From: a virus | Strand: one strand, 5' to 3' | Length of the DNA stretch: 64,000 nt | Virus record (IMG/VR): IMGVR_UViG_3300008954_003554 | Span: 19,334 to 83,333 of that record | Shown here: positions 1-64,000 of the stretch, one piece after another | How positions within the stretch are numbered: position 1 is the stretch's first letter | How the letters are laid out: each line of letters starts with the position of its first letter | Position numbers and translations under genes: made by a program | The notes under the pieces: generated by a model | The model's input: the letters and a program-made list of their open reading frames with translations, nothing else | Databases searched by the model: none | What the model was told of the DNA's origin: nothing

Positions 1-17
1 TTTATAACTTCCCATAT

Positions 18-959
18 TTGTGGGATCTTAGAGTTAGAAGACAAAACCCAGAACTTCAACCGGGAGATTATTACAAGTTCGGACAAGCCGAGGATGAGGG
101 AAGACTGGAGATGATGCAGCAAGCTCTCAGAGATCTGGGTGCCAGCGGTGACACTAAAGGTGTATACAACAATACATCTTCAAGCCAATATATACAGGTG
201 TTTGACGATTGGGAAGCTTTGACTGGAGGTGATCTCGATAATCATCGAAACAATCGACAAGCAGCCTATCGACTTCTTTATGATAGGATTCACGATACCT
301 ATGCTAACGGACACGGAGACGGCAAAGCAATTGATGTACCCCTTTTTCGAGGTGCAAGAGACGTTCTAGATAAGGCAGAGCAAATTGCTGGCGTTAATCA
401 CAAGACGCACAAAGAAGCCGACCACTGGCACGTAACAATTTCTGAAAATGAGGATTTAAAAATGGAAAAAGAAAAAAGAAAAATGACACTCCTGGAAAGA
501 AACATTCAGGCATTTCTTGTGGAGTCAGACCCAGATACGGATGCTGATGATTCCGATGAGCTTAGAGATATTGCAGATGACCTTGAAGGATCTAAAAGTT
601 ACTCTATGTCTGCACAGTTGCAAGACGTTATGGGGCCCGATGAGCTTGAGGCATACGGGGCGAGTTACGATGAAGGAGGAGATCCTACAGATGATGACCC
701 GCGAAACGACCTGGCAGATAACCTTAATAACGCTGTATACGCTGCAAAAGTTTCCAAAATGGATCTAAAGAATATAATTGATGTTCTTGCTGAAATTCTT
801 GTTACGTCACAGGGATATGATGAAGTTGCTGTTCTTGACGCATTTAGTAGTTATGTCAGAGCTGCAGACGAGGGTGCCCACAGGTGGATGATGAGGGAAA
901 GAAGACTATTTGAAGCTTCACGAGGAAGATGGCAGAAACTTTCTGGTCTCACAGAGTAG
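18..959 (+). CDS. hypothetical acidic phage protein, probably 5'-truncated by the window edge
   Basis: Frame is open back to the window start; acidic C-terminal half ending RWQKLSGLTE. Confidence 0.7.
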   Translation: MWDLRVRRQNPELQPGDYYKFGQAEDEGRLEMMQQALRDLGASGDTKGVYNNTSSSQYIQVFDDWEALTGGDLDNHRNNRQAAYRLLYDRIHDTYANGHGDGKAIDVPLFRGARDVLDKAEQIAGVNHKTHKEADHWHVTISENEDLKMEKEKRKMTLLERNIQAFLVESDPDTDADDSDELRDIADDLEGSKSYSMSAQLQDVMGPDELEAYGASYDEGGDPTDDDPRNDLADNLNNAVYAAKVSKMDLKNIIDVLAEILVTSQGYDEVAVLDAFSSYVRAADEGAHRWMMRERRLFEASRGRWQKLSGLTE

Positions 960-970
960 GGAGAGAGTTT

Positions 971-1390
971 ATGAAAATTTCCGAGAAAAATCTTAGAAAG
1001 CTGGTTTTATTGGAAATCCTAAAAGAACAGTATCAGCCCCGGGACGACGACCCCGAAGAAAGCCCTGAAAGCCCTGAAGGATCAGAAGAAAATGAATCCT
1101 ACCAGGTTAATAAAAGAGTTGAGAAGGCAATAAAAAAAGCTTCTACTTCCACCTTTAGGAATAGAAAATTTCGATCTCTTCTTAATAAGTTGCAGACCGT
1201 TACGGTTCCTCTTTACGGCAACAAGACGATAGATTTTAAGCTAGACCCGAAGCAGCCGACCAGCCTTCATTTTACTATTAAGAATATTGTAACAAGCCCA
1301 AAACTCCAAAATATCAACCTAACAGGAAAGGTAGATGATCTGATGAAACGTGATCCCAAGGTTTCATTGAGAATCTCTGGACGATTTTAG
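971..1390 (+). CDS. tag-family protein (MKISEKNLRKLV...LKEQYQPR)
   Basis: ATG 971 after GGGAGAGAG; N-terminal tag plus EQYQPR motif. Confidence 0.8.
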   Translation: MKISEKNLRKLVLLEILKEQYQPRDDDPEESPESPEGSEENESYQVNKRVEKAIKKASTSTFRNRKFRSLLNKLQTVTVPLYGNKTIDFKLDPKQPTSLHFTIKNIVTSPKLQNINLTGKVDDLMKRDPKVSLRISGRF

Positions 1391-1407
1391 CACAAGGAAA
1401 ATTTACT

Positions 1408-1986
1408 ATGAAAGTCACACGCAAACAATTAAGAAATCTTGTCAGGAAGACCCTCAAGTCTGATCTGAGAGAGCAGTATGAACCCAGAGAGCCTAGTCTT
1501 CCGAATCCGGAAGATCATGACTTTACAGGTCCGATCGGAGATGGAAATATTCTCAGGAAGTGGATCTGCATGAGCGGAATCCCTGGGGGTGAGGGAGAGG
1601 AACAATGGGGGTGGATGCGAATTCAACCTAACAAGAAAATTAAATTTGGAAATTGGGGTGATCAAAGTGTAGTCTCGATTTCCCAACTCGAGATAGAATC
1701 TAGGGTTGATAAGTCTTTTAACGAGGATGAGATTAGGGTTTATGGATTTAAGAGGGGTCGGAACGGTAAGCTCTACGTTTCTGGAGAAGTCAACATGGGT
1801 CGACTTCTTGGAGGCTGGCAGGGTGTAGAGCCCGGAACCTGGAAAAGGGTTGATGCTCCCGATGCGAATTCTGTGATTAGAAGCATACTCACCCAATTAT
1901 ACCGACATGAGGAAGCTTCTGTTGAACTCGAAAGACACGATGTTCCTGTGGTAGGGGATGTCACAATAACACTTTCTGTGGCATAA
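1408..1986 (+). CDS. tag-family protein (MKVTRKQLRNLV...LREQYEPR)
   Basis: AAGGA RBS; tag motif. Confidence 0.8.
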   Translation: MKVTRKQLRNLVRKTLKSDLREQYEPREPSLPNPEDHDFTGPIGDGNILRKWICMSGIPGGEGEEQWGWMRIQPNKKIKFGNWGDQSVVSISQLEIESRVDKSFNEDEIRVYGFKRGRNGKLYVSGEVNMGRLLGGWQGVEPGTWKRVDAPDANSVIRSILTQLYRHEEASVELERHDVPVVGDVTITLSVA

Positions 1987-2063
1987 TTTAAAAGAGTCTT
2001 CTGATAATAAATGAGCAGCATAATATTTAATAAATGATCAGTGAATTAGGGAGCTTTTGATTG

Positions 2064-2384
2064 ATGAAAATATCAAAAAAATATCTTAGAAGACTCATCA
2101 AGGAAGAGCTCACACACCTATCAGAGGGAGTCGTACGTCTTAGATTTCTCCACAAACAGAAGATTGATGACTATGTGTGGCGGGCAACCTCCGATAGCGG
2201 CGGCGGTGGCCAGCATGAAATCACAACACCTGATGGTGAAGAATGGGTGAAGGAGGACAGTGAGCTCGTAAAGGTTCACCGCAGCGGTGATTATAATCCA
2301 GCGGATGACATAGATGAGATCCACGCTGCCATGAAGAGTCACCGTGACACAGGCGAGTTTCCTGAGGGATGGACTAAACGATGA
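2064..2384 (+). CDS. tag-family protein (MKISKKYLRRLIKEE)
   Basis: AGGGAG RBS; tag motif; ATATTTAAT at 2023. Confidence 0.8.
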   Translation: MKISKKYLRRLIKEELTHLSEGVVRLRFLHKQKIDDYVWRATSDSGGGGQHEITTPDGEEWVKEDSELVKVHRSGDYNPADDIDEIHAAMKSHRDTGEFPEGWTKR

Positions 2385-2746
2385 AGATAACACGTAGACA
2401 ATTAAGAAGAATCATACTTGAGGAGAAGCAGAGGTTGATGCTTGAGTCTAGCGCTGGTGAGAAAAGACAGTCAGAGATGCGCCAGTTTGCAGAGAGCAGA
2501 GGCGGAGCTAGAGTCAGGAGTGAGGGCAACAAGATTAAAGCATCTTCCGAGGCGATTCAGCGACTGGCAACAGAGCAGACCGGTCTCATGAGGGACACAC
2601 TCTATAGGATGTCTGAGTTTGTTAGGAAGGTCGGTGAGTCATATGGAAGCATCGGCTTGCTAGATGAGGGTGGTTCGGTCGGAGACACCCTGCCATCGAT
2701 CAAAGAGCTGAAAGCCTTAGCGAAGTCAATGAAAAAACTTGAATAG
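2381..2746 (+). CDS. tag-family protein (MKITRRQLRRIILEE)
   Basis: ATGA overlap with upstream gene; tag motif. Confidence 0.8.
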   Translation: MKITRRQLRRIILEEKQRLMLESSAGEKRQSEMRQFAESRGGARVRSEGNKIKASSEAIQRLATEQTGLMRDTLYRMSEFVRKVGESYGSIGLLDEGGSVGDTLPSIKELKALAKSMKKLE

Positions 2747-2754
2747 GAAGCATC

Positions 2755-3369
2755 ATGAAAATAACACGCAGACAATTAAGACAGATTATTAAAGAAGAGA
2801 TGAATAGGTCACTTCTGAAAGAAGGCGAAAGCGCACGGATGGCAGCCCGTGCACTGAACCGCTCTCGGGTAGGTACAGCATACTGGCAAAGTAGTGGCCT
2901 AAACTATAGTGGAAATCCTGCCTTTAGAATGATGCCGCCTGCTCACATTGCTCTCGCAGTCGCTGCCGGGGTTGTGTCTGCTGCTGTAGCTACAGAGGTG
3001 ATGAGAGCTGCCGGGATGCTTCCGACCGCGTCAGGTGAAGCTCTAACAATATATGATATCGGAAAGATAGATCCTTTCTATAGCGCGCCTGACGTTAAAA
3101 AGAGTGCTGAATGGCAGATATGTCTCGCAGATGCTCGGACTCACGCAAGGAGTGTTGGGAAAGTTTGTGTCTGGGTGAAGGGAAACATCGGTGAAGAGAA
3201 GGTTTATGTCATACATCCTGATGGAAATCTAACAAGTGGGGACAGAGATCAGAACGTGATGACTGTGAGTGAGAATGGAAGATTTGCCCGTGACGGCAGG
3301 CTTTTCTATGAGAGAAGTTGTTCTATATGTGATGATGCAGCAGAGGTTAGAAGCAGATGTCATCGATGA
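2755..3369 (+). CDS. tag-family protein with a hydrophobic Ala-rich segment
   Basis: MKITRRQLRQIIKEE; IALAVAAGVVSAAVA segment. Confidence 0.8.
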   Translation: MKITRRQLRQIIKEEMNRSLLKEGESARMAARALNRSRVGTAYWQSSGLNYSGNPAFRMMPPAHIALAVAAGVVSAAVATEVMRAAGMLPTASGEALTIYDIGKIDPFYSAPDVKKSAEWQICLADARTHARSVGKVCVWVKGNIGEEKVYVIHPDGNLTSGDRDQNVMTVSENGRFARDGRLFYERSCSICDDAAEVRSRCHR

Positions 3370-3593
3370 AAATCACCCGCAGACAACTAAGACAGATAAT
3401 CAGGGAGCAAGCGGGGGAGCAATCTAAGATTGAACAAGAGCTTGAGAGGCGAAAATCTGATCAAGTACTCACTTCAGTGTCTGATCTTATGGATCAGTTC
3501 ATTAGGGCTCAGAATGCTCCGGCGCTACTTGGGGTTTTAGAAAGATTGCAGAGCCTGATTGGCCATTATTCTGAAGCGGAGATACTACAATGA
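3366..3593 (+). CDS. small tag-family protein
   Basis: MKITRRQLRQIIREQ; ATGA overlap. Confidence 0.75.
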   Translation: MKITRRQLRQIIREQAGEQSKIEQELERRKSDQVLTSVSDLMDQFIRAQNAPALLGVLERLQSLIGHYSEAEILQ

Positions 3594-3796
3594 AGATCAC
3601 GCGAGAACAACTAAGGCGAATGATTTTAGAAAGCTGGGGTGAGGCATCCAGACCCGCAACACCCGAGGAGGCTGAATATTTTGAAAGGTTGCAGAATATT
3701 CAAAGATCAAGACAGCCTGGCCAAACTGTGGAACAAAGAATGGAAAAGCTTGAAGCGAAGGTTGATGCTATCCTAGATATGATAGGAGAGCTATAG
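3590..3796 (+). CDS. small tag-family protein with a C-terminal coiled coil
   Basis: MKITREQLRRMILE; ATGA overlap. Confidence 0.75.
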   Translation: MKITREQLRRMILESWGEASRPATPEEAEYFERLQNIQRSRQPGQTVEQRMEKLEAKVDAILDMIGEL

Positions 3797-3897
3797 TGAA
3801 AACAGATTTGGACAAAGCTCTGGAGAGTTTATCACCAGAAGAGCTAGCAGAGTATGAAGAGATCATAGAGCTCTGGATCACATACGGAGGGGATTAG

Positions 3898-4962
3898 ATG
3901 AAAATTACAAGAAGACAACTGAGAAGGCTAGTTGAGGTTGAGGTCAAGCTGACGGATGAGGAGATGAACGCTGCAAGAGACGAGTTAATGCAGAAAGGTG
4001 GAACTTCAGACCCAGGAGACTTTGTTCAAGCTGTCAGGATGGCATCAGCTGATGATACTGACGAAGATCTTTCAGATGAAGAGCTTTTGAAAATAGTCAC
4101 AGATCAAGTTGATGATATCGCTGTTCATCCAATGGGAGACATCATTGACACCGAAAAACTTAATGAGGGATCTTGGGTGGGTTCTCGGAGAAAACTACTC
4201 CAGATTATTCAAGAAGAGCATGCTCGAATTGTGGAAGGCGACGTCGTCGGAATGTTCCCTCCGGGACAGACAGCGATTCTGCAAATTGCAAGGGCACTAG
4301 CTTCCCGTGCTGAGGAGATGCTTGATCTCGACGGCGCTGGTGATGATATTGAGGTTCGTGTCGAACCAAACCTCTTTCTTACTCCTTACATAGATTTTGA
4401 CGGACATGGCCAAGAGGTTCCCTCTCTTGCAAATCACGTCTATACCAACTATGTATCAGGAAAAGCCGGAGACCAGGCAGACTCGCTTGATGATATTCTT
4501 ACGAGAATTAGTATTGACTATTTTGATGAACCCATTGAATACGCACTGGAGGCATTAGGTGATGACAGGTTCACAATGCCTGACACATATCACCAGGGTG
4601 ATAAGTCGCAGATGATGAAGACAAAGGAGCTAGCATCTCAACAGGATCCCGAAGAGGTTGAGAAGATGGGCATGGACTTTGAGAGATTCTTGCAAGGTAT
4701 TGATCCAGAGGACCTGAGTGAGCAGCATCAGCCTCGCAACAACAAGCTGAATCAAGTAAATATACTTTTAGATGATGCTCTCAAACTTGTCGGAACGAAC
4801 AACAAAGAAGCTTCCAGGAAGGTCCGGTCTGCTTCTAAAATTATGGACGGCGAGGCGGACGAGGGTGCTGTTGAGCAAGTTTCTCGTCTCGGTGACAAGC
4901 AAACAATAGTTGATATGAAGAGAATGGTAAACTCTAAGGGGTTTTCGTTTGCGCCAGACTAA
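3898..4962 (+). CDS. tag-family protein with an internal second tag and internal EQHQPR
   Basis: MKITRRQLRRLV; internal SRRKLLQIIQEE and LSEQHQPR. Confidence 0.8.
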   Translation: MKITRRQLRRLVEVEVKLTDEEMNAARDELMQKGGTSDPGDFVQAVRMASADDTDEDLSDEELLKIVTDQVDDIAVHPMGDIIDTEKLNEGSWVGSRRKLLQIIQEEHARIVEGDVVGMFPPGQTAILQIARALASRAEEMLDLDGAGDDIEVRVEPNLFLTPYIDFDGHGQEVPSLANHVYTNYVSGKAGDQADSLDDILTRISIDYFDEPIEYALEALGDDRFTMPDTYHQGDKSQMMKTKELASQQDPEEVEKMGMDFERFLQGIDPEDLSEQHQPRNNKLNQVNILLDDALKLVGTNNKEASRKVRSASKIMDGEADEGAVEQVSRLGDKQTIVDMKRMVNSKGFSFAPD

Positions 4963-4993
4963 GAAGCTTTTCTGAAATTAAGTAAGAATTATT

Positions 4994-5022
4994 ATGAACT
5001 CAATCGGGAGATGTGTTATAAT
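4994..5022 (+). promoter_or_regulatory. sigma70-like promoter, probably giving a leaderless mRNA
   Basis: ATGAAC-N17-TATAAT with extended TG; ATG 5 nt downstream. Confidence 0.45.
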
Positions 5023-5027
5023 AATTC

Positions 5028-6188
5028 ATGGATTTATTTACAGTTGCTGGCCACGGAACTAATACTCAGATTATTGAAAGACGACTGACTACATGTCAAT
5101 ATAGGCCCGAAGCTGTCTTCATGTCACCGGGAGTTCAATACGATTTTTGGGCTAAGTTCGATCCTAAAATTGAACCAGTTGTAGATTCTCCAGAGGGAAA
5201 GTTGATTCATGTACCGACATTTATAAATCCCGGACAGCACCACGTGAATTCTGTTTTTGACCTGAGTGATACACTTTCGCTTAGAGGTTTTAGCAAAGAT
5301 TTGCATCTTAGGGGTCTTAATTTTGGTCGAAATGGTAGACATTTTCATGCTATCCTATCATGTGCTGCGCTTAGAGAGTCTACAGGAGACTTGGTCAGGT
5401 GGTCAGTGGGAAGAAAAAATATTTTAGACGTGGGAAATGCAGGAGAAACATGGCTTTATCAGGCACTTAAACTTTCTGGACCTATGTTTGTGGAGAATTT
5501 AAACTATTACACCCTTGATATCTGTGATGATGTAAAGTTAGCAAGAAACAGTACATCCCTAGAAGTTCCCGCTGATAGATGGCATCATTTCGCTCACGAT
5601 GCTAGAAAGGTTGACGGGATAGACAAAAGACTTCTACCCGAAGAGGGGTTTGATGTCATTCACATTGCACAGGCTTCATGTGAACTTTTCACGGGTACTG
5701 ACTATATTCAAACACTTGAAAAACTTTATAACTTACTTGCCCCCGGTGGCACAATAATATTTCCTGCTAAAAAATTAGAACTAGATACTTCGTGTGACCC
5801 CGAGAAGAGCAATGAAACATTATATAAAATGGGTGAAGGAGAGTTTAGAATTGGAGGAAATATTTCAGTTTTAACAGCTGAAACTGAAGACCTGATTGCT
5901 GAAAGAGGAACCATTAGTACTCGGGACTGGATTGCTTATAAGTTTTGGGTGCAATCCAACATACAATATTTCTATCAAAGCAACCGATCAGGAATTGATC
6001 TGTTTACGTATTGTAAAAGATATTTTGATGCAAGGGAGCCGCTGAGAATAGACTCGCTCTCGTTTTTCAATAACGTTAGAATTAGATCAGTTTCTATTCA
6101 GACTTCCGACGTTCTGCTGACTCAAAATTATATTCCAACACTCACGAGTCGTGCCACTCTTACGGCGACAAAACCTTTCGATAAATAG
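5028..6188 (+). CDS. putative class I SAM-dependent methyltransferase
   Basis: ILDVGNAG motif I-like; FDVI; LYNLLAPGGTIIF motif. Confidence 0.55.
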   Translation: MDLFTVAGHGTNTQIIERRLTTCQYRPEAVFMSPGVQYDFWAKFDPKIEPVVDSPEGKLIHVPTFINPGQHHVNSVFDLSDTLSLRGFSKDLHLRGLNFGRNGRHFHAILSCAALRESTGDLVRWSVGRKNILDVGNAGETWLYQALKLSGPMFVENLNYYTLDICDDVKLARNSTSLEVPADRWHHFAHDARKVDGIDKRLLPEEGFDVIHIAQASCELFTGTDYIQTLEKLYNLLAPGGTIIFPAKKLELDTSCDPEKSNETLYKMGEGEFRIGGNISVLTAETEDLIAERGTISTRDWIAYKFWVQSNIQYFYQSNRSGIDLFTYCKRYFDAREPLRIDSLSFFNNVRIRSVSIQTSDVLLTQNYIPTLTSRATLTATKPFDK

Positions 6189-6213
6189 AAGATCCGACAT
6201 GCCTATTTAATAT

Positions 6214-6603
6214 GTGGCACGAAAAAGGCGACAACGTAGGCGTAAGAGGGAGCTGTGGAGCAAGAAGTCAGACTACACATGTCTTGACGGATCGATAGTC
6301 TCAATGGATAGTACCTGGGAAGTTGCCTGTGCCAACCGTCTGGATGAACTTGGAATCCGATGGATAAGAAACCCATCTCTTAAGTTGAAGTACACCACGC
6401 GGGGCAGGAGACTCCGGAATTATATCCCAGACTTCTACCTGCCGGACCATGATGTCTACATCGAAGTCAAAGGGTATTGGACGGATTCGGCAAGACATAA
6501 GATGATGAGTGTGCAAGCACTGAATCCGGTAAAAATTATAATTCTCGAGAGCCTCGAAGAGATAGGAAGATTTGCCCCTGACCATCACGAAGATAAAGAA
6601 TAA
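6214..6603 (+). CDS. PD-(D/E)XK endonuclease (TnsA N-terminal / T7 endonuclease I-like)
   Basis: S-x-W-E and YIPDFYLPDHDVYIEVKG catalytic motif. Confidence 0.75.
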   Translation: MARKRRQRRRKRELWSKKSDYTCLDGSIVSMDSTWEVACANRLDELGIRWIRNPSLKLKYTTRGRRLRNYIPDFYLPDHDVYIEVKGYWTDSARHKMMSVQALNPVKIIILESLEEIGRFAPDHHEDKE

Positions 6604-6647
6604 AACACATCATTTCATAATAGTTATAATATGGACCGGAGCCGCCA

Positions 6648-6926
6648 ATGAAAATAACACGCAGACAGCTAAGACAGATTATTAAAGAAGAAACTAGAAA
6701 ACTATCAGAAGGGTGGGGTATAGATACTGGGATAGCGATTCCGAAACACGGCGTGACAATCGGTGATGTCCAGGACGAGGCTATGAGGCTTGATCAAGAC
6801 CTTTATTTCATTAACGACCGTGGAAAAACATATAAGGTGATGTCAGATGGTAATCTCCAAGGTCTGCCCGGAGATGAGCTTCCATCAGGTGTTGATGATA
6901 GATTAGTATATACAAGGAGATCATAA
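6648..6926 (+). CDS. tag-family protein
   Basis: MKITRRQLRQIIKEE...LSEG; ATAGTTATA at 6620. Confidence 0.8.
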   Translation: MKITRRQLRQIIKEETRKLSEGWGIDTGIAIPKHGVTIGDVQDEAMRLDQDLYFINDRGKTYKVMSDGNLQGLPGDELPSGVDDRLVYTRRS

Positions 6927-7537
6927 TGAAAATCACGCGCAGACAGCTAAGGCAGATCATTAAGGAAGCTGGCGGGTATCGTGATTATTCTGATGATGAA
7001 GTTGAATATACCTCGCGTGCCGGAACATTATATGACGAGCTCCCTGGCTTAGGCCCGAGAGACGATCATCTTGAAAACATAAGTTCGCAAGACATGGCTG
7101 ACGCAAAAAGACATGCGGGTGATGACCCAAAGGCACAAGCAGATTATCTCGACATCAGTGTTGAAGATTGGAATCGAATTCGCCAAGAGACAGATGATTG
7201 GTACGAAGAGAGACACATTCTTGATCAGATGGAGATGGTTGATGACAAATTTATTGACTGGTCCAGAGACTTAGCAAAAGCTTTGAAGTATAGAAGCGTT
7301 GAAGATATGCCTGCCGATATGACAAGTGATTCTTACGGAGGACCCTATGATGCTTGGGACAGAGGTGTAAGTCCTGCAGACTATGCAGCGAGTGCTTATT
7401 CTCCAGGGCTAGATAAGACTTCTTCGGGCGGGAGGCACCCGCTCGACGTCGACGGAGACGGAAAGCTGACAATATCTGAAATGAAGATCACGCGTAGACA
7501 GCTAAGAAGAATCATAAGAGAGGCTGCTGAGATATAA
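6926..7537 (+). CDS. tag-family protein with the tag at both termini and an EF-hand-like loop
   Basis: N-terminal MKITRRQLRQII; C-terminal MKITRRQLRRIIREAAEI; DVDGDGKLTISE. Confidence 0.8.
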   Translation: MKITRRQLRQIIKEAGGYRDYSDDEVEYTSRAGTLYDELPGLGPRDDHLENISSQDMADAKRHAGDDPKAQADYLDISVEDWNRIRQETDDWYEERHILDQMEMVDDKFIDWSRDLAKALKYRSVEDMPADMTSDSYGGPYDAWDRGVSPADYAASAYSPGLDKTSSGGRHPLDVDGDGKLTISEMKITRRQLRRIIREAAEI

Positions 7538-7563
7538 ATCGAGCGCCCGGGCACGAGACACGC

Positions 7564-7592
7564 GTGTAGTCAAGAGCAGACTGTGGTACAAT
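7564..7592 (+). promoter_or_regulatory. early-type promoter
   Basis: GTGTAG-N17-TACAAT, TG extension, AAGGAGG RBS downstream. Confidence 0.75.
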
Positions 7593-7618
7593 AGAAACAT
7601 CCAAGGAGGATGTAAACT

Positions 7619-7906
7619 ATGTCACTATCAGTTAATCAACAAATGCAAAATGCTAAGCTGCTCACTCTTGGCGAGCTGCTGGAACTCAATCAATTTATCG
7701 TGGAGCAAATTAAGCAAGGGAGAGCAGAACAGGCACGCCAAATGAAACGAATGCTTTCTGTCGGAAGCAAGGTCTCGTTCGAAAACAATGACAGTAAGGT
7801 CGTTCAAGGTGAGGTCATCAAGATCATGAGGAAGTTCGCCCGGGTTAAGATCGGATCGGATACATGGCGAGTCCCGCTCAATCTTCTGACACTGGAGATG
7901 TCGTAA
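7619..7906 (+). CDS. hypothetical protein with a C-terminal SH3/KOW-like barrel
   Basis: SVGSKVSF...GEVIKIMRKFARV...WRVP; AAGGAGG RBS. Confidence 0.7.
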   Translation: MSLSVNQQMQNAKLLTLGELLELNQFIVEQIKQGRAEQARQMKRMLSVGSKVSFENNDSKVVQGEVIKIMRKFARVKIGSDTWRVPLNLLTLEMS

Positions 7907-8145
7907 TGAATCTAGTAACAGTACTCTTCGTAAACGGGATCGTAAGCTCGGTCAGCGGGCAGTCGGTAACAGTCCAGATGGATGCGAAACCCGAATGTGA
8001 TCCCGTCGTCCTGGTGATGCCACTCGCCTCCTTTCCGTGTGACATCGGTGAGGGATCTACTTTTCATCTCATGAAACTAGAAGAGGATTCTGAGACGATC
8101 GTTGTTTGTGGAAACTTCAACCAGTCAATCAAGGAAAGGAGGTAG
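7906..8145 (+). CDS. hypothetical protein
   Basis: TAATG stop/start overlap. Confidence 0.6.
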   Translation: MNLVTVLFVNGIVSSVSGQSVTVQMDAKPECDPVVLVMPLASFPCDIGEGSTFHLMKLEEDSETIVVCGNFNQSIKERR

Positions 8146-8147
8146 AC

Positions 8148-8300
8148 ATGGATGATATCGAATATCCATTTACTTTGAGTTATACCAAGCCTGATGGTGA
8201 GAAGATCAGTGTGGAAATCCACAATGACGGACAAGCCGAGGACGAGTATCACAATATGTGGTGGTTCTGCGGATATGACGTCAAATTTAGTGTGGACTGA
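8148..8300 (+). CDS. small acidic hypothetical protein
   Basis: AGGAGG RBS before ATG 8148. Confidence 0.55.
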   Translation: MDDIEYPFTLSYTKPDGEKISVEIHNDGQAEDEYHNMWWFCGYDVKFSVD

Positions 8301-8303
8301 TAG

Positions 8304-9125
8304 ATGAAAGTAGTATTATTTGATGCAATGAATCTGATACACAGGTCACGAAATGGTTTTCACAAAGGTGATCACCCACTAACATATCAGTTTTTTAGAT
8401 CATTCAAGCCCCTCCTAGAGAAGCTTCAGCCTGACCTGGCTTACTTTGTCTTAGAGGGCAGACCTAAGAGTCGAACTGAGGCATATACAGACTATAAGTC
8501 TAATCGGCCATCACTACCCGATTCGTTTTGGCGGCAGCAAGGAGAGATTCTAAGCATCATGCAAAATCTACCTGTCGTCCAGATCAGACATCCTGATCAT
8601 GAGTGTGATGATGTTATCGCCAATCTTGCGAAGCATCACACAGAGTCAGGGAATAGTGTTGTCATTGTGTCAGGTGATTCTGACTTCATTCAGGTGTTTG
8701 ACTCAATGGATCGTGAGCTCGTTGATATTTATCACCCAATTAAAAAGACGTTTGTCGAAAAACCTAACTACACCTATCTCGACTGGAAAGCACTCCGGGG
8801 AGATGTAAGTGACAACATTCCTGGAATCAAGGGGGTGGGAGATAAGACGGCGACTAAGCTCATCAATAATCCTGACCTGTTGAGTGAGACACTATCCAAT
8901 CCCGAGAAGCGTGAGATATTTGAAAGGAATAAGTCACTCATTGCTTTTCACTGGTTCGAAGATCTAAGTGATGACTTAAGAAATGAAGGTGCTGAGATCT
9001 TCTATCCTGTGCCCTCTATGAAAAATGTCATGGAATCGTTTGATCAGATGGGATTCAAGACCATGCTGACAGACAAGTACTGGCCGAAGTTTGAAGGTGC
9101 TTTTCACTCTCTGCTTACTGACTGA
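8304..9125 (+). CDS. 5'-3' exonuclease / flap endonuclease (PolI N-terminal, T4 RNase H-like)
   Basis: FDAMNLIHRS, YKSNR, ECDDVIA, SGDSDF and GDVSDNIPGIKGVGDKTA (helix-hairpin-helix) motifs. Confidence 0.92.
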   Translation: MKVVLFDAMNLIHRSRNGFHKGDHPLTYQFFRSFKPLLEKLQPDLAYFVLEGRPKSRTEAYTDYKSNRPSLPDSFWRQQGEILSIMQNLPVVQIRHPDHECDDVIANLAKHHTESGNSVVIVSGDSDFIQVFDSMDRELVDIYHPIKKTFVEKPNYTYLDWKALRGDVSDNIPGIKGVGDKTATKLINNPDLLSETLSNPEKREIFERNKSLIAFHWFEDLSDDLRNEGAEIFYPVPSMKNVMESFDQMGFKTMLTDKYWPKFEGAFHSLLTD

Positions 9126-9903
9126 TCCAGCACCCAGCATCTCGTGCGCTACTAATAATAAAATAATAGAGTAGCTTAATAGTTATATAGGAGCTGCAAG
9201 GGAGAGCACAAGACATGCGCATTACTCGTAAACAACTGAGAAGAATCGTACAAGAAGAGATCTTGAGAGAGCAACAGTACCAACCTAGACCACCCAGCCT
9301 CGGTCGCGCCGGAGATTCCCGACCCTTAGACCCCTCAGATGTGGAGGCAGGTGATGAGCTTCTTGACGTTCAGTTTAATATTCCAAACCGAGGGGGAAAT
9401 CCCAGGATGTTCACTGCCACTGCTAGCGGCGTCGATGCCCCGGGAGGTTTTGCCTATGTCTATGCAAAGCCAGTAAAGATACGCAGTGATCATCTCACTA
9501 AAAGCTACGACCCAGAAGAAGAGACCGGGGGACTTCGTCGGATAGTGCCAGCTGTAGGAGTGAGCGAGGACGATATTGAGATTGAAATAACTAGCTTTGA
9601 ATGTGTTGATCCCGCAGCAGGAACATACAGGATTAGCTGCGATTATGCATATGACGTCACTCTTGCCGGCCAAGATGCTGCGTCAGGTGATGGTACGACC
9701 ACCACCACATTGTCCTGGGCTGAGATGCAGGCTTTAGCCACAGCACTTAAGAGGGGTGAGCAGTTTGGAAAATATGAACCCCCTGCCCCGCACAATCAGC
9801 ATATAGGCATCAAGATATGCGTAACAGCTGGCACACCTAGATGGATATCCATCCGAGAGACCTGATCCAGGACCCAGCATCTCACCCGCTACTAATAATA
9901 AAA
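9122..9903 (+). repeat. 42-bp direct repeats (9122-9163, 9862-9903) flanking a tag-family gene
   Basis: CTGATCCAGsACCCAGCATCTCnnnCGCTACTAATAATAAAA, 38/42 identical. Confidence 0.85.
9215..9865 (+). CDS. tag-family protein (MRITRKQLRRIV...LREQQYQPR)
   Basis: Tag; ATAGTTATA at 9179; GGGAGA RBS. Confidence 0.8.
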   Translation: MRITRKQLRRIVQEEILREQQYQPRPPSLGRAGDSRPLDPSDVEAGDELLDVQFNIPNRGGNPRMFTATASGVDAPGGFAYVYAKPVKIRSDHLTKSYDPEEETGGLRRIVPAVGVSEDDIEIEITSFECVDPAAGTYRISCDYAYDVTLAGQDAASGDGTTTTTLSWAEMQALATALKRGEQFGKYEPPAPHNQHIGIKICVTAGTPRWISIRET

Positions 9904-10005
9904 GCTCTAAGAGTAGATCAAGGGCGTAAGGAACAGAGAGCCGCTAAACCTCTCAGAGAATCATCAATCACCCACACATACGTTACCACCCCTAAGAGAG
10001 CGCGC

Positions 10006-10034
10006 GTGTAATCAGGAGCTGACCGTGGTACAAT
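10006..10034 (+). promoter_or_regulatory. early-type promoter driving the SH3-cassette array
   Basis: GTGTAA-N17-TACAAT; AAGGAGG RBS. Confidence 0.75.
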
Positions 10035-10055
10035 AGATCTATAAGGAGGTTCTCA

Positions 10056-10238
10056 ATGAAAGCCGGTGATTTGGTGAGAATGAGAGGCACGCTTGAGTGG
10101 AATGGTCAGGTTGGGCTAATCACTAAGGTTCCTAGAACTCAGTGGGGCATGTGGGTTGTTATGCTTGCTTCCGGTGATGACACTTTTGTTGCGACCGGTC
10201 GTAAAGAGTGCATGGAGGTAATCAGTGAAAGTCGGTGA
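10056..10238 (+). CDS. KOW/SH3-like mini-protein, cassette 1
   Basis: MKAGDLV...G.VG.I...EVISESR. Confidence 0.8.
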   Translation: MKAGDLVRMRGTLEWNGQVGLITKVPRTQWGMWVVMLASGDDTFVATGRKECMEVISESR

Positions 10239-10449
10239 TTTGGTAATCAGGAAGATCCCTGAGCGTGGCACCAGCCGTAGGGCATCAGCCCTTAGCCAAC
10301 GCCGGGAGCTGGGCCATGGCCTTATTTTAACGAAGCAAATGGGGGGAAGTAATCCTGTCCACCCATGTGTTACAGTCTATTATCCGTTGACTGGTGAAAT
10401 GTATGATATCGCAGAGTCGCTCATGGAGGTAATCAGTGAAAGTCGGTGA
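10225..10449 (+). CDS. KOW/SH3-like mini-protein, cassette 2
   Basis: MKVGDLV...EVISESR. Confidence 0.8.
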   Translation: MKVGDLVIRKIPERGTSRRASALSQRRELGHGLILTKQMGGSNPVHPCVTVYYPLTGEMYDIAESLMEVISESR

Positions 10450-10639
10450 TCTGGTCGCACTTAGATTATGTCAACAAGCAGGTACGATTGGAATGATTAC
10501 AATGCTAACCAAGCCATCTCATCTTGCTAGGACTAAGCCTGAGCTCCGACTATACTGGGTTTTGACTGATTTGGGTAACCAATGCTTCACGGGTAGTCAG
10601 TTGATAAGACATGTCTGGATGGAAAATGAAACTCGGTGA
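10436..10639 (+). CDS. KOW/SH3-like mini-protein, cassette 3
   Basis: MKVGDLV...ENETR. Confidence 0.8.
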   Translation: MKVGDLVALRLCQQAGTIGMITMLTKPSHLARTKPELRLYWVLTDLGNQCFTGSQLIRHVWMENETR

Positions 10640-10805
10640 TTTGATATATGATTCTCACTTCAAAGAACACGGTGTGGTGGTCGAAGCTAAACCCTGCGAG
10701 ATTGGGCAAGGTGAGTGGTGTGCGATCCTTTATGCAGACGGTGAGCTAGTAGAGGGCATTCGGTCATGGGAAGAAACAGTTGAGGTGGTTAATGAAAGTC
10801 GGTGA
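10626..10805 (+). CDS. KOW/SH3-like mini-protein, cassette 4
   Basis: MKLGDLI...EVVNESR. Confidence 0.8.
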   Translation: MKLGDLIYDSHFKEHGVVVEAKPCEIGQGEWCAILYADGELVEGIRSWEETVEVVNESR

Positions 10806-10989
10806 TCTCGTCCAGGTAGTGCAATCGGAATCGTGCACACTTCACACACCATTTGAAGGACAAGTAGGCGTAATCATTAATGTCTGTCTAGCTAAGTCTA
10901 AAGAACAGGATAGGTTTGTAGTACTAACAAGGAACTGTACTCTAATATTCGGACCAAGTTACCTCGAGGTTATACATGAAAGTCGGTGA
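10792..10989 (+). CDS. KOW/SH3-like mini-protein, cassette 5
   Basis: MKVGDLV...EVIHESR. Confidence 0.8.
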   Translation: MKVGDLVQVVQSESCTLHTPFEGQVGVIINVCLAKSKEQDRFVVLTRNCTLIFGPSYLEVIHESR

Positions 10990-11164
10990 TCTGGTAAAGA
11001 ATCTAAACTCGGAATCGATGATGCATGGCGTTGTTGTGGACTTTGAGTTGCGGAGGGCGGGCGGCGGACTTTACTCTGTGAGAATGCCTGTGGTGTTGTG
11101 GGCAGATAAAAGGTGCAGTCCAATTATGCCAGATATGGTGGAGAAAGCAAATGAAAGTCGGTGA
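10976..11164 (+). CDS. KOW/SH3-like mini-protein, cassette 6
   Basis: MKVGDLV...EKANESR. Confidence 0.8.
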   Translation: MKVGDLVKNLNSESMMHGVVVDFELRRAGGGLYSVRMPVVLWADKRCSPIMPDMVEKANESR

Positions 11165-11372
11165 TCTAGTTTTGTTTCCATGCGACTGGGAGCGCTATCA
11201 AAAAAGAATTGGAGTTTTGGTAGAGATTAGAGATAATCCAGCCGATTTAAATAATATTTTTATGCAGAGGCAAGGGCACTCGCCGCGAAAAATTGCTGAC
11301 ATTTTGTATAAAGGAAAAATGACTGGGTGCTGGGTGTCACATTTGGAAGAGGTGGCCAGTGAAAGTCGGTGA
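11151..11372 (+). CDS. KOW/SH3-like mini-protein, cassette 7
   Basis: MKVGDLV...EEVASESR. Confidence 0.8.
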   Translation: MKVGDLVLFPCDWERYQKRIGVLVEIRDNPADLNNIFMQRQGHSPRKIADILYKGKMTGCWVSHLEEVASESR

Positions 11373-11435
11373 TTAGTGACTGATCGAGCGCCCAGCATCG
11401 AGCGCCCAGCGAATCGTAGCAGCGAGCCCGGGACA

Positions 11436-11547
11436 AGACAGTCTGACATCGCTGTCGACACACTGTCATCGTCTGTGACAAATGGTCATACCTAAAGACA
11501 ACATGTCACTAGCTGTGACAACATGTCAATACTGTGACACCGTGTCA
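11436..11547. repeat. six phased TGACA-N3-TGTCA palindromic sites (20-bp period)
   Basis: Copies at 11436, 11456, 11476, 11496, 11516 and 11535. Confidence 0.85.
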
Positions 11548-11642
11548 TTTCCCATCTAGCACCCAGGATAATGCATTTCATCTAGCGCCCAATAGTTACA
11601 GACTTAAACAGGGGGGACACCCCGACTCGCCCTAACTTTCTC

Positions 11643-11671
11643 GTGTACATCGGGTCAGCATGTGGTATGAT
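11643..11671 (+). promoter_or_regulatory. early-type promoter
   Basis: GTGTAC-N17-TATGAT with TG extension. Confidence 0.65.
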
Positions 11672-11706
11672 ATAGATATGGAGGTGCCGGTAGTTGGGAG
11701 GCAGAG

Positions 11707-11862
11707 GTGTCGAGGGATCGGATCAGGGTCAGAGTCGACCTGTTCAGGCGGATGGTCAAGGAGCAAGAGAGAATTCGGAGGGTGGCGCTGACGACGCAGG
11801 TCATCAGTCTGCTCGCGCTTGCGATCTCTGTCGGGGCGATGATCGTTGCGTACACGGGCTAA
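11707..11862 (+). CDS. small membrane protein (51 aa, not in ORF track)
   Basis: GGGAGG RBS; MSRDRIRV...VISLLALAISVGAMIVAYTG C-terminal TM helix. Confidence 0.55.
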   Translation: MSRDRIRVRVDLFRRMVKEQERIRRVALTTQVISLLALAISVGAMIVAYTG

Positions 11863-11871
11863 GGAGACGAT

Positions 11872-12105
11872 GTGTTCGGTAGACGGGAGGTGGACACTGT
11901 GCTCCTGCGAGTACGAGAGTCAGAGGCCAGGTCGACCCAAAAGATCAAGGATCTCCAGGAAAGGGTCGACGCCGTTGAGGATGCCTGGGTCGACACCCTG
12001 GGGGAGATTCATCGTTGGCGCACCTGGATGACGCTTAGTGTCTTCTCTCTGGCTGTCACCTCTCTCGTCCTGTCAGGCATCTACCTCGGGGGTGTGCTTT
12101 TCTAG
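11872..12105 (+). CDS. small coiled-coil protein with a C-terminal TM helix
   Basis: AAGGAG RBS; hydrophobic C-terminus. Confidence 0.65.
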   Translation: MFGRREVDTVLLRVRESEARSTQKIKDLQERVDAVEDAWVDTLGEIHRWRTWMTLSVFSLAVTSLVLSGIYLGGVLF

Positions 12106-12234
12106 GGGGTCGACCCGAGGAGAAAGGGGGTCGACTCTGCAGGGCAGTGGAGGTGGGGTCGACCCTGGTGTTCAGCTGGAGTCTGGCGGTCGCGATTCTC
12201 GTGTCAGCCCAGCTCTACACCCGGAGAAAACGAC

Positions 12235-12441
12235 GTGAGGAGGAGAAGGCGAGGAAAAAAAGAGTTCGACGTTGGTGAGCTAGTGACGTGGAGCTGGGGA
12301 GGCAAGAAGGCGAATATCTTCCACGGACTCGTGATTGACAAGCGGGACCACATGGGTATCTGGGTCTACACGGTCATGTTTGAGAATCAGATTGTCAGTG
12401 GCTTCAATCCCGAGGAGCTGCGTCGGCTCAAGATCTTGTAA
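12235..12441 (+). CDS. SH3/KOW-like small protein
   Basis: FDVGELV...HGLVI...YTVMF. Confidence 0.65.
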   Translation: MRRRRRGKKEFDVGELVTWSWGGKKANIFHGLVIDKRDHMGIWVYTVMFENQIVSGFNPEELRRLKIL

Positions 12442-12464
12442 ATCTCAAAATCCTGAGGTATAAT
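12436..12464 (+). promoter_or_regulatory. early-type promoter (-35 contains the upstream stop codon)
   Basis: TTGTAA-N17-TATAAT. Confidence 0.75.
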
Positions 12465-12481
12465 AGAGACAGGAGGCATAC

Positions 12482-12805
12482 ATGGCTAAGTACAAGCTAA
12501 CCGCGGCCCAAAAGCGTGACATCAAGAAACAGGTGGGTGTCGCTAGGTCGAATGGAGCATCGCTTCCCCGGCAGAAGAAGACCTGGTCTTTCAAGAAGGG
12601 AGACCTGGTGACCCTAAATAAGAAAGGCATGCGCCAGCAGGGGTTGACAGAACCTCCCTGGGGTGTGGTCGCGGGACCCTACCACGAGGGGTCGAATAAC
12701 GGGGGCTACTTCAGGGTGATGACCAGCACAGGCATGCAGGATTGGCACGGTGGTCAGATGGACAGGATTCAGGAACTTGACAAGGAAGACGCTGAAGACG
12801 TGTAG
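12482..12805 (+). CDS. basic protein with an SH3/KOW-like C-terminal half
   Basis: AGGAGG RBS; FKKGDLV...WGVV. Confidence 0.7.
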   Translation: MAKYKLTAAQKRDIKKQVGVARSNGASLPRQKKTWSFKKGDLVTLNKKGMRQQGLTEPPWGVVAGPYHEGSNNGGYFRVMTSTGMQDWHGGQMDRIQELDKEDAEDV

Positions 12806-12828
12806 CAGCCGCCTACTTATGGTATAAT
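12800..12828 (+). promoter_or_regulatory. early-type promoter (-35 contains the upstream stop codon)
   Basis: GTGTAG-N17-TATAAT. Confidence 0.8.
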
Positions 12829-12870
12829 AGAAACACAGGACAACAATAAACCCAAACCCCGAGGAAACTC

Positions 12871-13926
12871 ATGGATATCAAGACCTTCGCATCCACCGTT
12901 CGCGCCCTTCCGGCCGACGTCTCCGTTCTTATTCGAGGCCCACACGGGATCGGTAAGTCCCACCTCGCCGAGAAAGCGGCTGAGGACATAGGGCTGCCCC
13001 TCATCGACCGGCGTCTCTCGCAGATGTCCGAAGGTGACCTGGTCGGGTTGCCGGAACTGGTGGACGGTGTCACCCGCTTCTGCCCTCCGGACTGGTACGC
13101 TCGGGCTTGCCGCGAACCGGTGGTTCTCCTCCTGGACGAAATCAACCGGGCGACCCCGGAGCTCCAGCAGGGAGCCTTCCAGATCGTTCTGGCCCGGGAG
13201 CTTAACGGCCACAAGCTGCACCCCGACACCCGCGTCATCGCGGCAGTCAATGCCTCGGCAGAATACCAGGTGAACGAGATGGATCCGGCTCTGCTGGACC
13301 GATTCTGGGTTGTGGACCTGGACCCCACCACCGATGATTGGATCGAGTGGGCATCTGGCCCTGGAGATATTGACTCGGTCATCGTGGACTTCATTCGCCA
13401 CAATCCGGCTCACCTTCGATTCAAGGGACAGGCGGAGCCGGATAAGATCTACCCCTCTCCTCGGTCCTACGACCGGTTGAACCACACCTTGCAGCACGCC
13501 TCGATGGCACCTTCCGAGGTGGCTGGAGACGTCAAGTCGAACGTTGGATTCTACGCCATCTCTCACGGCTTCCTCGGTACCGAGGCTGCTATCGCCTTCC
13601 GGGACTTCGTTGATAACTACGAACTCCAGGTATCTCCGGAGGACGTGCTGAATGACTACAAGAAGAACAAGAAGTCTCTTGAGGCGCTCACCAATGATCA
13701 GGGGAATGGTCTGATCGCCAAGGTGGTTGACCACTGCAAGCAGAACAGCTGGACGGTGGATCAGTGCTCCAACCTCTCCAAGTGGGCTAAGACCCTGCCT
13801 GGTGAGATGATGGTGAGTCTCTGGAACGGTGTGATGGAGACCAAGGAGGTCAAGAACATCACCAAGCTCCACAAGTTCCTGGGTCAGTCTGTTGTTGAAG
13901 CAGTTCAGCGGTCACGCAGTCTGTAG
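12871..13926 (+). CDS. MoxR-family / dynein-related AAA+ ATPase
   Basis: Walker A GPHGIGKS, Walker B LLLDEINRA, DPALLDRF, SPRS. Confidence 0.92.
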   Translation: MDIKTFASTVRALPADVSVLIRGPHGIGKSHLAEKAAEDIGLPLIDRRLSQMSEGDLVGLPELVDGVTRFCPPDWYARACREPVVLLLDEINRATPELQQGAFQIVLARELNGHKLHPDTRVIAAVNASAEYQVNEMDPALLDRFWVVDLDPTTDDWIEWASGPGDIDSVIVDFIRHNPAHLRFKGQAEPDKIYPSPRSYDRLNHTLQHASMAPSEVAGDVKSNVGFYAISHGFLGTEAAIAFRDFVDNYELQVSPEDVLNDYKKNKKSLEALTNDQGNGLIAKVVDHCKQNSWTVDQCSNLSKWAKTLPGEMMVSLWNGVMETKEVKNITKLHKFLGQSVVEAVQRSRSL

Positions 13927-13943
13927 TTGTCCTGCCCCCTCCC

Positions 13944-13972
13944 GTGTAGCACACACGGGAGGGTGGTATAAT
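13944..13972 (+). promoter_or_regulatory. early-type promoter overlapped by an 11-bp hairpin
   Basis: GTGTAG-N17-TATAAT; CCCTCCCGTGT/ACACGGGAGGG stem. Confidence 0.8.
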
Positions 13973-13989
13973 ATAGTCAGGAGGTACTA

Positions 13990-15288
13990 ATGGAACCCAT
14001 GGAACAGAAAGATCAAGGCACCGCGACCGAGCTTCCGAGCAAGCTGGAAGCCACTGATGAACAGGTGTCTCGATTCAAGCTCGATGATCATCTCGTCAAC
14101 CTCATGTTGCACGAGCCTTTCTTCAGTCAGGTGATGGTTAAGCTCAACAAGTCAGAGACCAGCGCGGTGCCGACAGCAGGCGTCATGGTGAAGGACTGTG
14201 TCCCTCACTTCGTCTGGAACCCTCGATTCGTAGCAGCACTCTCGGCACTCAAGGTGCGAGGGCTTCTCAAGCACGAGTGCTACCATCTCATCTTCAATCA
14301 CTGCACCCAGCGTCGACAGGAGCCACACCGTGTGTGGAACTTCGCCACCGACCTGGCCATCAACTCAATCATTCCTCGCAAGGAGCTGCCAGACGGTGGT
14401 CTCTTCCCGGGTGAGGCACTCGACCTAAGCGGGATCACAGATCCCGAGCGGTTGAAGAAGTGGCAGAAGGTATCAGACCTGATCGCCTCGTTTCCTACCG
14501 AGAAGTCAGCTGATTGGTACTTCACCGAGCTGATGAAGGACCCTGAGATCTCTGAGACCATCGAGCCGGAGCCCGGTGAGGGTGAGCCCGGTGGGATGGA
14601 CGATCACGAAGGCTGGGGTGACATGTCTGATGAGGAACGTCAGGTGGTCGAAGGCCGCATCAAGCAGGCACTGGCAGAGGCAACTCGACGCTGTGATGGT
14701 AACGGGCAGTGGGGATCGGTCCCTAGCTCCGTCCAATCTCGAATCCGTCAGATGGTAAGTAACGAGGTGGACTGGAAGTCGCTTCTCAGGAACTTCTGTG
14801 GTCGGACACAAAGGGCTCACCGAAGCTCGACCATGAAGAGAATCAACCGGAAGTATCCGTACATTCACCCTGGTCGGAAGCGAGGTCACAGCGCTCACCT
14901 GGCCATCTACCTCGATCAGTCCGGTTCGGTTGCTGACGATGATATCGCCCTGCTGTTTGGTGAGCTCAACAACCTGGGCCGGATGGTTGAGTTCACGCTC
15001 ATCCCGTTCGACTCCACTGTGGACACAGAGAACGAGATGAAGTGGCGACGCGGTGCCAAGGTCCCACCCCAGCGCTGGCGGTCAGGAGGTACCTGCTTCG
15101 ATGCTGTGGCTAAGCACGCTGTCGAGAATAAGCACCGATTTGACGGCTACATCGTCCTCACTGACGGTGAGTGCTCTGATCCCGGGCCATCAAAGATGCG
15201 ACGGGCCTGGGTGATCGTTCCAGATCGGAAGCTCTACTTCAAGCCACACCCCAAGGATATGCTCATCAATATGAAGCGTAGCGTGTAG
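13990..15288 (+). CDS. DUF2201-type metallopeptidase-like plus vWA domain protein (AAA+ partner)
   Basis: HECYH (HExxH), WNFATDLAIN, MIDAS DQSGS, GGT, LTDG. Confidence 0.9.
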   Translation: MEPMEQKDQGTATELPSKLEATDEQVSRFKLDDHLVNLMLHEPFFSQVMVKLNKSETSAVPTAGVMVKDCVPHFVWNPRFVAALSALKVRGLLKHECYHLIFNHCTQRRQEPHRVWNFATDLAINSIIPRKELPDGGLFPGEALDLSGITDPERLKKWQKVSDLIASFPTEKSADWYFTELMKDPEISETIEPEPGEGEPGGMDDHEGWGDMSDEERQVVEGRIKQALAEATRRCDGNGQWGSVPSSVQSRIRQMVSNEVDWKSLLRNFCGRTQRAHRSSTMKRINRKYPYIHPGRKRGHSAHLAIYLDQSGSVADDDIALLFGELNNLGRMVEFTLIPFDSTVDTENEMKWRRGAKVPPQRWRSGGTCFDAVAKHAVENKHRFDGYIVLTDGECSDPGPSKMRRAWVIVPDRKLYFKPHPKDMLINMKRSV

Positions 15289-15311
15289 CACGCGCCAGGC
15301 GGTGGTATAAT
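15283..15311 (+). promoter_or_regulatory. early-type promoter (-35 contains the upstream stop codon)
   Basis: GTGTAG-N17-TATAAT. Confidence 0.8.
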
Positions 15312-15333
15312 AGAAACACCCAAGGAGGATAAC

Positions 15334-16032
15334 ATGGAAGACAGTCGCAGAGACGCCATCATTGACGATCTACTCAAACTCAGACCTGAAGGTCTACCCA
15401 CAGAGAAAGTTGAGTACGAGGAGTACACGGAGTTCTGTTACCAGGCATACAAGGACAAGACACGATATCGTTGTACTCACCCAAACTGGGGATACGACAT
15501 CGACACGCTGTTCAGCCTGGGTCTCCGTACTCGAAACGAGCTGGAGGAATACGTCGCTAAGCGCTTCTATGAGGTTGAACATTCCAGCAGGCTCAAGAAA
15601 GGAAAGAAGTCCGGCCACAGCCGGAAGGTCAATCGACTCTGGTCTCGAATTGATTCCGCTGTCACCCAGGTCCAAGACGAAGGTCGACCAGGGATCTACA
15701 CTCTCACCAAGAGGTGGGGGTCAGCAGTCCTCGCCTCAGTGTGGGCTACGGACCATGATGAAGCTCGAACAATGGGAGAGATGTTCTACGGTCATGTCCT
15801 CAATGAGGAAGACGGACTTCGGACTCGCTTTGTGAGAATCGGTTCACCCGAAGAGGTGATTCCAGTTAACGTCGAGGCGGTAACTAGTTTGAGAGAAGAC
15901 ATCGATAGCTGTCAGAGTCGCATCAAGAGACTACAGAATCAGATCGACCAGGCAAAGGCACGTATCGGGGCCATTCAGATGATGCAGTCTCACATTCTGG
16001 GAAGCTGTGCCTCCCGTGCAGAAGAAGGCTAG
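15334..16032 (+). CDS. hypothetical protein with a C-terminal coiled coil
   Basis: AAGGAGG RBS; 232-aa ORF. Confidence 0.75.
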   Translation: MEDSRRDAIIDDLLKLRPEGLPTEKVEYEEYTEFCYQAYKDKTRYRCTHPNWGYDIDTLFSLGLRTRNELEEYVAKRFYEVEHSSRLKKGKKSGHSRKVNRLWSRIDSAVTQVQDEGRPGIYTLTKRWGSAVLASVWATDHDEARTMGEMFYGHVLNEEDGLRTRFVRIGSPEEVIPVNVEAVTSLREDIDSCQSRIKRLQNQIDQAKARIGAIQMMQSHILGSCASRAEEG

Positions 16033-16044
16033 TGGTGGTATAAT
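16016..16044 (+). promoter_or_regulatory. early-type promoter
   Basis: GTGCAG-N17-TATAAT. Confidence 0.75.
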
Positions 16045-16086
16045 AAGAAGGTAAGCTAAAACAAACCCAAATCCATCGAGGAAACA

Positions 16087-16833
16087 ATGAAGCTTAAAGT
16101 CAATCACAGTGTCTCACGAGGCACAAACATCCTGAATGTGGATGTCCCAGATCAACTTCGAAAGAGGATTCCTACCGGACTTCCTCACATTGATGATGCA
16201 CTGGGAGGCAGGGGATTTACCCCGTCCATGGTTACTCTCTTCACCGGAACACCTGGTGCGGGTAAGACCACACTCATGCTCGAAGCAGCCAATGCTTTGC
16301 AGGGAAAGGGTGCCACAGTTCTCTTCAATACCGCTGAGGAATCTCTCTTTCAGCTCAAGATGACAGTTGAGCGACTGGGTCTCCGTCACGGTTTTGTGGC
16401 AGGACAGGATACCATGGTCAAGAACTTGCTGGAGCACGCTGATGAGCTTCGCGCTAGCAATCCGAACAAGCCCTTCTTCCTCATCGTGGACTCTCTGCAG
16501 TGCCTCAATGATGGTAAGTACGGTAACCACCAGACCAACAGCAAGACAGCTCAGCGGTCGTTGTCGATGATTACGGATTATTGTAAGAAGCACTTCTGCA
16601 ATGCTGTTATCATTGGGCAGGTCACCAAGTCAGGTGCTATGGCAGGAGCAAACGTCCTGAAGCACATGGTTGATGCTTACATCACTCTTGATGTGGAGCG
16701 CAAGGATCAGGATCTGCTCGGTTGTCGGGTACTCGCCACTGAGAAGAATCGGTTCGGCGGTGCTGGTCACATCTTCTTCCTCGCTCTGAGGGAATCTGGT
16801 TTTATGGAGGTATCACGGGTTTCGGTGGGTTAA
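16087..16833 (+). CDS. radA: RadA/Sms-like RecA-fold ATPase (ATPase domain only)
   Basis: TGLPHIDDALGG, GTPGAGKT, AEES, VDSLQ, LKHMVD and the KNRFG signature; no Zn finger or Lon-like domain. Confidence 0.8.
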   Translation: MKLKVNHSVSRGTNILNVDVPDQLRKRIPTGLPHIDDALGGRGFTPSMVTLFTGTPGAGKTTLMLEAANALQGKGATVLFNTAEESLFQLKMTVERLGLRHGFVAGQDTMVKNLLEHADELRASNPNKPFFLIVDSLQCLNDGKYGNHQTNSKTAQRSLSMITDYCKKHFCNAVIIGQVTKSGAMAGANVLKHMVDAYITLDVERKDQDLLGCRVLATEKNRFGGAGHIFFLALRESGFMEVSRVSVG

Positions 16834-16843
16834 CCGCCGAACC

Positions 16844-16890
16844 TGCCGGCCGGGTGTGATACCTCTACCTCATGGGTTGCCCGGCCGGCA
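16844..16890 (+). other. GC-rich inverted repeat after the radA-like gene
   Basis: TGCCGGCCGGG...CCCGGCCGGCA, 11-bp stem, no U-tract. Confidence 0.55.
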
Positions 16891-16920
16891 CCCCCTCCCA
16901 CACGTCTAAGGAGAGCCAAA

Positions 16921-17127
16921 ATGACAGTCGGTGACATGGTACGAATCAAAGGCAACTTTCAGGTGCAGCATGGCGCTGCCCTCGGTGAAGTCTGGCCCGA
17001 GGTTTACGGCCAGATCGGTGTGATCGTTGGCTTGGCCAAGCGACTCTATATTCCCGCAGCCAAAGTCATGGTACTGGGTGAGGTCGCTGAGTTCGACCTC
17101 GATGAACTGGAGAAAGTAAATGACTGA
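16921..17127 (+). CDS. KOW/SH3-like mini-protein
   Basis: MTVGDMV...GQIGVIV...ELEKV. Confidence 0.75.
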   Translation: MTVGDMVRIKGNFQVQHGAALGEVWPEVYGQIGVIVGLAKRLYIPAAKVMVLGEVAEFDLDELEKVND

Positions 17128-17278
17128 CAAAGAGATTATTCGTGAAGCATACTTCGCACTGGCCGGCTATCGAAGCCCGACACTAACAAGACAGCAGCGG
17201 GAGAATGAACTACAGAGATGTTATACACTTCTTGCGGACGCTCTGTATAGACGGGATGAGGAAGATGAAAGTAGGTGA
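17120..17278 (+). CDS. 52-aa helical protein ending in the junction-derived ESR (not in ORF track)
   Basis: MTDKEIIREAYFALAG...DEEDESR; overlaps both neighbours. Confidence 0.55.
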   Translation: MTDKEIIREAYFALAGYRSPTLTRQQRENELQRCYTLLADALYRRDEEDESR

Positions 17279-17432
17279 CCTGGTAAAGTATAAAGGTTCA
17301 GTCGGAATTGTTCTTGGGCCTTGCACAAAGCGCTGGGCTAAGCCCGCTGATGTTTGGGTACTTTGGCCTCATAAGCACAGGCCCATGATCGAGAGCAGCG
17401 ACTTTATGGAGTTAGTAAATGCAAGTCGGTGA
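17265..17432 (+). CDS. KOW/SH3-like mini-protein
   Basis: MKVGDLV...ELVNASR. Confidence 0.8.
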   Translation: MKVGDLVKYKGSVGIVLGPCTKRWAKPADVWVLWPHKHRPMIESSDFMELVNASR

Positions 17433-17610
17433 CCTGGTATCATTGAAGATGAAGAAGACACAACCCCCTCAGGTACCTTGCCATGGCATCGTACTCAATC
17501 TATGGCGGAATCATAAGGGACGGCTTGTTGAAGTAGAGGTGATGTGGTCAGAAGGTAATGTTAGAAGGTTCCGTGCTGATCTCTTCGAGGTGATCAATGG
17601 AAGTAGGTGA
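17419..17610 (+). CDS. KOW/SH3-like mini-protein
   Basis: MQVGDLV...EVINGSR. Confidence 0.8.
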   Translation: MQVGDLVSLKMKKTQPPQVPCHGIVLNLWRNHKGRLVEVEVMWSEGNVRRFRADLFEVINGSR

Positions 17611-17779
17611 TATTGTTCATGATCATGCTGTTGGTCGCAATGGCATCATCCTATCTAAGACGGTGTGTGCGTGGAAAGTTAACTGGTTCTATGTCTTTTA
17701 CGGCGACGGCTCCATCGAGCAGGCACGTGCCAATGAGCTAAGCATACTTTCTTGTAAAGCGCTCAGAAATGATGTATAA
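17597..17779 (+). CDS. KOW/SH3-like mini-protein
   Basis: MEVGDIV...GIIL. Confidence 0.75.
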   Translation: MEVGDIVHDHAVGRNGIILSKTVCAWKVNWFYVFYGDGSIEQARANELSILSCKALRNDV

Positions 17780-17780
17780 T
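17752..17780 (+). promoter_or_regulatory. early-type promoter
   Basis: TTGTAA-N17-TATAAT. Confidence 0.75.
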
Positions 17781-17803
17781 ATAATCACCAAGGAGGAATA
17801 TTC

Positions 17804-18211
17804 ATGTCAGTTCAGTTAGCAAATATTCAACACGACGGCGGCACTCACGATGTGTCTGTGGAAACAGAGGGTGATCAGTGTGTCATCAAGTTTGGCGGCA
17901 GCTTCACGCTCCGCGTGGATGAGGCAAATCTAAATAAGCTGCGTGAGATGATTCACATCGCGGCTCGTGACTTGACCATTGAGCGACGTGATACTGCCGG
18001 TGCTCGGGAGTGGTCGGAGTCGGGGTTAGACGACGTGTTTGACTTTGATGAGAGCGATGAGATCTCGGGTGAAGACCTGAAGGCGGCTGATGAGATCTGG
18101 CAATCGAGCGTTGAAGCTGACATGATCCAGCGTGGGATCGACGCGCGCGAGATGATGAAGGGAACAGCTAGCGCTGGAGACTGGAACCCGAACGATCCAT
18201 CCAACTGGTAG
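17804..18211 (+). CDS. acidic hypothetical protein
   Basis: AAGGAGG RBS. Confidence 0.75.
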   Translation: MSVQLANIQHDGGTHDVSVETEGDQCVIKFGGSFTLRVDEANLNKLREMIHIAARDLTIERRDTAGAREWSESGLDDVFDFDESDEISGEDLKAADEIWQSSVEADMIQRGIDAREMMKGTASAGDWNPNDPSNW

Positions 18212-18217
18212 GTAGAT

Positions 18218-18427
18218 ATGTTACAAATTCCATGGACAGTCGTGTTTGCGAAAGAGAGACAATCATTTACGCACCCCTCAGAGTACGTTGCGAAGGAGCT
18301 CTACGGGTCGATAGAGCAGAAAGCTATGCTCGAACAGGCCAATCAGTATGCGACACATGTCGGCTATGCGTCGGTTGTCTGCATCATCAAGGGGAGCCAT
18401 GCTGGAGGATTCTATGCAAATCGGTGA
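18218..18427 (+). CDS. hypothetical protein
   Basis: Stop overlaps the junction-type start of the next gene. Confidence 0.6.
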   Translation: MLQIPWTVVFAKERQSFTHPSEYVAKELYGSIEQKAMLEQANQYATHVGYASVVCIIKGSHAGGFYANR

Positions 18428-18587
18428 CATTGTTAGGTATAAGAACGAGAACACACCCTTTGGGACGATTGTTTGGATCATGCCCAAGGAAGAGAGAAAG
18501 GATAATGTTCTTGTGATGTGGAGCAAGAATAGGAAGTGGTTTGTGTGGCCTGAGAACATCGAGGTAGTAAATGAACGTGCAGCTTAG
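18414..18587 (+). CDS. KOW/SH3-like mini-protein
   Basis: GGAGG RBS; MQIGDIV...IEVVNE. Confidence 0.75.
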   Translation: MQIGDIVRYKNENTPFGTIVWIMPKEERKDNVLVMWSKNRKWFVWPENIEVVNERAA

Positions 18588-18765
18588 TAAAGAAGAGTAT
18601 GATACAATGATTGAGGCACTTGCACTCTATTCTAGCACCCATCACAAGGAGTTCCTAGATAACCAGGTCTACGCCGGAGTAGAGAGCAAAGGGTGTAGGG
18701 ATCGATGGCTGAATTCACATAAGCTCATTGAAAAGCTTGAAATGATTGAAGGTCAGAATACGTAA
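18571..18765 (+). CDS. hypothetical protein
   Basis: GAGG RBS; overlaps the upstream gene. Confidence 0.6.
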   Translation: MNVQLSKEEYDTMIEALALYSSTHHKEFLDNQVYAGVESKGCRDRWLNSHKLIEKLEMIEGQNT

Positions 18766-18769
18766 CAAC

Positions 18770-18798
18770 GTGCAGCTCTTGCGCTTTGTTGGTATAAT
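18770..18798 (+). promoter_or_regulatory. early-type promoter
   Basis: GTGCAG-N17-TATAAT. Confidence 0.75.
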
Positions 18799-18817
18799 AG
18801 ATTCAAGGAGGCAAACC

Positions 18818-19600
18818 ATGCCACGCAAATCTCACGATCTTCGTCTTAGTCAGGCTGTTGAGCTTCTTCAGGCCTATGAGGCAGCTGACCATCAAGGGAC
18901 CGAGGTCTCTTTCGTCAGGGACATGATTGCCCGCATGGGGCGTCGGAAGCAGATGTCTCCCAAGCAGAGGGGCTGGCTTGATTCACTCATCGAGCAGGGG
19001 GTTCCAGCTCCCAAGGGGGACTCAAAGCTTATTGATGAGATCGAGCGCCTGCTCAAAGTTCCCGGCGCTGATCACGTTCATCAGCCGCTGCGAGACTTTC
19101 TCTTCCGAGAAAAGAAGGGTTGGACACTTTCTCCCAAGCAGATCGCCTTTCGAGACAGGCTGATAGATGAAGCCAGAGTCATCGAGCGCGACGGTCCTTG
19201 GTTCCCATCGAGCGAGCAAGCAGAAAAGCTCAGAAGCTGTGCAGCTATGTCTCCGAGCCGCAGCGGGATGTACTGGTCCACGCACCCAGGCGAGGAGCGA
19301 GCGCTTAAGAAGGTTTTGTCGTGGCTAGAGGGCTGTGATAAGTTTGTAGACTCGTGGTCTGTAGACAAGGTGCTTCACAGCTTCAGGAGCGGATTGAAAG
19401 AGATGGAGGCACCTTACGCTTCCGCCGGTGATATCGTCTGGGGGAATCACGGAAAGTATTACGGAAAGATGGCTCTTGTTACCGGTGGTCCTGCCATCGC
19501 TGAGAACGGCCGTATCGGATACCCGGTCTTGATCGACGGGGTATCAACAACCTTCTCGAAAGGGATGATCACCAAGCGCCGACCGAAGGCAAGGGAGTAA
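18818..19600 (+). CDS. hypothetical protein with a duplicated SPKQ helical motif and a C-terminal SH3-like domain
   Basis: AAGGAGG RBS before ATG 18818; MSPKQ and LSPKQ repeats; SAGDIVW. Confidence 0.75.
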   Translation: MPRKSHDLRLSQAVELLQAYEAADHQGTEVSFVRDMIARMGRRKQMSPKQRGWLDSLIEQGVPAPKGDSKLIDEIERLLKVPGADHVHQPLRDFLFREKKGWTLSPKQIAFRDRLIDEARVIERDGPWFPSSEQAEKLRSCAAMSPSRSGMYWSTHPGEERALKKVLSWLEGCDKFVDSWSVDKVLHSFRSGLKEMEAPYASAGDIVWGNHGKYYGKMALVTGGPAIAENGRIGYPVLIDGVSTTFSKGMITKRRPKARE

Positions 19601-19602
19601 CC

Positions 19603-19785
19603 ATGGGTGATACGATTAAGTCAGGGAAGTGCAGACTGTGCACGGGTCAAGGTCTCGGAGTTCAGATGGTCGACACACGTGGTCAACCAGCTGTGTTCCA
19701 CTGCAAGCAGTGCGAGCCCGTCTACTTCCACCGTCTATCGATGCTTGACAAGGAGAGGTTTCTCAAAGGTGCAGGTGTAGAGTGA
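19603..19785 (+). CDS. small zinc-finger protein
   Basis: CRLC...CKQC; GGGAG RBS. Confidence 0.65.
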   Translation: MGDTIKSGKCRLCTGQGLGVQMVDTRGQPAVFHCKQCEPVYFHRLSMLDKERFLKGAGVE

Positions 19786-19920
19786 CATTTGATCTAGGCT
19801 TCTGGCTAAGTGGCGGGTTCTTCTTCTCTCTCGGCATGTTCATTGGGATTTGGGCTGAGCATCGAGCCCGAGAATATTATGAACGGAAGGGAAAGGAGTA
19901 GTCCCCGGACACCCTCTCTC

Positions 19921-19949
19921 ATGTAAACTTGGGTAGTCTGTGGTATAAT
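19921..19949 (+). promoter_or_regulatory. early-type promoter
   Basis: ATGTAA-N17-TATAAT. Confidence 0.75.
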
Positions 19950-19970
19950 ATTATCACCAAGGAGGTCCAG

Positions 19971-20255
19971 ATGGATTTGAATGTTGATGTGATCGATAAC
20001 GAGACCGGTGAGATTTACCGGGAGGGCGTGCTGCTTGCGAGTGCGCATATCTTTATTGCCAAAGAGAATGGTAATATTGTCCGGGACGAAGTGAACACCG
20101 TTCACCTTGATGAGATTGATGGCGGCGGCGAGATAAAAGTCCGTGATATCTATGTCGATTTTCCGGAAGAGAGAAGGAAGAGAGATTTGTCAGCTGAGGC
20201 AATAATCAAGGCCAGGGAGTTCTGGCAGTATGAGAATGGCGGGGGTCAGGTATGA
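19971..20255 (+). CDS. hypothetical protein
   Basis: AAGGAGG RBS before ATG 19971. Confidence 0.7.
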   Translation: MDLNVDVIDNETGEIYREGVLLASAHIFIAKENGNIVRDEVNTVHLDEIDGGGEIKVRDIYVDFPEERRKRDLSAEAIIKAREFWQYENGGGQV

Positions 20256-20500
20256 ATATCTATACATTTGTAATCGGTAGCGCTGACGACTTCGAGGGAA
20301 TCGAAGATTTGACGGACTATGTGGACCAGGAGGGTTGCGACGGCGGTTTGAACTACAGCTGCCATGAGTTCGCAGTACATCCGGAGTGTGACGAGGAGAC
20401 AGTGACCCTGATCGGTCGTGGTATCGCGTTCAGTAACGACTGGTGCATGGACCACACTTTCAGTTTCCTCGTCCGCGGGGAGATTTCCCCTGTAGTCTGA
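20252..20500 (+). CDS. acidic hypothetical protein
   Basis: ATGA overlap. Confidence 0.65.
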   Translation: MNIYTFVIGSADDFEGIEDLTDYVDQEGCDGGLNYSCHEFAVHPECDEETVTLIGRGIAFSNDWCMDHTFSFLVRGEISPVV

Positions 20501-20518
20501 AGTGTGTGGTGGTATAAT
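20490..20518 (+). promoter_or_regulatory. early-type promoter
   Basis: CTGTAG-N17-TATAAT. Confidence 0.7.
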
Positions 20519-20542
20519 ATAATCACCAAGCAAGGAGATGCA

Positions 20543-20773
20543 ATGCCTATTCAAGAACTAGACGAAATGGAAAAGCTACTCGATGAAACTGCAGACTGCT
20601 TCGAGGACACTATGAAGCAGCTGTTCGATGAGGATCCCGGGATGTTCGAGGGTCGGTCTACCCAGGCAAGCTGGTCAGCTCAGGTAAGTTTTGCTGGCGA
20701 TGAGCTTCGCAAGGAACTCAACAAGGTTATCGAGCAGATAGAGATTCGACTACACGATGGACAGTTCGCATAA
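20543..20773 (+). CDS. acidic helical hypothetical protein
   Basis: AAGGAG RBS before ATG 20543. Confidence 0.7.
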   Translation: MPIQELDEMEKLLDETADCFEDTMKQLFDEDPGMFEGRSTQASWSAQVSFAGDELRKELNKVIEQIEIRLHDGQFA

Positions 20774-21032
20774 TGTGGAGGGTCGAAGCTATATTCTGGA
20801 TTCTATCCGGACTTGCGGTTGGATGGCTCGTGCTGGGTGTTCCAGCACACTAGGGGATGATTGTTATGTTAAGTCAAATGTGGTTATGGACAGCGACAGT
20901 GAGGCTCCCAAACGGAGATGCTCCTGCTACAGTGATCGCTCCCGATCAGTGGACAGCGCGACGAATGATTGAAGCGCAGTTCGGGAAGGGATCGATTCTT
21001 GGTGACTACGTCGAGTGCGTAAAGGCTGTCGG

Positions 21033-21221
21033 ATGATGGAGCGAGGGGACCAGGTCCTTGTAACTCAGGGAACTTATCGCGAGTGCACTGGGCAGGTTGT
21101 ATTTCTTGATCATGTTGACAGCCTTGCCACCATTGCCCTCGACCAGCACAGCATGCTGCTGAAGATAAGTATTGCTAGTCTTGAGCTAGTCACGTGTAAA
21201 TCCAGGGCTGGTAAGGTATAA
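21033..21221 (+). CDS. KOW-motif small protein
   Basis: RGDQVLVTQGTYRECTGQV KOW pattern. Confidence 0.65.
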   Translation: MMERGDQVLVTQGTYRECTGQVVFLDHVDSLATIALDQHSMLLKISIASLELVTCKSRAGKV

Positions 21222-21222
21222 T
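21194..21222 (+). promoter_or_regulatory. early-type promoter
   Basis: GTGTAA-N17-TATAAT. Confidence 0.75.
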
Positions 21223-21240
21223 ATATCCAGGAGGCGACAC

Positions 21241-21402
21241 ATGCCCAAGAAGAAGCAGAAGAAGCAATTCACCAGCAAGGCCCAGGAGCGTCGTGCTCGT
21301 AACTGGCTCGCTGTCCACGCGTTTCAGCGGAGCGGTGCTGGTCGGCATACTGATAAGAAGAAGAAGGCCAGCAAGCAGGCGTGCCGAGGGAGCCATCAGT
21401 GA
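21241..21402 (+). CDS. 53-aa highly basic protein (not in ORF track)
   Basis: AGGAGG RBS; MPKKKQKKQF...RNWLAVHAFQRSGAGRHTDKKKKASKQACRGSHQ. Confidence 0.7.
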   Translation: MPKKKQKKQFTSKAQERRARNWLAVHAFQRSGAGRHTDKKKKASKQACRGSHQ

Positions 21403-21584
21403 TGGAGTCAGCTGTTGCTATCGTGTTCTTCATACTCTGGACAGTCTTGATTATCCTAGTCTTGAACCCAGAGTTATTCATCCGGCTCAGGTACCGTATC
21501 GACATCGATGATGTGGATGATCAGTCTGACAAGCCTGATCTAGCGCCGGAGAAAGATGAACCAAAGCTAGATCGTTACGTGTAA
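21402..21584 (+). CDS. small membrane protein
   Basis: TGATG overlap; N-terminal TM helix, acidic tail. Confidence 0.6.
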   Translation: MESAVAIVFFILWTVLIILVLNPELFIRLRYRIDIDDVDDQSDKPDLAPEKDEPKLDRYV

Positions 21585-21607
21585 AGCGCCCATAAGTTTT
21601 GTATAAT
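21579..21607 (+). promoter_or_regulatory. early-type promoter (-35 contains the upstream stop codon)
   Basis: GTGTAA-N17-TATAAT. Confidence 0.75.
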
Positions 21608-21626
21608 GTACCCAGGAGGTAATACC

Positions 21627-21857
21627 ATGACCGAGCTTGAAGAAGCACAGATGAGAGCAGCCGAGTTCACGAACTCATTGGCATGCTTGTATCACATTCA
21701 ACAACTGCTTGCTGTGGGAGAGGAGGCTAAGGGAAGTATCCGAGACAGGACACTGCCTGATCCGGTTCGCAAGCAGGCAATTCAGGATCTTCGCCACGTC
21801 AATCTACAATTCAATGTGGTCGCTGCTGCGCGCGCTGTGTTGGGAATCTCAGCTTAG
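21627..21857 (+). CDS. hypothetical protein
   Basis: AGGAGG RBS. Confidence 0.7.
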   Translation: MTELEEAQMRAAEFTNSLACLYHIQQLLAVGEEAKGSIRDRTLPDPVRKQAIQDLRHVNLQFNVVAAARAVLGISA

Positions 21858-21867
21858 GAGAAGAATC

Positions 21868-22104
21868 ATGACAACTGCAGAGATCATTGCTAACTACAAG
21901 GCCATGCAGGAGATGAAGCCTCATAGCTCCATCCTCCGCGAAGTGCGCATCCAGTATGCCGACATGGCAGAGGGTGGCGACGGGGGGACCTTGGGTTACG
22001 CCCCTGACGGTTTCAATCGCCCACCAACCTGTCGTGAGTACAACTACCCTGGCAAACCGGACTCTTTCTTCCAGGAAGTCAGACAGGCTCTGGGATGGCA
22101 ATGA
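21868..22104 (+). CDS. hypothetical protein
   Basis: AGGAG RBS before ATG 21868. Confidence 0.65.
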   Translation: MTTAEIIANYKAMQEMKPHSSILREVRIQYADMAEGGDGGTLGYAPDGFNRPPTCREYNYPGKPDSFFQEVRQALGWQ

Positions 22105-22391
22105 GCGAATCCAATATTGTCTACCTTGATGACCACAGACAAATTAATCCCATCCTGGGTCGAGGCGACCTGGTCCGAATTGTCTCTCCGGAGATAGATG
22201 GGATTGTTGTGGGGGTGACAGCTGTCATGGGACCCGATTCAGACGCACCAGGTCAGGCAGCGTCTGTTGATGTTGCTGTTCCTTACGACGAAGAATGGGT
22301 GATTCATGAGGACGTCCCAGTCCAGGAATTGCATCGAGTTATCAACAAGGAGTATCAGGTGTCGAGGATGATAGACACAGAGGAGGGATAG
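22101..22391 (+). CDS. SH3-like small protein
   Basis: GRGDLVRIV...DGIVVG; ATGA overlap. Confidence 0.65.
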   Translation: MSESNIVYLDDHRQINPILGRGDLVRIVSPEIDGIVVGVTAVMGPDSDAPGQAASVDVAVPYDEEWVIHEDVPVQELHRVINKEYQVSRMIDTEEG

Positions 22392-22422
22392 AAAAAAGAA
22401 TTGTGACCTACGTGTCGACTTC

Positions 22423-22451
22423 GTGTAGCACTGAGGGTGTGATGGTATAAT
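22423..22451 (+). promoter_or_regulatory. early-type promoter
   Basis: GTGTAG-N17-TATAAT. Confidence 0.75.
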
Positions 22452-22507
22452 ATTATCATGGAGGGGATGGATCCCTCCTCTCAACCCCAAAACCCCCGAG
22501 GTTAATC

Positions 22508-22867
22508 ATGGCTATCACCGCTAACTCCCGCTACCTGTTCGAAATCCTCAGCTCCGACGAGCTGGCTGCTCACCCGAAGTCCGGTCTCAAGACCGTCGTG
22601 GTCTCCGGGACCTGCACCAACGCTGACGGCGTCAGCTTTGACTTTATCGCTACCAACAACTTGGACCAGCGGTACCCCGACCGGTTCAAGGTGAACTGGA
22701 ACGGAAAGGCAGCTCGGATGCCTAAGGTCGTCGGCTTCGGTATCGCGGAAGACGTCCGCACCGATCGCAAGGTGACTGAGGACCTCTACTTCACCCGCGG
22801 CGCTCGCATCGCAATCGCTCGGAAGTGCAAGTCGCTCTTCCCGCTTTGGAAGCAGGCGTCAAGCTAG
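22508..22867 (+). CDS. hypothetical protein with strong GC3 codon bias
   Basis: GAGG RBS; leader resembles that of the gene at 12871. Confidence 0.75.
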   Translation: MAITANSRYLFEILSSDELAAHPKSGLKTVVVSGTCTNADGVSFDFIATNNLDQRYPDRFKVNWNGKAARMPKVVGFGIAEDVRTDRKVTEDLYFTRGARIAIARKCKSLFPLWKQASS

Positions 22868-22952
22868 GACACTGGCTGGGACTTCCGGTTGTTCGGCACC
22901 GTAACGGTTCTGATGACTTGACCGGCACTCCCAGCCTCACCTGGCTGTCCCG

Positions 22953-22982
22953 ATGTACAATCGGGGCGGTCCTCTTTATAAT
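22953..22982 (+). promoter_or_regulatory. promoter for the tRNA
   Basis: ATGTAC-N18-TATAAT ending 8 nt before the tRNA. Confidence 0.6.
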
Positions 22983-22990
22983 GTTCACAT

Positions 22991-23067
22991 GCGCCCTTAG
23001 CTCAGTTGGATAGAGCATTGGCCTTCTAAGCCAAGGGTCGTAGGTTCGAATCCTACAGGGCGTACCA
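22991..23067 (+). tRNA. tRNA-Arg(UCU), CCA encoded
   Basis: 77 nt; acceptor GCGCCCT/AGGGCGT, D-arm AGCTCAGTTGGATAGAGC, anticodon arm TTGGC-CTTCTAA-GCCAA, GGTTCGAATCC, ACCA. Confidence 0.97.
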
Positions 23068-23077
23068 TTTAGTTCTC

Positions 23078-23106
23078 GTGTAAAACAAGCAGAGTTGAGG
23101 TATAAT
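23078..23106 (+). promoter_or_regulatory. early-type promoter upstream of the ORF-less structured region
   Basis: GTGTAA-N17-TATAAT. Confidence 0.8.
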
Positions 23107-23112
23107 AAAGAG

Positions 23113-23855
23113 GTAAGGAACAAGGAGCACTGTTCGCACCGGTTGCACGCCCTAGTGAGTAAGGATCTTCGTAAGGGGACCGCTCCAGGTGGTATCAAAG
23201 ATGCAATGTCGTCTGGAGTCGAAAGACCTAAGCTCCGCTTCCCTTACTGATCTTTAACATTCTAATCCCCCAGGTCCGAAAGGAGGAGCTCAAAGAGGCA
23301 CCGGACGGTCCAGCCAGTTATTGGTGTTCTGGGGGATTTATTTGAGGCCTTGGATTTAGCGGTCCGAGGAGCCGGTGGGAGTCGGCAGTCGTGGAACGAA
23401 GAGCTCACGGTGAGTGACATATTGGTAGTCACAAGAGGTCCGGGGTGCTGAGAGGTGTGTGCACCAACCGCACATCGCGCAACAACTAAACGGACTCCCA
23501 CCCCCTCTACCCTTTATGTGGGGGACACAGACCAGAGTGGTTGCCGATACTAGTTGTGGCAACTCGTGGTTGCGTAAGCGTGGTCAGGATTTCTGACTTT
23601 ACAGGCTGTGTCTAGATAGAGAAGTTGGGAACTCTATCACCATCTCCGCGGCTGGCGGTAAAATGGGAGCGAAGTCAGACACGTCCATCCAGTCCTACCC
23701 GGCACCCGCCTGGGGAAACTGACAGCGGGTATATTTTAATAGAGGAGATTTGGGAAGAGCGAGGGTCTCTTCCAAGGTTAACAAAAGGCGGGACGCTGCT
23801 GAAAGTGATGATAACAATCCCAGCTCGGGGGAACATTCCGGCCTTCACTAACCCT
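23113..23855 (+). ncRNA. candidate large structured ncRNA (~740 nt; class unassigned)
   Basis: Own promoter, no credible ORF, more than 12 nested helices, several GNRA tetraloops; boundaries approximate. Confidence 0.65.
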
Positions 23856-23876
23856 ACATTTAAGGAGACTCAGAGG

Positions 23877-24068
23877 ATGAGGTCAGGTGACATTGTTAGG
23901 AATCGAAACTCAGAGAGCGGAGAGATGGGTGTCTTCATGGGCATGACAGTGTTCAAGAACCAGACGAACAACGAGCTCTATGAGTGTGCCGAGGTTTACT
24001 GGCCGGAGAGAAGGAAGGTGGGGACGATTCAGACTAGCCTAGTGGAGGTGATCAGTGCAGGTCGGTGA
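23877..24068 (+). CDS. KOW/SH3-like mini-protein
   Basis: AAGGAG RBS; MRSGDIV...EVISAGR. Confidence 0.75.
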   Translation: MRSGDIVRNRNSESGEMGVFMGMTVFKNQTNNELYECAEVYWPERRKVGTIQTSLVEVISAGR

Positions 24069-24231
24069 TCTGGTAGGTCACATCAGCGGAGACGGCCCCA
24101 CCGGCATTGTTCTGGCCACATGGGCGGATGTTCAACCCGGTATTGGCATCGAGGAAACATGGTGTGAGATCCTCTGGGGCTGCGGTGAGATCTGGGAATA
24201 TGCCGAGAAAGATCTCGAGAGGGTTCAGTGA
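24055..24231 (+). CDS. KOW/SH3-like mini-protein (58 aa, not in ORF track)
   Basis: Junction GGAGGTGATCAGTGCAGGTCGGTGAT; MQVGDLV...TGIVL...DLERVQ. Confidence 0.75.
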   Translation: MQVGDLVGHISGDGPTGIVLATWADVQPGIGIEETWCEILWGCGEIWEYAEKDLERVQ

Positions 24232-24238
24232 TTCGTGC

Positions 24239-24267
24239 ATGTAACAGCAAGACAGCTGTGGTATAAT
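24239..24267 (+). promoter_or_regulatory. early-type promoter
   Basis: ATGTAA-N17-TATAAT. Confidence 0.75.
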
Positions 24268-24287
24268 AGAAGCACCAAGGAGATATT

Positions 24288-24512
24288 ATGACAGAGGAAG
24301 AGAAACGAGCGCTGGTTGAGAGGTACGAGTGTGATTCATCGATTGCGTATGACGTCACAGACGATGAGCTGGATGTTTTGCTCCTAACGCTGGGAGAGAT
24401 GGAGCCTATCGTCGACGCGATCAATGTTCGCTGCGGTGCAAGCATCGAACAGCGAGCAGCGGATATCGGGTGTGATCCGGAAGACTTTGCTTATGAGATC
24501 CAGGGATTTTAG
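24288..24512 (+). CDS. acidic hypothetical protein
   Basis: AAGGAG RBS. Confidence 0.7.
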   Translation: MTEEEKRALVERYECDSSIAYDVTDDELDVLLLTLGEMEPIVDAINVRCGASIEQRAADIGCDPEDFAYEIQGF

Positions 24513-24513
24513 C

Positions 24514-24542
24514 ATGTAATCATATCCTAGCTGTGGTATAAT
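24514..24542 (+). promoter_or_regulatory. early-type promoter
   Basis: ATGTAA-N17-TATAAT. Confidence 0.75.
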
Positions 24543-24564
24543 GAGAACACAACGGGAGGTTGTC

Positions 24565-24666
24565 ATGAGAACTGGAACTTTGAAAGATAGGTATAACAAC
24601 TACGTGAGCGCGATGATTAGCATGGGTCTTCCCTACGTTGACTTCGACACCTGGCTCAATCGATAG
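24565..24666 (+). CDS. 33-aa peptide with its own promoter (not in ORF track)
   Basis: GGGAGG RBS; MRTGTLKDRYNNYVSAMISMGLPYVDFDTWLNR. Confidence 0.7.
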   Translation: MRTGTLKDRYNNYVSAMISMGLPYVDFDTWLNR

Positions 24667-24672
24667 GACTGC

Positions 24673-24701
24673 GTGTAACCCACGAGCTGCCGTGGTATAA
24701 T
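24673..24701 (+). promoter_or_regulatory. early-type promoter
   Basis: GTGTAA-N17-TATAAT. Confidence 0.8.
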
Positions 24702-24722
24702 GGTATCACCTAAGGAGGTACA

Positions 24723-24902
24723 ATGAAGTACACAATCAAGAAGTTCAATGGCGACGATCAATACAGCTGGGCGGTCTTTCGCGCGGCAGACGTGAAGGGG
24801 ATGCGGAGTCCGATCTTTTACGGTGATGCTGAGCCGATCATCAATGGTCTGGACCGCAGTGAGGCACGGTACCACAGAGATCGACTGGAGAAGATCGCAT
24901 GA
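24723..24902 (+). CDS. 59-aa protein (not in ORF track)
   Basis: TAAGGAGG RBS; MKYTIKKFNGDDQYSWAVFR... Confidence 0.7.
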   Translation: MKYTIKKFNGDDQYSWAVFRAADVKGMRSPIFYGDAEPIINGLDRSEARYHRDRLEKIA

Positions 24903-25068
24903 AGTATTACTGTAGATTCTGCGGCGTCAAGTCGCACAACCCACACTGGGTGCAGGGTATGTGCCCTCGATGCGGAGCAAGAACACCCCCGAAGGAATGG
25001 TGATGATAATCTATGCACTGTTTATAGGTGGTGGGCTCTGGTTTACTATCGCTGCATTCATGAACATC

Positions 25069-25097
25069 GTGCAGCACTCGTAGCCCTGTGGTATAAT
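25069..25097 (+). promoter_or_regulatory. early-type promoter
   Basis: GTGCAG-N17-TATAAT. Confidence 0.75.
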
Positions 25098-25122
25098 AGA
25101 ATCACCAACCAAGGAGGCCCAC

Positions 25123-25293
25123 ATGGCAACAACAGCAAATGCCAACCGAGCCGCCCACAAGAAGTGCGCGGGAAGCGGATACCCTGTAGCCTTGTTCCTT
25201 CTACGGCTGGGTCACACCAAAAACCCTTGCGGCCACTGCGGCCGGAAAGTAAGGATTCTCAAGAACGGCCGGATGGCGTCTCATCGGGCGTAG
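25123..25293 (+). CDS. 56-aa basic putative Zn-binding protein (not in ORF track)
   Basis: AAGGAGG RBS; CAGSG...CGHCGR...H. Confidence 0.65.
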   Translation: MATTANANRAAHKKCAGSGYPVALFLLRLGHTKNPCGHCGRKVRILKNGRMASHRA

Positions 25294-25450
25294 CTACCCA
25301 AACGAAAGACATAAGGGAGAAACCAAAATGACCAAGACCCAGACCAGCCAGAAGCCCTACGTCAGTCAAACCGGCAGCAAGTACCATGTGCTCAACAGCC
25401 GGGGCAAAGTTGCGGCGACGTTCACCAGCATCTCACTTTCGGCGTGAATA

Positions 25451-25666
25451 ATGGCGACTAGAACTTCAAAGCTCAAGGCAATCATCCCGGGAAACTGGGG
25501 TTACCAGAAGGTTGAGATATACTTTGGCCAGGTGCGGGTGACTAGCTGTCAGCAGTGGGTGATGGCCGGTGAACTGATGCAGCACATAGAAGGTGGATCG
25601 GTGTGGGAGTTTAGGTATCGTGAGGGAGATGTGCTGCGCGGATATCCTGTAAAGCATCACCGGTGA
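25451..25666 (+). CDS. hypothetical protein
   Basis: 71-aa ORF in the operon direction. Confidence 0.5.
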   Translation: MATRTSKLKAIIPGNWGYQKVEIYFGQVRVTSCQQWVMAGELMQHIEGGSVWEFRYREGDVLRGYPVKHHR

Positions 25667-25675
25667 TGGTATAAT
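25647..25675 (+). promoter_or_regulatory. early-type promoter
   Basis: CTGTAA-N17-TATAAT; leader CACCAACCAAGGAGGCCCACA identical to the one after 25097. Confidence 0.75.
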
Positions 25676-25701
25676 ACATACACCAACCAAGGAGGCCCAC
25701 A

Positions 25702-25947
25702 GTGGCTATCAGAACTTTCAATTGTCGCTTTAACTCACTGACCACACATACAAAAAAGACGTTCCACGTCCATGTGAAGTGGTGGGCATTTGACGATGAT
25801 CGGCTCAATGCCCGGGGACCGGCGAGGCTGAATGAGGCCAACGTTGAGGTCCGGGCAGGAGATGCCGCGAAAGCCAGGGCACTGGTTGTCCGTGAGTGGA
25901 ACGGTGTATCATCGTTCATCGGCCAGGCCGAAGAGGTGGCAGTATGA
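25702..25947 (+). CDS. hypothetical protein
   Basis: AAGGAGG RBS, GTG start. Confidence 0.65.
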   Translation: MAIRTFNCRFNSLTTHTKKTFHVHVKWWAFDDDRLNARGPARLNEANVEVRAGDAAKARALVVREWNGVSSFIGQAEEVAV

Positions 25948-26043
25948 AGTACTACTGCCCAACTTGCGGATATGCAACAATTCACAGACTGTGGCATCGG
26001 TGCCCAGCTTGTGGTTCTAGTCATCAACCGAAGGAGGTGGCAA

Positions 26044-26349
26044 GTGAAGCTATTCCTGTGGAAGCTTAGTCAAGACGTCAACAATGATTACGACACGTAC
26101 AGCGATGCTGTTGTGGTGTCGAGCAACCCAGTCGCAGCTAAGAGGATCCATCCGAGCGTCGATAGCCAGACAGGTGAGATGATGTTCCGGTGGGTCGAGG
26201 GAGAAGGTTGGCGCTGGACCCATGACGGAGAGCGCTATAGCAATGGCTGCTGGGCTGACCCGAAGGACATTCAGGTCACATGTGTCGGTGAGGCAGCTGA
26301 CTGGTTAGGTGAGGGTGCAGTGGTTTGTCGGTCCTTTCATGCTGGGTGA
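26044..26349 (+). CDS. hypothetical phage protein (YDTYSDAVV motif)
   Basis: AAGGAGG RBS before GTG 26044; ends VVCRSFHAG. Confidence 0.7.
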   Translation: MKLFLWKLSQDVNNDYDTYSDAVVVSSNPVAAKRIHPSVDSQTGEMMFRWVEGEGWRWTHDGERYSNGCWADPKDIQVTCVGEAADWLGEGAVVCRSFHAG

Positions 26350-26350
26350 C

Positions 26351-26379
26351 GTGCAATTCTCACATCCCCGTGGTATAAT
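26351..26379 (+). promoter_or_regulatory. early-type promoter
   Basis: GTGCAA-N17-TATAAT. Confidence 0.75.
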
Positions 26380-26402
26380 ATAGAAGTAATCAAGGAGATT
26401 CC

Positions 26403-26858
26403 ATGAACTTCACCGCTCGCGAAAACAGCCTCCTCTCCAACACCGACGTCCTGGGTTACATCCAGGCGAAGAACGCCGAGCGCGACGCGCAGGCGAAGGC
26501 CGAGGGCTGGGAGTTCTGGACACTGATGCCTGAAGGTAATCTGTTCGTGGCGGAGTTCGCCAACGTCTATGAGCTGGAGATGCGCTACGCTCGCGGCACC
26601 TACAGCGACGTGTACAAGGAGTGGTGCGGCATCCGCCCGTCCATCCCGCAGGGTCTGACCCTGACTCAGCTGGAGGCAGAGATCGAGCAGCTGTCCGAGA
26701 TGGCAGCTGAGTCCCACAAGGCGGACCTTGAGTGGCAGGCCGAGATGGACCGCCAGGATCGTGAGGCTATCGCGATGGGTCTGGCTGAGCCGACCGAGGA
26801 GACAGAGTTGGAGCAGTGGGAAATCTATGAGGCGAAAGCCGAAGCGGAGGGATACTAA
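26403..26858 (+). CDS. acidic hypothetical phage protein (YSDVYKExxGIRP motif)
   Basis: AAGGAG RBS; strong GC3 bias. Confidence 0.8.
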   Translation: MNFTARENSLLSNTDVLGYIQAKNAERDAQAKAEGWEFWTLMPEGNLFVAEFANVYELEMRYARGTYSDVYKEWCGIRPSIPQGLTLTQLEAEIEQLSEMAAESHKADLEWQAEMDRQDREAIAMGLAEPTEETELEQWEIYEAKAEAEGY

Positions 26859-26859
26859 G

Positions 26860-27048
26860 ATGGAGGAATCTATGCATCGTATTTATGTTGCCTGGGAGGG
26901 AGGTTACTTTGTTACCTCTCTTAACAACTCGAACTTTCATGCCGACCTTCAAGAGATGGTTGCAGATCTAGGACCACCTACTACGGTGGAGTTTCGGCAT
27001 ACGGACGAAGGTTGGTATGTAGAACCAGAGGAAGAGGAGAAGTCGTGA
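26860..27048 (+). CDS. hypothetical protein
   Basis: GGAGG RBS. Confidence 0.6.
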   Translation: MEESMHRIYVAWEGGYFVTSLNNSNFHADLQEMVADLGPPTTVEFRHTDEGWYVEPEEEEKS

Positions 27049-27212
27049 CCAAGTATCAAGTACACTATGAGAAGGCAACCTGCAAAGGTATCAAGCGTGG
27101 CATACGCACAGTCAAGGCTCGCAATGAGGCTGAGGCTAAGCTGAAGGTGGCCTCTGTGGTTGATGGAAGCTTTGGTCACTGGGTTAACCGGCTCGCAAAC
27201 GAGGCGCTATAA
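27045..27212 (+). CDS. small basic hypothetical protein
   Basis: GAGGAG RBS; GTGA overlap. Confidence 0.6.
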   Translation: MTKYQVHYEKATCKGIKRGIRTVKARNEAEAKLKVASVVDGSFGHWVNRLANEAL

Positions 27213-27215
27213 ATA

Positions 27216-27578
27216 ATGAAAAGAACTAGACGCGATACGGTCAGGAGACTCTACAGGGAAGCGATCCTTGAGTACTTCGGGGAGTCAGACCACCTAAGGG
27301 AGGCAGTAAAGAGAGATGTGCACTGCGCTAACAAGGCTCCAGGGGAGTGGGTAGGTGCTCACGGTGTCCTAGAGATCTACTGTGAGGGAGGGATCCCGAA
27401 TGCTTCAGATATAATCGAGCCAGGCTGGTACGGCCTCGAAGGCCCTACACACTATAACAGCGACACCTGGGCCAAGGTAGATGACTGGGTGAATCTGGGA
27501 CTAGCTGCTCTCGGCAAGACAGATCGTGTCCACCACGAGCCCTGGAACAGTGCAGTGATCGGGGTCTACTGGTCCTAA
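27216..27578 (+). CDS. hypothetical protein
   Basis: GAGG RBS; last gene of the GC-rich block. Confidence 0.7.
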   Translation: MKRTRRDTVRRLYREAILEYFGESDHLREAVKRDVHCANKAPGEWVGAHGVLEIYCEGGIPNASDIIEPGWYGLEGPTHYNSDTWAKVDDWVNLGLAALGKTDRVHHEPWNSAVIGVYWS

Positions 27579-27579
27579 C

Positions 27580-27785
27580 ATCCTAGACCCAGGGACCCAG
27601 GGCCCTTCTACAGGGCCTTCATACAGGGCCCTATTTCTGTGCATCTAGCTCGGATAGGGGCCTAGGGCCCCCCTCAAAAAAGGGCTAAAAAGAGCCCTAT
27701 AGAGCCCCAGGGGGTAGGGGCCCCCCAGGGCCCCCGGCAGGCTCAGTGGGCCCTCTGGGGCCTCCTGGAGGGGGCTAAGGCTCTT
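27580..27785. repeat. non-coding GGGCCC/G-C tract repeat cluster
   Basis: Six exact GGGCCC plus GGGCCT/GAGCCC variants in ~200 bp. Confidence 0.75.
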
Positions 27786-27814
27786 AACCGATCACGACAA
27801 ATTTCCAAAAACTT

Positions 27815-28003
27815 CTAGTCAGCTTCCTGGTTTCCTGTGCTGAAGTCTCTTGGTTCGTACAGCTCTATAGTTTCAGACACGTGGTTATTACTGGTCATTG
27901 CACCAGCAGCACCCATCTTGATTAGAACATAGATGGTAAACATTGCTCCTGCTAGGGCCCACGCCATTGCAACTACCAAGGGATGTTCATCACTATGATT
28001 CAT
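27815..28003 (-). CDS. small membrane protein
   Basis: Single hydrophobic helix; weak RBS. Confidence 0.45.
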   Translation of the reverse strand: MNHSDEHPLVVAMAWALAGAMFTIYVLIKMGAAGAMTSNNHVSETIELYEPRDFSTGNQEAD

Positions 28004-28152
28004 CGTACGGCAATAAGTATTACTCCCAGAAGAAAGAAGCTAAAATCTGGGCTGGAATCAAAAAGGAAAAGCTCATTTTTTGTCAAAAATTTCCGGAGAA
28101 AATTTAAAAACCATTCCATATGTATAAAGGATCATCATCAGGAGACAAAGGG

Positions 28153-28638
28153 ATGAGAGTTACTCGCAAGCAGTTAAGAAAAATAATCCGGGAAGAATCC
28201 TTCAGGGCACTTAGGGAGCAAACAGCACCTGAGCCCCCAGAGCCAGGAGAGGAAGATGAAGAAGATGAAGAGAGAGACTATGGAGACAGCCGAGCCGGAC
28301 GACCAGACCCGAAAGCTGTCCCCTGGAGGAAAATTACTGAAGAGATGGCTGGACAGGGCGGTAAGCTCGTTGCCATGGACAAGGGTTCCGGTCTTGGACA
28401 GGTTTACTTTTTTGGTGTTGGAGATCACCCCCCGAAAGGGTGGCCAGTCAAAATGCTCATGCGAGTAAAGAATGAAAAAGGACAAAGTGCCAAGGAGCTT
28501 GGAATAGAGATACGAAGGGTCGGAAGTGCTGTAAGTGGAAATAAGAATGTGAAGCTCGGTCGAGCAAGCACAGACTTTGAGATGGTTTCAGATGCTGAGC
28601 TTATCTTTGTTGCTTACAATGCAAATGCAGACTTCTAA
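28153..28638 (+). CDS. tag-family protein (MRVTRKQLRKIIREE...LREQ)
   Basis: AGGAG RBS; tag; acidic linker. Confidence 0.8.
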   Translation: MRVTRKQLRKIIREESFRALREQTAPEPPEPGEEDEEDEERDYGDSRAGRPDPKAVPWRKITEEMAGQGGKLVAMDKGSGLGQVYFFGVGDHPPKGWPVKMLMRVKNEKGQSAKELGIEIRRVGSAVSGNKNVKLGRASTDFEMVSDAELIFVAYNANADF

Positions 28639-28646
28639 GGTTAAAA

Positions 28647-29195
28647 ATGAAAATTACACGTAGACAGCTAAGAATGCTTATTGAAAAAGTTCTAAGAGAG
28701 CAGACCGCCTCTGTCTCACCTTCACAGGCCCAAATCGAAAAGAACCTTGAGAAGTTGGCGAAGGGCCCTCCCGTGCTCACCCATCTGGGGACGGATCCCG
28801 GAAAAGAGAGCGTTTTCGACAAAGTCTCAGATGATGAATTTCCCAAGCAGATGGCCGGGGTATTGGCACTTGAAATGATAAAGTCTACCAGAAAGACAAA
28901 GAGAGCTGCACGGAAAGCAGGTGTTGATAGGGTGGCTGATTTCTATGATGGAATAGAGCTACTAAGGACCGATGATTCTCGAGGGCAAGGGGTAACAGAG
29001 CTTGTGTACACTGTCGACTTAGGGGACCAGACTCTCAAGGACGCATGGGTAGATAGTTACAATAAGTTCAATTCAAGTGCCCTGGATAGAATAATGCGTA
29101 ATCATGACAAGACAGGTCAATATTCTGTCGGAAGCTTTGGGAACGCTGATGGGACTGCTATCCAGATCGGAATCATTGACAGCCAGACAAAGTAA
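28647..29195 (+). CDS. tag-family protein (MKITRRQLRMLI...LREQ)
   Basis: Tag motif. Confidence 0.8.
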   Translation: MKITRRQLRMLIEKVLREQTASVSPSQAQIEKNLEKLAKGPPVLTHLGTDPGKESVFDKVSDDEFPKQMAGVLALEMIKSTRKTKRAARKAGVDRVADFYDGIELLRTDDSRGQGVTELVYTVDLGDQTLKDAWVDSYNKFNSSALDRIMRNHDKTGQYSVGSFGNADGTAIQIGIIDSQTK

Positions 29196-29264
29196 GTCAA
29201 TTTAACTCATAAGTTTTAATACCATTAGAATACATATAATAGTCATTGATCAGGAGACAGAGAG

Positions 29265-29534
29265 ATGAAAATCACAAGAAGCCGGCTAAGAAAGATTATA
29301 CTTGAAACAGTAGTTAATGAAGGTGATTCAGGTGCCGGAAGAGGTAAGATTCTGAATGCCATAGAAGATGTATATGGAGTCGATCAGCAAGAGGCCCAGC
29401 AGATATGGGCTACTGTACCGGAAGATAGGGCTGCGCAAGCAGTCCAGCTTGCATCGTCAGACTGGGTCACAGAAGAACTAGTTGAGTCCATCATCAGAGC
29501 TCTTCAGGAGCGCGGTCATCTTCGTAGAAGCTAG
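29265..29534 (+). CDS. tag-family protein (MKITRSRLRKIILE)
   Basis: AGGAG RBS; tag. Confidence 0.8.
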   Translation: MKITRSRLRKIILETVVNEGDSGAGRGKILNAIEDVYGVDQQEAQQIWATVPEDRAAQAVQLASSDWVTEELVESIIRALQERGHLRRS

Positions 29535-29568
29535 GACCAGGTCAATTTAAAAATTTCTTTAAGAAATT

Positions 29569-29597
29569 TTGTAAACTTCCCTCAGATATAGTAGAAT
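29569..29597 (+). promoter_or_regulatory. early-type promoter
   Basis: TTGTAA-N17-TAGAAT. Confidence 0.55.
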
Positions 29598-29656
29598 TTA
29601 ATATTGGATCGGTCATCGGTCCAATTTTTTATGCTTATATACAAGGAGAAAAAAGC

Positions 29657-29896
29657 ATGTCATTTACCAAGTCAAAGTCCACGAAGCGCTTCAGCTTCGA
29701 TATTAGCCGCAACCTCACTGCAAAGAAGGCCGGTAGCAACACTGTTACCATTGCAACCAACCCGATCGCAGAGGGCCGATACAGTTATGGAGGTACCCAA
29801 CTTACCATGACAGTGCGTGAGGCACAGGCACTTCGTAGCTTTCTCAATGAGAATCTTACCCCGGTAAGCTACGACAGCGGCGAAGGAATTGGCTAG
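29657..29896 (+). CDS. small hypothetical protein, monocistronic
   Basis: AAGGAG RBS; own promoter and terminator. Confidence 0.75.
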   Translation: MSFTKSKSTKRFSFDISRNLTAKKAGSNTVTIATNPIAEGRYSYGGTQLTMTVREAQALRSFLNENLTPVSYDSGEGIG

Positions 29897-29915
29897 CATC
29901 AAGACTTAGTCATCT

Positions 29916-29946
29916 AAAAGGCCTGGCTAGACACCAGGCCTTTTTT
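29916..29946 (+). terminator. intrinsic terminator
   Basis: AAAAGGCCTGG-loop-CCAGGCCTTTTTT. Confidence 0.85.
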
Positions 29947-30007
29947 ATTTTTAAAATCAGCATCTAAGTGATAGTTATAAATGTGACTAACGCAAATAGG
30001 AGAAAAA

Positions 30008-30499
30008 ATGCGTAAACTTAAGATTAATGAGCTAAGACAGCTAATCAAAGAGGAGGCCGACACCGACGAAGAGGGTGAGGAGGGCAGCGAGGCTGTTGAT
30101 GAGCAACATCAACCCAGAGCTGGCAAGTTTAAGACACCAGCTGAGTACATCGCCAGCGGTCACGAGGACACCTTTCTTGAAGTCACCGGACGCCTCATGG
30201 GATACAAGAAGCTCTGGGAAGGTACATGGGGCACCAAGGGAGTCGAAGAAATGGCTAAGCAGCAGGCGAGATTCTCCGGTGGCGAACTTAGCTACCATGA
30301 GCTGGATGTAGGTGGCCTGAGATTCTGGCTCACCATAGGAACGGTCCTATCAGATTACCACGACGGCAGCGTCGGCGCTAACGTCATCGAGGAGCTTGAG
30401 TCTGACGGGATCATCGACGGTAGTTTCAGGAGAGTGAGCAGCAACATGGGAATTAGCCTCGTAGCCCTAAACGGTTGGGCTAACAGGGAAGGGATCTAG
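30008..30499 (+). CDS. tag-family protein, paralog of 32279-32710
   Basis: LRQLIKEE; EQHQPR...KTPAEYIASGHE...SDYHDGS...EELE...IDGS. Confidence 0.8.
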   Translation: MRKLKINELRQLIKEEADTDEEGEEGSEAVDEQHQPRAGKFKTPAEYIASGHEDTFLEVTGRLMGYKKLWEGTWGTKGVEEMAKQQARFSGGELSYHELDVGGLRFWLTIGTVLSDYHDGSVGANVIEELESDGIIDGSFRRVSSNMGISLVALNGWANREGI

Positions 30500-30519
30500 G
30501 ACCTTTAAGGCACCAATCA

Positions 30520-30843
30520 ATGAAGATCACGCGGGGACAGCTTAGGCACATACTCCAGGAGGAGATGACACGGGCATTGCGTGAAGACGGTCACACCGAT
30601 ATCCCCTCAGCACAAAGGGCCATGATGACCTCGATGGAGGACGCGACAGACATTTTAAACGCGTTAGCCCATGCTGATGGCGGTCACCACCTGCCCTCCT
30701 GGTGGATGAAGAAGGTGCACTTAGCCGCGGATTACCTTAATGTGACTCGCGATTATCTCGTCACTAAGCCTCATACGGGACAACAAATTTCTGAAGAGGA
30801 GGGTTCCGGTGGATGCGACTGTGGTTGCGGTAACTGCGGCTAG
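30520..30843 (+). CDS. tag-family protein
   Basis: MKITRGQLRHILQEE; LPSWWMKKV..AADYL; C-terminal CDCGCGNC. Confidence 0.8.
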   Translation: MKITRGQLRHILQEEMTRALREDGHTDIPSAQRAMMTSMEDATDILNALAHADGGHHLPSWWMKKVHLAADYLNVTRDYLVTKPHTGQQISEEEGSGGCDCGCGNCG

Positions 30844-31117
30844 ATCCGGCAGCGCAGGTAAGGTCACCCTGCGTAAGCGGGACCTGATTGAATTAATTAA
30901 ATGCGATGTTGTCGATCTCACCGAGGGTGCCTTCCGGGTCGTGCTTGACTCTGACGACGGCGGCACTCTCATTAACGTCATGCTCGAGGATCACGCCAAC
31001 ACGCATGAGATCATGAAAGAGCTGTATCTGGCCTATCCTGGTCAGCGCCTGGTAATCACCAAGGTCCCACTTGGGTGGTTAAAGGTGTTTATGCCATTAA
31101 ATAGCCACAGAGACTGA
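30809..31117 (+). CDS. hypothetical protein
   Basis: GAGGAGG upstream; 102 aa. Confidence 0.55.
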   Translation: MDATVVAVTAARSGSAGKVTLRKRDLIELIKCDVVDLTEGAFRVVLDSDDGGTLINVMLEDHANTHEIMKELYLAYPGQRLVITKVPLGWLKVFMPLNSHRD

Positions 31118-31172
31118 TTTTGAGCGTGTAGTTTCAATTCTCGATCATATTTATTACATGAGGGGTATCGCC

Positions 31173-31523
31173 GTGAGAATCACATTGCAAGAGCTACGTC
31201 AAATAATCTCTGCGGAGATCAGTGGGCTAAGTGAGGATATGAGGACACCCGAATTCATGAGTATGACGCAGGGTGCGAGACTCGGGGGATCGGAGGAATC
31301 CGAAGTGGAGCAAGAGGTCTCTCTTGCGACGCTCGGAGAAAGAGTTCTATTGGGTCTTTTTGGCATTAGGGGATCTCTTGAGACAGTATTATCTGAGATT
31401 GAGGATATGGCTAACCACCACGAATCACAGTCTCGGGGTCTAGAGATGCAATTTGCTGATAGTCATGCGGAACTAGCCATGGTTTTATCAAATCTTGAGC
31501 AAGCAATTGATAGGATGAAGTGA
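31173..31523 (+). CDS. tag-family protein (MRITLQELRQII)
   Basis: GAGGGG RBS before GTG 31173. Confidence 0.7.
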   Translation: MRITLQELRQIISAEISGLSEDMRTPEFMSMTQGARLGGSEESEVEQEVSLATLGERVLLGLFGIRGSLETVLSEIEDMANHHESQSRGLEMQFADSHAELAMVLSNLEQAIDRMK

Positions 31524-31725
31524 GGGGAATGATATGGAAAGAATAAAAAAAATTTTTCGAAACCTGAATTCAAAAATGGAGTGGCGAGGTATCACACCCA
31601 ACGATATTATGATGTCAATTTTTTCTCTGGGAGTCCTGGCTGGTTTTATTTTTTGGATTGCGATAGGCTTTTTATCCCAGACATAATATTTAATCCTATA
31701 TCACTAACACACGGGAGATGTAACA

Positions 31726-32253
31726 GTGAAAAACTTAACCAAAAAAGGTCTTCAAAAATTGATTCTTCAAGAGGCCAAGAAACTTAATAGTAAAAAAAGA
31801 GCCCTCAACGAATCGGTCTTGATTGATAATAGCAGGGGAAGTAGAAAAAATCTTAGAACAATGATTCTCAGAGAGGCCAAAAAGATGGGTATCGTTGATG
31901 CACCCAAAGAAAACTGGCCCAGGCCTGGTGACAAAGTATCAGATATTGCAAATAAGGCTGAGTTCTCTAAGATGAAGGTTGACAAGGAAGCAGCGAAGCT
32001 CGTTTCTCACAGCTGTGCCAATCACGTCCTGATGGAATCACCTGGTGATCAGAAGACTCACGGTATTTCAGAAAAACACTCCCTTGGAACCTGTGTCTGG
32101 CACTCACTCAACGAATCAGGTCACGTCTCCCATTACGATGTTCGATTTGGTGATAAGGTTGTCAAGAACATCCCGGCTAGCAGACTAATCGTAATATCTG
32201 AAAGAAGCCATCAACATGAAACCCGTTCAAAAAGAAAGTCTAAGAAAAGCTAA
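31726..32253 (+). CDS. tag-family protein with a duplicated tag and a His-rich C-terminal domain
   Basis: LTKKGLQKLILQEA and SRKNLRTMILREA; HSCANHV, WHSL, HYDV. Confidence 0.8.
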   Translation: MKNLTKKGLQKLILQEAKKLNSKKRALNESVLIDNSRGSRKNLRTMILREAKKMGIVDAPKENWPRPGDKVSDIANKAEFSKMKVDKEAAKLVSHSCANHVLMESPGDQKTHGISEKHSLGTCVWHSLNESGHVSHYDVRFGDKVVKNIPASRLIVISERSHQHETRSKRKSKKS

Positions 32254-32278
32254 ATTTCAGAAAACTATAGGAAAAAAA

Positions 32279-32710
32279 ATGAAAATTTCAATGAATCAAC
32301 TTAAGAGCATCATCAGAGAGGAATCATCTCGAATGAGAGAGCAGCACCAACCCAGGTCAGGAGGAGGAAAAACCGCGGCTGAGTACATCTCCGGAGGACA
32401 TGAGGGCGTATTTATGGAGGTAATGGGAGCTCTCGCTGCATGTGATAAAATATGGGATTGGGTCGAAGGGCAGGTAAGCAACTATGCAAGAATTAATCAG
32501 GGTCCAGTGTCTACTAGCAGCGGTACAGATTATCATGACATTTTAGTTGTTGGGGCAGTCTGCAGTGATTACTTTGACGGTAGTTCAGGTGCAAAAACTT
32601 TTGAGGAGCTTGAAGCGGACAATAAGATTGACGGCTCCTGGAGAAAAGCAGCAGCTAGCGATGGGTTTAGCCTGATGTGGGCCAACGGAATTAAACAGAA
32701 GAATTGTTAA
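32279..32710 (+). CDS. tag-family protein, paralog of 30008-30499
   Basis: MKISMNQLKSIIREE..MREQHQPR...KTAAEYISGGHE. Confidence 0.8.
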   Translation: MKISMNQLKSIIREESSRMREQHQPRSGGGKTAAEYISGGHEGVFMEVMGALAACDKIWDWVEGQVSNYARINQGPVSTSSGTDYHDILVVGAVCSDYFDGSSGAKTFEELEADNKIDGSWRKAAASDGFSLMWANGIKQKNC

Positions 32711-32741
32711 ATAAATAGTTTGATTATTTTTTAAACTTTTC

Positions 32742-32770
32742 TTGTAAATCGTATCACATAGTGGTATAAT
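32742..32770 (+). promoter_or_regulatory. early-type promoter
   Basis: TTGTAA-N17-TATAAT with TG extension. Confidence 0.75.
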
Positions 32771-32825
32771 AAAAGAGTTCTAAATAAGTAGAGCTCTTTT
32801 TCTTTTAATAAAAAAGGATTTAAAT

Positions 32826-33359
32826 ATGCTTAATGCAAAATCAATCGTTCTCCTCTCCCTTCTTCCTCTCACCCTCGTTGCATGTGAAGGCGACTATGAC
32901 GAAAGTATTTCTTTTCCAGAAGATGCCCTTTCTGATACGAGCTCTTTTGAAACAGATGACGATGTTGTTTTCGATACTTCTCCAAGCACCCCGGATCATC
33001 CGTTTGGTCGATCTCCGATCATGACAGAAGATTTTGATAAATTTGGGGTCTGTTATTCTGAGGCACAGAGTGATCAGGCAGATTTTTTCAATAGCGGTAC
33101 ACCCTGTATTGACGGGATGGTGGCGTTGATTAGTGGCCGAGGCTGTCCCGAGGTTGTCTATGAGGATAACGAGGATGGCACACACAGTATTTACTGCACC
33201 ACTGAGCCGACATGCGATGTGGTCCACAGTGATGGTTATCTTGCTATTCCAAATAGCCTTGACTGGAGTGATTTTGGAAATCGGAGCCAGATGATGTGTC
33301 AAGATAATAATGTTACTCTTGTTTATTTTTCAAACAAGTCTAGTGTTATTGATCAATAG
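32826..33359 (+). CDS. Cys-rich lipoprotein
   Basis: Signal peptide with LVAC lipobox; acidic linker; six further Cys. Confidence 0.75.
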   Translation: MLNAKSIVLLSLLPLTLVACEGDYDESISFPEDALSDTSSFETDDDVVFDTSPSTPDHPFGRSPIMTEDFDKFGVCYSEAQSDQADFFNSGTPCIDGMVALISGRGCPEVVYEDNEDGTHSIYCTTEPTCDVVHSDGYLAIPNSLDWSDFGNRSQMMCQDNNVTLVYFSNKSSVIDQ

Positions 33360-33378
33360 ATCTTAAAAATTATTTTTT

Positions 33379-33403
33379 AAGCCCGCAATTTGCGGGCTTT
33401 TTT
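33379..33403 (+). terminator. intrinsic terminator
   Basis: AAGCCCGCA-loop-TGCGGGCTTTTTT. Confidence 0.85.
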
Positions 33404-33514
33404 ATTGCTCTGTATCAGCTCTGTTTGACACGAGAGTCCTGGCTTGATAATCTAATCATTATAGCACCTAAGATGCAATAGAGTTCAAGCTAGATACTAC
33501 AGATAGTTATTGGT

Positions 33515-33859
33515 ATGAGTTCTATACTCTTGCCAAACCAACCCTTTAAACTTGTTATCAGCATGGAGGGGGTCAACCCAACAGCAGATGGTTTTGCAAC
33601 ATTTTCATGGTTTGGGAAAAGAATGAAACTATATGAAAAAGTTGATCTTGATACCTACCCGTCTATGAAAGACTTTAAAGGGAATAGTTTTTATTTTGAT
33701 ATTGGGACGGTAGGGACCGTCGTTAGACTTGTAGGTCGACCAGACAAGATAAAAAAAGATCCAATCTGGTGCAAATTTGATCTATATGAAGTTCTAATTG
33801 GAGGAAAAATTATTCAGATGTTTAGACAAAACATGGAACCAATAAGTTATCATATATAG
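33515..33859 (+). CDS. hypothetical protein (SH3-like C-terminus)
   Basis: ATAGTTATT immediately upstream (leaderless-like). Confidence 0.65.
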   Translation: MSSILLPNQPFKLVISMEGVNPTADGFATFSWFGKRMKLYEKVDLDTYPSMKDFKGNSFYFDIGTVGTVVRLVGRPDKIKKDPIWCKFDLYEVLIGGKIIQMFRQNMEPISYHI

Positions 33860-33882
33860 TTATATAAGCTAAGAGGCACTTA

Positions 33883-34689
33883 ATGAAAATTACAGCGCGC
33901 GAAATTAGAAAAATGATCCTAGAAGAATCTCAAAAGCTAGAGAGAGAGAAAAGAGATCAAGACGATGAAATCCTAAGAGAAGCCTGGTTAGATCTTAGAG
34001 ATCGAGGATACACAGATTCAGAAGTGATTGATGGTTTGCTTTCTAGTGCAGGCGTTATGATTGAGTCAAGATTTCTCAACGAAGAAGATGCTGCCGGAGA
34101 AAATGGAGGCGCGGGTTTCTTTTCCACTATTGCGACTGGGGCAGGAGATGTCCTTAAAGGTAAAATTTCACAGATTGTAATTGATACAATTCTATCTGCA
34201 TTCCAGGTAGATCTTCGAACACCTTTTGGAAGAATGGTCAGAGCCTTAGCAATCAACGTCGGTGAAAACTTTGAGTATGCGAGGTGGAGAGAATATTTCG
34301 GAGGGGAAAGTAGTTGTGGTCTTTGGGCAGAAACAATTTCACAAGCTGTTGGAGAAACTGTGATCTTAGAGCCGATAATGTCAGCAATTTTAGTGCAGCT
34401 CGGACTTCGAGGAGCGGGAGGGGCAGCAACGCCGACGCGACCTCCCGATATTGCTGCACCAGACGCAGGTATTGGGGGAGTGCTCGCGGGAACTTTAATT
34501 AGAACCATAGAAGAGGCAATAAACGAAGCCCTTGTGGGACCCGTTTCCGATGCAATTGCTGACAGGTTGTGTAGAATTAGAGTTAGGGATCTGGTTGGAG
34601 ATACTTTTGGACTAGGCTCTATAGCCCGCAGACTAACTGGGTCTGACAGGCCTGAAGGATATTACTCAGCACTATCCGGTGCAACTTGA
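33883..34689 (+). CDS. tag-family protein with Gly/Ala-rich hydrophobic helices
   Basis: MKITAREIRKMILEE; ATAGTTATA at 33856. Confidence 0.8.
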   Translation: MKITAREIRKMILEESQKLEREKRDQDDEILREAWLDLRDRGYTDSEVIDGLLSSAGVMIESRFLNEEDAAGENGGAGFFSTIATGAGDVLKGKISQIVIDTILSAFQVDLRTPFGRMVRALAINVGENFEYARWREYFGGESSCGLWAETISQAVGETVILEPIMSAILVQLGLRGAGGAATPTRPPDIAAPDAGIGGVLAGTLIRTIEEAINEALVGPVSDAIADRLCRIRVRDLVGDTFGLGSIARRLTGSDRPEGYYSALSGAT

Positions 34690-34690
34690 T

Positions 34691-35344
34691 ATGGTGGTAG
34701 ACAAAGCTGCTCTAAGAGAAATCATAAGATCTGTAATTTTTGAAGATCTCGGTAAGCACAAAACTAGAATGTTCAAGGGTACGGGTGCATCTCATAGCTA
34801 CAATACAAAGTCCGGACCTAGCATGCTTGGAGATCTAGATCCTTTTGACGTTGAGGACGAGACACCTGACAGTCCAGTTGAAAAAATAAAAACTAGTCGA
34901 GCCTTTAAAGAAGATATAAAAAACATGTTTGAAAATAAATCTGATCAGTTCAGATCTGTCTACGACTCTAAGATAAATTACAAAGTAAGGCCTGAAAAAT
35001 ATAGAACCACGCGAGATGCCCAAGGTGTTTATACTGTCATGCCATACAAGTCAGACTTTATTAATTATTTTAGTTTTTCTTCTCCCGGCCAAGCAAGAAA
35101 ATCTGCACAAAAAATATATGAAATTTTTACAGACTATAGGGATAGGAATGATTTTGTCGGAATGGACATGGCTAGAAAATATTTACAGCTAGGGTACAAG
35201 CTTTCAAAAAGATTTGAAAAATATCCCTCCGGAAAAAGGTCCCTAAGGAGCGAATCGGGAGATAGAGATATGTCGCTATCTGCACTAGAATTTAAAAAAA
35301 AATTAGTTAAAGTAATGAAAGACAAAGAGTATAATCCTTTTTAG
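34691..35344 (+). CDS. DUF4385-like protein with a degenerate N-terminal tag
   Basis: PEKYR...QGV...PYKS...SAQKIYEIF...DFVGMDMARKYLQLGY. Confidence 0.75.
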   Translation: MVVDKAALREIIRSVIFEDLGKHKTRMFKGTGASHSYNTKSGPSMLGDLDPFDVEDETPDSPVEKIKTSRAFKEDIKNMFENKSDQFRSVYDSKINYKVRPEKYRTTRDAQGVYTVMPYKSDFINYFSFSSPGQARKSAQKIYEIFTDYRDRNDFVGMDMARKYLQLGYKLSKRFEKYPSGKRSLRSESGDRDMSLSALEFKKKLVKVMKDKEYNPF

Positions 35345-35415
35345 ATTACTGTTTTGTATTTTTATCCACGCCGCTATATTTAATAATATAGTTTCACCTG
35401 GAATGGGAGTGTATT

Positions 35416-37548
35416 TTGGAATTTACTGAAGACAAACTTCGAAAGCTTGTTAGAGAAGAGGCAGCCAAAAAGCTTGTCTCTGAGAAAAAAACTGAAGTAA
35501 AAAAGTTTTTAACTCTGCAGGAGCAGCGGAGTACAGCACAGGTTCGTAGTGATAATCAGCGGGGATATCTTGGAGGCTCAGTTGTGGGGGCTTTTCAAGG
35601 ACAGCTTGGAATAACAAGTCGCATCTTCACTCCGGATTTTAAGGTAGAGTTTGCAGCCAACTACATGGATGGAAGAAAGGGGAGGGCTACGCGTAGCACC
35701 AACGAAGATGAGATCGATAGTGCACTACGTGATTTTCAACTTGAAGTTGAAGAACACAAGCTAGGACCCTACACACATCGTGCCTGGGAGATCTGGGTCG
35801 GAGATAACTACACATCCGAACAAAGAAACAAAGCAACTCAGGTGTACAATGATCCAAGGTGGGGTGCAGAGCTAGCAAAAATATTTGATGATAGTGATGA
35901 AACTGTGCCTATTCAGGCACCATCAGCTGGATCAGTAGCCCACACCTGGGAGGTTGCAGGAAGAGAGCTAGGCTGGACAATAGGAACCCGATCAAGACTT
36001 CAAGGATATTCGAGATCTACCACGTATCATGTTGAAAATGCAAGGGACTTTATGCAGGCAATCATAAGTAACAGCAATTTTGGTGGCTTCAATCCTAGAT
36101 TAGTTGCCCTGGCCCTGGCAGAAACTGACGAGGCAGCAGAAAGGGCGCGTCGCCGAACCGATGAGGAGCCTGATGAAGCTGATCGATCTCGTCAGGTAGA
36201 CATTAGCACGATCGAAGGATCAGACGTCGCTGCTGTTGTACCTCAACGGCAAAATGAGCCCCAGACAGACTATGGTGACCGACTTGATGCTTCGGCTGCC
36301 TATCTTAACGGTGCACCCCTCCAGTTCGGACTTTCAGACATTCCCCTTGAGGAAAATCCAGCAGAAATTGAGCTGGGTGGTCTCTATGATTATGGCGGGC
36401 AGTGGCAAAGCAACGTTCCAACACAAGTTTATTTTCTTATCACCCCTGGTAACCTACCCGGCCCCAGGGGTCAGAAAAAAATGCACCCAATCATTACAAA
36501 AGGAGCACTAAATACCCTTTCCCAGCAGATGGCAGAGGGATTTTATCACGGTGCTTTTTCAGGGATAGGTGCCAACGTTGGAGCGGGATCAATAGAGTCG
36601 TGGATCCAACTAATCAAATGGCTATCAGGTACAGGTAACAGATGCGGCGGAGGAGTCTTTGACGGAACAGGTGGAGGAAATCTATCAGGAAGGGTCGGAT
36701 ATAGGGATGGCGGAGGGGTTTATGATGCCCTAAGTTATCTTTTGGCCCAATTCAAATCAAATAGTTCAGCAACCATTGATAGCGATTTTGCCAACATGAC
36801 CCTTGTCGATGCTGCACTTCAGTCAGAATACACAGATGACAGTGATGACTGGGGCGACGACGATGATGTAAATAAAAGAAGGGATTATCTTGGACGATTA
36901 ACAAGGGCTTTTGTTCAGAGACCCGGGGGTAGAAGGAGAGCAAATACTGATACAGTTCTACAAAACCCTTGGGTTGTAAGACTAGCTAAAGAAAGAACAG
37001 ATGAAATAGCAAGAGAGATTAACCCCAGGATAGTAAGAGAGTCAGCATCTGAAACATTTTCCAGAAAGGAAATCTCATCATTATCTTCAATTATCACCGG
37101 GGCAATACAGGAGTCATTCGGCGTTGAAAACGTGTCTAGGAGAACCGGTCGATCACAAAGAAGGGCCCCGGTGAGACCAGTTGCTGAACCCCCTGCAGCG
37201 CCACCGACCCGAAGAGGAACGGTGTTTTCAATTGGAATGTCCAATGACCCGAATTCAATTATTAAAATCCAAAGATTCTTCAATACCGCAAACACGGGTG
37301 TGTGGAGTGGCGACGATGACCGATCATTTCTTTCATATTTTGAACTTTACTACTCTGGTAGGCTTAAGCCTGGACTGAGTGGAGTACTGCAAACCGGGGG
37401 TTGGGATGCAATGGCTCAGTACCTTGCCGTAAATCAGATCGGAGGCGGATATAATAGTGGGCCTAGTGGCCTATTAAGCTTTATCACCACCCCGGGGTAT
37501 TTCTCTAGTCAGCGAAGAAGAATACGAAATTTTGAAAGAGATGAGTGA
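35416..37548 (+). CDS. large tag-family protein (710 aa), possible virion-internal protein
   Basis: FTEDKLRKLVREE; internal FSRKEISSLSSII. Confidence 0.75.
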   Translation: MEFTEDKLRKLVREEAAKKLVSEKKTEVKKFLTLQEQRSTAQVRSDNQRGYLGGSVVGAFQGQLGITSRIFTPDFKVEFAANYMDGRKGRATRSTNEDEIDSALRDFQLEVEEHKLGPYTHRAWEIWVGDNYTSEQRNKATQVYNDPRWGAELAKIFDDSDETVPIQAPSAGSVAHTWEVAGRELGWTIGTRSRLQGYSRSTTYHVENARDFMQAIISNSNFGGFNPRLVALALAETDEAAERARRRTDEEPDEADRSRQVDISTIEGSDVAAVVPQRQNEPQTDYGDRLDASAAYLNGAPLQFGLSDIPLEENPAEIELGGLYDYGGQWQSNVPTQVYFLITPGNLPGPRGQKKMHPIITKGALNTLSQQMAEGFYHGAFSGIGANVGAGSIESWIQLIKWLSGTGNRCGGGVFDGTGGGNLSGRVGYRDGGGVYDALSYLLAQFKSNSSATIDSDFANMTLVDAALQSEYTDDSDDWGDDDDVNKRRDYLGRLTRAFVQRPGGRRRANTDTVLQNPWVVRLAKERTDEIAREINPRIVRESASETFSRKEISSLSSIITGAIQESFGVENVSRRTGRSQRRAPVRPVAEPPAAPPTRRGTVFSIGMSNDPNSIIKIQRFFNTANTGVWSGDDDRSFLSYFELYYSGRLKPGLSGVLQTGGWDAMAQYLAVNQIGGGYNSGPSGLLSFITTPGYFSSQRRRIRNFERDE

Positions 37549-37554
37549 TAGATC

Positions 37555-38736
37555 GTGAAATATTTAAAAAATATTATTCTGACAGAGAGGGATCTAAGAA
37601 GTATTATCTCTGATAATATACTTTCTGAAAAAAGATTTTATTCTTACGACGGGCCCAGGCGTGCAGGATTTCAAACTTCTGGAGAAGCGGCGTGTAGTGT
37701 TGCAGGCGCAGTAGGTACCAGAATATCGAGTGACAAAGCTAGGATAAAGGCTGGTATCATACTCGGAGTCGGGGTCGATGACGATGACCCGATAGCCAAA
37801 GAAACCTTTGTATCTGATCCGATTAGAAAGAGTGAGTCAGCGGCTGCAATAGGGAGCGATTCAGAGGTAGACGCTGATAGGATGTGGAAGATGACTATTG
37901 GGTATGCTGACGGAGATGGGCCTCAGGCTAACAAACACATGCTAGCACTTTTCATCCTACCAAAACCCGATGAGATTACAATCAGGGCTGCAGAAACTGC
38001 GGAAGACGATGAGGGAGATGAGGTTGTGTTGACCCCGGCGGTAACTACTCCCGGAAGCACTTTAAGATTTATTCTAAGGTACGCAAATAGTGACGGTTCT
38101 CCCATCACCGACGACAGCGGGCACATAGCAGTTGATCCACACACGGGGGCAGTGACTGACAACGATGATAAGTGGTTTAAATCTGTTGTTCCAATAGCTT
38201 TTGAGTGGATGGCACGGTATGTTAATAATGTTGAACTGTGTGATGAAAGGACCCGGGCAAGCATTAGTCGCAGGTCTGGAAGAACTGGGGGGACTACGGG
38301 CGTTTATGCTGCAGGAGCCCTCGCGTTGTCATCGTGGTGGGACGGAGACAGGGATACAGGGCTGCCCGTAAGAGCAGCTTCAGATATTGAAGCCCCCGCC
38401 CGACGGGTTCTTGTTGTGTCCAGAATGACTAGCACTGTGAACGAAAAGCTCGAACAAAAAGCTTCAGGCCTGAGGCGCTGGAGGGTTGATGTAACAGAGA
38501 GTGGAACTCATGTCTATCTTATTCCAACGGGTACCTTCCAGAAAGACAACTCTTATGCAACATCAGCCCGTGAAGATTACAGCACCAACAAAGCAAGAGT
38601 TGGGAGTGCCGATGCGGCCATGCGTAAATTTGGATCCCACGGAAATTTTAAAACATTTTTACAAATTTTAACAAAAGTTTGTGAAGAGCTGGGGGAAAAT
38701 GATCCAGGCTCGACTCTTATTGATATGTCAAGATAG
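37555..38736 (+). CDS. tag-family protein (393 aa)
   Basis: ILTERDLRSIISDNILSE. Confidence 0.75.
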   Translation: MKYLKNIILTERDLRSIISDNILSEKRFYSYDGPRRAGFQTSGEAACSVAGAVGTRISSDKARIKAGIILGVGVDDDDPIAKETFVSDPIRKSESAAAIGSDSEVDADRMWKMTIGYADGDGPQANKHMLALFILPKPDEITIRAAETAEDDEGDEVVLTPAVTTPGSTLRFILRYANSDGSPITDDSGHIAVDPHTGAVTDNDDKWFKSVVPIAFEWMARYVNNVELCDERTRASISRRSGRTGGTTGVYAAGALALSSWWDGDRDTGLPVRAASDIEAPARRVLVVSRMTSTVNEKLEQKASGLRRWRVDVTESGTHVYLIPTGTFQKDNSYATSAREDYSTNKARVGSADAAMRKFGSHGNFKTFLQILTKVCEELGENDPGSTLIDMSR

Positions 38737-38744
38737 AAATATCC

Positions 38745-39164
38745 CTAGATAAGCTTTTTGTGTAAATTTTCATATATCTTTTTTCTGCCCGGTTTTTTTG
38801 CATAAAGCTTTATAAGCTCACCCGCCCTGGCATTTGCTTGATCTTCGTGAAAACCTCCGGCATCTCTAATGTTGCCGTGCAATAAATCTTGTTCATCTTG
38901 CATCATGTGCGTCATTTCGTGGGCGATGGATCTCAGGACATCGACTGTGGCACGATTTTTTCCATAGATTCTAATTTCACCATCTCCAACCATGTAAGCA
39001 GCGGTTGTTGATATTGAGTATGGCTCTCTCTCTGAGACTATATAGACATTACAATTACCGTGAATTGGGAGTGATTCACAGCAGAATATAATAAAGTCAC
39101 CTATTAACAGTGCTTTTTCTGGATCTATTTCAAGATCTTGGGAAATAAATAGTTTTCTTTTCAT
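38745..39164 (-). CDS. small HExxH zinc metallopeptidase-like protein
   Basis: DVLRSIAHEMTH...EDQANARAG. Confidence 0.7.
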   Translation of the reverse strand: MKRKLFISQDLEIDPEKALLIGDFIIFCCESLPIHGNCNVYIVSEREPYSISTTAAYMVGDGEIRIYGKNRATVDVLRSIAHEMTHMMQDEQDLLHGNIRDAGGFHEDQANARAGELIKLYAKKPGRKKIYENLHKKLI

Positions 39165-39432
39165 ATTATTTTTTTCAATATTTGTGTAAACGGTTTTCTT
39201 TCCTGTGTACTATTTAATTATACAGGGACAGAGGATTAGGTCAGACCTTTTTCATTTTGAATTTAGGAGAAATGAGATGAAATTTGTAATTTATAGGTAA
39301 ACATATTCAAACAGTAATTCAATAGAAAGGTGAAATATCTTTAAGCTTTTCTTTGAAACTTAAAACTAAACGTATTAGGTGAAAGAGGTGTAGATATTTC
39401 CTCCTTTAGTAACCAACACCTTAAAATAAAAA

Positions 39433-39699
39433 ATGACAGATCAAATATTAATAAAGATAAAAATGTTGGAACAGGGAATATTGCCTGCTAGAACGGGACG
39501 GGATTTAGTAAAAATGCTAGAGTCAATCCCAAAAGATGAAAGAAGAGAATTTAAAAGAAAATTTAGAAAAGCTTGGAGAAAAATTGCCAAAAAAGATCCT
39601 GACCTTAAGTTTCCAATGGGACTAGGAAACAAAAAGCCCACCAGAGAGCAAAAGATACAAAGAGTTTCAAGAGTTTATATGAATGCCGCGAAAAAGTAA
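39433..39699 (+). CDS. basic hypothetical protein
   Basis: KRKFRKAWRK. Confidence 0.7.
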   Translation: MTDQILIKIKMLEQGILPARTGRDLVKMLESIPKDERREFKRKFRKAWRKIAKKDPDLKFPMGLGNKKPTREQKIQRVSRVYMNAAKK

Positions 39700-39952
39700 A
39701 AGAAAAAGTAAAATTAAAAAAGAAGAACCCGGGATCATCGAGCACAAGGGTTTTACTGTAGGTCAAAAAATATGGTCAAAATATCTGACTGGTAAAATTA
39801 TATCAGGTGTAATTACCAGATTTATTCTTGCAGAGGGTCAAGAAGAGGCAATAGAGATAATTACCGAAGACATGGGGTATAGAACAGTCAGGCTTTCTGA
39901 GTCTAGTGAGAATAGAATTATAAAGAGAAGAAATAAAGGTTTTCAGTTGTAG
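39683..39952 (+). CDS. basic SH3-like hypothetical protein
   Basis: FTVGQKIW...SGVI. Confidence 0.6.
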   Translation: MPRKSKRKSKIKKEEPGIIEHKGFTVGQKIWSKYLTGKIISGVITRFILAEGQEEAIEIITEDMGYRTVRLSESSENRIIKRRNKGFQL

Positions 39953-40722
39953 TCTACGCTGTTTCTATCAAGAAAATCCCTAATATTTTCTACTCCGACA
40001 CCCATTCCGACAGCTGGAAATCTTGGATCCGCCATCTGTATCATTCCTATAACTTCAAATCTAGAGTTGAGAATAAGGCTCCCAGAGCTTCCAAATATTG
40101 CAGGAGTGGTGAAGAAGCAAATGCCGCTCAAATCACATCCAGAAAAATTTCCATCGAAGTGGGGGGCAGCACCTTCTGATCGAATAGAGAGCGGGGCTGA
40201 TATTGTATAGACGTCGCTTCCTATTTCCGGCATAGAGCTAGCAATTCTAATTTTTCTAAATGCTGGCATGTCTGACTTTATTAGACATAGATCATTCTCT
40301 TCGTCTATGTCAACAATCTCTGCGGACCAGATTGCTCCATAGAAGTCTGTTACCGTTAGCTCTGTTTTCATTTGAAACAACATGTTAAGCAAGTATGTAT
40401 CCGGAGAGTCTGACTCTGGGTTGTCACAAAAATGACCTGCAGTTAAAATAAGGGACTCGCCTGTCTCTAGTTCAGAAAATATCATCCCGGAGGCAGAGCT
40501 ACCTTCGACTACTACACTATCACAGTCCCCTGTATCAGATTCACAATCATCATATATGATAGATTTTGATATATTTAAACTAACAAAATTTTCTGTTGGG
40601 AACTTTGTTATTTTCGGGGGCGTCTTGTCTATAACAAATGACACCATCGAAACTATAAGAGATAAAAATAAACATAGAATTAAAATTCTTAGAAGTTTTT
40701 CTTTTAATCCTATGCTTTCCAC
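39943..40722 (-). CDS. membrane-anchored trypsin-like (S1) serine protease
   Basis: N-terminal TM; catalytic LTAGHFC, DLCLI, FGSSGS. Confidence 0.88.
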   Translation of the reverse strand: MESIGLKEKLLRILILCLFLSLIVSMVSFVIDKTPPKITKFPTENFVSLNISKSIIYDDCESDTGDCDSVVVEGSSASGMIFSELETGESLILTAGHFCDNPESDSPDTYLLNMLFQMKTELTVTDFYGAIWSAEIVDIDEENDLCLIKSDMPAFRKIRIASSMPEIGSDVYTISAPLSIRSEGAAPHFDGNFSGCDLSGICFFTTPAIFGSSGSLILNSRFEVIGMIQMADPRFPAVGMGVGVENIRDFLDRNSVDYN

Positions 40723-40804
40723 GATATTTATCTCACTTTTAAAATTTTAAATTCTCTGCCATTCTCTTTTATAGTTTGTCTATCTCTATTAAATATGTAT
40801 TATC

Positions 40805-41281
40805 ATGAAATTACGAGACGAAAATTTTCTAAGAGACTATATTAGGAACATTATTAGAGAAAGAAAATATGATTCTATTTCTTGCGGAATAGTGGTCGTA
40901 AAAAAATTTGGAAACAAATGGAAGCCCCTTGCGCTGATTGTCGGCAGCAAGATAGATATTCCCAAAGGAAGGGTTGAAGATGGCGAAAATACGCTAGAGA
41001 CTGCGACTAGGGAGACTTATGAAGAGTCGGGAATTTCTGATCTTAATTTTTCCTGGGGAAGGGATTTCCTTAGGGTTCAAAACATGGTTGTATATCTTGC
41101 ATCAACAACGCAGGAACCTAAAATAATTCCAAACCCTGTTACCGGTCGAATGGAACATGATTTTTGGAAGTGGATGGATTGGGAGGATATGATATCAAGA
41201 AGTAGTCCCAAGATAAGGCACTCTCTTAGGTGGGCAAAAAGAAAAATTCAGCAAAATGATTTATTGACATCAGTTTTTTAA
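40805..41281 (+). CDS. Nudix hydrolase (Ap4A hydrolase-like)
   Basis: PKGRVEDGENTLETATRETYEESGI Nudix box; tag-like LRDYIRNIIRE N-terminus. Confidence 0.88.
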   Translation: MKLRDENFLRDYIRNIIRERKYDSISCGIVVVKKFGNKWKPLALIVGSKIDIPKGRVEDGENTLETATRETYEESGISDLNFSWGRDFLRVQNMVVYLASTTQEPKIIPNPVTGRMEHDFWKWMDWEDMISRSSPKIRHSLRWAKRKIQQNDLLTSVF

Positions 41282-41317
41282 TTATAATGTATTGGACAGG
41301 TGGAAATAAATATAAAC

Positions 41318-42493
41318 ATGTCGATATTCAAATCAAACCCAAGGCATGCAGATAGATCAGCATCAGACAGGTCTCGTCATAAGAAAAAGATAGCGCATGC
41401 CATAAGAGAGGGAATTCATCATATTGTATCTGATGAGTCAATTATTGGAAAAGATGGAAAGAAAAAAATCAAAATCCCAGTCAGGGGAATTAAAGAATAT
41501 AGGTTTGTATTTGGGGATAACAACAGAAAAAAAGTAGGTTCGGCACCGGGAAAGGATATCTCAAGGGGACAGCGGATAGGACAGTCTGATCAGCAGCAGC
41601 AAGGGTCAGGAAACAAACCGGGAAATGAAGAGGGTGAGGAGTATTACGAAGTAGAAATAACCCTAGAAGAGTTAAGTGAATATCTTTTTGATAGCCTTAA
41701 GCTTCCCGATATTGAAAAAAAGAAATTCAAAAGCATAGTTGGAGAAAAATATAAAAGATCAGGATACAGAAAAAAAGGTATTCGTCCCAGGCTGTCGAAG
41801 AAACAAACACTTATTAATAAAATAAAGCGTAGAAAAAAAGCCTATTTTGAAAATAGTGAAGATGAGAATGAAAGATTTCCATTCCACAAAGATGATTTAA
41901 AATATCATCATATTAAAACTAAACCAAAAGAAGTAACAAGCGCTGTTATATTTTTTATGATGGATGTTTCTGGATCCATGACGCAGACAAAAAAGTTCAT
42001 GGCACGATCTTTTTTCTTTCTCTTGTATCATTTCTTGAGAGCAAAATATAATAATGTTGAAATAGTTTTCATATCTCACACAACAGTTGCCAAAGAAGTT
42101 TCTGAAGATGAGTTCTTTACAAGAGGAGCTAGCGGGGGTACCAAAATATCTTCTGCTCTAGAGCTATGTCTTGACATTGTCAATAAGCGTTTTCATCCTT
42201 CCGCGTGGAATATATACACTTTTCACTGTTCAGACGGAGATAATTGGACCGATGATAATGAAAAGTGTGTTTCACTTTCTAGAACTATCAAATCACTTTC
42301 ACAACTTTACTGTTTTGTTGAAATAACACCTGAAATATTTGAAAATGATGGAAATACAACCTTTGGATTTTCCCAAGAAAGTAAAATATCCAACTCATAC
42401 ACACCGATGAAAGATTCTAAATTTAAAATAGTAAACCTGTTTCACAGTGATGACATATGGAAAGAATTTAAAAGAATATTTGGAGGAAGCTAG
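41318..42493 (+). CDS. yeaH: YeaH/YhbH (DUF444) vWA-like protein
   Basis: DRSRH, KIPVRGIKEYRF, MDVSGSM, FISH, GGT, WNIY.FHCSDGDNW. Confidence 0.92.
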   Translation: MSIFKSNPRHADRSASDRSRHKKKIAHAIREGIHHIVSDESIIGKDGKKKIKIPVRGIKEYRFVFGDNNRKKVGSAPGKDISRGQRIGQSDQQQQGSGNKPGNEEGEEYYEVEITLEELSEYLFDSLKLPDIEKKKFKSIVGEKYKRSGYRKKGIRPRLSKKQTLINKIKRRKKAYFENSEDENERFPFHKDDLKYHHIKTKPKEVTSAVIFFMMDVSGSMTQTKKFMARSFFFLLYHFLRAKYNNVEIVFISHTTVAKEVSEDEFFTRGASGGTKISSALELCLDIVNKRFHPSAWNIYTFHCSDGDNWTDDNEKCVSLSRTIKSLSQLYCFVEITPEIFENDGNTTFGFSQESKISNSYTPMKDSKFKIVNLFHSDDIWKEFKRIFGGS

Positions 42494-43810
42494 ATGTCTG
42501 ACTGGTCAATGAAAGATTTAGAAACCTGGGATGAGAAGATTATACAGATTGCCAAGGGATATAATTTAGATTGGTTTCCAATAAACTATGAAATATCCGA
42601 CTACTATGACATGATTGGTAGCATGGTATATCATGGGATGCCATCACACTACGGTCACTGGTCTTATGGAAAATCATTTGAAAGAACTCATTTAAACTAT
42701 AATTTTGGGATGACTGGGTTGCCATACGAGCTTATAATCAATTCGAATCCATCGATTGCGTATCTTATGAAAGAAAATCCTCTATACCTTCAGATATTGA
42801 TTATGGCTCACTGTATTGGACATTCTGATTTTTTTAAAAATAGTAGAATATTTTCACACACAAGGCCCGGGGACATTGTTACCAAGCTTAGAAGTGCAAA
42901 AAAGAGAATTCAAAAATATTCTGAAGATCCGGGTATTGGAATGGAAAAAGTAGAGAAGACTCTTGACTCTCTAAGGTCGATACAGTATCAAACGAGCAGA
43001 TTTAATCTTCCTCAGCTTTCACATGTAGAGAAAAAAAGAAGAATTGTAGAAAAAATAAATAAAACTAGTTCAAAAAAAGAAAGTGCAAAACTTAGAGAGA
43101 GTCTAGATAGGATTCCAGTTGAGCCAGAAACAGATCTTTTATGGACAATTCTTGAATTTGGAAACCACATACCCGAATGGAAAAAAGATATTATAAACAT
43201 AGTAAGAGAAGAATCTCTCTACTTTATACCCCAGATTAGAACAAAAATTTTAAATGAAGGGTGGGCCAGTTTTTGGCACTATAGAATATTAAATGATCTA
43301 AATCTGCCTCAAAAGTATCATATTCCATTTTTAAGAAGTCACAATCAAGTAATTAGACCCCATTTGGGTGGAATTAATCCGTATCATTTGGGATTTTATT
43401 TATTTGACAAGGTAGAGAAAAGAGACGGAATAGAGGAATGTTTTCTAATTAGAGAAATACATGATGATGCCTCTGCAATTAGGTTCCTATTGGAACAAGA
43501 AGATTGTGAAAATTTAAACCTATTCTCCTATTCAAAGAAAAAAAAGCTAACTTCAATAGACGATGTCTCTGATGACGTGGGGTGGAGAAACATTAAGAAT
43601 GATCTAGTAATGACAACAGGGGTTAACTCTATCCCTGTAATCGGAGTTGATGAAATTTTATCTGATGGTACTTTAATTTTATTACACGACCATGACGGAA
43701 GAGATTTAGAGTTAAATTATGCCGAAGAGGTTGTCGAGCATATTAGATATTTATGGGATAGAGATGTTAAGCTGTTTACGATTATCGAAGAAGAAACGTG
43801 GGAAATCTAA
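42494..43810 (+). CDS. spoVR: SpoVR/YcgB family protein
   Basis: GMPSHYGHWSYGK, YELIINSNPSIAYLM, TKILNEGWASFWH, NPYHLG. Confidence 0.95.
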   Translation: MSDWSMKDLETWDEKIIQIAKGYNLDWFPINYEISDYYDMIGSMVYHGMPSHYGHWSYGKSFERTHLNYNFGMTGLPYELIINSNPSIAYLMKENPLYLQILIMAHCIGHSDFFKNSRIFSHTRPGDIVTKLRSAKKRIQKYSEDPGIGMEKVEKTLDSLRSIQYQTSRFNLPQLSHVEKKRRIVEKINKTSSKKESAKLRESLDRIPVEPETDLLWTILEFGNHIPEWKKDIINIVREESLYFIPQIRTKILNEGWASFWHYRILNDLNLPQKYHIPFLRSHNQVIRPHLGGINPYHLGFYLFDKVEKRDGIEECFLIREIHDDASAIRFLLEQEDCENLNLFSYSKKKKLTSIDDVSDDVGWRNIKNDLVMTTGVNSIPVIGVDEILSDGTLILLHDHDGRDLELNYAEEVVEHIRYLWDRDVKLFTIIEEETWEI

Positions 43811-43864
43811 TGCAAAGGGTTTATATTTCCATAATTCAAAGTAAAATCTCATATAGAGGATCAG

Positions 43865-45796
43865 ATGCCTGATAAGAACAAATTTTTAAAAATCATAGAA
43901 GATCAAAGAAAAGGAAAAAAGAAAGAAAAGTTTTCTGGTAATTTCCTAGAGTATCTTAATATTATAAAGGAAAATCCTGAGACAACTCAGACGGCTCATC
44001 AGAGACTCTACAGGAAGATTGAAAGCTTTGGTGTGAGTGAGATAGATCGATCTGACCCTAGATTCCAGGGGGTTTTTTGCGGAGAAAAAGTTAAAACATA
44101 TGAATATTTCAAAGATGAATTTTTTGGAATGGAAAATGTAATTTCAAAAATAATGAGATTTCTTAGGTCTGCTGCACACAGAGGTGAAGAGAGCAGGCAG
44201 GTTCTTCTCCTTCTTGGCCCAGTTGGTGCAGGTAAATCAGCGCTGACAGAGCATGTAAAAAAATCGCTCGAAGGGGAGAGGTTTTATCATTTATCAGGAG
44301 ATCCCCAGAAAGGGGAGCCCCTCCAGTTGATCCCTAGAAACCTAAGGGAAAAATTTGAAGAAATTCTAGGTGTAAAAATAGAGGGAGATATCAGTCCCGT
44401 TGCCAGATTTAAGCTCCTCGAAGAGTTCAAGGGAAAATATGAGAATTTTCCTGTTGTAGAATCAAGCTTTTCCCAGAGAGCTCGTAGAGGGATAGCTGTT
44501 GTTCCTCCCATGGATCCAAATAGTCAGGACACCAGCGTTCTAATAGGGTCGGAAGATATATCTAAATTAGACTTATATCCAGAAGACGATCCCAGAACGC
44601 TATCTCTCAATGGAGCTTTTAACGTCGGAAATAGGGGAATCGTAGAGTTTGTTGAAATTTTTAAAAATGAAATAGAGTTTTTACATACCATTATTACGGC
44701 AACACAGGAAAAAAGAGTACCTAGCCCGGGAAAAAATGCTATGATTCACTTCGACGGTGTGATACTTTCTCACTGTAATGAAGCTGAGTGGAATAAGTTT
44801 CAAAGTGAACATACTAATGAGGCAATCTTAGATAGGATTGTTATGATTAGAGTTCCATACGTTCTTGAGCTAGATCAAGAAATTAAAATATATGAAAAGA
44901 TGATATCTCGATCAGACTTTTCGGCACACATTGCTCCTCATACCCTTAGAGTTGCCTCAATGTTTTCTGTTGCCTCTAGGCTCAGGGAGTCTCAAAAGTG
45001 CGATATTTTAACAAAAATGAAAATCTATAACGGAGAAGATGTTATAGAAAAGGGAAGAGTCAAAAGCATAGACATTACAGATCTAAGAGAGGAATCCCAC
45101 GATGAAGGAATGAGCGGAATATCTACAAGATTTATAATGAAATCCCTAGATAATGCCCTATCCGATTCAGAAAAAGGAATGGTTACACCTATTTCGGTAG
45201 TCGACGCCCTTGTCAAGCAAGTGAAAGAACAGGTAGTCTCAGAAGAAGAAAGAACAAGATTGCTAGAAATTCTACAAAAAACAATTAGAGAAGAGTATCT
45301 TAAAATCCTAGAAAATGAAATCGCAAAAGCGTTTGTCACCGCTTACGAAGAGCAGGCACAATCACTTTTTGATTCTTATCTCGATAATGCTGAAGCATAC
45401 ACTACTAGAAAAAATCTAAAAGATCGCGTTACAAAAGAAGAAAGAGATCCAGATGAGCATTTCATGAGAGCAATTGAAGAACAGATTGGAATATCGGGAT
45501 CTTCTCGCGATGGATTTAGATCAGATGTCACAGCATATATGTTTGCTAAAATGAGAAGAGGTGAAAAAGTAGAGTATAAAACTTATACCCCTCTCAAAGA
45601 AGCGATTGAATCTTATTTAATATCTTCAGTAAAAGATATAGCTAGAATTGTTACAAAGAGTAAATCAAGGGACGATGATCAAAAGAAGAAATATAGTGAA
45701 ATGATCCAGACCCTCATAGATGAATATGGTTACAATAAAGATTCTGCAGAGGAAATTTTAACTTATGCAGCTAACAATCTCTGGAGAGATTCATAA
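43865..45796 (+). CDS. prkA: PrkA/YeaG AAA+ serine protein kinase
   Basis: FFGME, LLGPVGAGKS, GNRGIVEFVE, NEAILDR, HIAPHTL, EGMSGISTRF. Confidence 0.95.
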   Translation: MPDKNKFLKIIEDQRKGKKKEKFSGNFLEYLNIIKENPETTQTAHQRLYRKIESFGVSEIDRSDPRFQGVFCGEKVKTYEYFKDEFFGMENVISKIMRFLRSAAHRGEESRQVLLLLGPVGAGKSALTEHVKKSLEGERFYHLSGDPQKGEPLQLIPRNLREKFEEILGVKIEGDISPVARFKLLEEFKGKYENFPVVESSFSQRARRGIAVVPPMDPNSQDTSVLIGSEDISKLDLYPEDDPRTLSLNGAFNVGNRGIVEFVEIFKNEIEFLHTIITATQEKRVPSPGKNAMIHFDGVILSHCNEAEWNKFQSEHTNEAILDRIVMIRVPYVLELDQEIKIYEKMISRSDFSAHIAPHTLRVASMFSVASRLRESQKCDILTKMKIYNGEDVIEKGRVKSIDITDLREESHDEGMSGISTRFIMKSLDNALSDSEKGMVTPISVVDALVKQVKEQVVSEEERTRLLEILQKTIREEYLKILENEIAKAFVTAYEEQAQSLFDSYLDNAEAYTTRKNLKDRVTKEERDPDEHFMRAIEEQIGISGSSRDGFRSDVTAYMFAKMRRGEKVEYKTYTPLKEAIESYLISSVKDIARIVTKSKSRDDDQKKKYSEMIQTLIDEYGYNKDSAEEILTYAANNLWRDS

Positions 45797-45808
45797 GTTT
45801 AATTTAAA

Positions 45809-47203
45809 ATGAATGTAAATATTTTAAATAGAGAGGAAATAAAAAGCTCTATAATAAAAAATAGTAAAAGTCTAATTGACATAGGGAAAGAAGAGACTCT
45901 TATCGGATTTAGTTCTTTTAAGCCCATTATTACACAGAACGGAATTCAATCTGCTATTTTTACCAGATCAGGGGATAGGATTTTTGATAAAATAATAAAG
46001 CCTACTATTATTATAGATTGTATTGATGCAGAGCTTTCTGTCCCTGGGTCTGGAGATATATCTTTAGATATAACTTCAAGATTAATTTATAACCTCTACG
46101 GAAAAATAGGAACAGGAATAGATTTTAAAGACTATTCAAAAATTTCAAATAATTTTCTATCTTTTTGCATAGAGGCAATAAGAGATATAGGTTATCATCC
46201 TACAAAAAAAGACTTACAAAAGCTAATAAATCAAGAAAACAAAGATCCCTTTATTAGAAGCGTGATCAAAAGTTGTATCGATTTATCAGGCGCCAGACGA
46301 GAGATAACATGCAGAGTTTCTAATTCTTTTGAAACAATGATAAAAGTTGAAGAAGGTTATAAGTTTCCTATAAAACCCTATCAGGGATTTGTTTCCGAAA
46401 AATGGAAAAAGAACAATGTCGCAGTCATTACAATAGACGGGGCAGTTGTAGAAATATCAGAGATACATCACGTCCTAGAAAAATGTAGTGAAAAAGAAAT
46501 ACCTGCAATTATTTTTTGTAGAAATTTTTCTCCTGATGTTTTAAATACCCTTTATGTAAATAAAAGACGAGGAACTCTTGATATTATTCCAGTTGAAATA
46601 TCAATAGAAGACGAGACGCTTAATATGCTAAAAGACATATGCGTTGTTTCTGGTTCGAGATTGATTAGCTCCGACATGGGAGATCTAATATCTTCTTCAG
46701 TTAGGAAAGGATTGATATATGTCGACTCAGTAGAGATGACTGAGGATTATGTTAAGATATTTAATAGAAAAACTGAAAAAGACTCTCGTGAGCATCTGAG
46801 GTTTTTAAAAAATAAAAGAAGTAAAGCTGATCCGCAGGTCCAGCCCTATATCGATGATAGAATAAAATCCATGACTTGTGAGTCAGTTTCGATTTCTATC
46901 GGACAAGATCAATTAAATCGAAATAAAGTTACTGTGGAAAAAATTGATAGCTTCTTAAGATCTTTAAAAACTTTTTTTAGAACCGGATGTGTTGATACAG
47001 TAGAGTTTGAAAAAGTCCTATTAAAAAGAAAAAAAATATCAGAAAATATAGAAAAAATTCTAATTGATTCAATTATAAATGCTATCAAATCCTCTAATAA
47101 AAAAATTATTTCTGTTGGTTCGGTTGTAAAGGCGTTGAAAATCTCTATGTCAACAGCTAATTCTATTTTTTCTACTTCAGTTATTCTGGCTGATGATAGT
47201 TAA
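45809..47203 (+). CDS. degenerate GroEL/cpn60-like chaperonin
   Basis: Apical-domain-like segment (IDGAV..ISEIHHVLE..PAIIFCR...NMLKDICVVSG); GDGTT motif is degenerate. Confidence 0.6.
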   Translation: MNVNILNREEIKSSIIKNSKSLIDIGKEETLIGFSSFKPIITQNGIQSAIFTRSGDRIFDKIIKPTIIIDCIDAELSVPGSGDISLDITSRLIYNLYGKIGTGIDFKDYSKISNNFLSFCIEAIRDIGYHPTKKDLQKLINQENKDPFIRSVIKSCIDLSGARREITCRVSNSFETMIKVEEGYKFPIKPYQGFVSEKWKKNNVAVITIDGAVVEISEIHHVLEKCSEKEIPAIIFCRNFSPDVLNTLYVNKRRGTLDIIPVEISIEDETLNMLKDICVVSGSRLISSDMGDLISSSVRKGLIYVDSVEMTEDYVKIFNRKTEKDSREHLRFLKNKRSKADPQVQPYIDDRIKSMTCESVSISIGQDQLNRNKVTVEKIDSFLRSLKTFFRTGCVDTVEFEKVLLKRKKISENIEKILIDSIINAIKSSNKKIISVGSVVKALKISMSTANSIFSTSVILADDS

Positions 47204-47257
47204 TAAATATTTTACTTGTACATCTATTGTGAGTAATTTTATCTTACGGAGGAAATA

Positions 47258-47488
47258 ATGATCAAAAATCCAGAAATGGCAATAAATAGCGCAGTTTCTA
47301 ATATTGTTGATTTTATAAAACAAAATGTAAAGAATAACCTGCATGAAGGCCTTAACCAAGGTCTATTTCAAGTTGAAAATGAGGATGAACTAAGAAAGAT
47401 CTCTGATTTAGTCTCCACATCTATTGACCAAGGTTTTGTTAGAGCTCATGGTGAATTAAAATCGACTCTAAGCCAGATATTAAATTAA
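47258..47488 (+). CDS. hypothetical protein
   Basis: GGAGG RBS. Confidence 0.7.
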   Translation: MIKNPEMAINSAVSNIVDFIKQNVKNNLHEGLNQGLFQVENEDELRKISDLVSTSIDQGFVRAHGELKSTLSQILN

Positions 47489-47491
47489 AAA

Positions 47492-47956
47492 ATGAGAGGA
47501 TCGAAACATTTAATACAGTGTCACTGTATTTTACCGCAATACAAAAATAGAAAAGATCCTATTTTTCATAAATTTGTAGTGTTTTCTATCCTAGATGATA
47601 ATGATGAAGTGATTCATAAAATTTGTCAATGCAACAATTGTGGTGTTCTTCACAATGTTATAGATCTTTGCAAGTCAGAGATTGTAAGGGGCGCTGAAGA
47701 CTCAGCAGCCATTGTCACAATTGATGATATTAAATTTAGTCTACCCAAAGATATCTCTTCTGTCTTAGAGTCTCACAAGTCCGATCTTCCAACCTGGGAG
47801 CATGTTAAGTTTGTCTATGACACAGAAAGATGGGGAGAGATAGTCATTATATCACAAGAAGAGGTAGATGAGTTTACACAAATCAAACTTATGAAAATAA
47901 TTTCAGAGAACAAGATAAATATAGAGAGCAGGACAAGGAAAAATACAATACTATGA
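47492..47956 (+). CDS. Cys-rich putative zinc-binding protein
   Basis: KHLIQCHCILPQY...QCNNCGVLH...CKS. Confidence 0.75.
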   Translation: MRGSKHLIQCHCILPQYKNRKDPIFHKFVVFSILDDNDEVIHKICQCNNCGVLHNVIDLCKSEIVRGAEDSAAIVTIDDIKFSLPKDISSVLESHKSDLPTWEHVKFVYDTERWGEIVIISQEEVDEFTQIKLMKIISENKINIESRTRKNTIL

Positions 47957-48204
47957 CATCAGAAATTAAAAGATACGGAAGAACCTCAGGGGAAAAACGG
48001 ATTGAAAAAATAATGCAATGCAGGGAAATAGTTTCTGAAATTTTAAAATTTGGTGTAGATGAATTTCAAAAAGCCAAAATAATTCAATTGATTTCTCTTG
48101 AAATGGAAAGCAGGGATTTTATGTTAAAAATTTCAGATTCCTATAAGATTTTTGAAGAAGATGTTGAAGAAAAAAAGAGTGAAAACAAGATACTCACAGT
48201 CTAA
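47953..48204 (+). CDS. hypothetical protein
   Basis: ATGA overlap. Confidence 0.7.
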   Translation: MTSEIKRYGRTSGEKRIEKIMQCREIVSEILKFGVDEFQKAKIIQLISLEMESRDFMLKISDSYKIFEEDVEEKKSENKILTV

Positions 48205-48218
48205 TAAAGGAGAATATT

Positions 48219-48407
48219 ATGAGTAAGACAGATTTAGTTAACCAGTGGACAGAACTTAAAGTTCTAGTTGAAAGCCTAGAGCTTGATGTTCTTAAAAATG
48301 CAAACGGGAACAAGTCAGCAGGTGTTAGAGCAAGAAAAGGTCTTAGGCTTCTTAAGCAGAGATCTGGCGATCTTGTTAAGACTTCGTTGCTAGAAGACAA
48401 GAGCTAA
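48219..48407 (+). CDS. histone H1-like (Hc1-family) small protein
   Basis: GNKSAGVRARK signature; AAGGAG RBS. Confidence 0.75.
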   Translation: MSKTDLVNQWTELKVLVESLELDVLKNANGNKSAGVRARKGLRLLKQRSGDLVKTSLLEDKS

Positions 48408-48418
48408 TATATAAACAT

Positions 48419-48787
48419 GGGCCCGAAACGGCTTCGACGGGGTAGGAGAGAAGAAGAGTGCAGGTGGTCGCACGAGACAGCGGACCTTAAGCGTGGTTTC
48501 AAAACTTTAATTGCCAATAACAATTATCACTTCGAATCTGTCCGCCTAGCGGCTTAATCGGTGGGGTTTCTTAAGACCTTATTACCCAATTTAAGATAAC
48601 AGGTAGAGATCCTGCGAAATAAAAAAATCAGAATGGTTCCCTGGAAACAGGTGGGGCGCAACAGGTTGATAAGCGCAGGGATGATCAACTATCTTTTCTA
48701 ATTTGTGATAGTAAATTAGATAAACCTGTGAATGACTTGACTTTGAAGCTATTGCGGACGCGGGTTCGACTCCCGCCGGGTCCACCA
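48419..48787 (+). ncRNA. ssrA: tmRNA; tag peptide ANNNYHFESVRLAA (48513-48557)
   Basis: Acceptor GGGCCCG/CGGGTCC with G3.U wobble, GGCTTCGAC, GGTTCGACTCCC T-arm, ACCA end; tag ORF ends LAA-stop. Confidence 0.95.
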
Positions 48788-49528
48788 TTTTTTATGTTTC
48801 TCAGCTAGCCAGATAGTTATATCTGCACGGGAGATCTACAATGAAGGTAACAAGATCACAGTTGAGAAGAATTATTAAAGAAGAGCTAAATAGAGCCTTA
48901 CTTATGGAGAGAGGGACAGCGGATTCTGTTGCAACTAAGCAGGCATGCCCGGAAGAATATTGCAGTCGATCTGTAGCAAAGGTTGGAAATCTAGTTCAGG
49001 ATACCGGGGGCTATAGTTTCACACCATCTGGAGGGTCAGAGTATCCATCATTTAAGGACGAAAAAGAAAACCTCATTGGAAAAGAGGGGACAGAGTGGTC
49101 AGATCTCAAGGTTGTTAAGTACGATGATGACTCGGAAAAAAGAGCCACAGAGAGTCGAGAGATAGAGCGTCGAGAGAAAGAAGCAGCCAATCTTCAGAAG
49201 AAACTCAATGACATCATAGATGAAATCGGAGAGAATAACTCATGGGCAACTGTCGATGAGATGTCTAAAAACAGCGGTGCTTGTGATGGCTGTAAGGTCT
49301 GGGTGAGATTTCATTTGAATGTAAACGACTATGATGACAGAGCTGATATGCCGAAAGATTGGGATGGGACTCCTTCCGAGGGAAAGATAGATCAACAGAA
49401 GCTATGGGCCGCAATCGACAAGGCATCATTTTGGCTTGCTAAGCTCTACGATGAGGGAAGTATCGATGATCAGACATATCAGCTCAAGTATAAGTGATTC
49501 GACTCCCGCCGGGTCCACCATTTTTTAT
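48765..49528 (+). repeat. 31-bp perfect direct repeat of the tmRNA 3' end (48765-48795, 49498-49528)
   Basis: TTCGACTCCCGCCGGGTCCACCATTTTTTAT in both copies. Confidence 0.92.
48841..49497 (+). CDS. tag-family protein lying between the tmRNA-end repeats
   Basis: MKVTRSQLRRIIKEE...LLME; ATAGTTATA at 48813. Confidence 0.82.
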   Translation: MKVTRSQLRRIIKEELNRALLMERGTADSVATKQACPEEYCSRSVAKVGNLVQDTGGYSFTPSGGSEYPSFKDEKENLIGKEGTEWSDLKVVKYDDDSEKRATESREIERREKEAANLQKKLNDIIDEIGENNSWATVDEMSKNSGACDGCKVWVRFHLNVNDYDDRADMPKDWDGTPSEGKIDQQKLWAAIDKASFWLAKLYDEGSIDDQTYQLKYK

Positions 49529-49557
49529 ATTTTTCAGATTCAGTGATATTTATACAC

Positions 49558-50571
49558 ATGCTGATAACTGAGTCAAAGCTAAGAAGAATCATTAGAGAAG
49601 AGTTTAAACAACAATTCACACCCAAAGAGATGGGCATTGATCACGATCCCGAAGAGCGAAAGGCATTAAAATGGTGGCAAAGCCCTAAAAAAAGACAGGA
49701 ATTTGCAGAGAGCTATACTTCCGGACAAAATAGAATCTCTCTTATCAGCACAGTTAAATCTAAAGTTTTCAAATCAGATACACCTGATGATATTATAAAA
49801 GATTATTACGACGAATTTATACTACCCCAGATCCTATACATTATCAATGAAACGTGGGTCGTACGGGAGCCTTTGCGATCTAAAAAAGGAACAAGATATG
49901 TCAGTCCGAACTGGAGTGAAAAAGGCTCTCAAGAGTTACATGATCCAAATCGCATAAGTAAGTCTGGCAAAATTGTGAAAGGAACTAATTGGATCGCAAT
50001 CATCCCTGGTCTCGTAGCCGGCTTATTAGCAGGTCCGATCTGGGGTGGTCTGGTTGGTGGAGTTATGCTACTAGTAAAAGCAATAGAGTGGAGAAGATAC
50101 ACTTTTGGTCATGAGTTATCGCACGCAATAGACAGGGAAGTTGATCTTATGATGGGAATCAGGTGGGAGAACGGATATCAGAATCCAAAAAGTATCTATA
50201 GACAGTCTACTGATCCAGTAGAAAATCCAAAATACTTACCCTATAGAAATGAAAAAATAAAGATAAATCGGGGATCTATTGTTGCCCACCAGAGAGAAAT
50301 TCTAAGAGATATATTCCCATGTATTAATGAGGATCATCCAGAATATAAGGATGAACATGCACATAGTCCGGGTGAGCTGTACTCTAACGTAATTCAAACA
50401 CGTAAAAATCTAAAAAGAAAATTTAAAGCTAGTGATATTAAAAAATGGAGGGTGCGTGGGAAGATACCGGTAGGGGGGCATAGTTCAGTATCTGATTTGG
50501 TACAAATTATAAAAGCATGCGGAAATGGATCTAACGAAGAGATTGCAACTGCATTAAACAAGCTAGGCTGA
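49558..50571 (+). CDS. tag-family protein with a Gly-zipper TM segment and HExxH metallopeptidase motif
   Basis: MLITESKLRRIIREE; GLVAGLLAGPIWGGLVGG; GHELSHAID. Confidence 0.78.
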   Translation: MLITESKLRRIIREEFKQQFTPKEMGIDHDPEERKALKWWQSPKKRQEFAESYTSGQNRISLISTVKSKVFKSDTPDDIIKDYYDEFILPQILYIINETWVVREPLRSKKGTRYVSPNWSEKGSQELHDPNRISKSGKIVKGTNWIAIIPGLVAGLLAGPIWGGLVGGVMLLVKAIEWRRYTFGHELSHAIDREVDLMMGIRWENGYQNPKSIYRQSTDPVENPKYLPYRNEKIKINRGSIVAHQREILRDIFPCINEDHPEYKDEHAHSPGELYSNVIQTRKNLKRKFKASDIKKWRVRGKIPVGGHSSVSDLVQIIKACGNGSNEEIATALNKLG

Positions 50572-50652
50572 TTTACCTATACCTGATTTTTTGTATACTT
50601 TCCTTGAGTTACAATTTTTGTTACTCAATTCACACACACAAAGGAAAATAAA

Positions 50653-50865
50653 ATGGGTGATTCAAAAAGCGGGTACCAGCTCCGCACAGACTTGCTGGGA
50701 ATGGCTACAGGAATTGTAATTGACAGGGCTAATCGTCTTGAGAATAATGAGCACTTCCTGGCAGAAAATGATAAAACATATCAGCGTAAGCCAGTTTCTC
50801 CGTATACAACCGAGGATGTTATTGCTGAAGCTGAGAAGCTTTATGTATTCGTTCAGAAGAAGTAG
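50653..50865 (+). CDS. small hypothetical phage protein
   Basis: AAGGA RBS; GYQLRTDLL...PYTTEDVIAEAEKLYVFV. Confidence 0.75.
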   Translation: MGDSKSGYQLRTDLLGMATGIVIDRANRLENNEHFLAENDKTYQRKPVSPYTTEDVIAEAEKLYVFVQKK

Positions 50866-50880
50866 TATCTAAAAAAAATT

Positions 50881-50920
50881 AAACCTCTGATTTGACATAT
50901 AGTTATTTCAGAGGTTTTTT
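50881..50920 (+). terminator. possible intrinsic terminator
   Basis: AAACCTCTGA...TCAGAGGTTTTTT. Confidence 0.55.
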
Positions 50921-50995
50921 AGTTTAAAGATAGTGAATGAAAACTAGCCTCAATATTTGTAAAAAACAATCGATCTAAGCGATCTAGGGTAAAAA

Positions 50996-51184
50996 ATGAA
51001 TTGGTATAAAAGAATTATTAAAAGAAATCATTTAAAAGAAAGTAGGGCATTTTATCTAGAAGATACCCCGGAGATTACAGATGAAATAGAGAAATCTCTC
51101 TGGCTGCTCAAAGAAGACCTAGATTTACCAACAGAAGAGATTCAAAAATCTGTTGACTCTAGAAGAAAATCAAGAAACAAGTAA
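50996..51184 (+). CDS. small hypothetical protein
   Basis: 62-aa ORF. Confidence 0.45.
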   Translation: MNWYKRIIKRNHLKESRAFYLEDTPEITDEIEKSLWLLKEDLDLPTEEIQKSVDSRRKSRNK

Positions 51185-51412
51185 GCTTCCCACGGGACCA
51201 TGCTCACAGAAATAGGAATACAAGGTATCTGGGACCCAGCCAGATATATCCGACATCGATATATGTGGTTTAGGTTAAATACCTATTGACACACAAACAG
51301 AAGCTGTTCTAAGTGTAGATAAGATTTGTCAATATTTCTATGCTAATAATAGTTATTTTCACTCTTGGGCCAATATTTAATAATTGTTATTGCCCTCCAA
51401 GGAGAGAGTCAA

Positions 51413-54280
51413 ATGATTTCTAAGAAAGGTCTTAGGGCTATTATAGAAGATGAGTTAAGATCAAATATAAGGCTTGATGAACAATTTGACCTTGTGCCAG
51501 AGCTTATAGACGACACCGGAGCCCCTGAAGGGAGCCTTGGTAGACCTGATCTTAATCCGGGTCGAGGGGTAGGCCCGACGTGGGGTGGTGATCACCCTAC
51601 GGGAGCTCCTCGCTCAATAGAGTCTGGTCACCCTAATGCTCTTCTGGCAGGTGAAATAGCTATTGGCATGACCCCGGCAGGTGTGGCCATAGATGCTAGA
51701 GATACAGTTAGAGCCATAAGGAATAGAGATCCTGCCGGATTCGGTCTTGCGATTATTGGGTTTATTCCCTGGGGTGGCGACTGGCTAAAGGGTTTGGGAA
51801 AGAGGCTTAGAAGAAAAGGCAGAGATATACCCGATATCTCTGCCACTGATGATCTGACACTTGAAGACTTTGAGATGTGGGATCCAAGGGCTATGGATGA
51901 TGTGGCTGAGGAGCTTGGTGAAGAAGGGATGGACGCCCTAGAGCGGAGAGCTCGCGGATTACGTAGCCACGATGATGCTGTCAAAAGAGCTTCTAGAGAA
52001 GGAGTCCCAACAATAAAAGGTGCACCGTATAGAAAGTGGGCAAGAGCGTGGGATATTCTTGAGGATGTTGAACCCCTGGAGAGGGCAGAAGATCTAGCGG
52101 CTAGATTGAGAGCTGCCTCGGGAGCTGGCGCTGTTAGAAGACAACTGGGAGAAGTAGAAGATATTGTCGATGAGCTTGCCAGGAGACAGAAAGCTCTTGT
52201 AGAAGGGATGGATGCTGTTAAAGGAAATGCAGACCACTGGGTGGAACCGTTTGCCGTAGGTCTTGACATTCAAGAAGATGTTCTTAGAGAGCTATCTGCT
52301 GCCGCACTTCCCCAGGCCAGAAGAGCTGGCATGATGGATGAGTATGCGGTGTCGATGAGAAGGGCTGTTGAAGGATCTGGCCTAAGCGGCCTTAAAAAGA
52401 GACATATTTTCGGAATACTTCTCGGCGGAGCAGTTGCTGTCGGAGGCGCCCGGGCCTGGTCTAGATCTCGATCTGGGCGACAAGAGCTCGGTACAGACAT
52501 AACTGGCGATGAAGATGATGAATATGAAGAGGCTTTGGATACAGGAGAGTATACCCGGGGTGATATCGAGGATGAGGAAGAAGACGATGAAGAGGAAGAT
52601 GGAATTGATGATACTAGTAATCCTGGAATATGGGAAAATAAAGTGAAAATAAATAAAAGAACCCTGGAAAAGATAATAAAAGAAGAGATAAACAGATATA
52701 CCTTGCTGGAACAGGTTTTCGATAGCCCTAGAATGGATCCTGAGGCAGTCCTTGCGACACAGATAGCTACAGGGCAGATTGAAGAGCCTGAGAACTGGCC
52801 GGGCACCGGTGATACGGATCCTTATGAAGCTTCTCAATGGGGCTTGGCTCTTGCATCCTTCTTTCCCGGCGCCGGTGAAGTAGCTGACGTTGCTGCTACA
52901 TCCCTCTACTTGGCCGAAGCACTTGATAAAAAACAGGAAGGCGATGAGGAGGGGTATGAGATAGCTATGGGTAACGCTGTTTTTACTGCTGCATTAATAC
53001 CGATTCCCATTGTAGGAAGCTGGCTAACCAAGCTTGTTCCAAATTCTCTCATCGGCTGGTTCGTTAAAAAGTTCTCCGTAAAGGTTGATACTCTCGGTCC
53101 TGTACCTGACATGACCGATGAGATGACTGAGGTTACCGAAGACTTTGCAAGCAGACTTGATGATCTTGGTGGCGGAACTCCGGCAACCCGACAACAAGCC
53201 CAGAGGGAGTTGATGACTAGAGAAGGTTTGCCCGTTAGGACTGGTCCGGACCCTGATGATTTGGCCGAAGTCACTGCTGATCTGACTCAAGGGAGAGAGT
53301 TAGCAGGTCGAGTAACCCAGGAGGCAGATGACGGTATCAGATTTGCTGATGAGATAACAAGTGAAGTGACGTCAGGATCTGGCCTTGGCCCCAGGGTTGC
53401 TGGAGATGTGACACAAGCAGGATCCCGAACGGGGGATGACATTCTCAGAGCAGCCTCAGAGGTTCCTGTTCCAAGGATAAGAGGAAGAGCTTTGATAAAT
53501 AGAACGCTTAACCTGGGGGTAGAGGCGCTACAAAAACTAGACATAACCCTCCAATATGGCCAGACGGTTCTGTCTACCCTGAGGCGAGGGGCTAAAGTAG
53601 ACGGAGACATGATCAAGCAGATAGGGGCAATTGGAACAGAAATGAAAGCCCTAAGCAATGCGGTAGCAACTTCTACTAAACAGGCTGCCAGAAGAGATGG
53701 GACAGAGTTAGCAGCAGATCTGATTCACTGGAAGGGAGCTTATCAACAGGGATATGCTGCTCTAAAGGACATGTCTAAGACTATAAATCGAGAAATTTTT
53801 TCAACGGCTAGCGGTCGAGTTGTCGATGTTAGGACTCTTAGGACAGTAAGTAGTGCATGGCAAGAGGGTCGTGGACCCATAAGAGCAATTTATGAAAAAA
53901 TTGGCGGGGGAAGAACTCTGCTCGGGATGTTTGCTACTGGCACTACCGTAGTTGTAACACGAGAATACTTCAGAGCACACAGCGGAAGTCAGTCAGCGGA
54001 TCCATACCCAACTTCTGACTCCGATACCGGAATAGATTCGGAGACCGGAGCAGTAAACGATGAGGAGTCTATCTCTGTAGATCCCCCAGATGTAGAGGCA
54101 CAGGTAGGCTTTCAAGGAAGAGCAGCACCTGAACTGGTTGAAAATGCTCCACCTGAAGCTCTGGAGGTAGTAGATAATGATGGTACCCAGGTTGATGTTC
54201 AACCGCTAATACAAGCTGCTTCCCAAGAGGCAGGTAGTGATGAAATGCCTTCTGCTTTGAGTTGCCCGGAGTGCTGGTAG
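51413..54280 (+). CDS. large two-module tag-family protein with pre-toxin-TG-like hydrophobic hairpins
   Basis: AAGGAG RBS; tag at start and again at 52643; PAGVAIDARD...IIGFIPWGGD and FPGAGEVAD...LIPIPIVG. Confidence 0.78.
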   Translation: MISKKGLRAIIEDELRSNIRLDEQFDLVPELIDDTGAPEGSLGRPDLNPGRGVGPTWGGDHPTGAPRSIESGHPNALLAGEIAIGMTPAGVAIDARDTVRAIRNRDPAGFGLAIIGFIPWGGDWLKGLGKRLRRKGRDIPDISATDDLTLEDFEMWDPRAMDDVAEELGEEGMDALERRARGLRSHDDAVKRASREGVPTIKGAPYRKWARAWDILEDVEPLERAEDLAARLRAASGAGAVRRQLGEVEDIVDELARRQKALVEGMDAVKGNADHWVEPFAVGLDIQEDVLRELSAAALPQARRAGMMDEYAVSMRRAVEGSGLSGLKKRHIFGILLGGAVAVGGARAWSRSRSGRQELGTDITGDEDDEYEEALDTGEYTRGDIEDEEEDDEEEDGIDDTSNPGIWENKVKINKRTLEKIIKEEINRYTLLEQVFDSPRMDPEAVLATQIATGQIEEPENWPGTGDTDPYEASQWGLALASFFPGAGEVADVAATSLYLAEALDKKQEGDEEGYEIAMGNAVFTAALIPIPIVGSWLTKLVPNSLIGWFVKKFSVKVDTLGPVPDMTDEMTEVTEDFASRLDDLGGGTPATRQQAQRELMTREGLPVRTGPDPDDLAEVTADLTQGRELAGRVTQEADDGIRFADEITSEVTSGSGLGPRVAGDVTQAGSRTGDDILRAASEVPVPRIRGRALINRTLNLGVEALQKLDITLQYGQTVLSTLRRGAKVDGDMIKQIGAIGTEMKALSNAVATSTKQAARRDGTELAADLIHWKGAYQQGYAALKDMSKTINREIFSTASGRVVDVRTLRTVSSAWQEGRGPIRAIYEKIGGGRTLLGMFATGTTVVVTREYFRAHSGSQSADPYPTSDSDTGIDSETGAVNDEESISVDPPDVEAQVGFQGRAAPELVENAPPEALEVVDNDGTQVDVQPLIQAASQEAGSDEMPSALSCPECW

Positions 54281-54301
54281 TACTATAGAGATTTAAATAT
54301 T

Positions 54302-54505
54302 TTGAAAATTTGTCACTCATTTCCCAAAGTATCTGATATAGTTTATGTAAAACCAGGGGGTAAAAAAGAAATAATGGGAATTGTGATAAGCGAGCAAAAA
54401 AAGATACCCGGCATAGGATATACATTTTCAGTTCTGACACCGAGAGGTGTGAAAGAAGTCCTCAGGGAGAACATATACAAGAAGAAAAATGTTACTAAGT
54501 TATGA
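54302..54505 (+). CDS. KOW/SH3-like small protein
   Basis: KVSDIVYV...MGIVI...FSVL. Confidence 0.55.
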   Translation: MKICHSFPKVSDIVYVKPGGKKEIMGIVISEQKKIPGIGYTFSVLTPRGVKEVLRENIYKKKNVTKL

Positions 54506-54743
54506 GAAACTAACTAGTACGTATGCATTTTTTTTACTTTTGATGGATGACCATGAGAAATCAAGTAGCTTTCTCTTTAAAATGGTGGATGAGTGTAGCA
54601 GTGATTTTAAAAAAGGAGAAGAAGAGTTTAATAGTATAAGGGAGTTTGTTCTTGATATTGTCGAAATAATATCTTTAATTGATCCAGAATACTCAGAAAG
54701 TATGGCTGCAACATATTACGGTCTAGTCACCGAGAAAAAATAA
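54489..54743 (+). CDS. hypothetical protein
   Basis: 84-aa ORF. Confidence 0.55.
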   Translation: MLLSYEKLTSTYAFFLLLMDDHEKSSSFLFKMVDECSSDFKKGEEEFNSIREFVLDIVEIISLIDPEYSESMAATYYGLVTEKK

Positions 54744-54778
54744 TTTATCCAATAGATATACATGTGACACTAAAAGAA

Positions 54779-55003
54779 TTAGACATTAATCATACCAGAT
54801 ATTTTTCTCAATATTTTTTTTTCAATTTGACAAATTCTCATTCTAGTTACACCAAACATATCTCCGATTTCTTGCAAAGTTCTCGGTCCAGAGGCGGCAG
54901 CGAGTATGGTGCAATTCTTCTCTTTTCCGCAATCTATCCAATACTTACACTCTTTATTATGACATTGTGTGTCATTCTTTCTATTCATTTCAAAGCATTT
55001 CAT
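54779..55003 (-). CDS. stand-alone sigma-70 region 4 HTH protein with an N-terminal Cys cluster
   Basis: TLQEIGDMFGVTRMRICQIEKKILRKI; five Cys in the N-terminal part. Confidence 0.8.
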   Translation of the reverse strand: MKCFEMNRKNDTQCHNKECKYWIDCGKEKNCTILAAASGPRTLQEIGDMFGVTRMRICQIEKKILRKISGMINV

Positions 55004-55085
55004 TTTATATTTCTCTCTATGGGATTTTGCCATATAATAAAAATGTATCTTAATGAAAGGGGATGTACACAAAAGGAGGCAGACT

Positions 55086-56381
55086 ATGGGCAATAGAAAA
55101 AACTTTATCATAGATACTTCAGTATTATTATATGACAAAAATTCTATTCATTCTTTTAAAAATCACGACGTTGTTATTCCAATGGTAGTTCTTGATGAGC
55201 TAGATAGGTTTAAAGACAAGCAAGGTATTTTAGGTGAAAATGCTAGATATGTCAATAGATTTCTAGACGGATTAAGAGATCTTGGAAAATTACATGAAGG
55301 TGTTGCATTAAAAAATGGTCAAACAATAAAAGTCGAAAAGAATCACATGAATACAGTTCCAAACTCTCTGGATTTAAATTCAGGTGATAATCAAATAATC
55401 GGAACATGTCTATTTTTATCCGAGAGTGATAAGGATAAAAAAACTGTTGTAGTAACAAAAGATATAAACTTTAGAGTGAAATGTGACTCTCTAGACATAC
55501 TTTCTGAAGATTATTATAGGGATCGGATAGTTAATGACAGTGATGAAATTTACACAGGCCAATCGACGATAGACCTCAAGTGTAGTGATACATTTAATTC
55601 ATTTTTTGAAAATGGAGATCCCATATCACTTGTTGATATCGGTGTTGAACTTTTTCCTAACCAATATGTTGTTGGTAAGTTTGGATCTCAATCATTGCTA
55701 GGCGTTGTTAAGGATAGCAAGATACACCCACTTACGAAAAATCTGGACACTCTAATAAAAGTAAGTGCTAGAAACAAGGAACAAAAGTTTGCACTAGATT
55801 TACTCACTAGAGATGATATAGATATTGTAACACTCTCTGGGATAGCTGGGTCTGGAAAGACTTTTTTGGCTCTAATGGCTGCACTTTCTGGAATTAATTC
55901 AAAAAAATACGATAGAGTAATTTTTACCAGAAGTATTCAGCCTGTTGGAAAAGAGATAGGTTTCCTTCCCGGAGATATCAAAGACAAGATGGATCCTTGG
56001 ATATCACCGCTGGTTGATAACTTTAGACATGCTTTTCAAGATATCAGCTATTTTGAAGTAATGAGGGACAAAGGCAAGATAGAGATTGCTCCTATGGCTT
56101 TTATTAGAGGTAGAACATTTAATAGATCTATTATAATAGTAGATGAGGCTCAAAACGCATCTATTCATGAGTTAAAGACGATAATAACGAGAGTCGGAGA
56201 AGATTCAAAAATAATACTTTTAGGAGATGTAGAGCAAATAGATACACCCTACATAGACACTCTTTCAAACGGCTTGACAATTGTTGTTGAAAAATTTAAG
56301 AAAGAGAAAATTGCTGGTCACATTACTCTTCAAAAGGGAGAAAGATCAAAGTTGGCAACTTTGGCATCAAAGATAATTTAG
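55086..56381 (+). CDS. phoH: PIN-domain plus PhoH-like ATPase
   Basis: IDTSVLL, VLDELD, TKDINFRVK (PIN); GIAGSGKT, IGFLPG, RGRTF, DEAQN, GDVEQID. Confidence 0.93.
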   Translation: MGNRKNFIIDTSVLLYDKNSIHSFKNHDVVIPMVVLDELDRFKDKQGILGENARYVNRFLDGLRDLGKLHEGVALKNGQTIKVEKNHMNTVPNSLDLNSGDNQIIGTCLFLSESDKDKKTVVVTKDINFRVKCDSLDILSEDYYRDRIVNDSDEIYTGQSTIDLKCSDTFNSFFENGDPISLVDIGVELFPNQYVVGKFGSQSLLGVVKDSKIHPLTKNLDTLIKVSARNKEQKFALDLLTRDDIDIVTLSGIAGSGKTFLALMAALSGINSKKYDRVIFTRSIQPVGKEIGFLPGDIKDKMDPWISPLVDNFRHAFQDISYFEVMRDKGKIEIAPMAFIRGRTFNRSIIIVDEAQNASIHELKTIITRVGEDSKIILLGDVEQIDTPYIDTLSNGLTIVVEKFKKEKIAGHITLQKGERSKLATLASKII

Positions 56382-56406
56382 TGCCTATTTAATCTTAGAG
56401 GTTAAT

Positions 56407-56745
56407 ATGGCAGGCACAACTTTTAAAAAAAGAAATAGAAATTTATTTAAAAGGGTATATCCCTACGTTAGAAGAGCACCGGTTTATGAATATTCTTCTG
56501 ACCAAGAGACAGTAATAGAGGTAGCAAAAGTAACTTTTACAAACTCTAGCTCTGAAAGCTTTGTATTTACTTCTACTTTTTCATCGGCGCCAGTAGTTAC
56601 AGTTGTATCTGTTGATTCTGAGTCAAATGATACAGCAAATGTCAATGTTTTTCTTACTAGCGTATCAACTACATCAGCCGCGATAGAGACTAGCCAGACA
56701 TTTACCGGAACAGTTCATCTTCACGCTATCTTGATAGGTTCATAA
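56407..56745 (+). CDS. small beta-rich virion/tail-associated protein (H-type lectin-like)
   Basis: VTF...FSSAPVVTV...VST...HLHAI pattern. Confidence 0.6.
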   Translation: MAGTTFKKRNRNLFKRVYPYVRRAPVYEYSSDQETVIEVAKVTFTNSSSESFVFTSTFSSAPVVTVVSVDSESNDTANVNVFLTSVSTTSAAIETSQTFTGTVHLHAILIGS

Positions 56746-56979
56746 ATGGCTGGATCTGATAGTCTTACGGTTGAAATAGGTGAGGTAACTTTTACTAACT
56801 CATCCTCAGAAAATGTCACATTCTCGTCAACTCACAAATCTGTTCCCTCAGTAGTAGCTTCATATGAAGGATCGACGCCTGTCAATGTTTTTATTGCTAC
56901 TGTAACAAAAACAGGTGCAACAATAGAAACTAGTTCCATAATTAATGGAGTAGTACACTTTCAAGCGATATCATCATAG
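56746..56979 (+). CDS. paralog of the upstream beta-rich protein
   Basis: VTFTNSSSE shared; VNVF, IETS, VHFQAI. Confidence 0.65.
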   Translation: MAGSDSLTVEIGEVTFTNSSSENVTFSSTHKSVPSVVASYEGSTPVNVFIATVTKTGATIETSSIINGVVHFQAISS

Positions 56980-56995
56980 TAGGGTTTAGTTTAAC

Positions 56996-59900
56996 ATGTC
57001 AAACGATTTTTCATCTAAACAAATAAGAGTTTCACAATTAATAGCATCTGGCGGAATAGCAGTACCGGGCCGGTCATGGAGTCCTGGGCTTGTAGTATAC
57101 TCGGCTTCGAATGCATCTGATCTTTCGGGTGGAATACCAGCTAGCCTTCTTGCTGATTTATCATCCGATGTTTTCGTTTTCGTATCAGGGTCTAAGGATG
57201 GTGTAGTCAGGGGTGAGGGTGTTACACTATTTGGCGGTGATGTAGTTGTCTCTGGTACACTGTATGCTGAAAAGCAGGTTGTTGAAGTAGATGAGAATGT
57301 TACTGGGTCTTTAACTGTTCAAGGTAGCATGTTTGTATCTTCTAGTGCAACAGTCGCAGGAGGTTTAACTGTTAATCAAGATGCTGGTGGGACTACCGGG
57401 GACGGCATTGTTGTAAAAGGCAGTGTCTCAGGAAGAGAGCTCTTTAGAGCAAACCCGGGCACCAATACTGTTCTTATTCTTTCTGGAGGCTCAGAAAAAT
57501 CTTTTAATCAATCTGAAGCATCGGGAATATCCTTCTTTGTCTCAGGCGGGATGGGTCCCGATTTTGATGTAGGGGTGTCTTTATTTGGCGGAGATGTTTT
57601 TGTCTCAGGTGGATTACGAGTAGAGGGTGAATTTGTTACGATTTCTGACTCTATCGATCACATGGGTGATCCTGATACATTTTTAAAGTTTGATACTGAT
57701 AAGATAACGCTAGAGGCCGGTGGAAAAAATATGGCCCAGCTTATTGAAGATGGTGCAAATAACAGGGTGCTAATCTTATCAGGAGGTTCTGACAAGGCTT
57801 ACGACGAATCATCGGGTAATGATATTGCCTTTTATGTCTCAGGCTCTGTTTCAAAAAGAGGAACTGGAGAAAGGGGTACAGCAGTATTTGGTGGAGACCT
57901 TCATGTTAGTGGAGCAGTTACCAGTGATACCACAAACTTTGGACAGTGGACAGACGCTGGAGCTTTCCTACATCCTGATGAGTACAGTGTTGAAAGCGTT
58001 ATTGTTGGAGGTAACTCCCTGGGGGGTGCTGATATACTGCTAGCTGTGGATGGAGGTGCTGTATTTAATGAGCAGAGTAACAGTGTTGATTTTAGAGTTG
58101 AGTCTAATAATAAAACACATGCTCTAGTTGTAAGTGGATCTACAGATCAGGTTCTTATTCTTTCAGGAGGTTCAGATGCGTCATATAACGAAGCTTCTGG
58201 CGGTGACGTGGCACTCTATGTTTCCGGTGCTGTTGGAAGGAGAGGTTTTCCCGATGTTAGGGGAACCTCAGTATTCGGCGGTGACGTATACGTGTCAGGA
58301 ACTCACTATGCCTCACACATAACAGCATCAGGTGATCTTACTGTTGGAAATGAACTAAAGGCTTCGGGTGATCTTCTTGTTTCCCAATATATCATACACG
58401 ACGGCGACGGAAATACAAAGCTAGACTTTACCGATGACAAGCTTGTTTTCACCATAGGTGGTCGTCGATTCATAGATATGACTGAGGCGTCCACAGATAC
58501 GATTGAATTCAATGCTCTTCAGTCTTCTAATTTTACATTCATTGTTAATAACTCCAGTAACGAAATGCTTACTATAAACGACACTGAGTTCGTTGTGAAT
58601 GAGGAGGGTGCCCCGGATGATTTTCGAGTAGAAAGTAATACCAAGCAAAGAGCCATCTATGTAGACGGTGATAATCAGTTTATTCAACTTCTAGAGGATA
58701 CTACCACTACGCCGGGATCAGATGCAGCGCTCTTTGTCTCCGGAGGAATAGGATCAAAACTAAGGGGTGTCAGAGGGGTATCAGTATTTGGAGGAGATGT
58801 TGTCATATCAGGATCTCTTTACGGGGGAAGTCCTCTCAGGGTGAGCGGAAGCATGGAGGTAACTGGAACACTTTCATCTACTCTGGGAATATCTGGATCA
58901 ATAACGAACCTGGTTGACGGCACTTCCTACCTTGCTGCGGGTGCAAATATTACCATTACCTCAGCTTCAAATGGTCAGATATCAATAGCAGCTGCAGAAA
59001 CAAATCCAGGCGGCTCAGATACACAACTTCAGTATAATAGTAACGGATCTTTTGGAGGAATATCGGGTGCTACCACAGACGGATCATCTGTCACATTTAG
59101 TGATAATGCCATACTCGTTAGTGAAAATATAATACACGCAGGCGATACAGATACAAAAATTACATTTGGGACTGATGCTATTAGATTTGATGTGGGGGGC
59201 AAAGAATTAGTAAACCTTAACGAAGACGAGTCAACAATAGCTTTTAATAGTGATAGTGATGCAATTAATACCGTTATTCACACAGATACTAAACTCGCTA
59301 TTGCTGCTGGTACACCGCTAGGTGCAGGAAAAGATCAAGTATTGATAATGAGCGGAGGATCAGATGCTTCGTTTAATGAAGCGGCAGCTAATGATGTTCT
59401 ACTCTACGTTTCAGGTGCAGTCGGTTCGCGAGGAACAGCAAATAGAGGTACTTCAGTATTTGGTGGTGATGTAGTTGTATCCGGAACTCTTTCATTAAAC
59501 CAGAGTGCTGCAGCAGGAAGTCAAGTTTTCGTAACAACACAAGGAAGGGTTGGTATTGGAACAGATGCTCCAGACTATAAGCTAGATGTTGCAGGTAATA
59601 TCGGCCTCAATGAATACATCTATCACAATGGCGATACTGATACCTACATTCGATTCACAGGCGATGATATTGAACTCGTGGCTGGCGGAGTAAGTGCTGT
59701 AGATGCTGGGACAGATCAAGTTCTAATTCTTTCCGGAGGTTCAGATGCGTCATATAATGAAGCTACGGGCGCAGATGTTTCAGTCTATGTCTCGGGATCT
59801 AGAACACAGATTGGAGGCCCAGGAGCCCTCACTACAGGAAGACACACTGGGCAAAGAACTAACACAATTTTTGGTGGAGATGTTGTATTTTCTGGAAGCA

Positions 59901-60553
59901 TTTATGGTGCAGGAGAAATATCACCAGGAACAACAGCAGTCCACGTCTCGGCCGGTGTCTTGCAATTAGATGCTTCAACACAGATAGCTTTTTGCGATAA
60001 TACCGGGACATCTCCGGGATTTGGAGGAGCCCAGTCTACTGACACGTTCTTTAGTGTAAGCGGGAGCATAGGTTCAATAAATAGCACCTCTATCAAAGGA
60101 GTATCTGTATTTGGTGGTGATGCTGTTGTATCTGGATCCTTTAGATCGGGTGGGCAGCTTCATATAACGACCCATAAATCTTCACCAGGAAATAGTACTG
60201 CCGCCTATCTTAGATTTGATTCAGATGGGTCAGATTCCCCAAACCCGGGTGGAAATAACAAGATGGTTACACCATACAACGGTAGATTGGTCAAGGTCAT
60301 CGCCAGGGGGGTCAATGCACCGGGAAGCACTGTAATAGGATTTCATAGAAACTCAGACGGAAGTGCTGAACTAAATCCCACAACTACTGAGGATATTACG
60401 GTAGATATGGCTGCTGGAAATACTGCCTATACATTTAACTTTACTACTGCTGCTGACTGGGCAGCAGGAGATATAGTTGGATTAAAAGTTAATCCTAACT
60501 CTGATCCAGGGGCGCTTGTAGTTACAGCAGTATGGGAATTTGATAATATCTGA
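56996..60553 (+). CDS. large Gly/Ser-rich repetitive virion structural protein (tail-fibre-like)
   Basis: Repeated VLILSGGSD..YNEA...YVSG...FGGDVVVSG and I.H.GD.DT...F..D units; GRVGIGT. Confidence 0.75.
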   Translation: MSNDFSSKQIRVSQLIASGGIAVPGRSWSPGLVVYSASNASDLSGGIPASLLADLSSDVFVFVSGSKDGVVRGEGVTLFGGDVVVSGTLYAEKQVVEVDENVTGSLTVQGSMFVSSSATVAGGLTVNQDAGGTTGDGIVVKGSVSGRELFRANPGTNTVLILSGGSEKSFNQSEASGISFFVSGGMGPDFDVGVSLFGGDVFVSGGLRVEGEFVTISDSIDHMGDPDTFLKFDTDKITLEAGGKNMAQLIEDGANNRVLILSGGSDKAYDESSGNDIAFYVSGSVSKRGTGERGTAVFGGDLHVSGAVTSDTTNFGQWTDAGAFLHPDEYSVESVIVGGNSLGGADILLAVDGGAVFNEQSNSVDFRVESNNKTHALVVSGSTDQVLILSGGSDASYNEASGGDVALYVSGAVGRRGFPDVRGTSVFGGDVYVSGTHYASHITASGDLTVGNELKASGDLLVSQYIIHDGDGNTKLDFTDDKLVFTIGGRRFIDMTEASTDTIEFNALQSSNFTFIVNNSSNEMLTINDTEFVVNEEGAPDDFRVESNTKQRAIYVDGDNQFIQLLEDTTTTPGSDAALFVSGGIGSKLRGVRGVSVFGGDVVISGSLYGGSPLRVSGSMEVTGTLSSTLGISGSITNLVDGTSYLAAGANITITSASNGQISIAAAETNPGGSDTQLQYNSNGSFGGISGATTDGSSVTFSDNAILVSENIIHAGDTDTKITFGTDAIRFDVGGKELVNLNEDESTIAFNSDSDAINTVIHTDTKLAIAAGTPLGAGKDQVLIMSGGSDASFNEAAANDVLLYVSGAVGSRGTANRGTSVFGGDVVVSGTLSLNQSAAAGSQVFVTTQGRVGIGTDAPDYKLDVAGNIGLNEYIYHNGDTDTYIRFTGDDIELVAGGVSAVDAGTDQVLILSGGSDASYNEATGADVSVYVSGSRTQIGGPGALTTGRHTGQRTNTIFGGDVVFSGSIYGAGEISPGTTAVHVSAGVLQLDASTQIAFCDNTGTSPGFGGAQSTDTFFSVSGSIGSINSTSIKGVSVFGGDAVVSGSFRSGGQLHITTHKSSPGNSTAAYLRFDSDGSDSPNPGGNNKMVTPYNGRLVKVIARGVNAPGSTVIGFHRNSDGSAELNPTTTEDITVDMAAGNTAYTFNFTTAADWAAGDIVGLKVNPNSDPGALVVTAVWEFDNI

Positions 60554-60806
60554 TAGTGTAAATTAAGTCAAATTATCCTCTCTAGATAGTTAATTATTAG
60601 TGTTATTAGGCATCTTAGTATTTCTATCTCTATTTGTAGTAATTGTATAATAATATCTCTCTAATAGTATCTCTAATAGTATATTAATAATATCTCTATA
60701 AATAGAGATATAATATATTCTATCCCTCAGAGAGCAGATAATTTCAATAAAAATTAAACTTTAATCTTCTTCTCAGTATGATTCAATCAGGCATCAAAAA
60801 ACATAT

Positions 60807-62807
60807 GTGAGTAAGAGATTGATAACTAGTTTTGATAGTAATATTTTTCCTGAGAAAAAAGAAGAAAAGCACACTTTAGTCCCCTCAGACGCTGAGGTTG
60901 TTTTTGTATCTGATGTGTTCATTGAGGAATATGTGGGAGGAGCAGAGCTTAGCTCAGAGGCTTTGATTGAGTCTTCTCCGTTTAATGTTTTTAAAGTAAA
61001 ATCTAGTCAAGTTTCAATGGAGACTCTTGAGTCGGGTCATAAGAAATTTTGGATATTTTGCAATTTTGCTTCAATGGATTTTGACTTAATTCCCACAATA
61101 GTTTCAAATTTAAAATATGCGATTGTTGAATATGACTACAAATATTGTAAATACAGGTCTGTAGAAAAACATCAAGTTGCAGAAGACAAGCCCTGCGACT
61201 GTCACGATCAACCTTTTGGAAAGATGGTGTCAGCATTTTTATATGGTGCCAGATCTCTATGGTGGATGTCAGAGAAACAACAAGCTCACTATAACAACCT
61301 CTTCCCTTTTCTAAAAGAAAAACCAAGCATAGTTCTTTCTTCTATATTTAATGATAGTTTTTTTCTAAAGGTCAAAGAGCTTAGACTTGAAAGTAAAAAT
61401 TTGAATAGGACGGGTTATGTTATTGTAGGGTCAAATTCCTGGATAAAGGGTTTGCAAGACTCCATTGCATATTGTGAAGAAAATTCTTTAGATTATCAGG
61501 TAGTGTGGAACAAACCTTATAATGAATTACTAACAATACTGTCTAGATCAAAAGGCCTGGTGTTTTTACCAAGAGGGGGAGATACCTGTCCCAGACTTGT
61601 CATAGAAGCTAAGCTTCTAGGTTGTGATCTAATATTAAATGAAAATGTTCAGCATAAAGATGAAATCTGGTTTGACACAGATGACATGTATGACACGGAG
61701 GCATATCTATATGCTGCTAGGCATAGATTTTGGGAAGCCATAAAGTCTAATATGTTTTATAACCCAACTATAAGCGGATATACCACTACACTCAACTGTA
61801 TAGATCAAAATTATCCTTTTGAAGAATCAATTACGTCACTATTGGGTTTCTGTGATGAGGTCGTAGTAGTTGATGGCGGGTCTACGGACGGAACATGGGA
61901 GAAATTAAATAAGATTGCCAGTGAAAATGAAAACATGATTATCCACCAGCAATCGAGAAATTGGGATAGCAAAAGATTTGCAGTTTTCGATGGTTTACAA
62001 AAAGGGCTGGCAAGATCTCTATGCAATATGGACTATTGTTGGCAACAAGACGTTGATGAAATAGTTCACGAAAGAGACTATGTTAGGGTCAGAGATCTTG
62101 TAAAGAGTATTTCAACATCAATAGATCTTTTATGCCTCCCAGTAGTAGAGTATTGGGGAGGAACAGAAAAGGTAAGAATAGATGTAAATCCGTGGAAGTG
62201 GAGATTAAGTAAGAATCTACCGCACATTACTCACGGGATTCCTGACAAATTAAGAAAATTTGATGAAGATGGGGATCTTTATGCTGCCCCGGGAACAGAT
62301 GGCTGCGACTATGTCAGAAATAATGACTATAGTACGATTAAATTTTCAACTTTCTACACAAATGAAGTAGAGGGTGTGAGAAGAGCTTGTATGGTGTCCC
62401 CTTCTGTCGCGGCAGAGCAAGGAGAAAACTTTCTAAGAGATGCTGTTAAAAATTATGAAAACTGGATGAATGTAATGGTAGACTCTCTACCTACAGTTCA
62501 TCATTACTCATGGTTTAACATAGAAAGAAAAATTAAAACATATAAAAATTACTGGTCTTCCCACTGGCAGAGTCTATACGATATAAAACAAGAAGATACT
62601 TCTGAGAACAATATGTTCTTTAATAAGCCATGGTCTAAAGTTTCTGATAAAGATGTCTCTGAAATGGCCTCCAAGCTTTCAGAAAAAATGGGAGGATGGG
62701 TTTTTCATTCAAAGGTAGATTTTAGAAAATCCACCCCACATGTAAAATTAAACTGTAACCATCCTGAAATAATGAAAGACTGGATTAAAGAAAACGCCGG
62801 AAAATAA
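60807..62807 (+). CDS. bifunctional glycosyltransferase (GT-B/GT4-like plus GT2-like)
   Basis: GGAE, DTCPRLVIEAKLLG; CDEVVVVDGGSTDGT, DVDE. Confidence 0.8.
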   Translation: MSKRLITSFDSNIFPEKKEEKHTLVPSDAEVVFVSDVFIEEYVGGAELSSEALIESSPFNVFKVKSSQVSMETLESGHKKFWIFCNFASMDFDLIPTIVSNLKYAIVEYDYKYCKYRSVEKHQVAEDKPCDCHDQPFGKMVSAFLYGARSLWWMSEKQQAHYNNLFPFLKEKPSIVLSSIFNDSFFLKVKELRLESKNLNRTGYVIVGSNSWIKGLQDSIAYCEENSLDYQVVWNKPYNELLTILSRSKGLVFLPRGGDTCPRLVIEAKLLGCDLILNENVQHKDEIWFDTDDMYDTEAYLYAARHRFWEAIKSNMFYNPTISGYTTTLNCIDQNYPFEESITSLLGFCDEVVVVDGGSTDGTWEKLNKIASENENMIIHQQSRNWDSKRFAVFDGLQKGLARSLCNMDYCWQQDVDEIVHERDYVRVRDLVKSISTSIDLLCLPVVEYWGGTEKVRIDVNPWKWRLSKNLPHITHGIPDKLRKFDEDGDLYAAPGTDGCDYVRNNDYSTIKFSTFYTNEVEGVRRACMVSPSVAAEQGENFLRDAVKNYENWMNVMVDSLPTVHHYSWFNIERKIKTYKNYWSSHWQSLYDIKQEDTSENNMFFNKPWSKVSDKDVSEMASKLSEKMGGWVFHSKVDFRKSTPHVKLNCNHPEIMKDWIKENAGK

Positions 62808-62808
62808 A

Positions 62809-63525
62809 ATGAAAGTAATATTCATATCACCTTGCTATAATGCTTCTAGAAATCTGGACAATCTAGTAAATTCAGTTAGATGTCAAAAAAATGAAAATTG
62901 GAATCTAATTTTAATAGATGATATTTCAGATGACGATACATTTGAAAAAATGAAATCTATATCAGAAGAGAAACGAAACTCTGATAAAAAAATCAAGATA
63001 GTAAAGAACGATGAAAAGAAATATGCCTTGAGAAACATTATAGAAGCAGCCAGAGATTTTCAGGATCAAGATTACATTATTGCTGTAATAGACGGTGATG
63101 ATCAACTTTGCAATGAAAGCACTGTTGATATTCTGATAAAAGAATATAATAGTGGCAACGACGTGGTCTGGACCGGACACAGATGGGATATTAACGGAAT
63201 GAATATTTCAAAAGACATGCCCTTTCATGTTGATCCGTACCATTGGCCGTGGTGCTCTTCTCACCTAAGAACGTTTAAGTCAAGCCTGCTTAATAAAATA
63301 CCTGATTCTAATTTTAAAGATACTTTTGGAAACTGGTTCAAAAGAGGATATGATCAGGCCCTTATGCTACCGGTGATACGAGTCGGTGAGAGTAGAAAGT
63401 ATGTAGATGAAATTTGCTATCAATATAATATTAATTCAGTATCTGTTTCAGATAGAGACTGGGCTGAGAAAATACAGCATAGCACAGTAAACCTGGTTAG
63501 GTCACGGGGATTTTTAGAAAAATAA
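62809..63525 (+). CDS. glycosyltransferase family 2
   Basis: ISPCYNA, LIDDISDD, IDGDD. Confidence 0.88.
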   Translation: MKVIFISPCYNASRNLDNLVNSVRCQKNENWNLILIDDISDDDTFEKMKSISEEKRNSDKKIKIVKNDEKKYALRNIIEAARDFQDQDYIIAVIDGDDQLCNESTVDILIKEYNSGNDVVWTGHRWDINGMNISKDMPFHVDPYHWPWCSSHLRTFKSSLLNKIPDSNFKDTFGNWFKRGYDQALMLPVIRVGESRKYVDEICYQYNINSVSVSDRDWAEKIQHSTVNLVRSRGFLEK

Positions 63526-63536
63526 AGAGAAGCCGA

Positions 63537-64000
63537 ATGAAAGGAATAATACTTGCCGGAGGCCTGGGCCAGAGACTTTACCCCTTGACAATGGTTACAA
63601 ATAAGCACCTGCTTCCAGTTGGAAGAAAACCAATGATATTTCATCCAATAGAAAAACTAGTTGGTGCTGGAATAAAAGATATTACAATAGTTACAGGAAC
63701 TAATCATGTTGGGAACATGATAAGATTGCTGGGTAGCGGAGACTCGTTTGATTGTAACTTTACGTATAGGGTTCAAGATAGTCCTGATGGCATCGGAGGA
63801 GCCCTAAAGCTATGCAGGGACATAGTAGGTAATGAAAAATGTGTTGTTATTCTTGGAGATAACATGTTTGAAGATGGGTTGAGCAAGTTCATCGAAAAAT
63901 TTAATAAATCTGATTCTTCCTGTATGCTTCTCTTAAATAAAGTAGAAGACCCGTGTAGATTCGGTGTCGCTGTAATAGAAAATAAAAAAATAGTTAAAAT
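63537..64000 (+). CDS. rfbA: glucose-1-phosphate thymidylyltransferase (3'-truncated by the window; not in ORF track)
   Basis: MKGIILAGGLGQRLYPLT..NKHLLPVG.KPMI...VQ..PDGIGGAL...ILGDN. Confidence 0.9.
   Translation, partial: MKGIILAGGLGQRLYPLTMVTNKHLLPVGRKPMIFHPIEKLVGAGIKDITIVTGTNHVGNMIRLLGSGDSFDCNFTYRVQDSPDGIGGALKLCRDIVGNEKCVVILGDNMFEDGLSKFIEKFNKSDSSCMLLLNKVEDPCRFGVAVIENKKIVK

What the first reader, a model, noticed from the sequence alone, without database searches (positions are those of the whole stretch)
971..54280. About 25 unrelated cargo proteins share one N-terminal address tag (MKITRRQLRxIIKEE...LxE)
Seen: the motif MK[IV][TS][RK]xxL[RK]x[IL][IV]xEE, or a variant, starts ORFs at 971, 1408, 2064, 2381, 2755, 3366, 3590, 3898, 6648, 6926, 9215, 28153, 28647, 29265, 30008, 30520, 31173, 31726, 32279, 33883, 35416, 37555, 48841, 49558 and 51413, with degenerate versions at 34691 and 40805. 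The downstream parts are mostly unrelated (68 to ~950 aa) and include DUF4385, Nudix, an HExxH peptidase and membrane hairpins. The tag usually ends in L-x-E. Known: T4 internal proteins carry a short N-terminal capsid-targeting sequence that the prohead protease removes after a (L/I)-x-E site. Inference: this is a generic head-packaging/ejection signal that lets the phage load a large, swappable library of proteins into the virion for delivery with the DNA.
Basis: partly seen in the sequence, partly recalled or inferred. Interest (0 to 1): 0.88.

Follow-up and report, generated by a model that had tools for sequence, protein, structure and literature searches.

The report
Head-loading tag on jumbo-phage proteins
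An uncultured marine T4-like giant phage starts about two dozen otherwise unrelated small proteins with the same 14-22-residue helix ending in its head protease's cutting motif, most likely a much enlarged version of phage T4's "load me into the capsid" tag, though loading and cutting have not been measured.

Summary
Of the 27 claimed ORF starts, 23 score above every other ORF N-terminus in the window, and all copies lie on the + strand. Conservation is in the peptide, not the DNA. With the tag removed, 115 bodies fall into 101 unrelated clusters.

The window is part of an 83-kb fragment of a marine jumbo phage. Six large tag-bearing relatives all encode a T4 gp21-type prohead protease and a Gp23-type capsid protein that keeps an [ILV]-x-E site at the gp23 maturation position.

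The tag is an amphipathic basic helix. It contains I-x-E at residues 12-14 (110 of 116 copies) and often a second [LM]-x-E at 20-22. A diverged 484-kb phage keeps both.

New here: cargo bodies avoid [LI]-x-E in favour of [LI]-x-D (pooled OR 0.62, p = 3e-8; replicated on 120 database proteins; heterogeneous between genomes). Scaffold-like proteins are enriched in the motif (1.80). Many proteins are [tag-body]n chains.

Best reading (about 0.6): a T4-like capsid-targeting and cleavage tag used on a roughly tenfold larger scale. Packaging, cleavage and ejection are untested, and no cultured phage carries the tag.

The scan noted this same tag before on other genomes, with the same reading. No paper searched contains it.

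The parts
971..1390 (+). tagged ORF (139 aa from the tag Met), MKISEKNLRKLV..., then EQYQPR
   Evidence: 20.5 bits vs null maximum 4.5
1408..1986 (+). tagged ORF, 192 aa
   Evidence: 26.6 bits; no Pfam hit
2064..2384 (+). tagged ORF, 106 aa, tag ends ...THLSE|G
   Evidence: 35.5 bits
2381..2746 (+). tagged ORF, 121 aa, tag ends ...RLMLE|S
   Evidence: 37.0 bits
2755..3369 (+). tagged ORF, 204 aa, one hydrophobic segment at residue 60
   Evidence: 39.2 bits
3366..3593 (+). tagged ORF, 75 aa
   Evidence: 36.5 bits
3590..3796 (+). tagged ORF, 68 aa
   Evidence: 35.4 bits
3898..4962 (+). tagged ORF, 354 aa; body related to ORF 6926 and contig ORF 15340; weak internal tag-like helix near 4174
   Evidence: 31.1 bits; body cluster
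6648..6926 (+). tagged ORF, 92 aa, tag ends ...RKLSE|G; model shows tag helix, disordered linker, small alpha/beta body
   Evidence: 40.5 bits; AF2 model
6926..7537 (+). tagged ORF, 203 aa, with an EF-hand-like loop DVDGDGKLTISE directly before a second tag
   Evidence: 40.3 bits; EF-hand_6 sub-threshold
7481..7537 (+). second, cargo-less tag copy at the C-terminal end of ORF 6926 (MKITRRQLRRIIREAAEI-stop)
   Evidence: 39.2 bits; same layout at contig 15631
9215..9865 (+). tagged ORF, 216 aa, tag followed by LREQQYQPR
   Evidence: 31.8 bits
28153..28638 (+). tagged ORF, 161 aa
   Evidence: 33.4 bits
28647..29195 (+). tagged ORF, 182 aa
   Evidence: 26.3 bits
29265..29534 (+). tagged ORF, 89 aa, tag ends ...VVNE|G
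   Evidence: 29.8 bits
30008..30499 (+). tag-variant ORF, 163 aa (MRKLKINELRQLIKEE)
   Evidence: 15.2 bits
30520..30843 (+). tagged ORF, 107 aa
   Evidence: 32.4 bits
31173..31523 (+). weak tag-variant ORF, GTG start, 116 aa
   Evidence: 7.2 bits, just above the null
31726..32253 (+). marginal candidate (0.0 bits at the N-terminus) with a weak internal copy at 31831
   Evidence: not distinguishable from background at the N-terminus; 5.7 bits at 31831
32279..32710 (+). tagged ORF, 143 aa, tag followed by MREQHQPR
   Evidence: 28.2 bits
33883..34689 (+). tagged ORF, 268 aa
   Evidence: 21.9 bits
34691..35344 (+). marginal candidate, DUF4385 protein
   Evidence: 2.0 bits; PF14328 at 108.8 bits
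35416..37548 (+). tag-variant ORF, TTG start, 710 aa
   Evidence: 12.5 bits; no Pfam hit
37555..38736 (+). marginal candidate, 393 aa
   Evidence: 1.9 bits
40805..41281 (+). NUDIX protein with a degenerate tag-like start
   Evidence: 6.6 bits; PF00293 at 45.4 bits
48841..49497 (+). tagged ORF, 218 aa, flanked by a duplicated tmRNA 3' end
   Evidence: 38.0 bits; repeat visible in the upstream sequences
49558..50571 (+). tagged ORF, 337 aa (MLITESKLRRIIREE); bare HELSH motif and one hydrophobic segment
   Evidence: 29.1 bits
51413..54280 (+). 955-aa ORF with a marginal N-terminal tag (1.7 bits) and an internal copy at 52643 (VKINKRTLEKIIKEEINRYTLLE|Q, 10.1 bits)
6621..6628 (+). promoter-like element TAGTTATA, about 20 nt upstream of tagged ORF 6648. 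Further copies of ATAGT[TC]AT start at 9180, 29240, 29972, 33857, 48814 and 51350, each upstream of a tagged or tag-variant ORF.
   Evidence: 6 of 29 tagged vs 5 of 119 other ORFs on the contig (p = 0.008). The same element precedes portal, protease and capsid genes in relatives G005 and G001.

Best explanation
The peptide MKIT[RK]RQL[RK]xII[KR]E, often extended to ...EEKARL[LM]xE, is a portable prohead-targeting and processing module of a clade of uncultured marine 'far-T4' jumbo phages.

Inferred mechanism. The basic amphipathic helix docks the protein onto the acidic scaffold/core while the prohead assembles. The phage's gp21-family (Peptidase_S77) protease then cuts after the Glu of the I-x-E at residues 12-14 and/or the [LM]-x-E at residues 20-22. 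This frees the cargo body inside the capsid, and the body leaves with the DNA at infection. Proteins with several tags would be polyproteins cut into separate modules.

Shown here: the tag, its peptide-level conservation, its unrelated cargos, its restriction to phages that have the T4-type protease and capsid genes, and the motif statistics.

Inferred only: docking, cleavage, packaging and ejection.
For: (1) The tag is real, is selected as a peptide, and has a sharp boundary. Residues 1-14 are nearly invariant, conservation is gone by about residue 23, and Pro/Gly-rich linker follows.

(2) With the tag removed, 115 bodies fall into 101 BLASTP clusters. They are small (median 115 aa) and acidic (median pI 4.8), while the tag is basic (pI 11.7).

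(3) All six large tag-bearing genomes (G001-G006) encode Peptidase_S77 (86-96 bits) and a Gp23 capsid protein. The capsid N-termini read Q[VI]LRE|[AQ]N within about 4 residues of where the mature T4 gp23* chain aligns.

(4) gp21 cuts after L/I-X-E, and 10 N-terminal residues of IPIII suffice for head targeting (PMC9026906). 110 of 116 tags have [LIVM]-x-E at 12-14. 58% have a second site at 17-26, against 12-27% in controls. The diverged tag of the 484-kb phage LR756508 keeps both sites and the hydrophobic stripe while other residues change.

(5) Site avoidance. Cargo bodies have [LI]-x-E at obs/exp 0.98 and [LI]-x-D at 1.37. Untagged proteins have 1.18 and 1.11. Pooled over 7 genomes the OR is 0.62 (p = 3e-8) and the Mantel-Haenszel OR is 0.61. 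Other spacings, the reverse orientation and [VMF]-x-E/D are nearly symmetric. The effect replicates in 196 non-redundant pieces from 120 database proteins (0.88 vs 1.49). Asp at the P1 position blocks gp21 processing in T4.

(6) Scaffold-like proteins show the opposite: [LI]-x-E 1.80 (z 6.6) and [LI]-x-D 0.94.

(7) Position. Five tagged ORFs lie directly after the capsid gene in G001. Tagged ORFs lie within 4 kb of the capsid gene in G004. Six tagged ORFs lie between the protease and scaffold/capsid genes in LR756508. Small head-module ORFs after the protease begin tag-like, MAK[IV]S[RK]xxLKxL[IV]KECLxEILxE.

(8) On this contig the tagged genes share an ATAGT[TC]AT element that precedes portal, protease and capsid genes in G005 and G001.

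(9) Models place each tag as a separate helix flanked by disordered linker.

(10) The tag is virus-restricted. There are 2 hits in 596 Gb of cellular genomes, both on large phage-like MAG contigs. All 28 hits in one 2-Mb MAG lie on its 306-kb contig.
Against: There is no direct evidence of packaging, cleavage or ejection. No cultured phage among 50,697 records carries the tag, so no virion proteome exists.

The contig itself has no head module. The link to the protease rests on relatives that share the tag and a fibre-like protein.

[ILV]-x-E is a short motif that amphipathic helices produce easily, at roughly 17% per 10-residue control window.

The site-avoidance signal is heterogeneous. It is absent in G001 (OR 0.98) and G002 (1.32, 21 sites) and not significant in G005 and G006. 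It is partly an excess of [LI]-x-D, which could have a structural cause.

The head-module 'tag-like' N-termini score only 12 bits or less against the tag profile.

In G002, G003 and G006 the tag arrays lie far from the head genes. In the relatives the tagged arrays lack the ATAGT[TC]AT element, so late expression is not established.

Loading 25-45 different proteins per capsid, mostly acidic, goes well beyond T4 precedent.

Cultured far-T4 phages with the same protease family (immuto, Mel-JY01, RM378) lack the tag, so the protease alone does not explain it.
Confidence: 0.6

Rival explanations
1. The tag is a docking helix for some other common partner rather than the prohead interior. Candidates are a host target, a phage-encoded hub or chaperone, or an external virion site. 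On this reading the [ILV]-x-E elements are just by-products of an amphipathic K/R/E-rich helix.
For: The tag works internally as well as at the N-terminus, in proteins with 2-4 copies. Most arrays lie far from head genes. The tagged arrays of the relatives lack the head-gene upstream element. Cultured relatives with the same protease lack the tag. Other phage 'leader families' in this scan were later assigned to non-capsid roles (unverified notes).
Against: It does not explain why cargo bodies specifically avoid [LI]-x-E while scaffold-like proteins are enriched in it. It does not explain why both [ILV]-x-E positions survive tag divergence. It does not explain why tagged genes are embedded in head modules in three lineages. 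No candidate partner gene is consistently adjacent to the arrays.
Confidence: 0.17
2. The proteins are packaged through the tag, but the tag is not removed. The basic helix binds scaffold or DNA and stays on, so the cargo rides out on the DNA.
For: The tag is strongly basic (pI 11.7) and the cargo is acidic. T4 internal proteins contact DNA through lysines (PMC3012670). The cargo-less C-terminal copy at 7481 shows that a tag can exist without anything to release.
Against: Both Glu positions and the P3 Ile/Leu are conserved. Conservation ends abruptly right after the second site. Cargo avoids the motif. These are all features of a processing site, not of a DNA-binding helix.
Confidence: 0.1
3. 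One fast-diverging paralogous family whose only slowly evolving part is an N-terminal structural helix, with no sorting function.
For: The genes form tandem arrays, which suggests duplication. A few bodies are detectably related: 10 multi-member clusters, plus a recurrent module of about 90 aa.
Against: 91 of 115 bodies are singletons, with different lengths (49-551 aa) and different predicted folds. Pfam-defined domains (EF-hand, PG_binding_1, zinc ribbon) ride on the tag in database proteins, and DUF4385 and NUDIX sit behind degenerate tags in the window. The same module is joined through a tag to different partners, which is shuffling and not divergence.
Confidence: 0.06
4. A DNA-level element: a repeat, promoter or RBS cassette, or recombination site that happens to be translated.
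For: An ATAGT[TC]AT element precedes some tagged genes. Modules are exchanged at tag boundaries.
Against: Synonymous positions vary freely and there is no upstream conservation beyond an SD. The diverged lineage conserves residue classes rather than nucleotides. All copies are in frame at starts.
Confidence: 0.02

Closest known systems
Capsid targeting sequence (CTS) of phage T4 internal proteins IPI, IPII, IPIII (and the propeptides of Alt), removed by the prohead protease gp21
   Same: Both are short N-terminal peptides shared by otherwise divergent proteins. Both end in an L/I-x-E site for a gp21-family protease. In both cases the phage has T4-type protease, scaffold and Gp23 capsid genes. 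The cargo set is variable between relatives. T4 facts are from PMC9026906 and PMC3012670.
   Different: The tag is 14-22 residues with two candidate sites, against 10 residues in T4. It sits on about 25-45 genes per genome instead of a handful. Most cargo is acidic. The tag also occurs internally, two to four times per protein. I did not test sequence similarity to the T4 CTS. Nothing has been shown experimentally.
Propeptides of inner-body and ejection proteins of phiKZ-like giant phages (phiKZ gp175, 201phi2-1, SPN3US gp245 proteases)
   Same: These are giant capsids holding dozens of internal proteins. A gp21-related protease cuts after Glu, and several redundant sites per propeptide ensure removal (PMC9026906). 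This parallels the two sites per tag here.
   Different: According to the reviews read, the phiKZ-type propeptides are not described as one shared, near-invariant address peptide. This clade has a canonical Gp23/S77 T4-type head module rather than a phiKZ-type one.
P1 Dar system (DarA/Hdf-dependent loading of anti-restriction proteins into the head)
   Same: Accessory anti-defence proteins are loaded into the capsid and delivered with the DNA (PMC12810830 and PMC9024508, listed; abstracts only read).
   Different: Loading in P1 depends on specific partner proteins, not on a common cleavable tag.
One-leader, many-cores systems (RiPP precursor families) and polymorphic toxins with a conserved N-terminal trafficking part
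   Same: The logic is the same: a constant recognition part fused to swappable payloads.
   Different: The payloads here are whole proteins of 50-950 aa. No maturase or secretion genes are linked. This is an analogy only.

Membership tests
T4-type CTS / gp21-processed internal head proteins | The genome encodes a gp21-family (Peptidase_S77) prohead protease and a Gp23-type capsid protein | tested here: met
   Met in 6 of 6 large tag-bearing relatives. The 83-kb contig itself lacks the head module, so for this genome the feature is inferred from clade membership.
T4-type CTS / gp21-processed internal head proteins | A short conserved N-terminal peptide on otherwise divergent proteins | tested here: met
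   23 starts in the window above the null. 115 bodies fall into 101 clusters.
T4-type CTS / gp21-processed internal head proteins | The peptide ends in the protease motif L/I-x-E | tested here: met
   110 of 116 copies have it at residues 12-14. 58% have a second site at 17-26, against 12-27% in controls. Both are kept in the diverged lineage.
T4-type CTS / gp21-processed internal head proteins | The protease of this clade has L/I-x-E specificity | tested here: inconclusive
   Indirect only. The capsid N-termini keep [ILV]-x-E|A at the gp23-equivalent column. Scaffold-like proteins are enriched in the motif at 1.80. Cargo is depleted relative to the Asp form.
T4-type CTS / gp21-processed internal head proteins | Sequence homology of the tag to the T4 CTS | not tested
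   T4 IP sequences were not fetched. No claim of homology is made. The resemblance is in features (length class, amphipathic, ends in I-x-E).
T4-type CTS / gp21-processed internal head proteins | [quoted passage not shown] | not testable with these tools
   No cultured phage carries the tag.
T4-type CTS / gp21-processed internal head proteins | The tag is removed by the prohead protease | not testable with these tools
   Needs biochemistry or N-terminomics.
T4-type CTS / gp21-processed internal head proteins | The cargo is ejected into the host with the DNA | not testable with these tools
   Needs an infection system.
T4-type CTS / gp21-processed internal head proteins | Expression overlaps head assembly | tested here: inconclusive
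   On this contig 6 of 29 tagged vs 5 of 119 other ORFs carry the ATAGT[TC]AT element that marks head genes in G005 and G001. The tagged arrays in the relatives lack it. No RNA data were available.

The most novel reading that the evidence does not exclude
Marine far-T4 jumbo phages run a modular polyprotein cargo system. Dozens of unrelated effector modules per genome, and more than a thousand across the ocean, are strung behind and between copies of one docking-and-cutting helix. They are loaded into the prohead, cut apart by the head protease at every tag, and injected. The cargo itself has evolved Glu-to-Asp replacements after Leu/Ile-x so that it survives the protease. If this holds, the injected proteome of an uncultured phage clade could be read directly from sequence.
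Probability: 0.4. Interest if true: 0.8.

Novelty: new variant of a known kind. Interest (0 to 1): 0.7.

Why it matters
If the reading is right, an abundant and uncultured group of ocean giant phages commits a large part of its coding capacity to proteins pre-loaded into the capsid. Tagged ORFs make up about 21% of the length of this 64-kb window (13.3 kb), or 29% with the marginal ones. That would be by far the largest known set of candidate injected phage proteins, most without any known domain, and so a rich source of possible anti-defence and host-takeover functions.

It would also extend the T4 CTS principle to distant relatives and to polyprotein architectures. It would provide a portable tag for loading foreign proteins into large capsids. 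The motif-avoidance statistic used here (cargo against scaffold against other proteins) is a general, sequence-only way to ask which proteins of a phage meet its prohead protease.

Tried and rejected
- Megablast of the first 12 kb against 50,697 phage records gave no match.
- tblastn of a strongly tagged protein against the same records at E up to 10 found only the uncultured LR756508.
- A literature search for six tag substrings found 0 papers.
- Pfam gave nothing for 18 of 20 window cargos.
- The ESM Atlas search on the 955-aa cargo gave only hits below 0.9.
- Foldseek of the P0056 model against the PDB gave a best E of 0.39.
- Sequencing-run search: no RNA holder was listed, so there is no expression evidence either way. 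The DNA holders with half or more of the words come from one marine study.
- A search for a T4-like TATAAATA late promoter in the relatives' loci found nothing consistent.
- In G001 a terminator hairpin lies between the capsid gene and the first tagged gene, so co-transcription cannot be claimed.
- The DNA-repeat and promoter-cassette explanation was rejected on codon-position information.
- The RiPP-leader idea was rejected because the 'cores' are whole proteins and no maturase is linked.
- The head-module 'tag-like' N-termini were scored formally and are weak (12 bits or less), so they are reported as resemblance only.
- The first site-avoidance result did not replicate in G006 alone. I therefore extended the test to seven genomes and a database set, and I report the heterogeneity.

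Full report
WHAT THE WINDOW IS

The window is bases 19334-83333 of an 83,333-bp IMG/VR viral contig that CheckV rates 23% complete, which implies a genome of roughly 360 kb. Genes lie almost entirely on the + strand, and GC content is mosaic at 32-57%.

The untagged neighbours are typical large-phage auxiliary genes: PrkA plus DUF444, PhoH-PIN, a MoxR-like AAA ATPase with a VWA/DUF2201 protein, a 5'-3' exonuclease, a RecA/KaiC-like ATPase and a glycosyltransferase. There are also a tRNA-Arg and a tmRNA gene.

The contig has no head module. It shares a large fibre-like protein (35-60% identity in segments) and the tag system with the relatives used below.

THE OBSERVATION

A loose pattern found 18 matches, all on the + strand, 17 of them directly after a Met. 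A profile from 17 seeds gave 27 hits of 14 bits or more on the contig, against maxima of 13.2 in shuffles and 9.2 in the reversed sequence.

With a 116-sequence profile and an empirical null of 271 other ORF N-termini (true maximum 4.5 bits), 23 of the 27 claimed starts are significant. Four are marginal: 31726, 34691, 37555 and 51413. Three further copies exist: 7481 (a C-terminal, cargo-less copy), 52643 and 31831 (both internal).

Third codon positions in the tag are nearly free and the upstream DNA shows only an SD, so selection acts on the peptide.

ANATOMY OF THE TAG

In 116 copies from this contig and loci of five relatives the consensus is M-K-I-T-[KR]-R-Q-L-R-[RQK]-I-I-[KR]-E-[EAS]. 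Residue counts are L8 in 113, I12 in 109 and E14 in 110.

110 of 116 copies have [LIVM]-x-E at residues 12-14. A large subset extends to ...EEKARL[LM]xE. 58% have a second [LIVM]-x-E ending at residues 17-26 (peaks at 19, 21 and 22), against 12-27% in control windows of the same proteins. A second ending, L-R-E-Q-[YH]-Q-P-R, also contains L-x-E.

The tag is strongly amphipathic. Mean helical moment is 0.48, against 0.29 when scrambled and 0.26 in the bodies. The hydrophobic stripe is heptad-like (M1, T4, L8, I11/12, E15, L19). There is no Pro at positions 1-17, and Pro and Gly rise sharply from position 18.

A single-sequence AF2 model of ORF 6648 (low confidence, mean pLDDT 59) shows a helix at 5-18, a disordered stretch at 19-37 and a small alpha/beta body. 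An alignment-based model of a two-tag database protein (P0056, mean pLDDT 66.5) shows both tags as separate helices flanked by low-confidence linker, with a compact module at residues 21-87.

THE CARGO

With the first 25 residues removed, 115 bodies form 101 BLASTP clusters, 91 of them singletons. Median total length is 115 aa, median body pI is 4.8, and tag pI is 11.7.

Eighteen of 20 window cargos have no Pfam hit. DUF4385 and NUDIX occur only behind degenerate tags. The 'HExxH peptidase' is a bare HELSH, and 'membrane hairpins' are single hydrophobic segments in three ORFs. Atlas and Foldseek gave no functional lead.

DISTRIBUTION

A degenerate DNA pattern for the first 12 codons found 37 stretches from 35 IMG/VR contigs, several of 180-273 kb.

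Five large relatives (201-273 kb, 57-82% complete) carry 16-47 profile matches each at E up to 1, or 9-32 tagged ORFs by a stricter count.

At least 1,127 proteins of 80 aa or more in a 5.8-billion-protein collection carry the tag. Nearly all are from marine metagenomes and have no name or Pfam domain.

Among 185,579 species genomes (596 Gb, about 0.007 chance matches by my estimate) only two contigs match. Both are large MAG contigs. In one MAG all 28 profile hits lie on a single 306-kb contig that also has the capsid and protease genes, so it is a mis-binned phage.

No cultured phage carries the tag and no paper searched contains it.

LINK TO HEAD ASSEMBLY

All six large tag-bearing genomes encode Peptidase_S77, the family of T4 gp21, and a Gp23-family capsid protein of 635-672 aa. 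By capsid protein the nearest cultured phages are the 'far-T4' group: Flavobacterium phage immuto, Microcystis phage Mel-JY01 and Rhodothermus RM378.

The mature T4 gp23* chain aligns so that its N-terminus falls at about residue 56-60 of the G001 capsid protein, where the sequence is VLRE|ANTLGG. The same column reads Q[VI]LRE|[AQ]N in the four clade capsid proteins read, Q[IL][IV]SE|AN in immuto and Mel-JY01, and QQLLKE|AS in LR756508.

According to PMC9026906:
- gp21 cuts after L/I-X-E.
- The first 10 residues of IPIII suffice for head targeting.
- The processing determinants are the residues two before the cut and at the cut.
- Asp at the cut position blocks processing.
- The IPs are otherwise divergent.
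- phiKZ propeptides carry several redundant sites.

The tag fits each of these features.

DIVERGENCE TEST

The uncultured 484-kb phage LR756508 has 23 weaker matches. Its version (MRLSERKLRRIVKEEISRVLRE|D, MTLSERKLRRIVKEEINRVLME|G and others) changes many residues. It keeps the hydrophobic stripe and both [ILV]-x-E elements.

Six such genes lie inside its head module, between the protease gene and the scaffold and capsid genes.

In G001 five tagged ORFs follow the capsid gene directly, and in G004 tagged ORFs begin within 4 kb of it. In G002, G003 and G006 the arrays are distant from the head genes.

In G001, G002, G003, G005 and G006 a small ORF after the protease gene starts MAK[IV]S[RK]xxLKxL[IV]KECLxEILxE|[GSA] (MAKVTKKVLKEIVKQCLVEILVEG in G006). 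In G002, G003 and G005 the next ORF starts ...LTPxLL[RK]K[IML]VL[EQ]E[KR][KR]R.... These resemble the tag but score 12 bits or less, so I treat them as a lead only.

SITE-AVOIDANCE TEST (NEW)

If cargo meets an L/I-x-E protease, its body should avoid that motif.

After masking all tags, cargo bodies of seven genomes (22,001 aa) have [LI]-x-E at obs/exp 0.98 and [LI]-x-D at 1.37. Untagged proteins (423,873 aa) have 1.18 and 1.11. Pooled OR is 0.62 (p = 3e-8) and the Mantel-Haenszel OR is 0.61.

Glu and Asp behave alike in the other contexts: adjacent, spacings of 3 and 4, reverse orientation, and V/M/F at the first position.

The signal is heterogeneous. It is significant in G000, G003 and G004, weaker in G005 and G006, and absent in G001 and G002.

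It replicates in 196 non-redundant pieces from 120 database proteins: 0.88 (z -2.0) against 1.49 (z +8.6).

Conversely, the scaffold-like proteins encoded just before the capsid gene have [LI]-x-E at 1.80 (z 6.6) and [LI]-x-D at 0.94, with 14-24 sites each. This is expected for a gp22-like scaffold that is cut to pieces.

I regard this triad as the most specific indirect evidence that the tagged proteins and the protease meet. A structural cause for the [LI]-x-D excess cannot be excluded.

MULTI-TAG PROTEINS

All of the 120 best-scoring database proteins carry two (105), three (13) or four (2) tags. The list is ranked by score, so it is biased towards multi-tag proteins.

Internal copies are as well conserved as N-terminal ones. 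109 of 145 keep Met at position 1 and 20 more have V, I or L.

One conserved module of about 90 aa recurs between two tags, while the part after the second tag differs in each protein. Tags are therefore the joints at which modules are exchanged.

In the window, ORF 6926 ends in a cargo-less tag directly after an EF-hand-like loop. The 955-aa ORF has an internal copy.

So the tag does not need a free N-terminus. This fits a docking-plus-cutting joint (polyprotein logic) and departs from the classical T4 picture.

TIMING

On this contig ATAGT[TC]AT occurs 12 times on the + strand and 3 times on the - strand. Seven of the 12 lie within 40 nt upstream of tagged or tag-variant ORFs. 6 of 29 tagged ORFs carry the element within 60 nt, against 5 of 119 others (p = 0.008).

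The same element precedes the portal, protease, capsid and another head-region gene in G005 (4 of 15 against 7 of 217, p = 0.003), and the portal and one other head gene in G001 (p = 0.027).

The tagged arrays of the relatives lack the element, and the 7-mer is not over-represented overall. Late co-expression is therefore suggested for this contig only. No RNA data exist.

VERDICT

It remains unproven and needs amending, because the tag is a repeated internal joint as well as an N-terminal address.

I put about 0.6 on prohead targeting with proteolytic removal, 0.1 on packaging without removal, 0.17 on docking to another partner, and the rest on paralogy or other causes.

This same tag was noted earlier by this scan on other genomes, with the same reading. 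Those notes are not independent evidence.

Relative to the literature searched, this is a new, much enlarged and modular variant of the T4 CTS principle.

Noticed in passing
window 48419-48787 (+), repeats near 48765 and 49500: Phage-encoded tmRNA gene (tag peptide ANNNYHFESVRLAA by ARAGORN). Its 3' end (TTCGACTCCCGCCGGGTCCACCATTTTTTAT) is duplicated just upstream of both tagged ORFs 48841 and 49558, so tagged gene 48841-49497 sits between two copies.
   Followed up: partly
window 10056-11372 and 17205-17779: Arrays of overlapping mini-genes (60-75 aa), each starting MKVGDLV and many ending ...ESR, with the next start overlapping the previous stop. This is a second, different shared-terminus family.
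   Followed up: no
window 7445-7480 (and contig 15595-15630): A canonical EF-hand-type loop, DVDGDGKLTISE, sits directly before an internal tag copy. Database protein P0002 has the same layout and carries Pfam EF-hand domains.
   Followed up: partly
L078 (NHDW01000006.1, 305,838 bp) and L077 (CAXGAI010000004.1, 146,101 bp): Two public MAGs (labelled Methylococcaceae bacterium TMED69 and Rhodopirellula sp.) contain large contigs with the tag. The 306-kb contig carries 28 tags plus Gp23 and S77 genes, so it is a jumbo-phage genome binned with a bacterium. P0021 is likewise labelled Euryarchaeota in NCBI.
   Followed up: partly
G003:C1:139350-142938 (L054): Relative G003 has two tandem full-length Gp23-type capsid genes (640 and 643 aa open frames).
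   Followed up: no
L024 (IMGVR_UViG_GVMAG-S-1030632-100_000001, 8,158 bp): One exact tag match lies on a contig labelled as a giant-virus (NCLDV) MAG. This is probably another binning artefact, but it was not examined.
   Followed up: no
window 41300-45796: DUF444 (YeaH-like) and PrkA genes flank a 438-aa ORF. This looks like the stress-associated PrkA-YeaH-SpoVR type operon carried by a phage. The middle ORF was not scanned.
   Followed up: no
L079 (LR756508) 156480-158204: In the 484-kb phage the S77 protease domain is the N-terminal part of a 574-aa protein, far longer than the 200-216 aa proteases of the marine clade.
   Followed up: no
window 22991-23860: A tRNA-Arg(TCT) gene is followed by a stretch where only short or minus-strand ORFs are called. 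Not examined here.
   Followed up: no

Follow-up and report, generated by a model that had tools for sequence, protein, structure and literature searches.

A probable array of small structured RNAs, rather than one large RNA, behind a tRNA gene of a marine T4-like giant phage

The main finding of this study is that positions 23108-23866 of the window, by which we mean the whole 64,000-nucleotide stretch of viral DNA that was analysed, probably hold about six separately folding small non-coding RNAs and not one large RNA, a reading to which we assign a probability of roughly 0.7. The best explanation of the locus, held with the same confidence, is a promoter-driven array of about six independent, compact small RNA genes in a phage tRNA region. 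The original prediction, made from the letters of the sequence, had proposed that this ORF-less stretch directly behind a tRNA gene encodes a single ornately paired RNA of about 740 nt with its own promoter. In the comparison with relatives the region indeed appears to be structured, non-coding and preceded by a conserved promoter, but it does not appear to be one RNA of that length. The features of the region and the borders we assign to modules A to F are as follows.

22954-22982, plus strand: promoter-like site TGTACA-17-TATAAT, 8 nt 5' of the tRNA gene (consensus match only, 10/12)
22991-23067, plus strand: tRNA-Arg(TCT) (Rfam tRNA, 74.1 bits, and ARAGORN)
23078-23106, plus strand: putative array promoter, GTGTAA at 23078-23083 (-35-like) and TATAAT at 23101-23106 (-10)
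23111-23250, plus strand: module A, a predicted three-way junction (covariance model R2 matches 23111-23241, 58.1 bits)
23251-23263, plus strand: AU-rich linker GAUCUUUAACAUUCUA after a pyrimidine-rich tail, like linkers in relatives
23264-23338, plus strand: module B, about 75 nt, closing helix AATCCCCCAG/CTGGGGGATT
23341-23512, plus strand: module C, about 172 nt, closing helix GAGG/CCTC
23515-23647, plus strand: module D (covariance model R1, 133.6 bits, one copy in the window)
23648-23737, plus strand: module E, about 90 nt, one homologue (locus L170)
23749-23866, plus strand: module F, about 118 nt, two homologues (loci L190 and L206)
23877-24068, plus strand: P0002, the first protein gene 3' of the array, 63 aa (RBS AAGGAG at 23862-23867, ATG at 23877)

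The window comes from an IMG/VR viral record of 83 kb, for which CheckV estimates 23% completeness, and it is present almost whole in sequencing runs labelled marine metagenome. Four related records that share module D (G001-G004; 191-293 kb, two of them complete) were searched whole, and all four encode a T4-type major capsid protein of the Gp23 family. We conclude that the carrier of the array is an uncultivated marine T4-like giant phage. The window also carries a tmRNA at 48419-48787. As predicted, a tRNA gene, here tRNA-Arg(TCT), lies next door to the array. The promoter had been described as a consensus one, which is true of its perfect -10 element; the -35 element is weak, with three of six consensus matches, and a consensus promoter scan missed the site. 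The pattern (c)GTGTAA, about 17 nt and (TG)GTATAAT is nevertheless kept 5' of module A in about 17 related loci, and because both position and sequence are conserved there we accept the site at 23078-23106 as a real promoter.

Database searches place the array outside the known RNA families. When positions 22900-24000 were searched with cmscan against Rfam 15, at the gathering threshold and at E<=10, the tRNA was the sole genuine match; over all Rfam searches of the window and related loci, chance-level matches were to sR21, EFASI and mir-1238, and to Plastid-ycf2 on the opposite strand of the tRNA. No GOLLD, ROOL, RNase P, intron, riboswitch or ribozyme was matched in the array. The suggested membership of GOLLD or ROOL must therefore be given up, there being no match even at E<=10, and the other possibility that had been offered, a new non-coding RNA, agrees with the Rfam result. 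Hammerhead, HDV-like, twister, twister-sister, pistol and hatchet ribozymes gave no match at E<=10 in the window, nor did any known self-cleaving class at the gathering threshold in 12 related loci. When the whole region and two module D sequences were compared by BLAST with 50,697 GenBank phage records, no match was returned either. Assembled contigs from two runs of RNA libraries held only tRNA-like contigs and one 151-nt contig of depth 2, which covers 23568-23643, comes from an oligo-dT run and could be DNA carry-over.

Folding of the single sequence gives little sign of the structure that the comparison of relatives reveals. The whole-region MFE has a z-score of +0.2 against shuffled sequence, and stems of 6-7 bp are as frequent as in shuffles. 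There are 8 stems of 8 bp where shuffles give an expectation of 3.8 +/- 2.3, and 2 stems of 10 bp where 0.1 is expected; of 200 shuffles, 4 had as many stems of 10 bp. A fold no stronger than that of shuffled controls had been named among the grounds for giving up a structured RNA. The covariation described below is strong despite the z-score of +0.2, and folding of this kind is thus a poor refuting criterion.

Locus L002 was reached through a relative of the upstream gene. It has an ORF-less stretch of 310 nt that matches only 23369-23643 of the window; no tRNA lies at the matching stretch, and the relative of the upstream gene is found about 2 kb downstream. BLAST of the region against the collected loci reveals that its different parts have different sets of relatives, and each module has its own homologues. 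Module D stands alone in 86 loci, and the other orders seen are A>D, A>B>C>D, A>C>D, A>D>C, B>D and D>C; among the loci compared, only the window has all six modules together. The order C>D of the window is D>C in L215, L251 and L296, and in L223, where the order is tArg>D>tLeu>tAsn>tAsn>C>tLys, three tRNA genes part D from C. A contig from a public run joins 23310 straight to 23513, so that module C is skipped. In modules A to D the outermost helix joins the module's own 5' and 3' ends and is supported by covariation, and flanking sequence has drifted to 65-75% identity. A single large fold of fixed shape is ruled out, because C and D occur in inverted order and with tRNAs in between. The modules are set apart by pyrimidine-rich tails and by linkers with the pattern CUUU..A..AUUU, which occur between modules in relatives and also lie 5' of modules C and D, and we infer that such AU-rich linkers may serve as processing sites. 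The tRNA regions of the relatives also carry group I introns, and L170 carries a degenerate tRNA-like element.

All 13 pairs of helix arms that had been proposed occur in the sequence where they were placed, and ten of them are backed by comparison with homologues. Eight of these are clear (23264/23329, 23348/23362, 23374/23493, 23414/23428, 23524/23606, 23540/23558, 23583/23593 and 23615/23632), one at 23704/23725 is backed by a single homologue, and one at 23753/23767 is weakly backed. The other three are not supported: in the helix 23171/23241 the CCTTAC arm pairs with GGTAAGG at 23112 instead, both arms of 23183/23213 sit in local hairpins, and 23504/23740 would link modules that are found apart in other phages. 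The helices therefore do not nest into one multibranch RNA.

Module D is the best represented of the modules and, by comparative evidence, is a new RNA family widespread in marine metagenomes, its newness being judged against Rfam 15 and the GenBank phages, with a catalogue of 10,006 candidate phage RNAs (PMC10690425) outside the comparison. It was collected with a search seed, the invariant 18-mer GTGGTTGCGTAAGCGTGG taken from the match between the window and L002, which has 18 true matches in viral contigs and, among the matches listed, lies in more than 118 marine metagenome contigs. Bacterial and archaeal genomes hold 15 exact matches, of which 12 are chance occurrences in unrelated sequence and the remaining three are module D members on contigs binned into MAGs. 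Altogether, module D occurs in at least 124 contigs; model R1 finds it at full length in 95 of 100 metagenome loci, while a loose pattern for its 3' half returned only known members and stretches that R1 does not score.

The fold predicted for module D, which spans about 115-200 nt, is a four-way junction followed by a 3' hairpin. P1, of 8 bp (window arms GACACAG 23524 and CTGTGTC 23606), encloses the junction. Within it, P2a (ACCA/UGGU) can pair in every module D sequence; P2 varies from 10 to about 120 nt with several interchangeable types of insert (GTTGCC/GGCAAC in the window); P2b is UGC-GUAA-GCG at 23571-23580; and P3, of 4 bp, has at least four sequence types (window arms GTCAG/CTGAC). 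P4 lies outside P1 and has 7 bp (GATAGAG 23615 and CTCTATC 23632) and a conserved loop, AAGUUGGGAA, with the consensus AAGYUGGGAA. In an alignment (A3) of 98 distinct sequences, fitted to the structure of the covariance model, 99.5% of helix cells are paired and 18 of the 23 pairs show compensatory changes; none of 500 shuffles reaches the observed pairing values, and sliding the partners leaves only 25-55% paired. A pseudoknot of 2-3 bp between the three nucleotides before GUGGG (nt 1-3) and the P3/P1 junction is a further candidate. In its antiparallel 3-bp form it is 80% paired, with UA, CG, GU, AU and UG at one position, and we tentatively regard it as plausible. About 36 positions of module D are nearly invariant; about 20 conserved bases were fixed by the search patterns used to collect members, so part of this invariance reflects ascertainment. 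Nine members found by the 5' anchor alone keep the conserved block with at most one change. P4 with its tail resembles helix 45 and the 16S rRNA 3' end in one subtype only, and this likeness was dropped.

The genomic context of module D is variable. Each of the five giant T4-like phage records searched has one copy of it; three of these records are at least 90% complete, and complete ones of 293 kb and 191 kb are among them. A tRNA gene lies within 600 nt of it in 35 of 112 loci. In 11 loci the tRNA abuts the 5' end of module D with a gap of 1-7 nt, and this tRNA is tRNA-Arg(UCU) in ten of the 11; in ten loci a tRNA begins 11-21 nt past the end of P4. Among 110 loci, 52 have a U-run after P4 and 26 have an RBS and a start codon after module D. 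No constant class of gene lies 3' of it, as the 43 downstream ORFs form clusters of three at most, with unrelated products. In L015, TTGACT-17-TATAAT lies directly 5' of module D and a second promoter-like site directly 3'.

The other modules on the 5' side are supported by smaller alignments. Module A shows compensatory changes in 11 of 19 pairs (18 sequences). Its P0, GGTAAGG 23112 with CCTTAC 23242, joins the purine-rich 5' end to the pyrimidine-rich tail; P1 is GGAGC/GCTCC, the first hairpin is variable, with an insert of about 70 nt in the window, and the second is GAGTC-GAAA-GAC. The strands ACUGYUCGC and YCGUCUGGA are conserved at the junction. Module A is mostly the first element behind the promoter; in L004 an ORF comes after it, and in G001, a complete genome, it has an ORF on either side and is 36 kb away from module D. 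This position between ORFs means that not all modules need be free-standing RNAs. Module B has an invariant core, CCGAAAGGAGGWGCUCAAAGAGGC, and compensatory changes in six of 20 pairs, in the closing helix and the 3' hairpin (10 sequences). It has its own promoter in L181 and L231, and a pattern search of viral contigs for it gave no match. Module C has a hairpin CCTTGGA/TCCGAGG with the loop UUUAGCGG and a long-range helix GGTGGGAGTC/GACTCCCACC, and 17 of its 31 pairs show compensatory changes (19 sequences). Two of its hairpins have invariant complementary loops, AUUGGUG and CACCAAC, which could form a loop-loop kissing contact. A pattern search for module C recovered L010 again and one new member, L296, and in L223 the module sits by itself, with tRNA-Asn on one side and tRNA-Lys on the other.

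Modules E and F are known from few sequences. Module E ends in the hairpin ACCCGC 23704/GCGGGT 23725, followed by AUAUUUU, and its best Rfam family is RF01750. The gathering cut-off of that family is 39 bits, and the scores are 17.9 bits for the window and 12.8 bits for L170. The resemblance to the ZMP/ZTP riboswitch (pfl motif) is suggestive and weak. In common with that riboswitch, module E has CUGGCG, GGGAGCG and CCGCCUGGG, and a 3' strand that can pair either with GGCGG or in the terminator-like hairpin. In the one homologue, L170, the terminator-like hairpin CUUGC/GCAAG stays complementary, and the pseudoknot-like GGCGG/CCGCC of the window becomes GGCAG/UUGCU, which can still pair. Unlike that riboswitch, however, module E has a P2 hairpin reduced to a few bases, non-standard pairs at four of ten P1 positions, a CUGGG core altered in L170, and no purine or folate gene 3'; it is followed by module F and the 63-aa gene in the window and by a tRNA in L170. 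Module F consists of the hairpin GGAAGAG/CTCTTCC, a conserved GUUAACAAAAGGCGGGACGCUGC and the tail AACCCUACAUUU, and its homologues lie directly 3' of module D in L190 and L206. Its long-range helix GUGA/UCAC becomes GUGAC/GUCAC and AUUGCA/UGCAAU in the homologues, and its 5' hairpin is without compensatory change among the three sequences.

Several other explanations of the locus have to be weighed against an array of small RNAs. GOLLD (RF01998) and ROOL (RF03087) are phage-associated RNAs found beside tRNAs, rich in GNRA loops and with variable domains, and their function is unknown. The array is likewise phage-associated, tRNA-adjacent and rich in GNRA loops, so that one large modular RNA of this type, of about 750 nt, with six domains whose content varies by phage, might be considered. 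A single promoter, the lack of a strong terminator before module E and the contiguity of the modules in the window are what this would predict. The array differs from GOLLD and ROOL in having no Rfam match and in having parts that occur separately and in permuted order. In fact, module D is solitary in most loci and lies between two promoter-like sites in L015, the tRNAs of L223 and the inverted order of C and D speak against such a molecule, modules A to D are each self-closed, and the sole helix proposed between modules, 23504/23740, is not conserved. We therefore regard one large RNA as improbable. Far less credible still is the possibility that the region encodes small proteins. ORF inspection found no credible ORF between 23108 and the ATG at 23877, in agreement with the original prediction, with the caveat that the frame of the downstream gene is free of stops from 23625 to 24068. 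Homologous parts in L170 and L190 are also open in one frame, and ORFs of 51 and 79 aa could be proposed as well. The only start 5' in this frame, however, is TTG 23625, inside the P4 loop of module D; L190 and L206 have no ATG, GTG or TTG at the start of the conserved block, and the homologues of the open part run into a tRNA in L170 and L206 and into a promoter in L190. A hand tally of the module F alignment gives substitutions that are flat by codon position (7/5/7), indels are not multiples of three, and double changes maintain the helices. P0002 itself has no relative among viral contigs.

It is very unlikely that the modules have no function of their own and are selfish or degenerating sequence, for instance mobile mini-elements or what is left of tRNAs or introns in a recombination hotspot. 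Their shuffling among phages, the group I introns in relatives' tRNA regions and the tRNA-like element of L170 would fit this idea, yet compensatory changes keep the helices while the flanks diverge, module D has exactly one copy per genome, unlike mobile repeats, and no terminal repeats or target duplications were seen. An alternative that we consider doubtful is that module D, possibly along with other modules, acts as a self-cleaving ribozyme of a new kind or as a ligand-sensing aptamer, and processes or gates the tRNA and small RNA transcript instead of binding a protein. As in ribozymes and riboswitches, its junction strands are conserved and its peripheral stems swappable. The possible pseudoknot, the start of module D 1-7 nt past a tRNA 3' end in 11 loci, the 26 of 110 loci in which P4 and a U-run come before an RBS and a start codon, and the weak ZTP-like signal of module E, with both of its mutually exclusive pairings kept, would all suit such a role. 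Against it, no known ribozyme or riboswitch family is matched, the genes 3' of module D share no family, a tRNA directly follows module D in several loci with no terminator, no alternative pairing between an aptamer part and P4 was found, and module E scores far under the ZTP cut-off and is missing the P2 hairpin. A bolder proposal, to which we also give little weight, is that module D represents a catalytic or ligand-binding RNA of a new class, found just in marine T4-like giant phages and with one copy per genome, acting on a tRNA or small RNA precursor or on a host translation component, within a locus that would amount to an 'RNA toolkit'. If this were true, the toolkit would comprise several new classes of functional RNA that owe their maturation to the machinery of tRNA processing.

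If the locus is an array of independent small RNA genes, as we favour, it would be transcribed from the promoter at 23078-23106, possibly with read-through from the tRNA promoter, and the precursor would be cut into separate stable RNAs at the AU-rich linkers. In relatives, RNase P and RNase Z may cut at the flanking tRNAs, and the mature module RNAs would act in trans. Cutting of this kind yields RNAC and RNAD in T4 from the tRNA-Arg transcript. Module D has invariant junction strands (GUGGG, ACCAGAG, CGUGGUUGCGUAAGCGU and AAGYUGGGAA), exchangeable peripheral hairpins and no constant neighbouring gene. Based on these features, our best guess is that it may bind specifically, as a scaffold or a decoy, to some conserved protein or RNA that belongs to the machinery of translation or tRNA metabolism; for this module, we would place the binding of a protein or RNA ahead of catalysis or ligand sensing.

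The closest analogue of the array, by context and not by family, would appear to be found in T4. RNAC (species 1) and RNAD (species 2), small stable RNAs of T4, come from transcripts of the tRNA region and their role is unknown (PMC3014915, PMC9697503). Our inspection of the T4 tRNA region shows the order tRNA-Arg(UCU) > rnaD > rnaC, so that small structured RNAs lie directly behind tRNA-Arg(UCU) in a T4-type phage, as they do in the window. The array differs in having six modules instead of two, which are shuffled among phages, and in that the window modules are without the tRNA-like 3' end that RNAC has by eye. Neither R1 (module D) nor R2 (module A) has a match in the T4 tRNA region (L153) at E<=1, and since both fail to detect rnaC and rnaD the likeness is one of context only. 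A likeness by eye between T4 rnaD and module A (GUCGUC..GGUUCC) was rejected, as R2 does not score rnaD.

Other phages also carry RNA motifs in close succession. For example, S-CREM1, a T4-like phage of marine or estuarine waters, has several within about 800 nt, at 9745-10567 (Table 4 of PMC9964418). The array resembles the cyanophage runs of wcaG (RF01761), manA (RF01745) and abiF (RF03085) in that motifs lie side by side; those families, however, count as cis-regulators, while no constant gene lies 3' of module D, and Rfam gives no match to wcaG, manA or abiF in the window array. Y RNAs of the YrlA type (RF02553), which occur in bacteria and phages, resemble the array as modular phage RNAs near tRNAs. 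The modules gave no YrlA match, and one weak match in L206 overlaps a tRNA. Searches of five phage records for TROVE (Ro60) and RtcB genes found none while the controls responded, which makes a Ro60/Y-RNA system unlikely.

These results carry a caution for annotation, as candidates for 'large ornate' RNAs near phage tRNAs may prove to be arrays of small RNAs. At least four of the modules, A to D, would be new families for Rfam-style annotation. Among them module D offers good material for study, with more than 100 natural variants, strong covariation, a core of about 115 nt and a single copy per genome. For the phages themselves, the locus suggests that marine relatives of T4 carry a richer set of RNAs of the RNAC/RNAD kind.

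The 63-aa gene, which is the first protein gene after the RNA array of the window, has a reading frame that continues without a stop for 84 codons 5' of its ATG and thereby spans both module E and module F (frame at window 23625-24068). Such openness is unusual, with a chance of roughly 2% in random sequence; we judge this upstream open frame across the two RNA modules to be non-coding. Elsewhere in the window, a tmRNA and several protein genes are recognized:

48419-48787, phage-encoded tmRNA (109 bits; tag peptide ANNNYHFESVRLAA)
41300-42493, DUF444/YeaH
42494-43810, SpoVR
43865-45796, PrkA/YeaG kinase
55053-56381, PIN-PhoH fusion protein (domains PIN_4 and PhoH)

DUF444/YeaH, SpoVR and the PrkA/YeaG kinase together form a phage copy of a three-gene set (41300-45796). 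Among phages, the kinase has its closest relatives, with identity of about 33%, in Thermus phages and in huge uncultured ones.

In related phages, further elements lie around module D, the four-way-junction RNA. Two group I introns (12982-13172 and 13592-13790) adjoin tRNA genes around module D in L007, and the first of them appears to split the tRNA gene whose 3' end immediately precedes the module. Between modules C and D of L170 lies an element of about 105 nt (1245-1352, minus strand) that has a perfect tRNA T-arm (GGGGUUCGAAUCCCUG) and a weak mascRNA-like match; ARAGORN makes no tRNA call on it, and it is possibly a tRNA of degenerate or unusual form. On L044 and L171, a gene lies 30-35 nt downstream of module D, and by eye alone its product looks like a nucleotidyltransferase of the CCA-adding enzyme or poly(A) polymerase family, a likeness based on GGSIRD...DRDF motifs. 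In the related phage L002, each short transcription unit is preceded by one copy of an extended -10 promoter, (G)CTGTGGTATAATG, which occurs three times within 1 kb:

1341-1360, first copy
1620-1634, second copy
2245-2260, third copy

Module D is also carried by three genome contigs, L025, L029 and L036. Binning has placed them in MAGs that bear the labels Legionellales, Flavobacteriales and Dehalococcoidia, and the module of L025 is identical to that of the viral contig L014. Because the host labels of these MAGs disagree with one another, the three contigs are probably mis-binned phage DNA.

Follow-up and report, generated by a model that had tools for sequence, protein, structure and literature searches.

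Both PeSL mini-circles and PeSL-mediated indels have been documented in phages that have no dedicated recombinases (PMC2839356, PMC4122927). In phages of the T4 type, PeSLs are short promoter-terminator blocks that flank ORFans, and crossovers occur at variable positions within them (Arbiol et al. 2010, PMC2839356; Comeau et al. 2014, PMC4122927). In cells, the tycheposons of Prochlorococcus form arrays at tRNA and tmRNA genes (bioRxiv 10.1101/2020.12.28.424599). The locus described here can be set beside both, as well as beside integrons and the homing endonuclease genes of phages. One of its genes, called X below, forms a separate single-gene cassette that was gained at the 3' end of the tmRNA gene of an uncultured marine jumbo phage, and in the phage group concerned this tmRNA 3' end is a recurrent hotspot of gene gain.

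The DNA under study (hereafter the window, 64,000 nucleotides) was taken from an 83,333-bp viral record of IMG/VR (G000). The completeness of this record is estimated at about 23%, so that it represents a fragment of a jumbo phage genome. The features around the tmRNA gene are the following.

48219 to 48407, + strand: Hc1-like histone gene (Pfam PF07432, E 7e-9), the conserved left neighbour of the tmRNA gene.
48419 to 48787, + strand: phage tmRNA gene, intact (ARAGORN; Rfam RF00023, 109 bits).
48765 to 48795, + strand: repeat copy 1, from the T-loop TTCGA to CCA plus TTTTTTAT, with which the functional tmRNA ends.
48796 to 48840, + strand: leader of X, with a T-rich spacer, ATAGTTATA at 48813-48821 and the RBS GGGAGA at 48829-48834.
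48841 to 49497, + strand: cargo X, a 218-aa ORFan with the N-terminal tag MKVTRSQLRRIIKEEL.
49498 to 49528, + strand: repeat copy 2, an orphan tmRNA 3' end directly after the stop codon of X.
49529 to 49557, + strand: displaced native leader, with the motif ATATTTATA at 49546-49554 and no clear RBS.
49558 to 50571, + strand: gene Y, for a 337-aa tagged protein with the tag MLITESKLRRIIREE.
50653 to 50865, + strand: gene of family F6, a conserved 70-aa protein, the right-side marker of the variable interval.

The tmRNA gene is genuine and complete: its match to RF00023 spans the full model (positions 1-374), CCA is encoded in the gene, the G3:U pair is present, and ARAGORN reads its tag as ANNNYHFESVRLAA. 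Relatives carry a syntenic tmRNA gene, Hc1-like homologs are found upstream of the tmRNA gene in about 70 related loci, and F6 homologs of 47-87% identity occur in 15 loci, as determined by tblastn and gene-order maps.

The direct repeat is perfect over 31 bp, with copies 733 bp apart, and lesser similarity extends to 57 nt at 84% identity, through the motif ATAGTTATA after one copy and ATATTTATA after the other. Its 23-nt core, from TTCGA to CCA, occurs exactly twice in the window versus no occurrence expected from shuffles, and in the whole 83-kb contig the count stays at two even at 19/27 matches. The only other match to the 23-mer in the contig is the T-arm of a tRNA-Arg gene, for which no duplication of the 3' end was found. 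Between the copies lie only the T-rich spacer, the late-type motif, the RBS and X, whose stop codon TGA (49495-49497) abuts copy 2. The sequence-only reading from which this work started had described precisely this layout, namely a perfect repeat from TTCGA through CCA and the T-tract, a unit holding nothing but a late-type motif, an RBS and a tag-family ORF, and a second copy that directly follows the stop codon and precedes another tagged gene, and it was right on each count; its remark that no integrase lies nearby extends to the whole contig. Copy 2 is not a gene, since the 5' strand of the T-stem is absent (one of five positions matches).

The motif and the tag are both widespread in this genome. 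ATA[GT]TTAT[AT] is found 10 times on the + strand and twice on the - strand, with about two expected by chance, and eight of the 10 + strand sites precede tagged ORFs. A tag of the MKITRRQLRQIIKEE type opens X, Y and about 20 other + strand ORFs.

X encodes a protein with four Cys residues that matches no family in Pfam or PHROG and whose fold prediction is of low confidence and uninformative. A search of 5.8 billion proteins returned a single homolog cluster, 84% identical and with the C-terminus in common, on a 1-kb contig. Y contains a hydrophobic segment and a HELSH motif; its homolog in locus L065 (46% identity) likewise has a partial copy of the tmRNA in front of it. When homologs of X and Y were sought in viral contigs, either tag-only matches or none were obtained. 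The possibility that X is a paralog of Y, of the cargo of locus L088 or of ORF 9215 elsewhere in the window was rejected, as only the tag is common to them.

Relatives of this phage were collected by two routes. A conserved 154-aa neighbour gene led to 28 viral loci, on contigs of up to 257 kb, 12 of which have a syntenic tmRNA gene, and a search with the 23-mer yielded 23 viral contigs and at least 120 marine metagenome contigs, the exact 31-mer being absent from the viral contigs searched. Among 50,697 deposited phages, blastn with the region, tblastn with the conserved neighbour and blastn with the tmRNA gene found no relatives, and one 34-nt match to the tmRNA end. In cellular genomes, the 23-mer has 15 scattered matches in MAGs, which yield no host inference. 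The DNA directly after CCA varies between relatives, and the interval from the tmRNA gene to PhoH is a hyperplastic mosaic in which families of small genes are shuffled.

Orphan copies of the tmRNA 3' end were sought in these relatives with mismatches allowed, on the same strand and downstream of the tmRNA gene or of another cassette. They were found in L088, L119, L132, L112, L089/L105, L083, L100, L108 and L065, so that the same scar surrounds different genes in about 10% of some 110 related marine phage contigs; an orphan linked to the tmRNA gene is present in about 6 of the 72 related loci that have at least 1 kb of downstream sequence. The cargos flanked by orphan copies are single, mutually unrelated genes, in units of 0.2-1.6 kb with phage-type leaders. 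Some encode tagged proteins (296, 365/500 and 127 aa) and one a protein of 187 aa; family matches mark an 86-aa product as a ferredoxin (Fer4_13, E 7e-13) and a 402-aa product as a radical SAM enzyme (E 1e-16), and the smallest cargo is a membrane peptide of 52 aa. The ferredoxin is untagged, and cargos are not confined to tagged genes, which speaks against the earlier suggestion of a mechanism dedicated to acquiring tagged cargo.

Several of these units are stacked, in arrays of two or three cassettes. The array of L108 consists of cassette K, a degenerate copy, cassette A, a copy and then the 70-aa gene; in L100, cassette A is followed by a copy, the radical SAM gene and a further copy, and in L083 by a copy, the peptide gene and a further copy. 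The junction between cassette A and its copy is common to 7 further loci. Four pairs of filled and empty sites could be aligned (L100/L108, L088/L106, L089/L011 and L132/L112), and in each the alignments of the two flanks overlap by exactly the duplicated 26-32 nt. The comparison of L100 with L108 reveals an insertion at an orphan copy, and the sites are thus not limited to the tmRNA gene itself. For most orphan copies with matchable downstream DNA, that DNA is the native post-tmRNA DNA of another relative, at 85-100% identity. In the window, copy 2 and the leader of Y (from 49498) are 82-86% identical to the DNA right after the tmRNA genes of L132 and L065. The search of relatives for empty sites or alternative cargos at ssrA, which had been proposed with the sequence-only reading, has thus turned up both, and the objection that all relatives might carry the same gene and repeat falls away with them.

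The locus has several properties in common with PeSL systems. Both are found in large lytic phages without an integrase, both involve ORFans in hyperplastic regions that are flanked by a short conserved patch of homology, and in both the indels between relatives are delimited by the block, crossover points within it vary, and every cassette comes with a promoter of its own. They differ in that the block is here composed of the tmRNA segment from the T-loop to CCA, a T-run and the late-type ATAGTTATA, often continuing into the N-terminal tag, and in that it occupies one locus, whereas PeSLs are scattered through the hyperplastic region. A terminator stem-loop is weak at best here: the orphan copy offers a weak 5-bp stem with a folding z-score of -0.85, no better than shuffles, which makes the analogy with the PeSL terminator and promoter incomplete. 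In place of the sigma-70-like early promoter that PeSLs combine with a terminator stem-loop, there is a T-run with ATA[GT]TTAT[AT], and the sigma-70-like promoters of this genome are located elsewhere than in the block.

The tycheposons are likewise marine, count tmRNA genes among their targets and leave partial copies of the tRNA or tmRNA 3' end between successive insertions, with the newest insertion beside the intact gene and degenerate copies farther out. In contrast to the phage cassettes, they reside in cellular chromosomes, are kilobases long and carry tyrosine recombinases or are what is left of elements that carried them. The phage cassettes are single genes of 0.2-1.6 kb at a tmRNA gene that belongs to the phage itself, and the relatives searched yielded no recombinase. 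Free-standing homing endonuclease genes at phage tRNA genes, such as T4 SegB, and mobile endonuclease ORFs that carry a spare terminus also occur in phages and are integrase-free; they insert into the 3' part of an RNA or protein gene, which a duplicate terminus keeps functional; the cassettes described here have no nuclease and carry unrelated accessory genes, and a nuclease acting in trans would be hypothetical. Integrons, finally, have arrays of single-gene cassettes that are inserted beside a fixed site and whose recombination site begins at the stop codon or directly behind it, as seen here, but their cassettes are promoterless whereas each unit here has its own promoter motif, the IntI integrase and the palindromic attC are missing, and the repeat is not a palindrome and copies the end of an RNA gene.

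Ordinary phage recombination, and not an integrase, is most likely at work in the hotspot. For the 733-bp unit itself, the reading that we prefer, which we judge to have about an even chance of being correct, is that of a PeSL-like cassette with a homology block built on the tmRNA 3' end. The unit would be a self-contained expression cassette, in which the tagged ORFan X follows a late-type promoter motif and an RBS, and recombination with a related phage's DNA may have stacked it into the hypervariable region behind the tmRNA gene. The DNA taken up would have brought its own T-loop-to-CCA end, T-run, leader and tag start; since the incoming piece has its own 3' end, the tmRNA gene would stay intact, and the resident end, with its leader and Y, would be displaced as an orphan. 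The shared block, of about 30-100 nt, would comprise the tmRNA 3' end, the T-run, the promoter motif and the start of the tag-coding sequence. It is probably the one piece of DNA that co-infecting relatives, divergent in all else, have conserved in common, and could act as a portable patch of homology for the phage recombination machinery, like the PeSL cassettes of T4-type phages. Once made, direct repeats would permit cassettes to be lost, reinserted and exchanged, at orphan copies as well. We infer both the recombination route and the origin of the first junction between a cargo end and a T-loop.

Several observations are in line with recombinational shuffling. The window has three recombination genes, one for a 5'-3' exonuclease and the two that follow.

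6214 to 6600 of the window: endonuclease I or Holliday-junction-resolvase-like protein, PD-(D/E)XK.
16087 to 16830 of the window: RecA/UvsX/KaiC-like ATPase.

Across more than 140 contigs that otherwise diverge, no segment but the tmRNA 3' end is identical, and in the samples that contain this phage it reaches about 100 times the phage's depth, so that homologous partners abound. Another unit of the same layout, which we count in favour of shuffling, lies elsewhere in the window.

9122 to 9903, + strand: single-gene unit between 42-nt direct repeats that are 90% identical and 740 bp apart.

Its repeats are unrelated to the tmRNA; between them lie the ATAGTTATA motif, an RBS and ORF 9215, which encodes a tagged protein of 216 aa. 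The sequence-only reading had set this unit beside that of X for its similar size; the unit does exist, but its cargo has only the tag in common with X, and the likeness in size is not homology.

The boundaries of the duplicated block bear on all the explanations. The left edge is exactly TTCGA in four independent, non-degenerate junctions (those of X, W, A and the radical SAM gene) and lies within 3 nt of it in four degenerate ones; overall, 8-9 of 11 junctions have their boundary at the T-loop or no more than 3 nt from it. The duplicated block is placed otherwise in L119, in which it begins about 29 nt upstream of the T-loop, and in L065, in which it begins 11 nt inside the 23-mer and is 98 nt long (53 of them perfect), running through the T-run, the promoter motif, the ATG and the start of the tag. 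The right edge ranges from 3 nt past CCA to within the tag. The window and L088 are 91% identical over 176 nt, which cover the tmRNA 3' end, the leader and nine codons of X, and the homology stops after these nine tag codons; between L108 and L112, homology of cassette A begins at the promoter motif and not at the T-loop. The degenerate copies have a decayed 5' part and have kept TCCACCATTTT. On the cargo side, the stop codon abuts or overlaps the T-loop edge in X, A, K and the peptide gene of L083 (3-4 junctions), and in L100 the radical-SAM ORF runs in frame through the copy.

Part of this evidence counts against shuffling. A perfect block of 31 bp is short for efficient homologous exchange, neither a circle nor a recombinant molecule was seen, the exact or nearly exact T-loop edge recurs from one cargo junction to the next, and the stop codons that abut the T-loop are left unaccounted for. 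General recombination would not predict so sharp an edge, which looks enzyme- or structure-defined, and a structure- or sequence-specific break 5' of the T-loop would explain the exact TTCGA starts. Cleavage 5' of a loop is known from SbcCD-type hairpin nucleases.

One rival explanation, which we regard as unlikely, supplies a break of this kind. A homing-type or hairpin-specific nuclease would cut the tmRNA gene 5' of the T-loop, and gene conversion would follow, with repair from a co-infecting relative in which the left end engages via tmRNA homology and the joining of the right end needs none; the donor 3' end and its adjoining gene would be copied in, leaving the resident 3' end as an orphan. 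This would account for the recurrent sharp break at the stem/loop junction with an arbitrary cargo side, for the radical-SAM ORF that is open through the copy in L100, and for the mosaic flanks seen when L089 is compared with L011, 82% identical on the left and 95.6% on the right. A candidate is at hand, as an endonuclease I-like gene adjoins the tmRNA gene in L090 and L038 and is 89% identical to its counterpart at 6214-6600 of the window, but this gene has no flanking repeats. Neither X, in searches of Pfam and PHROG, nor the other cargos have a nuclease domain, and HNH and GIY-YIG are absent among the families listed for 115 tmRNA-proximal ORFs of relatives. Searches for GIY-YIG and HNH genes returned either nothing or, in the large relatives, GIY-YIG genes that show no link to the tmRNA gene, the distance, as worked out for G002, being about 78 kb. 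Moreover, random joining would not place stop codons against the junction.

A site-specific integrase acting in trans, which the sequence-only reading had proposed, has fared less well than the layout from which it was deduced. As a rival explanation, it holds that a recombinase, whether encoded by a satellite or a genomic island of the host or a phage protein that has escaped recognition, takes the tmRNA segment from T-loop to CCA as its attB and the same segment on a cassette circle as attP, the cassettes resembling cargo-only remnants of tycheposon-type elements. Classical att sites reportedly lie in tRNA and tmRNA genes, and the duplication from the T-loop to just past CCA is of their kind. 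The tmRNA gene is regenerated whole, the cassettes are stacked beside it in arrays with partial copies, as in tycheposon islands, an orphan copy of 23-32 nt is enough as a target, and the junction of cassette A is the same in at least six downstream contexts. Against this, no tyrosine recombinase (PF00589) was matched in G000, five large relatives and 35 further viral records, in a search whose positive controls worked and whose large relatives include a complete 293-kb genome with terminal repeats; the search for a tyrosine recombinase elsewhere in the genome, proposed with the sequence-only reading, found none in G000 or in 40 related viral records. Serine recombinases (PF00239) likewise gave no match in G000, itself about 23% complete, and four large relatives, and no cassette carries a recombinase. 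The 5 nt that precede each orphan copy match the 5' strand of the T-stem at 0-2 of five positions, which means that a core inverted repeat is absent. The boundaries vary (-29, T-loop, +11), and these variable left edges, together with homology that continues into the promoter and the tag, weaken the integrase reading. Furthermore, the phage-type leaders and tags on the cargos point to circulation among phages and not to host islands. On balance, we consider a trans-supplied recombinase improbable.

A broader version of these ideas, which is equally doubtful, would see in the T-loop-to-CCA segment a dedicated, integron-like cassette site of lytic marine jumbo phages, served in trans by an unrecognised enzyme, whether a recombinase or a T-loop nuclease. 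Cassettes ending at their stop codon would be inserted, stacked and exchanged there, with the mobile endonuclease I-like protein as one candidate enzyme.

The 733-bp arrangement is not an assembly artefact. In one run, a 762-nt Logan unitig corresponds to 48766-49527 and contains X with the segment both before and after it, and in a second sample a unitig of 605 nt (49251-49855) runs with zero differences from the 3' part of X across copy 2 into the start of Y. Unitig depths are similar, 8.9 for X and 10.2-10.8 for its flanks, and the shortfall in X is not evidence; at k=31, these unitigs are broken at the repeat and do not distinguish a circle from a tandem form or reveal empty sites. An assembly chimera, in which the assembler was misled by the 31-bp repeat and X belongs behind the tmRNA gene of another strain, would exploit the fact that the unitigs stop at the repeat and leave the order of tmRNA and X unresolved, but it is very improbable in view of both unitigs, the comparable depths, the identical X protein on four contigs of up to 102 kb and the same architecture in the contigs of many independent relatives.

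The preferred reading, recombinational shuffling on a tmRNA-based block, thus combines processes of known kinds, PeSL-type shuffling and att-like duplication of a terminus, and the present evidence does not call for a new category. What is new is that the target is the phage's own tmRNA gene and that single accessory genes with phage-type leaders form arrays there, with neither a nuclease nor an integrase found. The ultra-conserved end of an RNA gene can serve as a landing pad for new genes in a virus, as tRNA and tmRNA genes do in cells, apparently without an integrase. If an enzyme sets the break at the T-loop, this would be a new, compact system of cassette capture; if none does, PeSL-type shuffling would be extended to a new phage group and to a homology block that contains the start of a tag. 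How large lytic phages acquire ORFans is poorly understood, and in this clade the process leaves a readable scar, the orphan copy of the tmRNA 3' end, which marks each gene gain, pairs filled with empty sites and orders the insertions.

The single-gene layout of the tmRNA cassette is not confined to the tmRNA region:

Window 9122-9903, a repeat-bounded single-gene unit laid out as the tmRNA cassette is.

From one end to the other, this unit consists of a stop codon, a 42-nt repeat, an AT-rich stretch, ATAGTTATA, a ribosome-binding site, a tagged ORF of 216 aa (the tag being the N-terminal start common to many ORFs of the window), its stop codon and the second repeat. The two 42-nt repeats are 90% identical, a weak third copy lies at 11380, and the tmRNA is unrelated to this repeat in sequence.

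Among the related marine phage loci, L100 (oriented 351-1559) carries a partial tmRNA copy and T-run that are read through in frame by a radical SAM ORF, which adds about 12 codons to that ORF (…DSTPAGSTILRR); upstream of it lies a remnant tag ORF cut off after 6 codons (MKITRN-stop). In L108, at least two cassettes form an array, with orphan copies of the tmRNA 3' end at oriented 504-530 and 962-988. Of these two, the one closer to the upstream end is by far the more degenerate (20/27, versus 27/27 for the distal one). The opposite would be expected if copies simply decayed with age as they came to lie further out, and this hints that the copies are refreshed through recombination.

In sequencing runs X1-X5 of the source samples, k-mer depth at the tmRNA 3' end (window 48698-48811) reached 300-1400, compared with about 3-10 for the remaining phage, and the k-mers continued past the CCA in many, varied ways, so that exactly the same tmRNA end must be common to a large community of relatives. 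Only 11 nt separate the stop codon of an Hc1-like gene from the tmRNA start (window 48407-48419), with no promoter-like site in this interval, and the tmRNA is probably processed out of a longer transcript.

The tagged 337-aa gene that follows the orphan copy in the window, Y, has the following features:

Window 49558-50571, gene Y, with a Gly-rich hydrophobic segment, IIPGLVAGLLAGPIWGGLVGGVMLLV, then a HELSH motif.

This combination suggests a membrane-associated, zinc metallopeptidase-like protein. Y matched neither Pfam nor PHROGs, and no clear ribosome-binding site precedes its ATG. In the related loci, the first ORFs past the tmRNA (alignment A2) are a typical mix of accessory genes, and this tmRNA-proximal slot holds ferredoxins, Fe-S assembly, DDAH/arginine deiminase-like, ClpS, tubulin/FtsZ-like and Hc1 proteins and a phage metallopeptidase. 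Elsewhere in the window (12871-15285), a MoxR-like AAA ATPase is followed by a DUF2201/VWA-like protein labeled 'HNH endonuclease' in PHROGs, which looks wrong for this pair.

One gene recurs in different settings:

Window 6214-6600, L090:2735-3121 and the first ORF past the tmRNA in L038, an endonuclease I/Holliday-junction-resolvase-like PD-(D/E)XK gene of 129 aa.

Its product has a PHROG match (E about 1e-13) and a sub-threshold Pfam match. The window and L090 genes are 89% identical; the former lies 42 kb from the tmRNA, with tagged genes around it, and the latter adjoins the tmRNA. This gene is itself one that changes place.

The tag is conserved at the nucleotide level, its coding DNA showing 64-95% identity over 18 genes; at window 2755-2798 and 6648-6691, 44 nt of it are 95% identical in genes otherwise unrelated. 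The tag start itself could be a recombination anchor.
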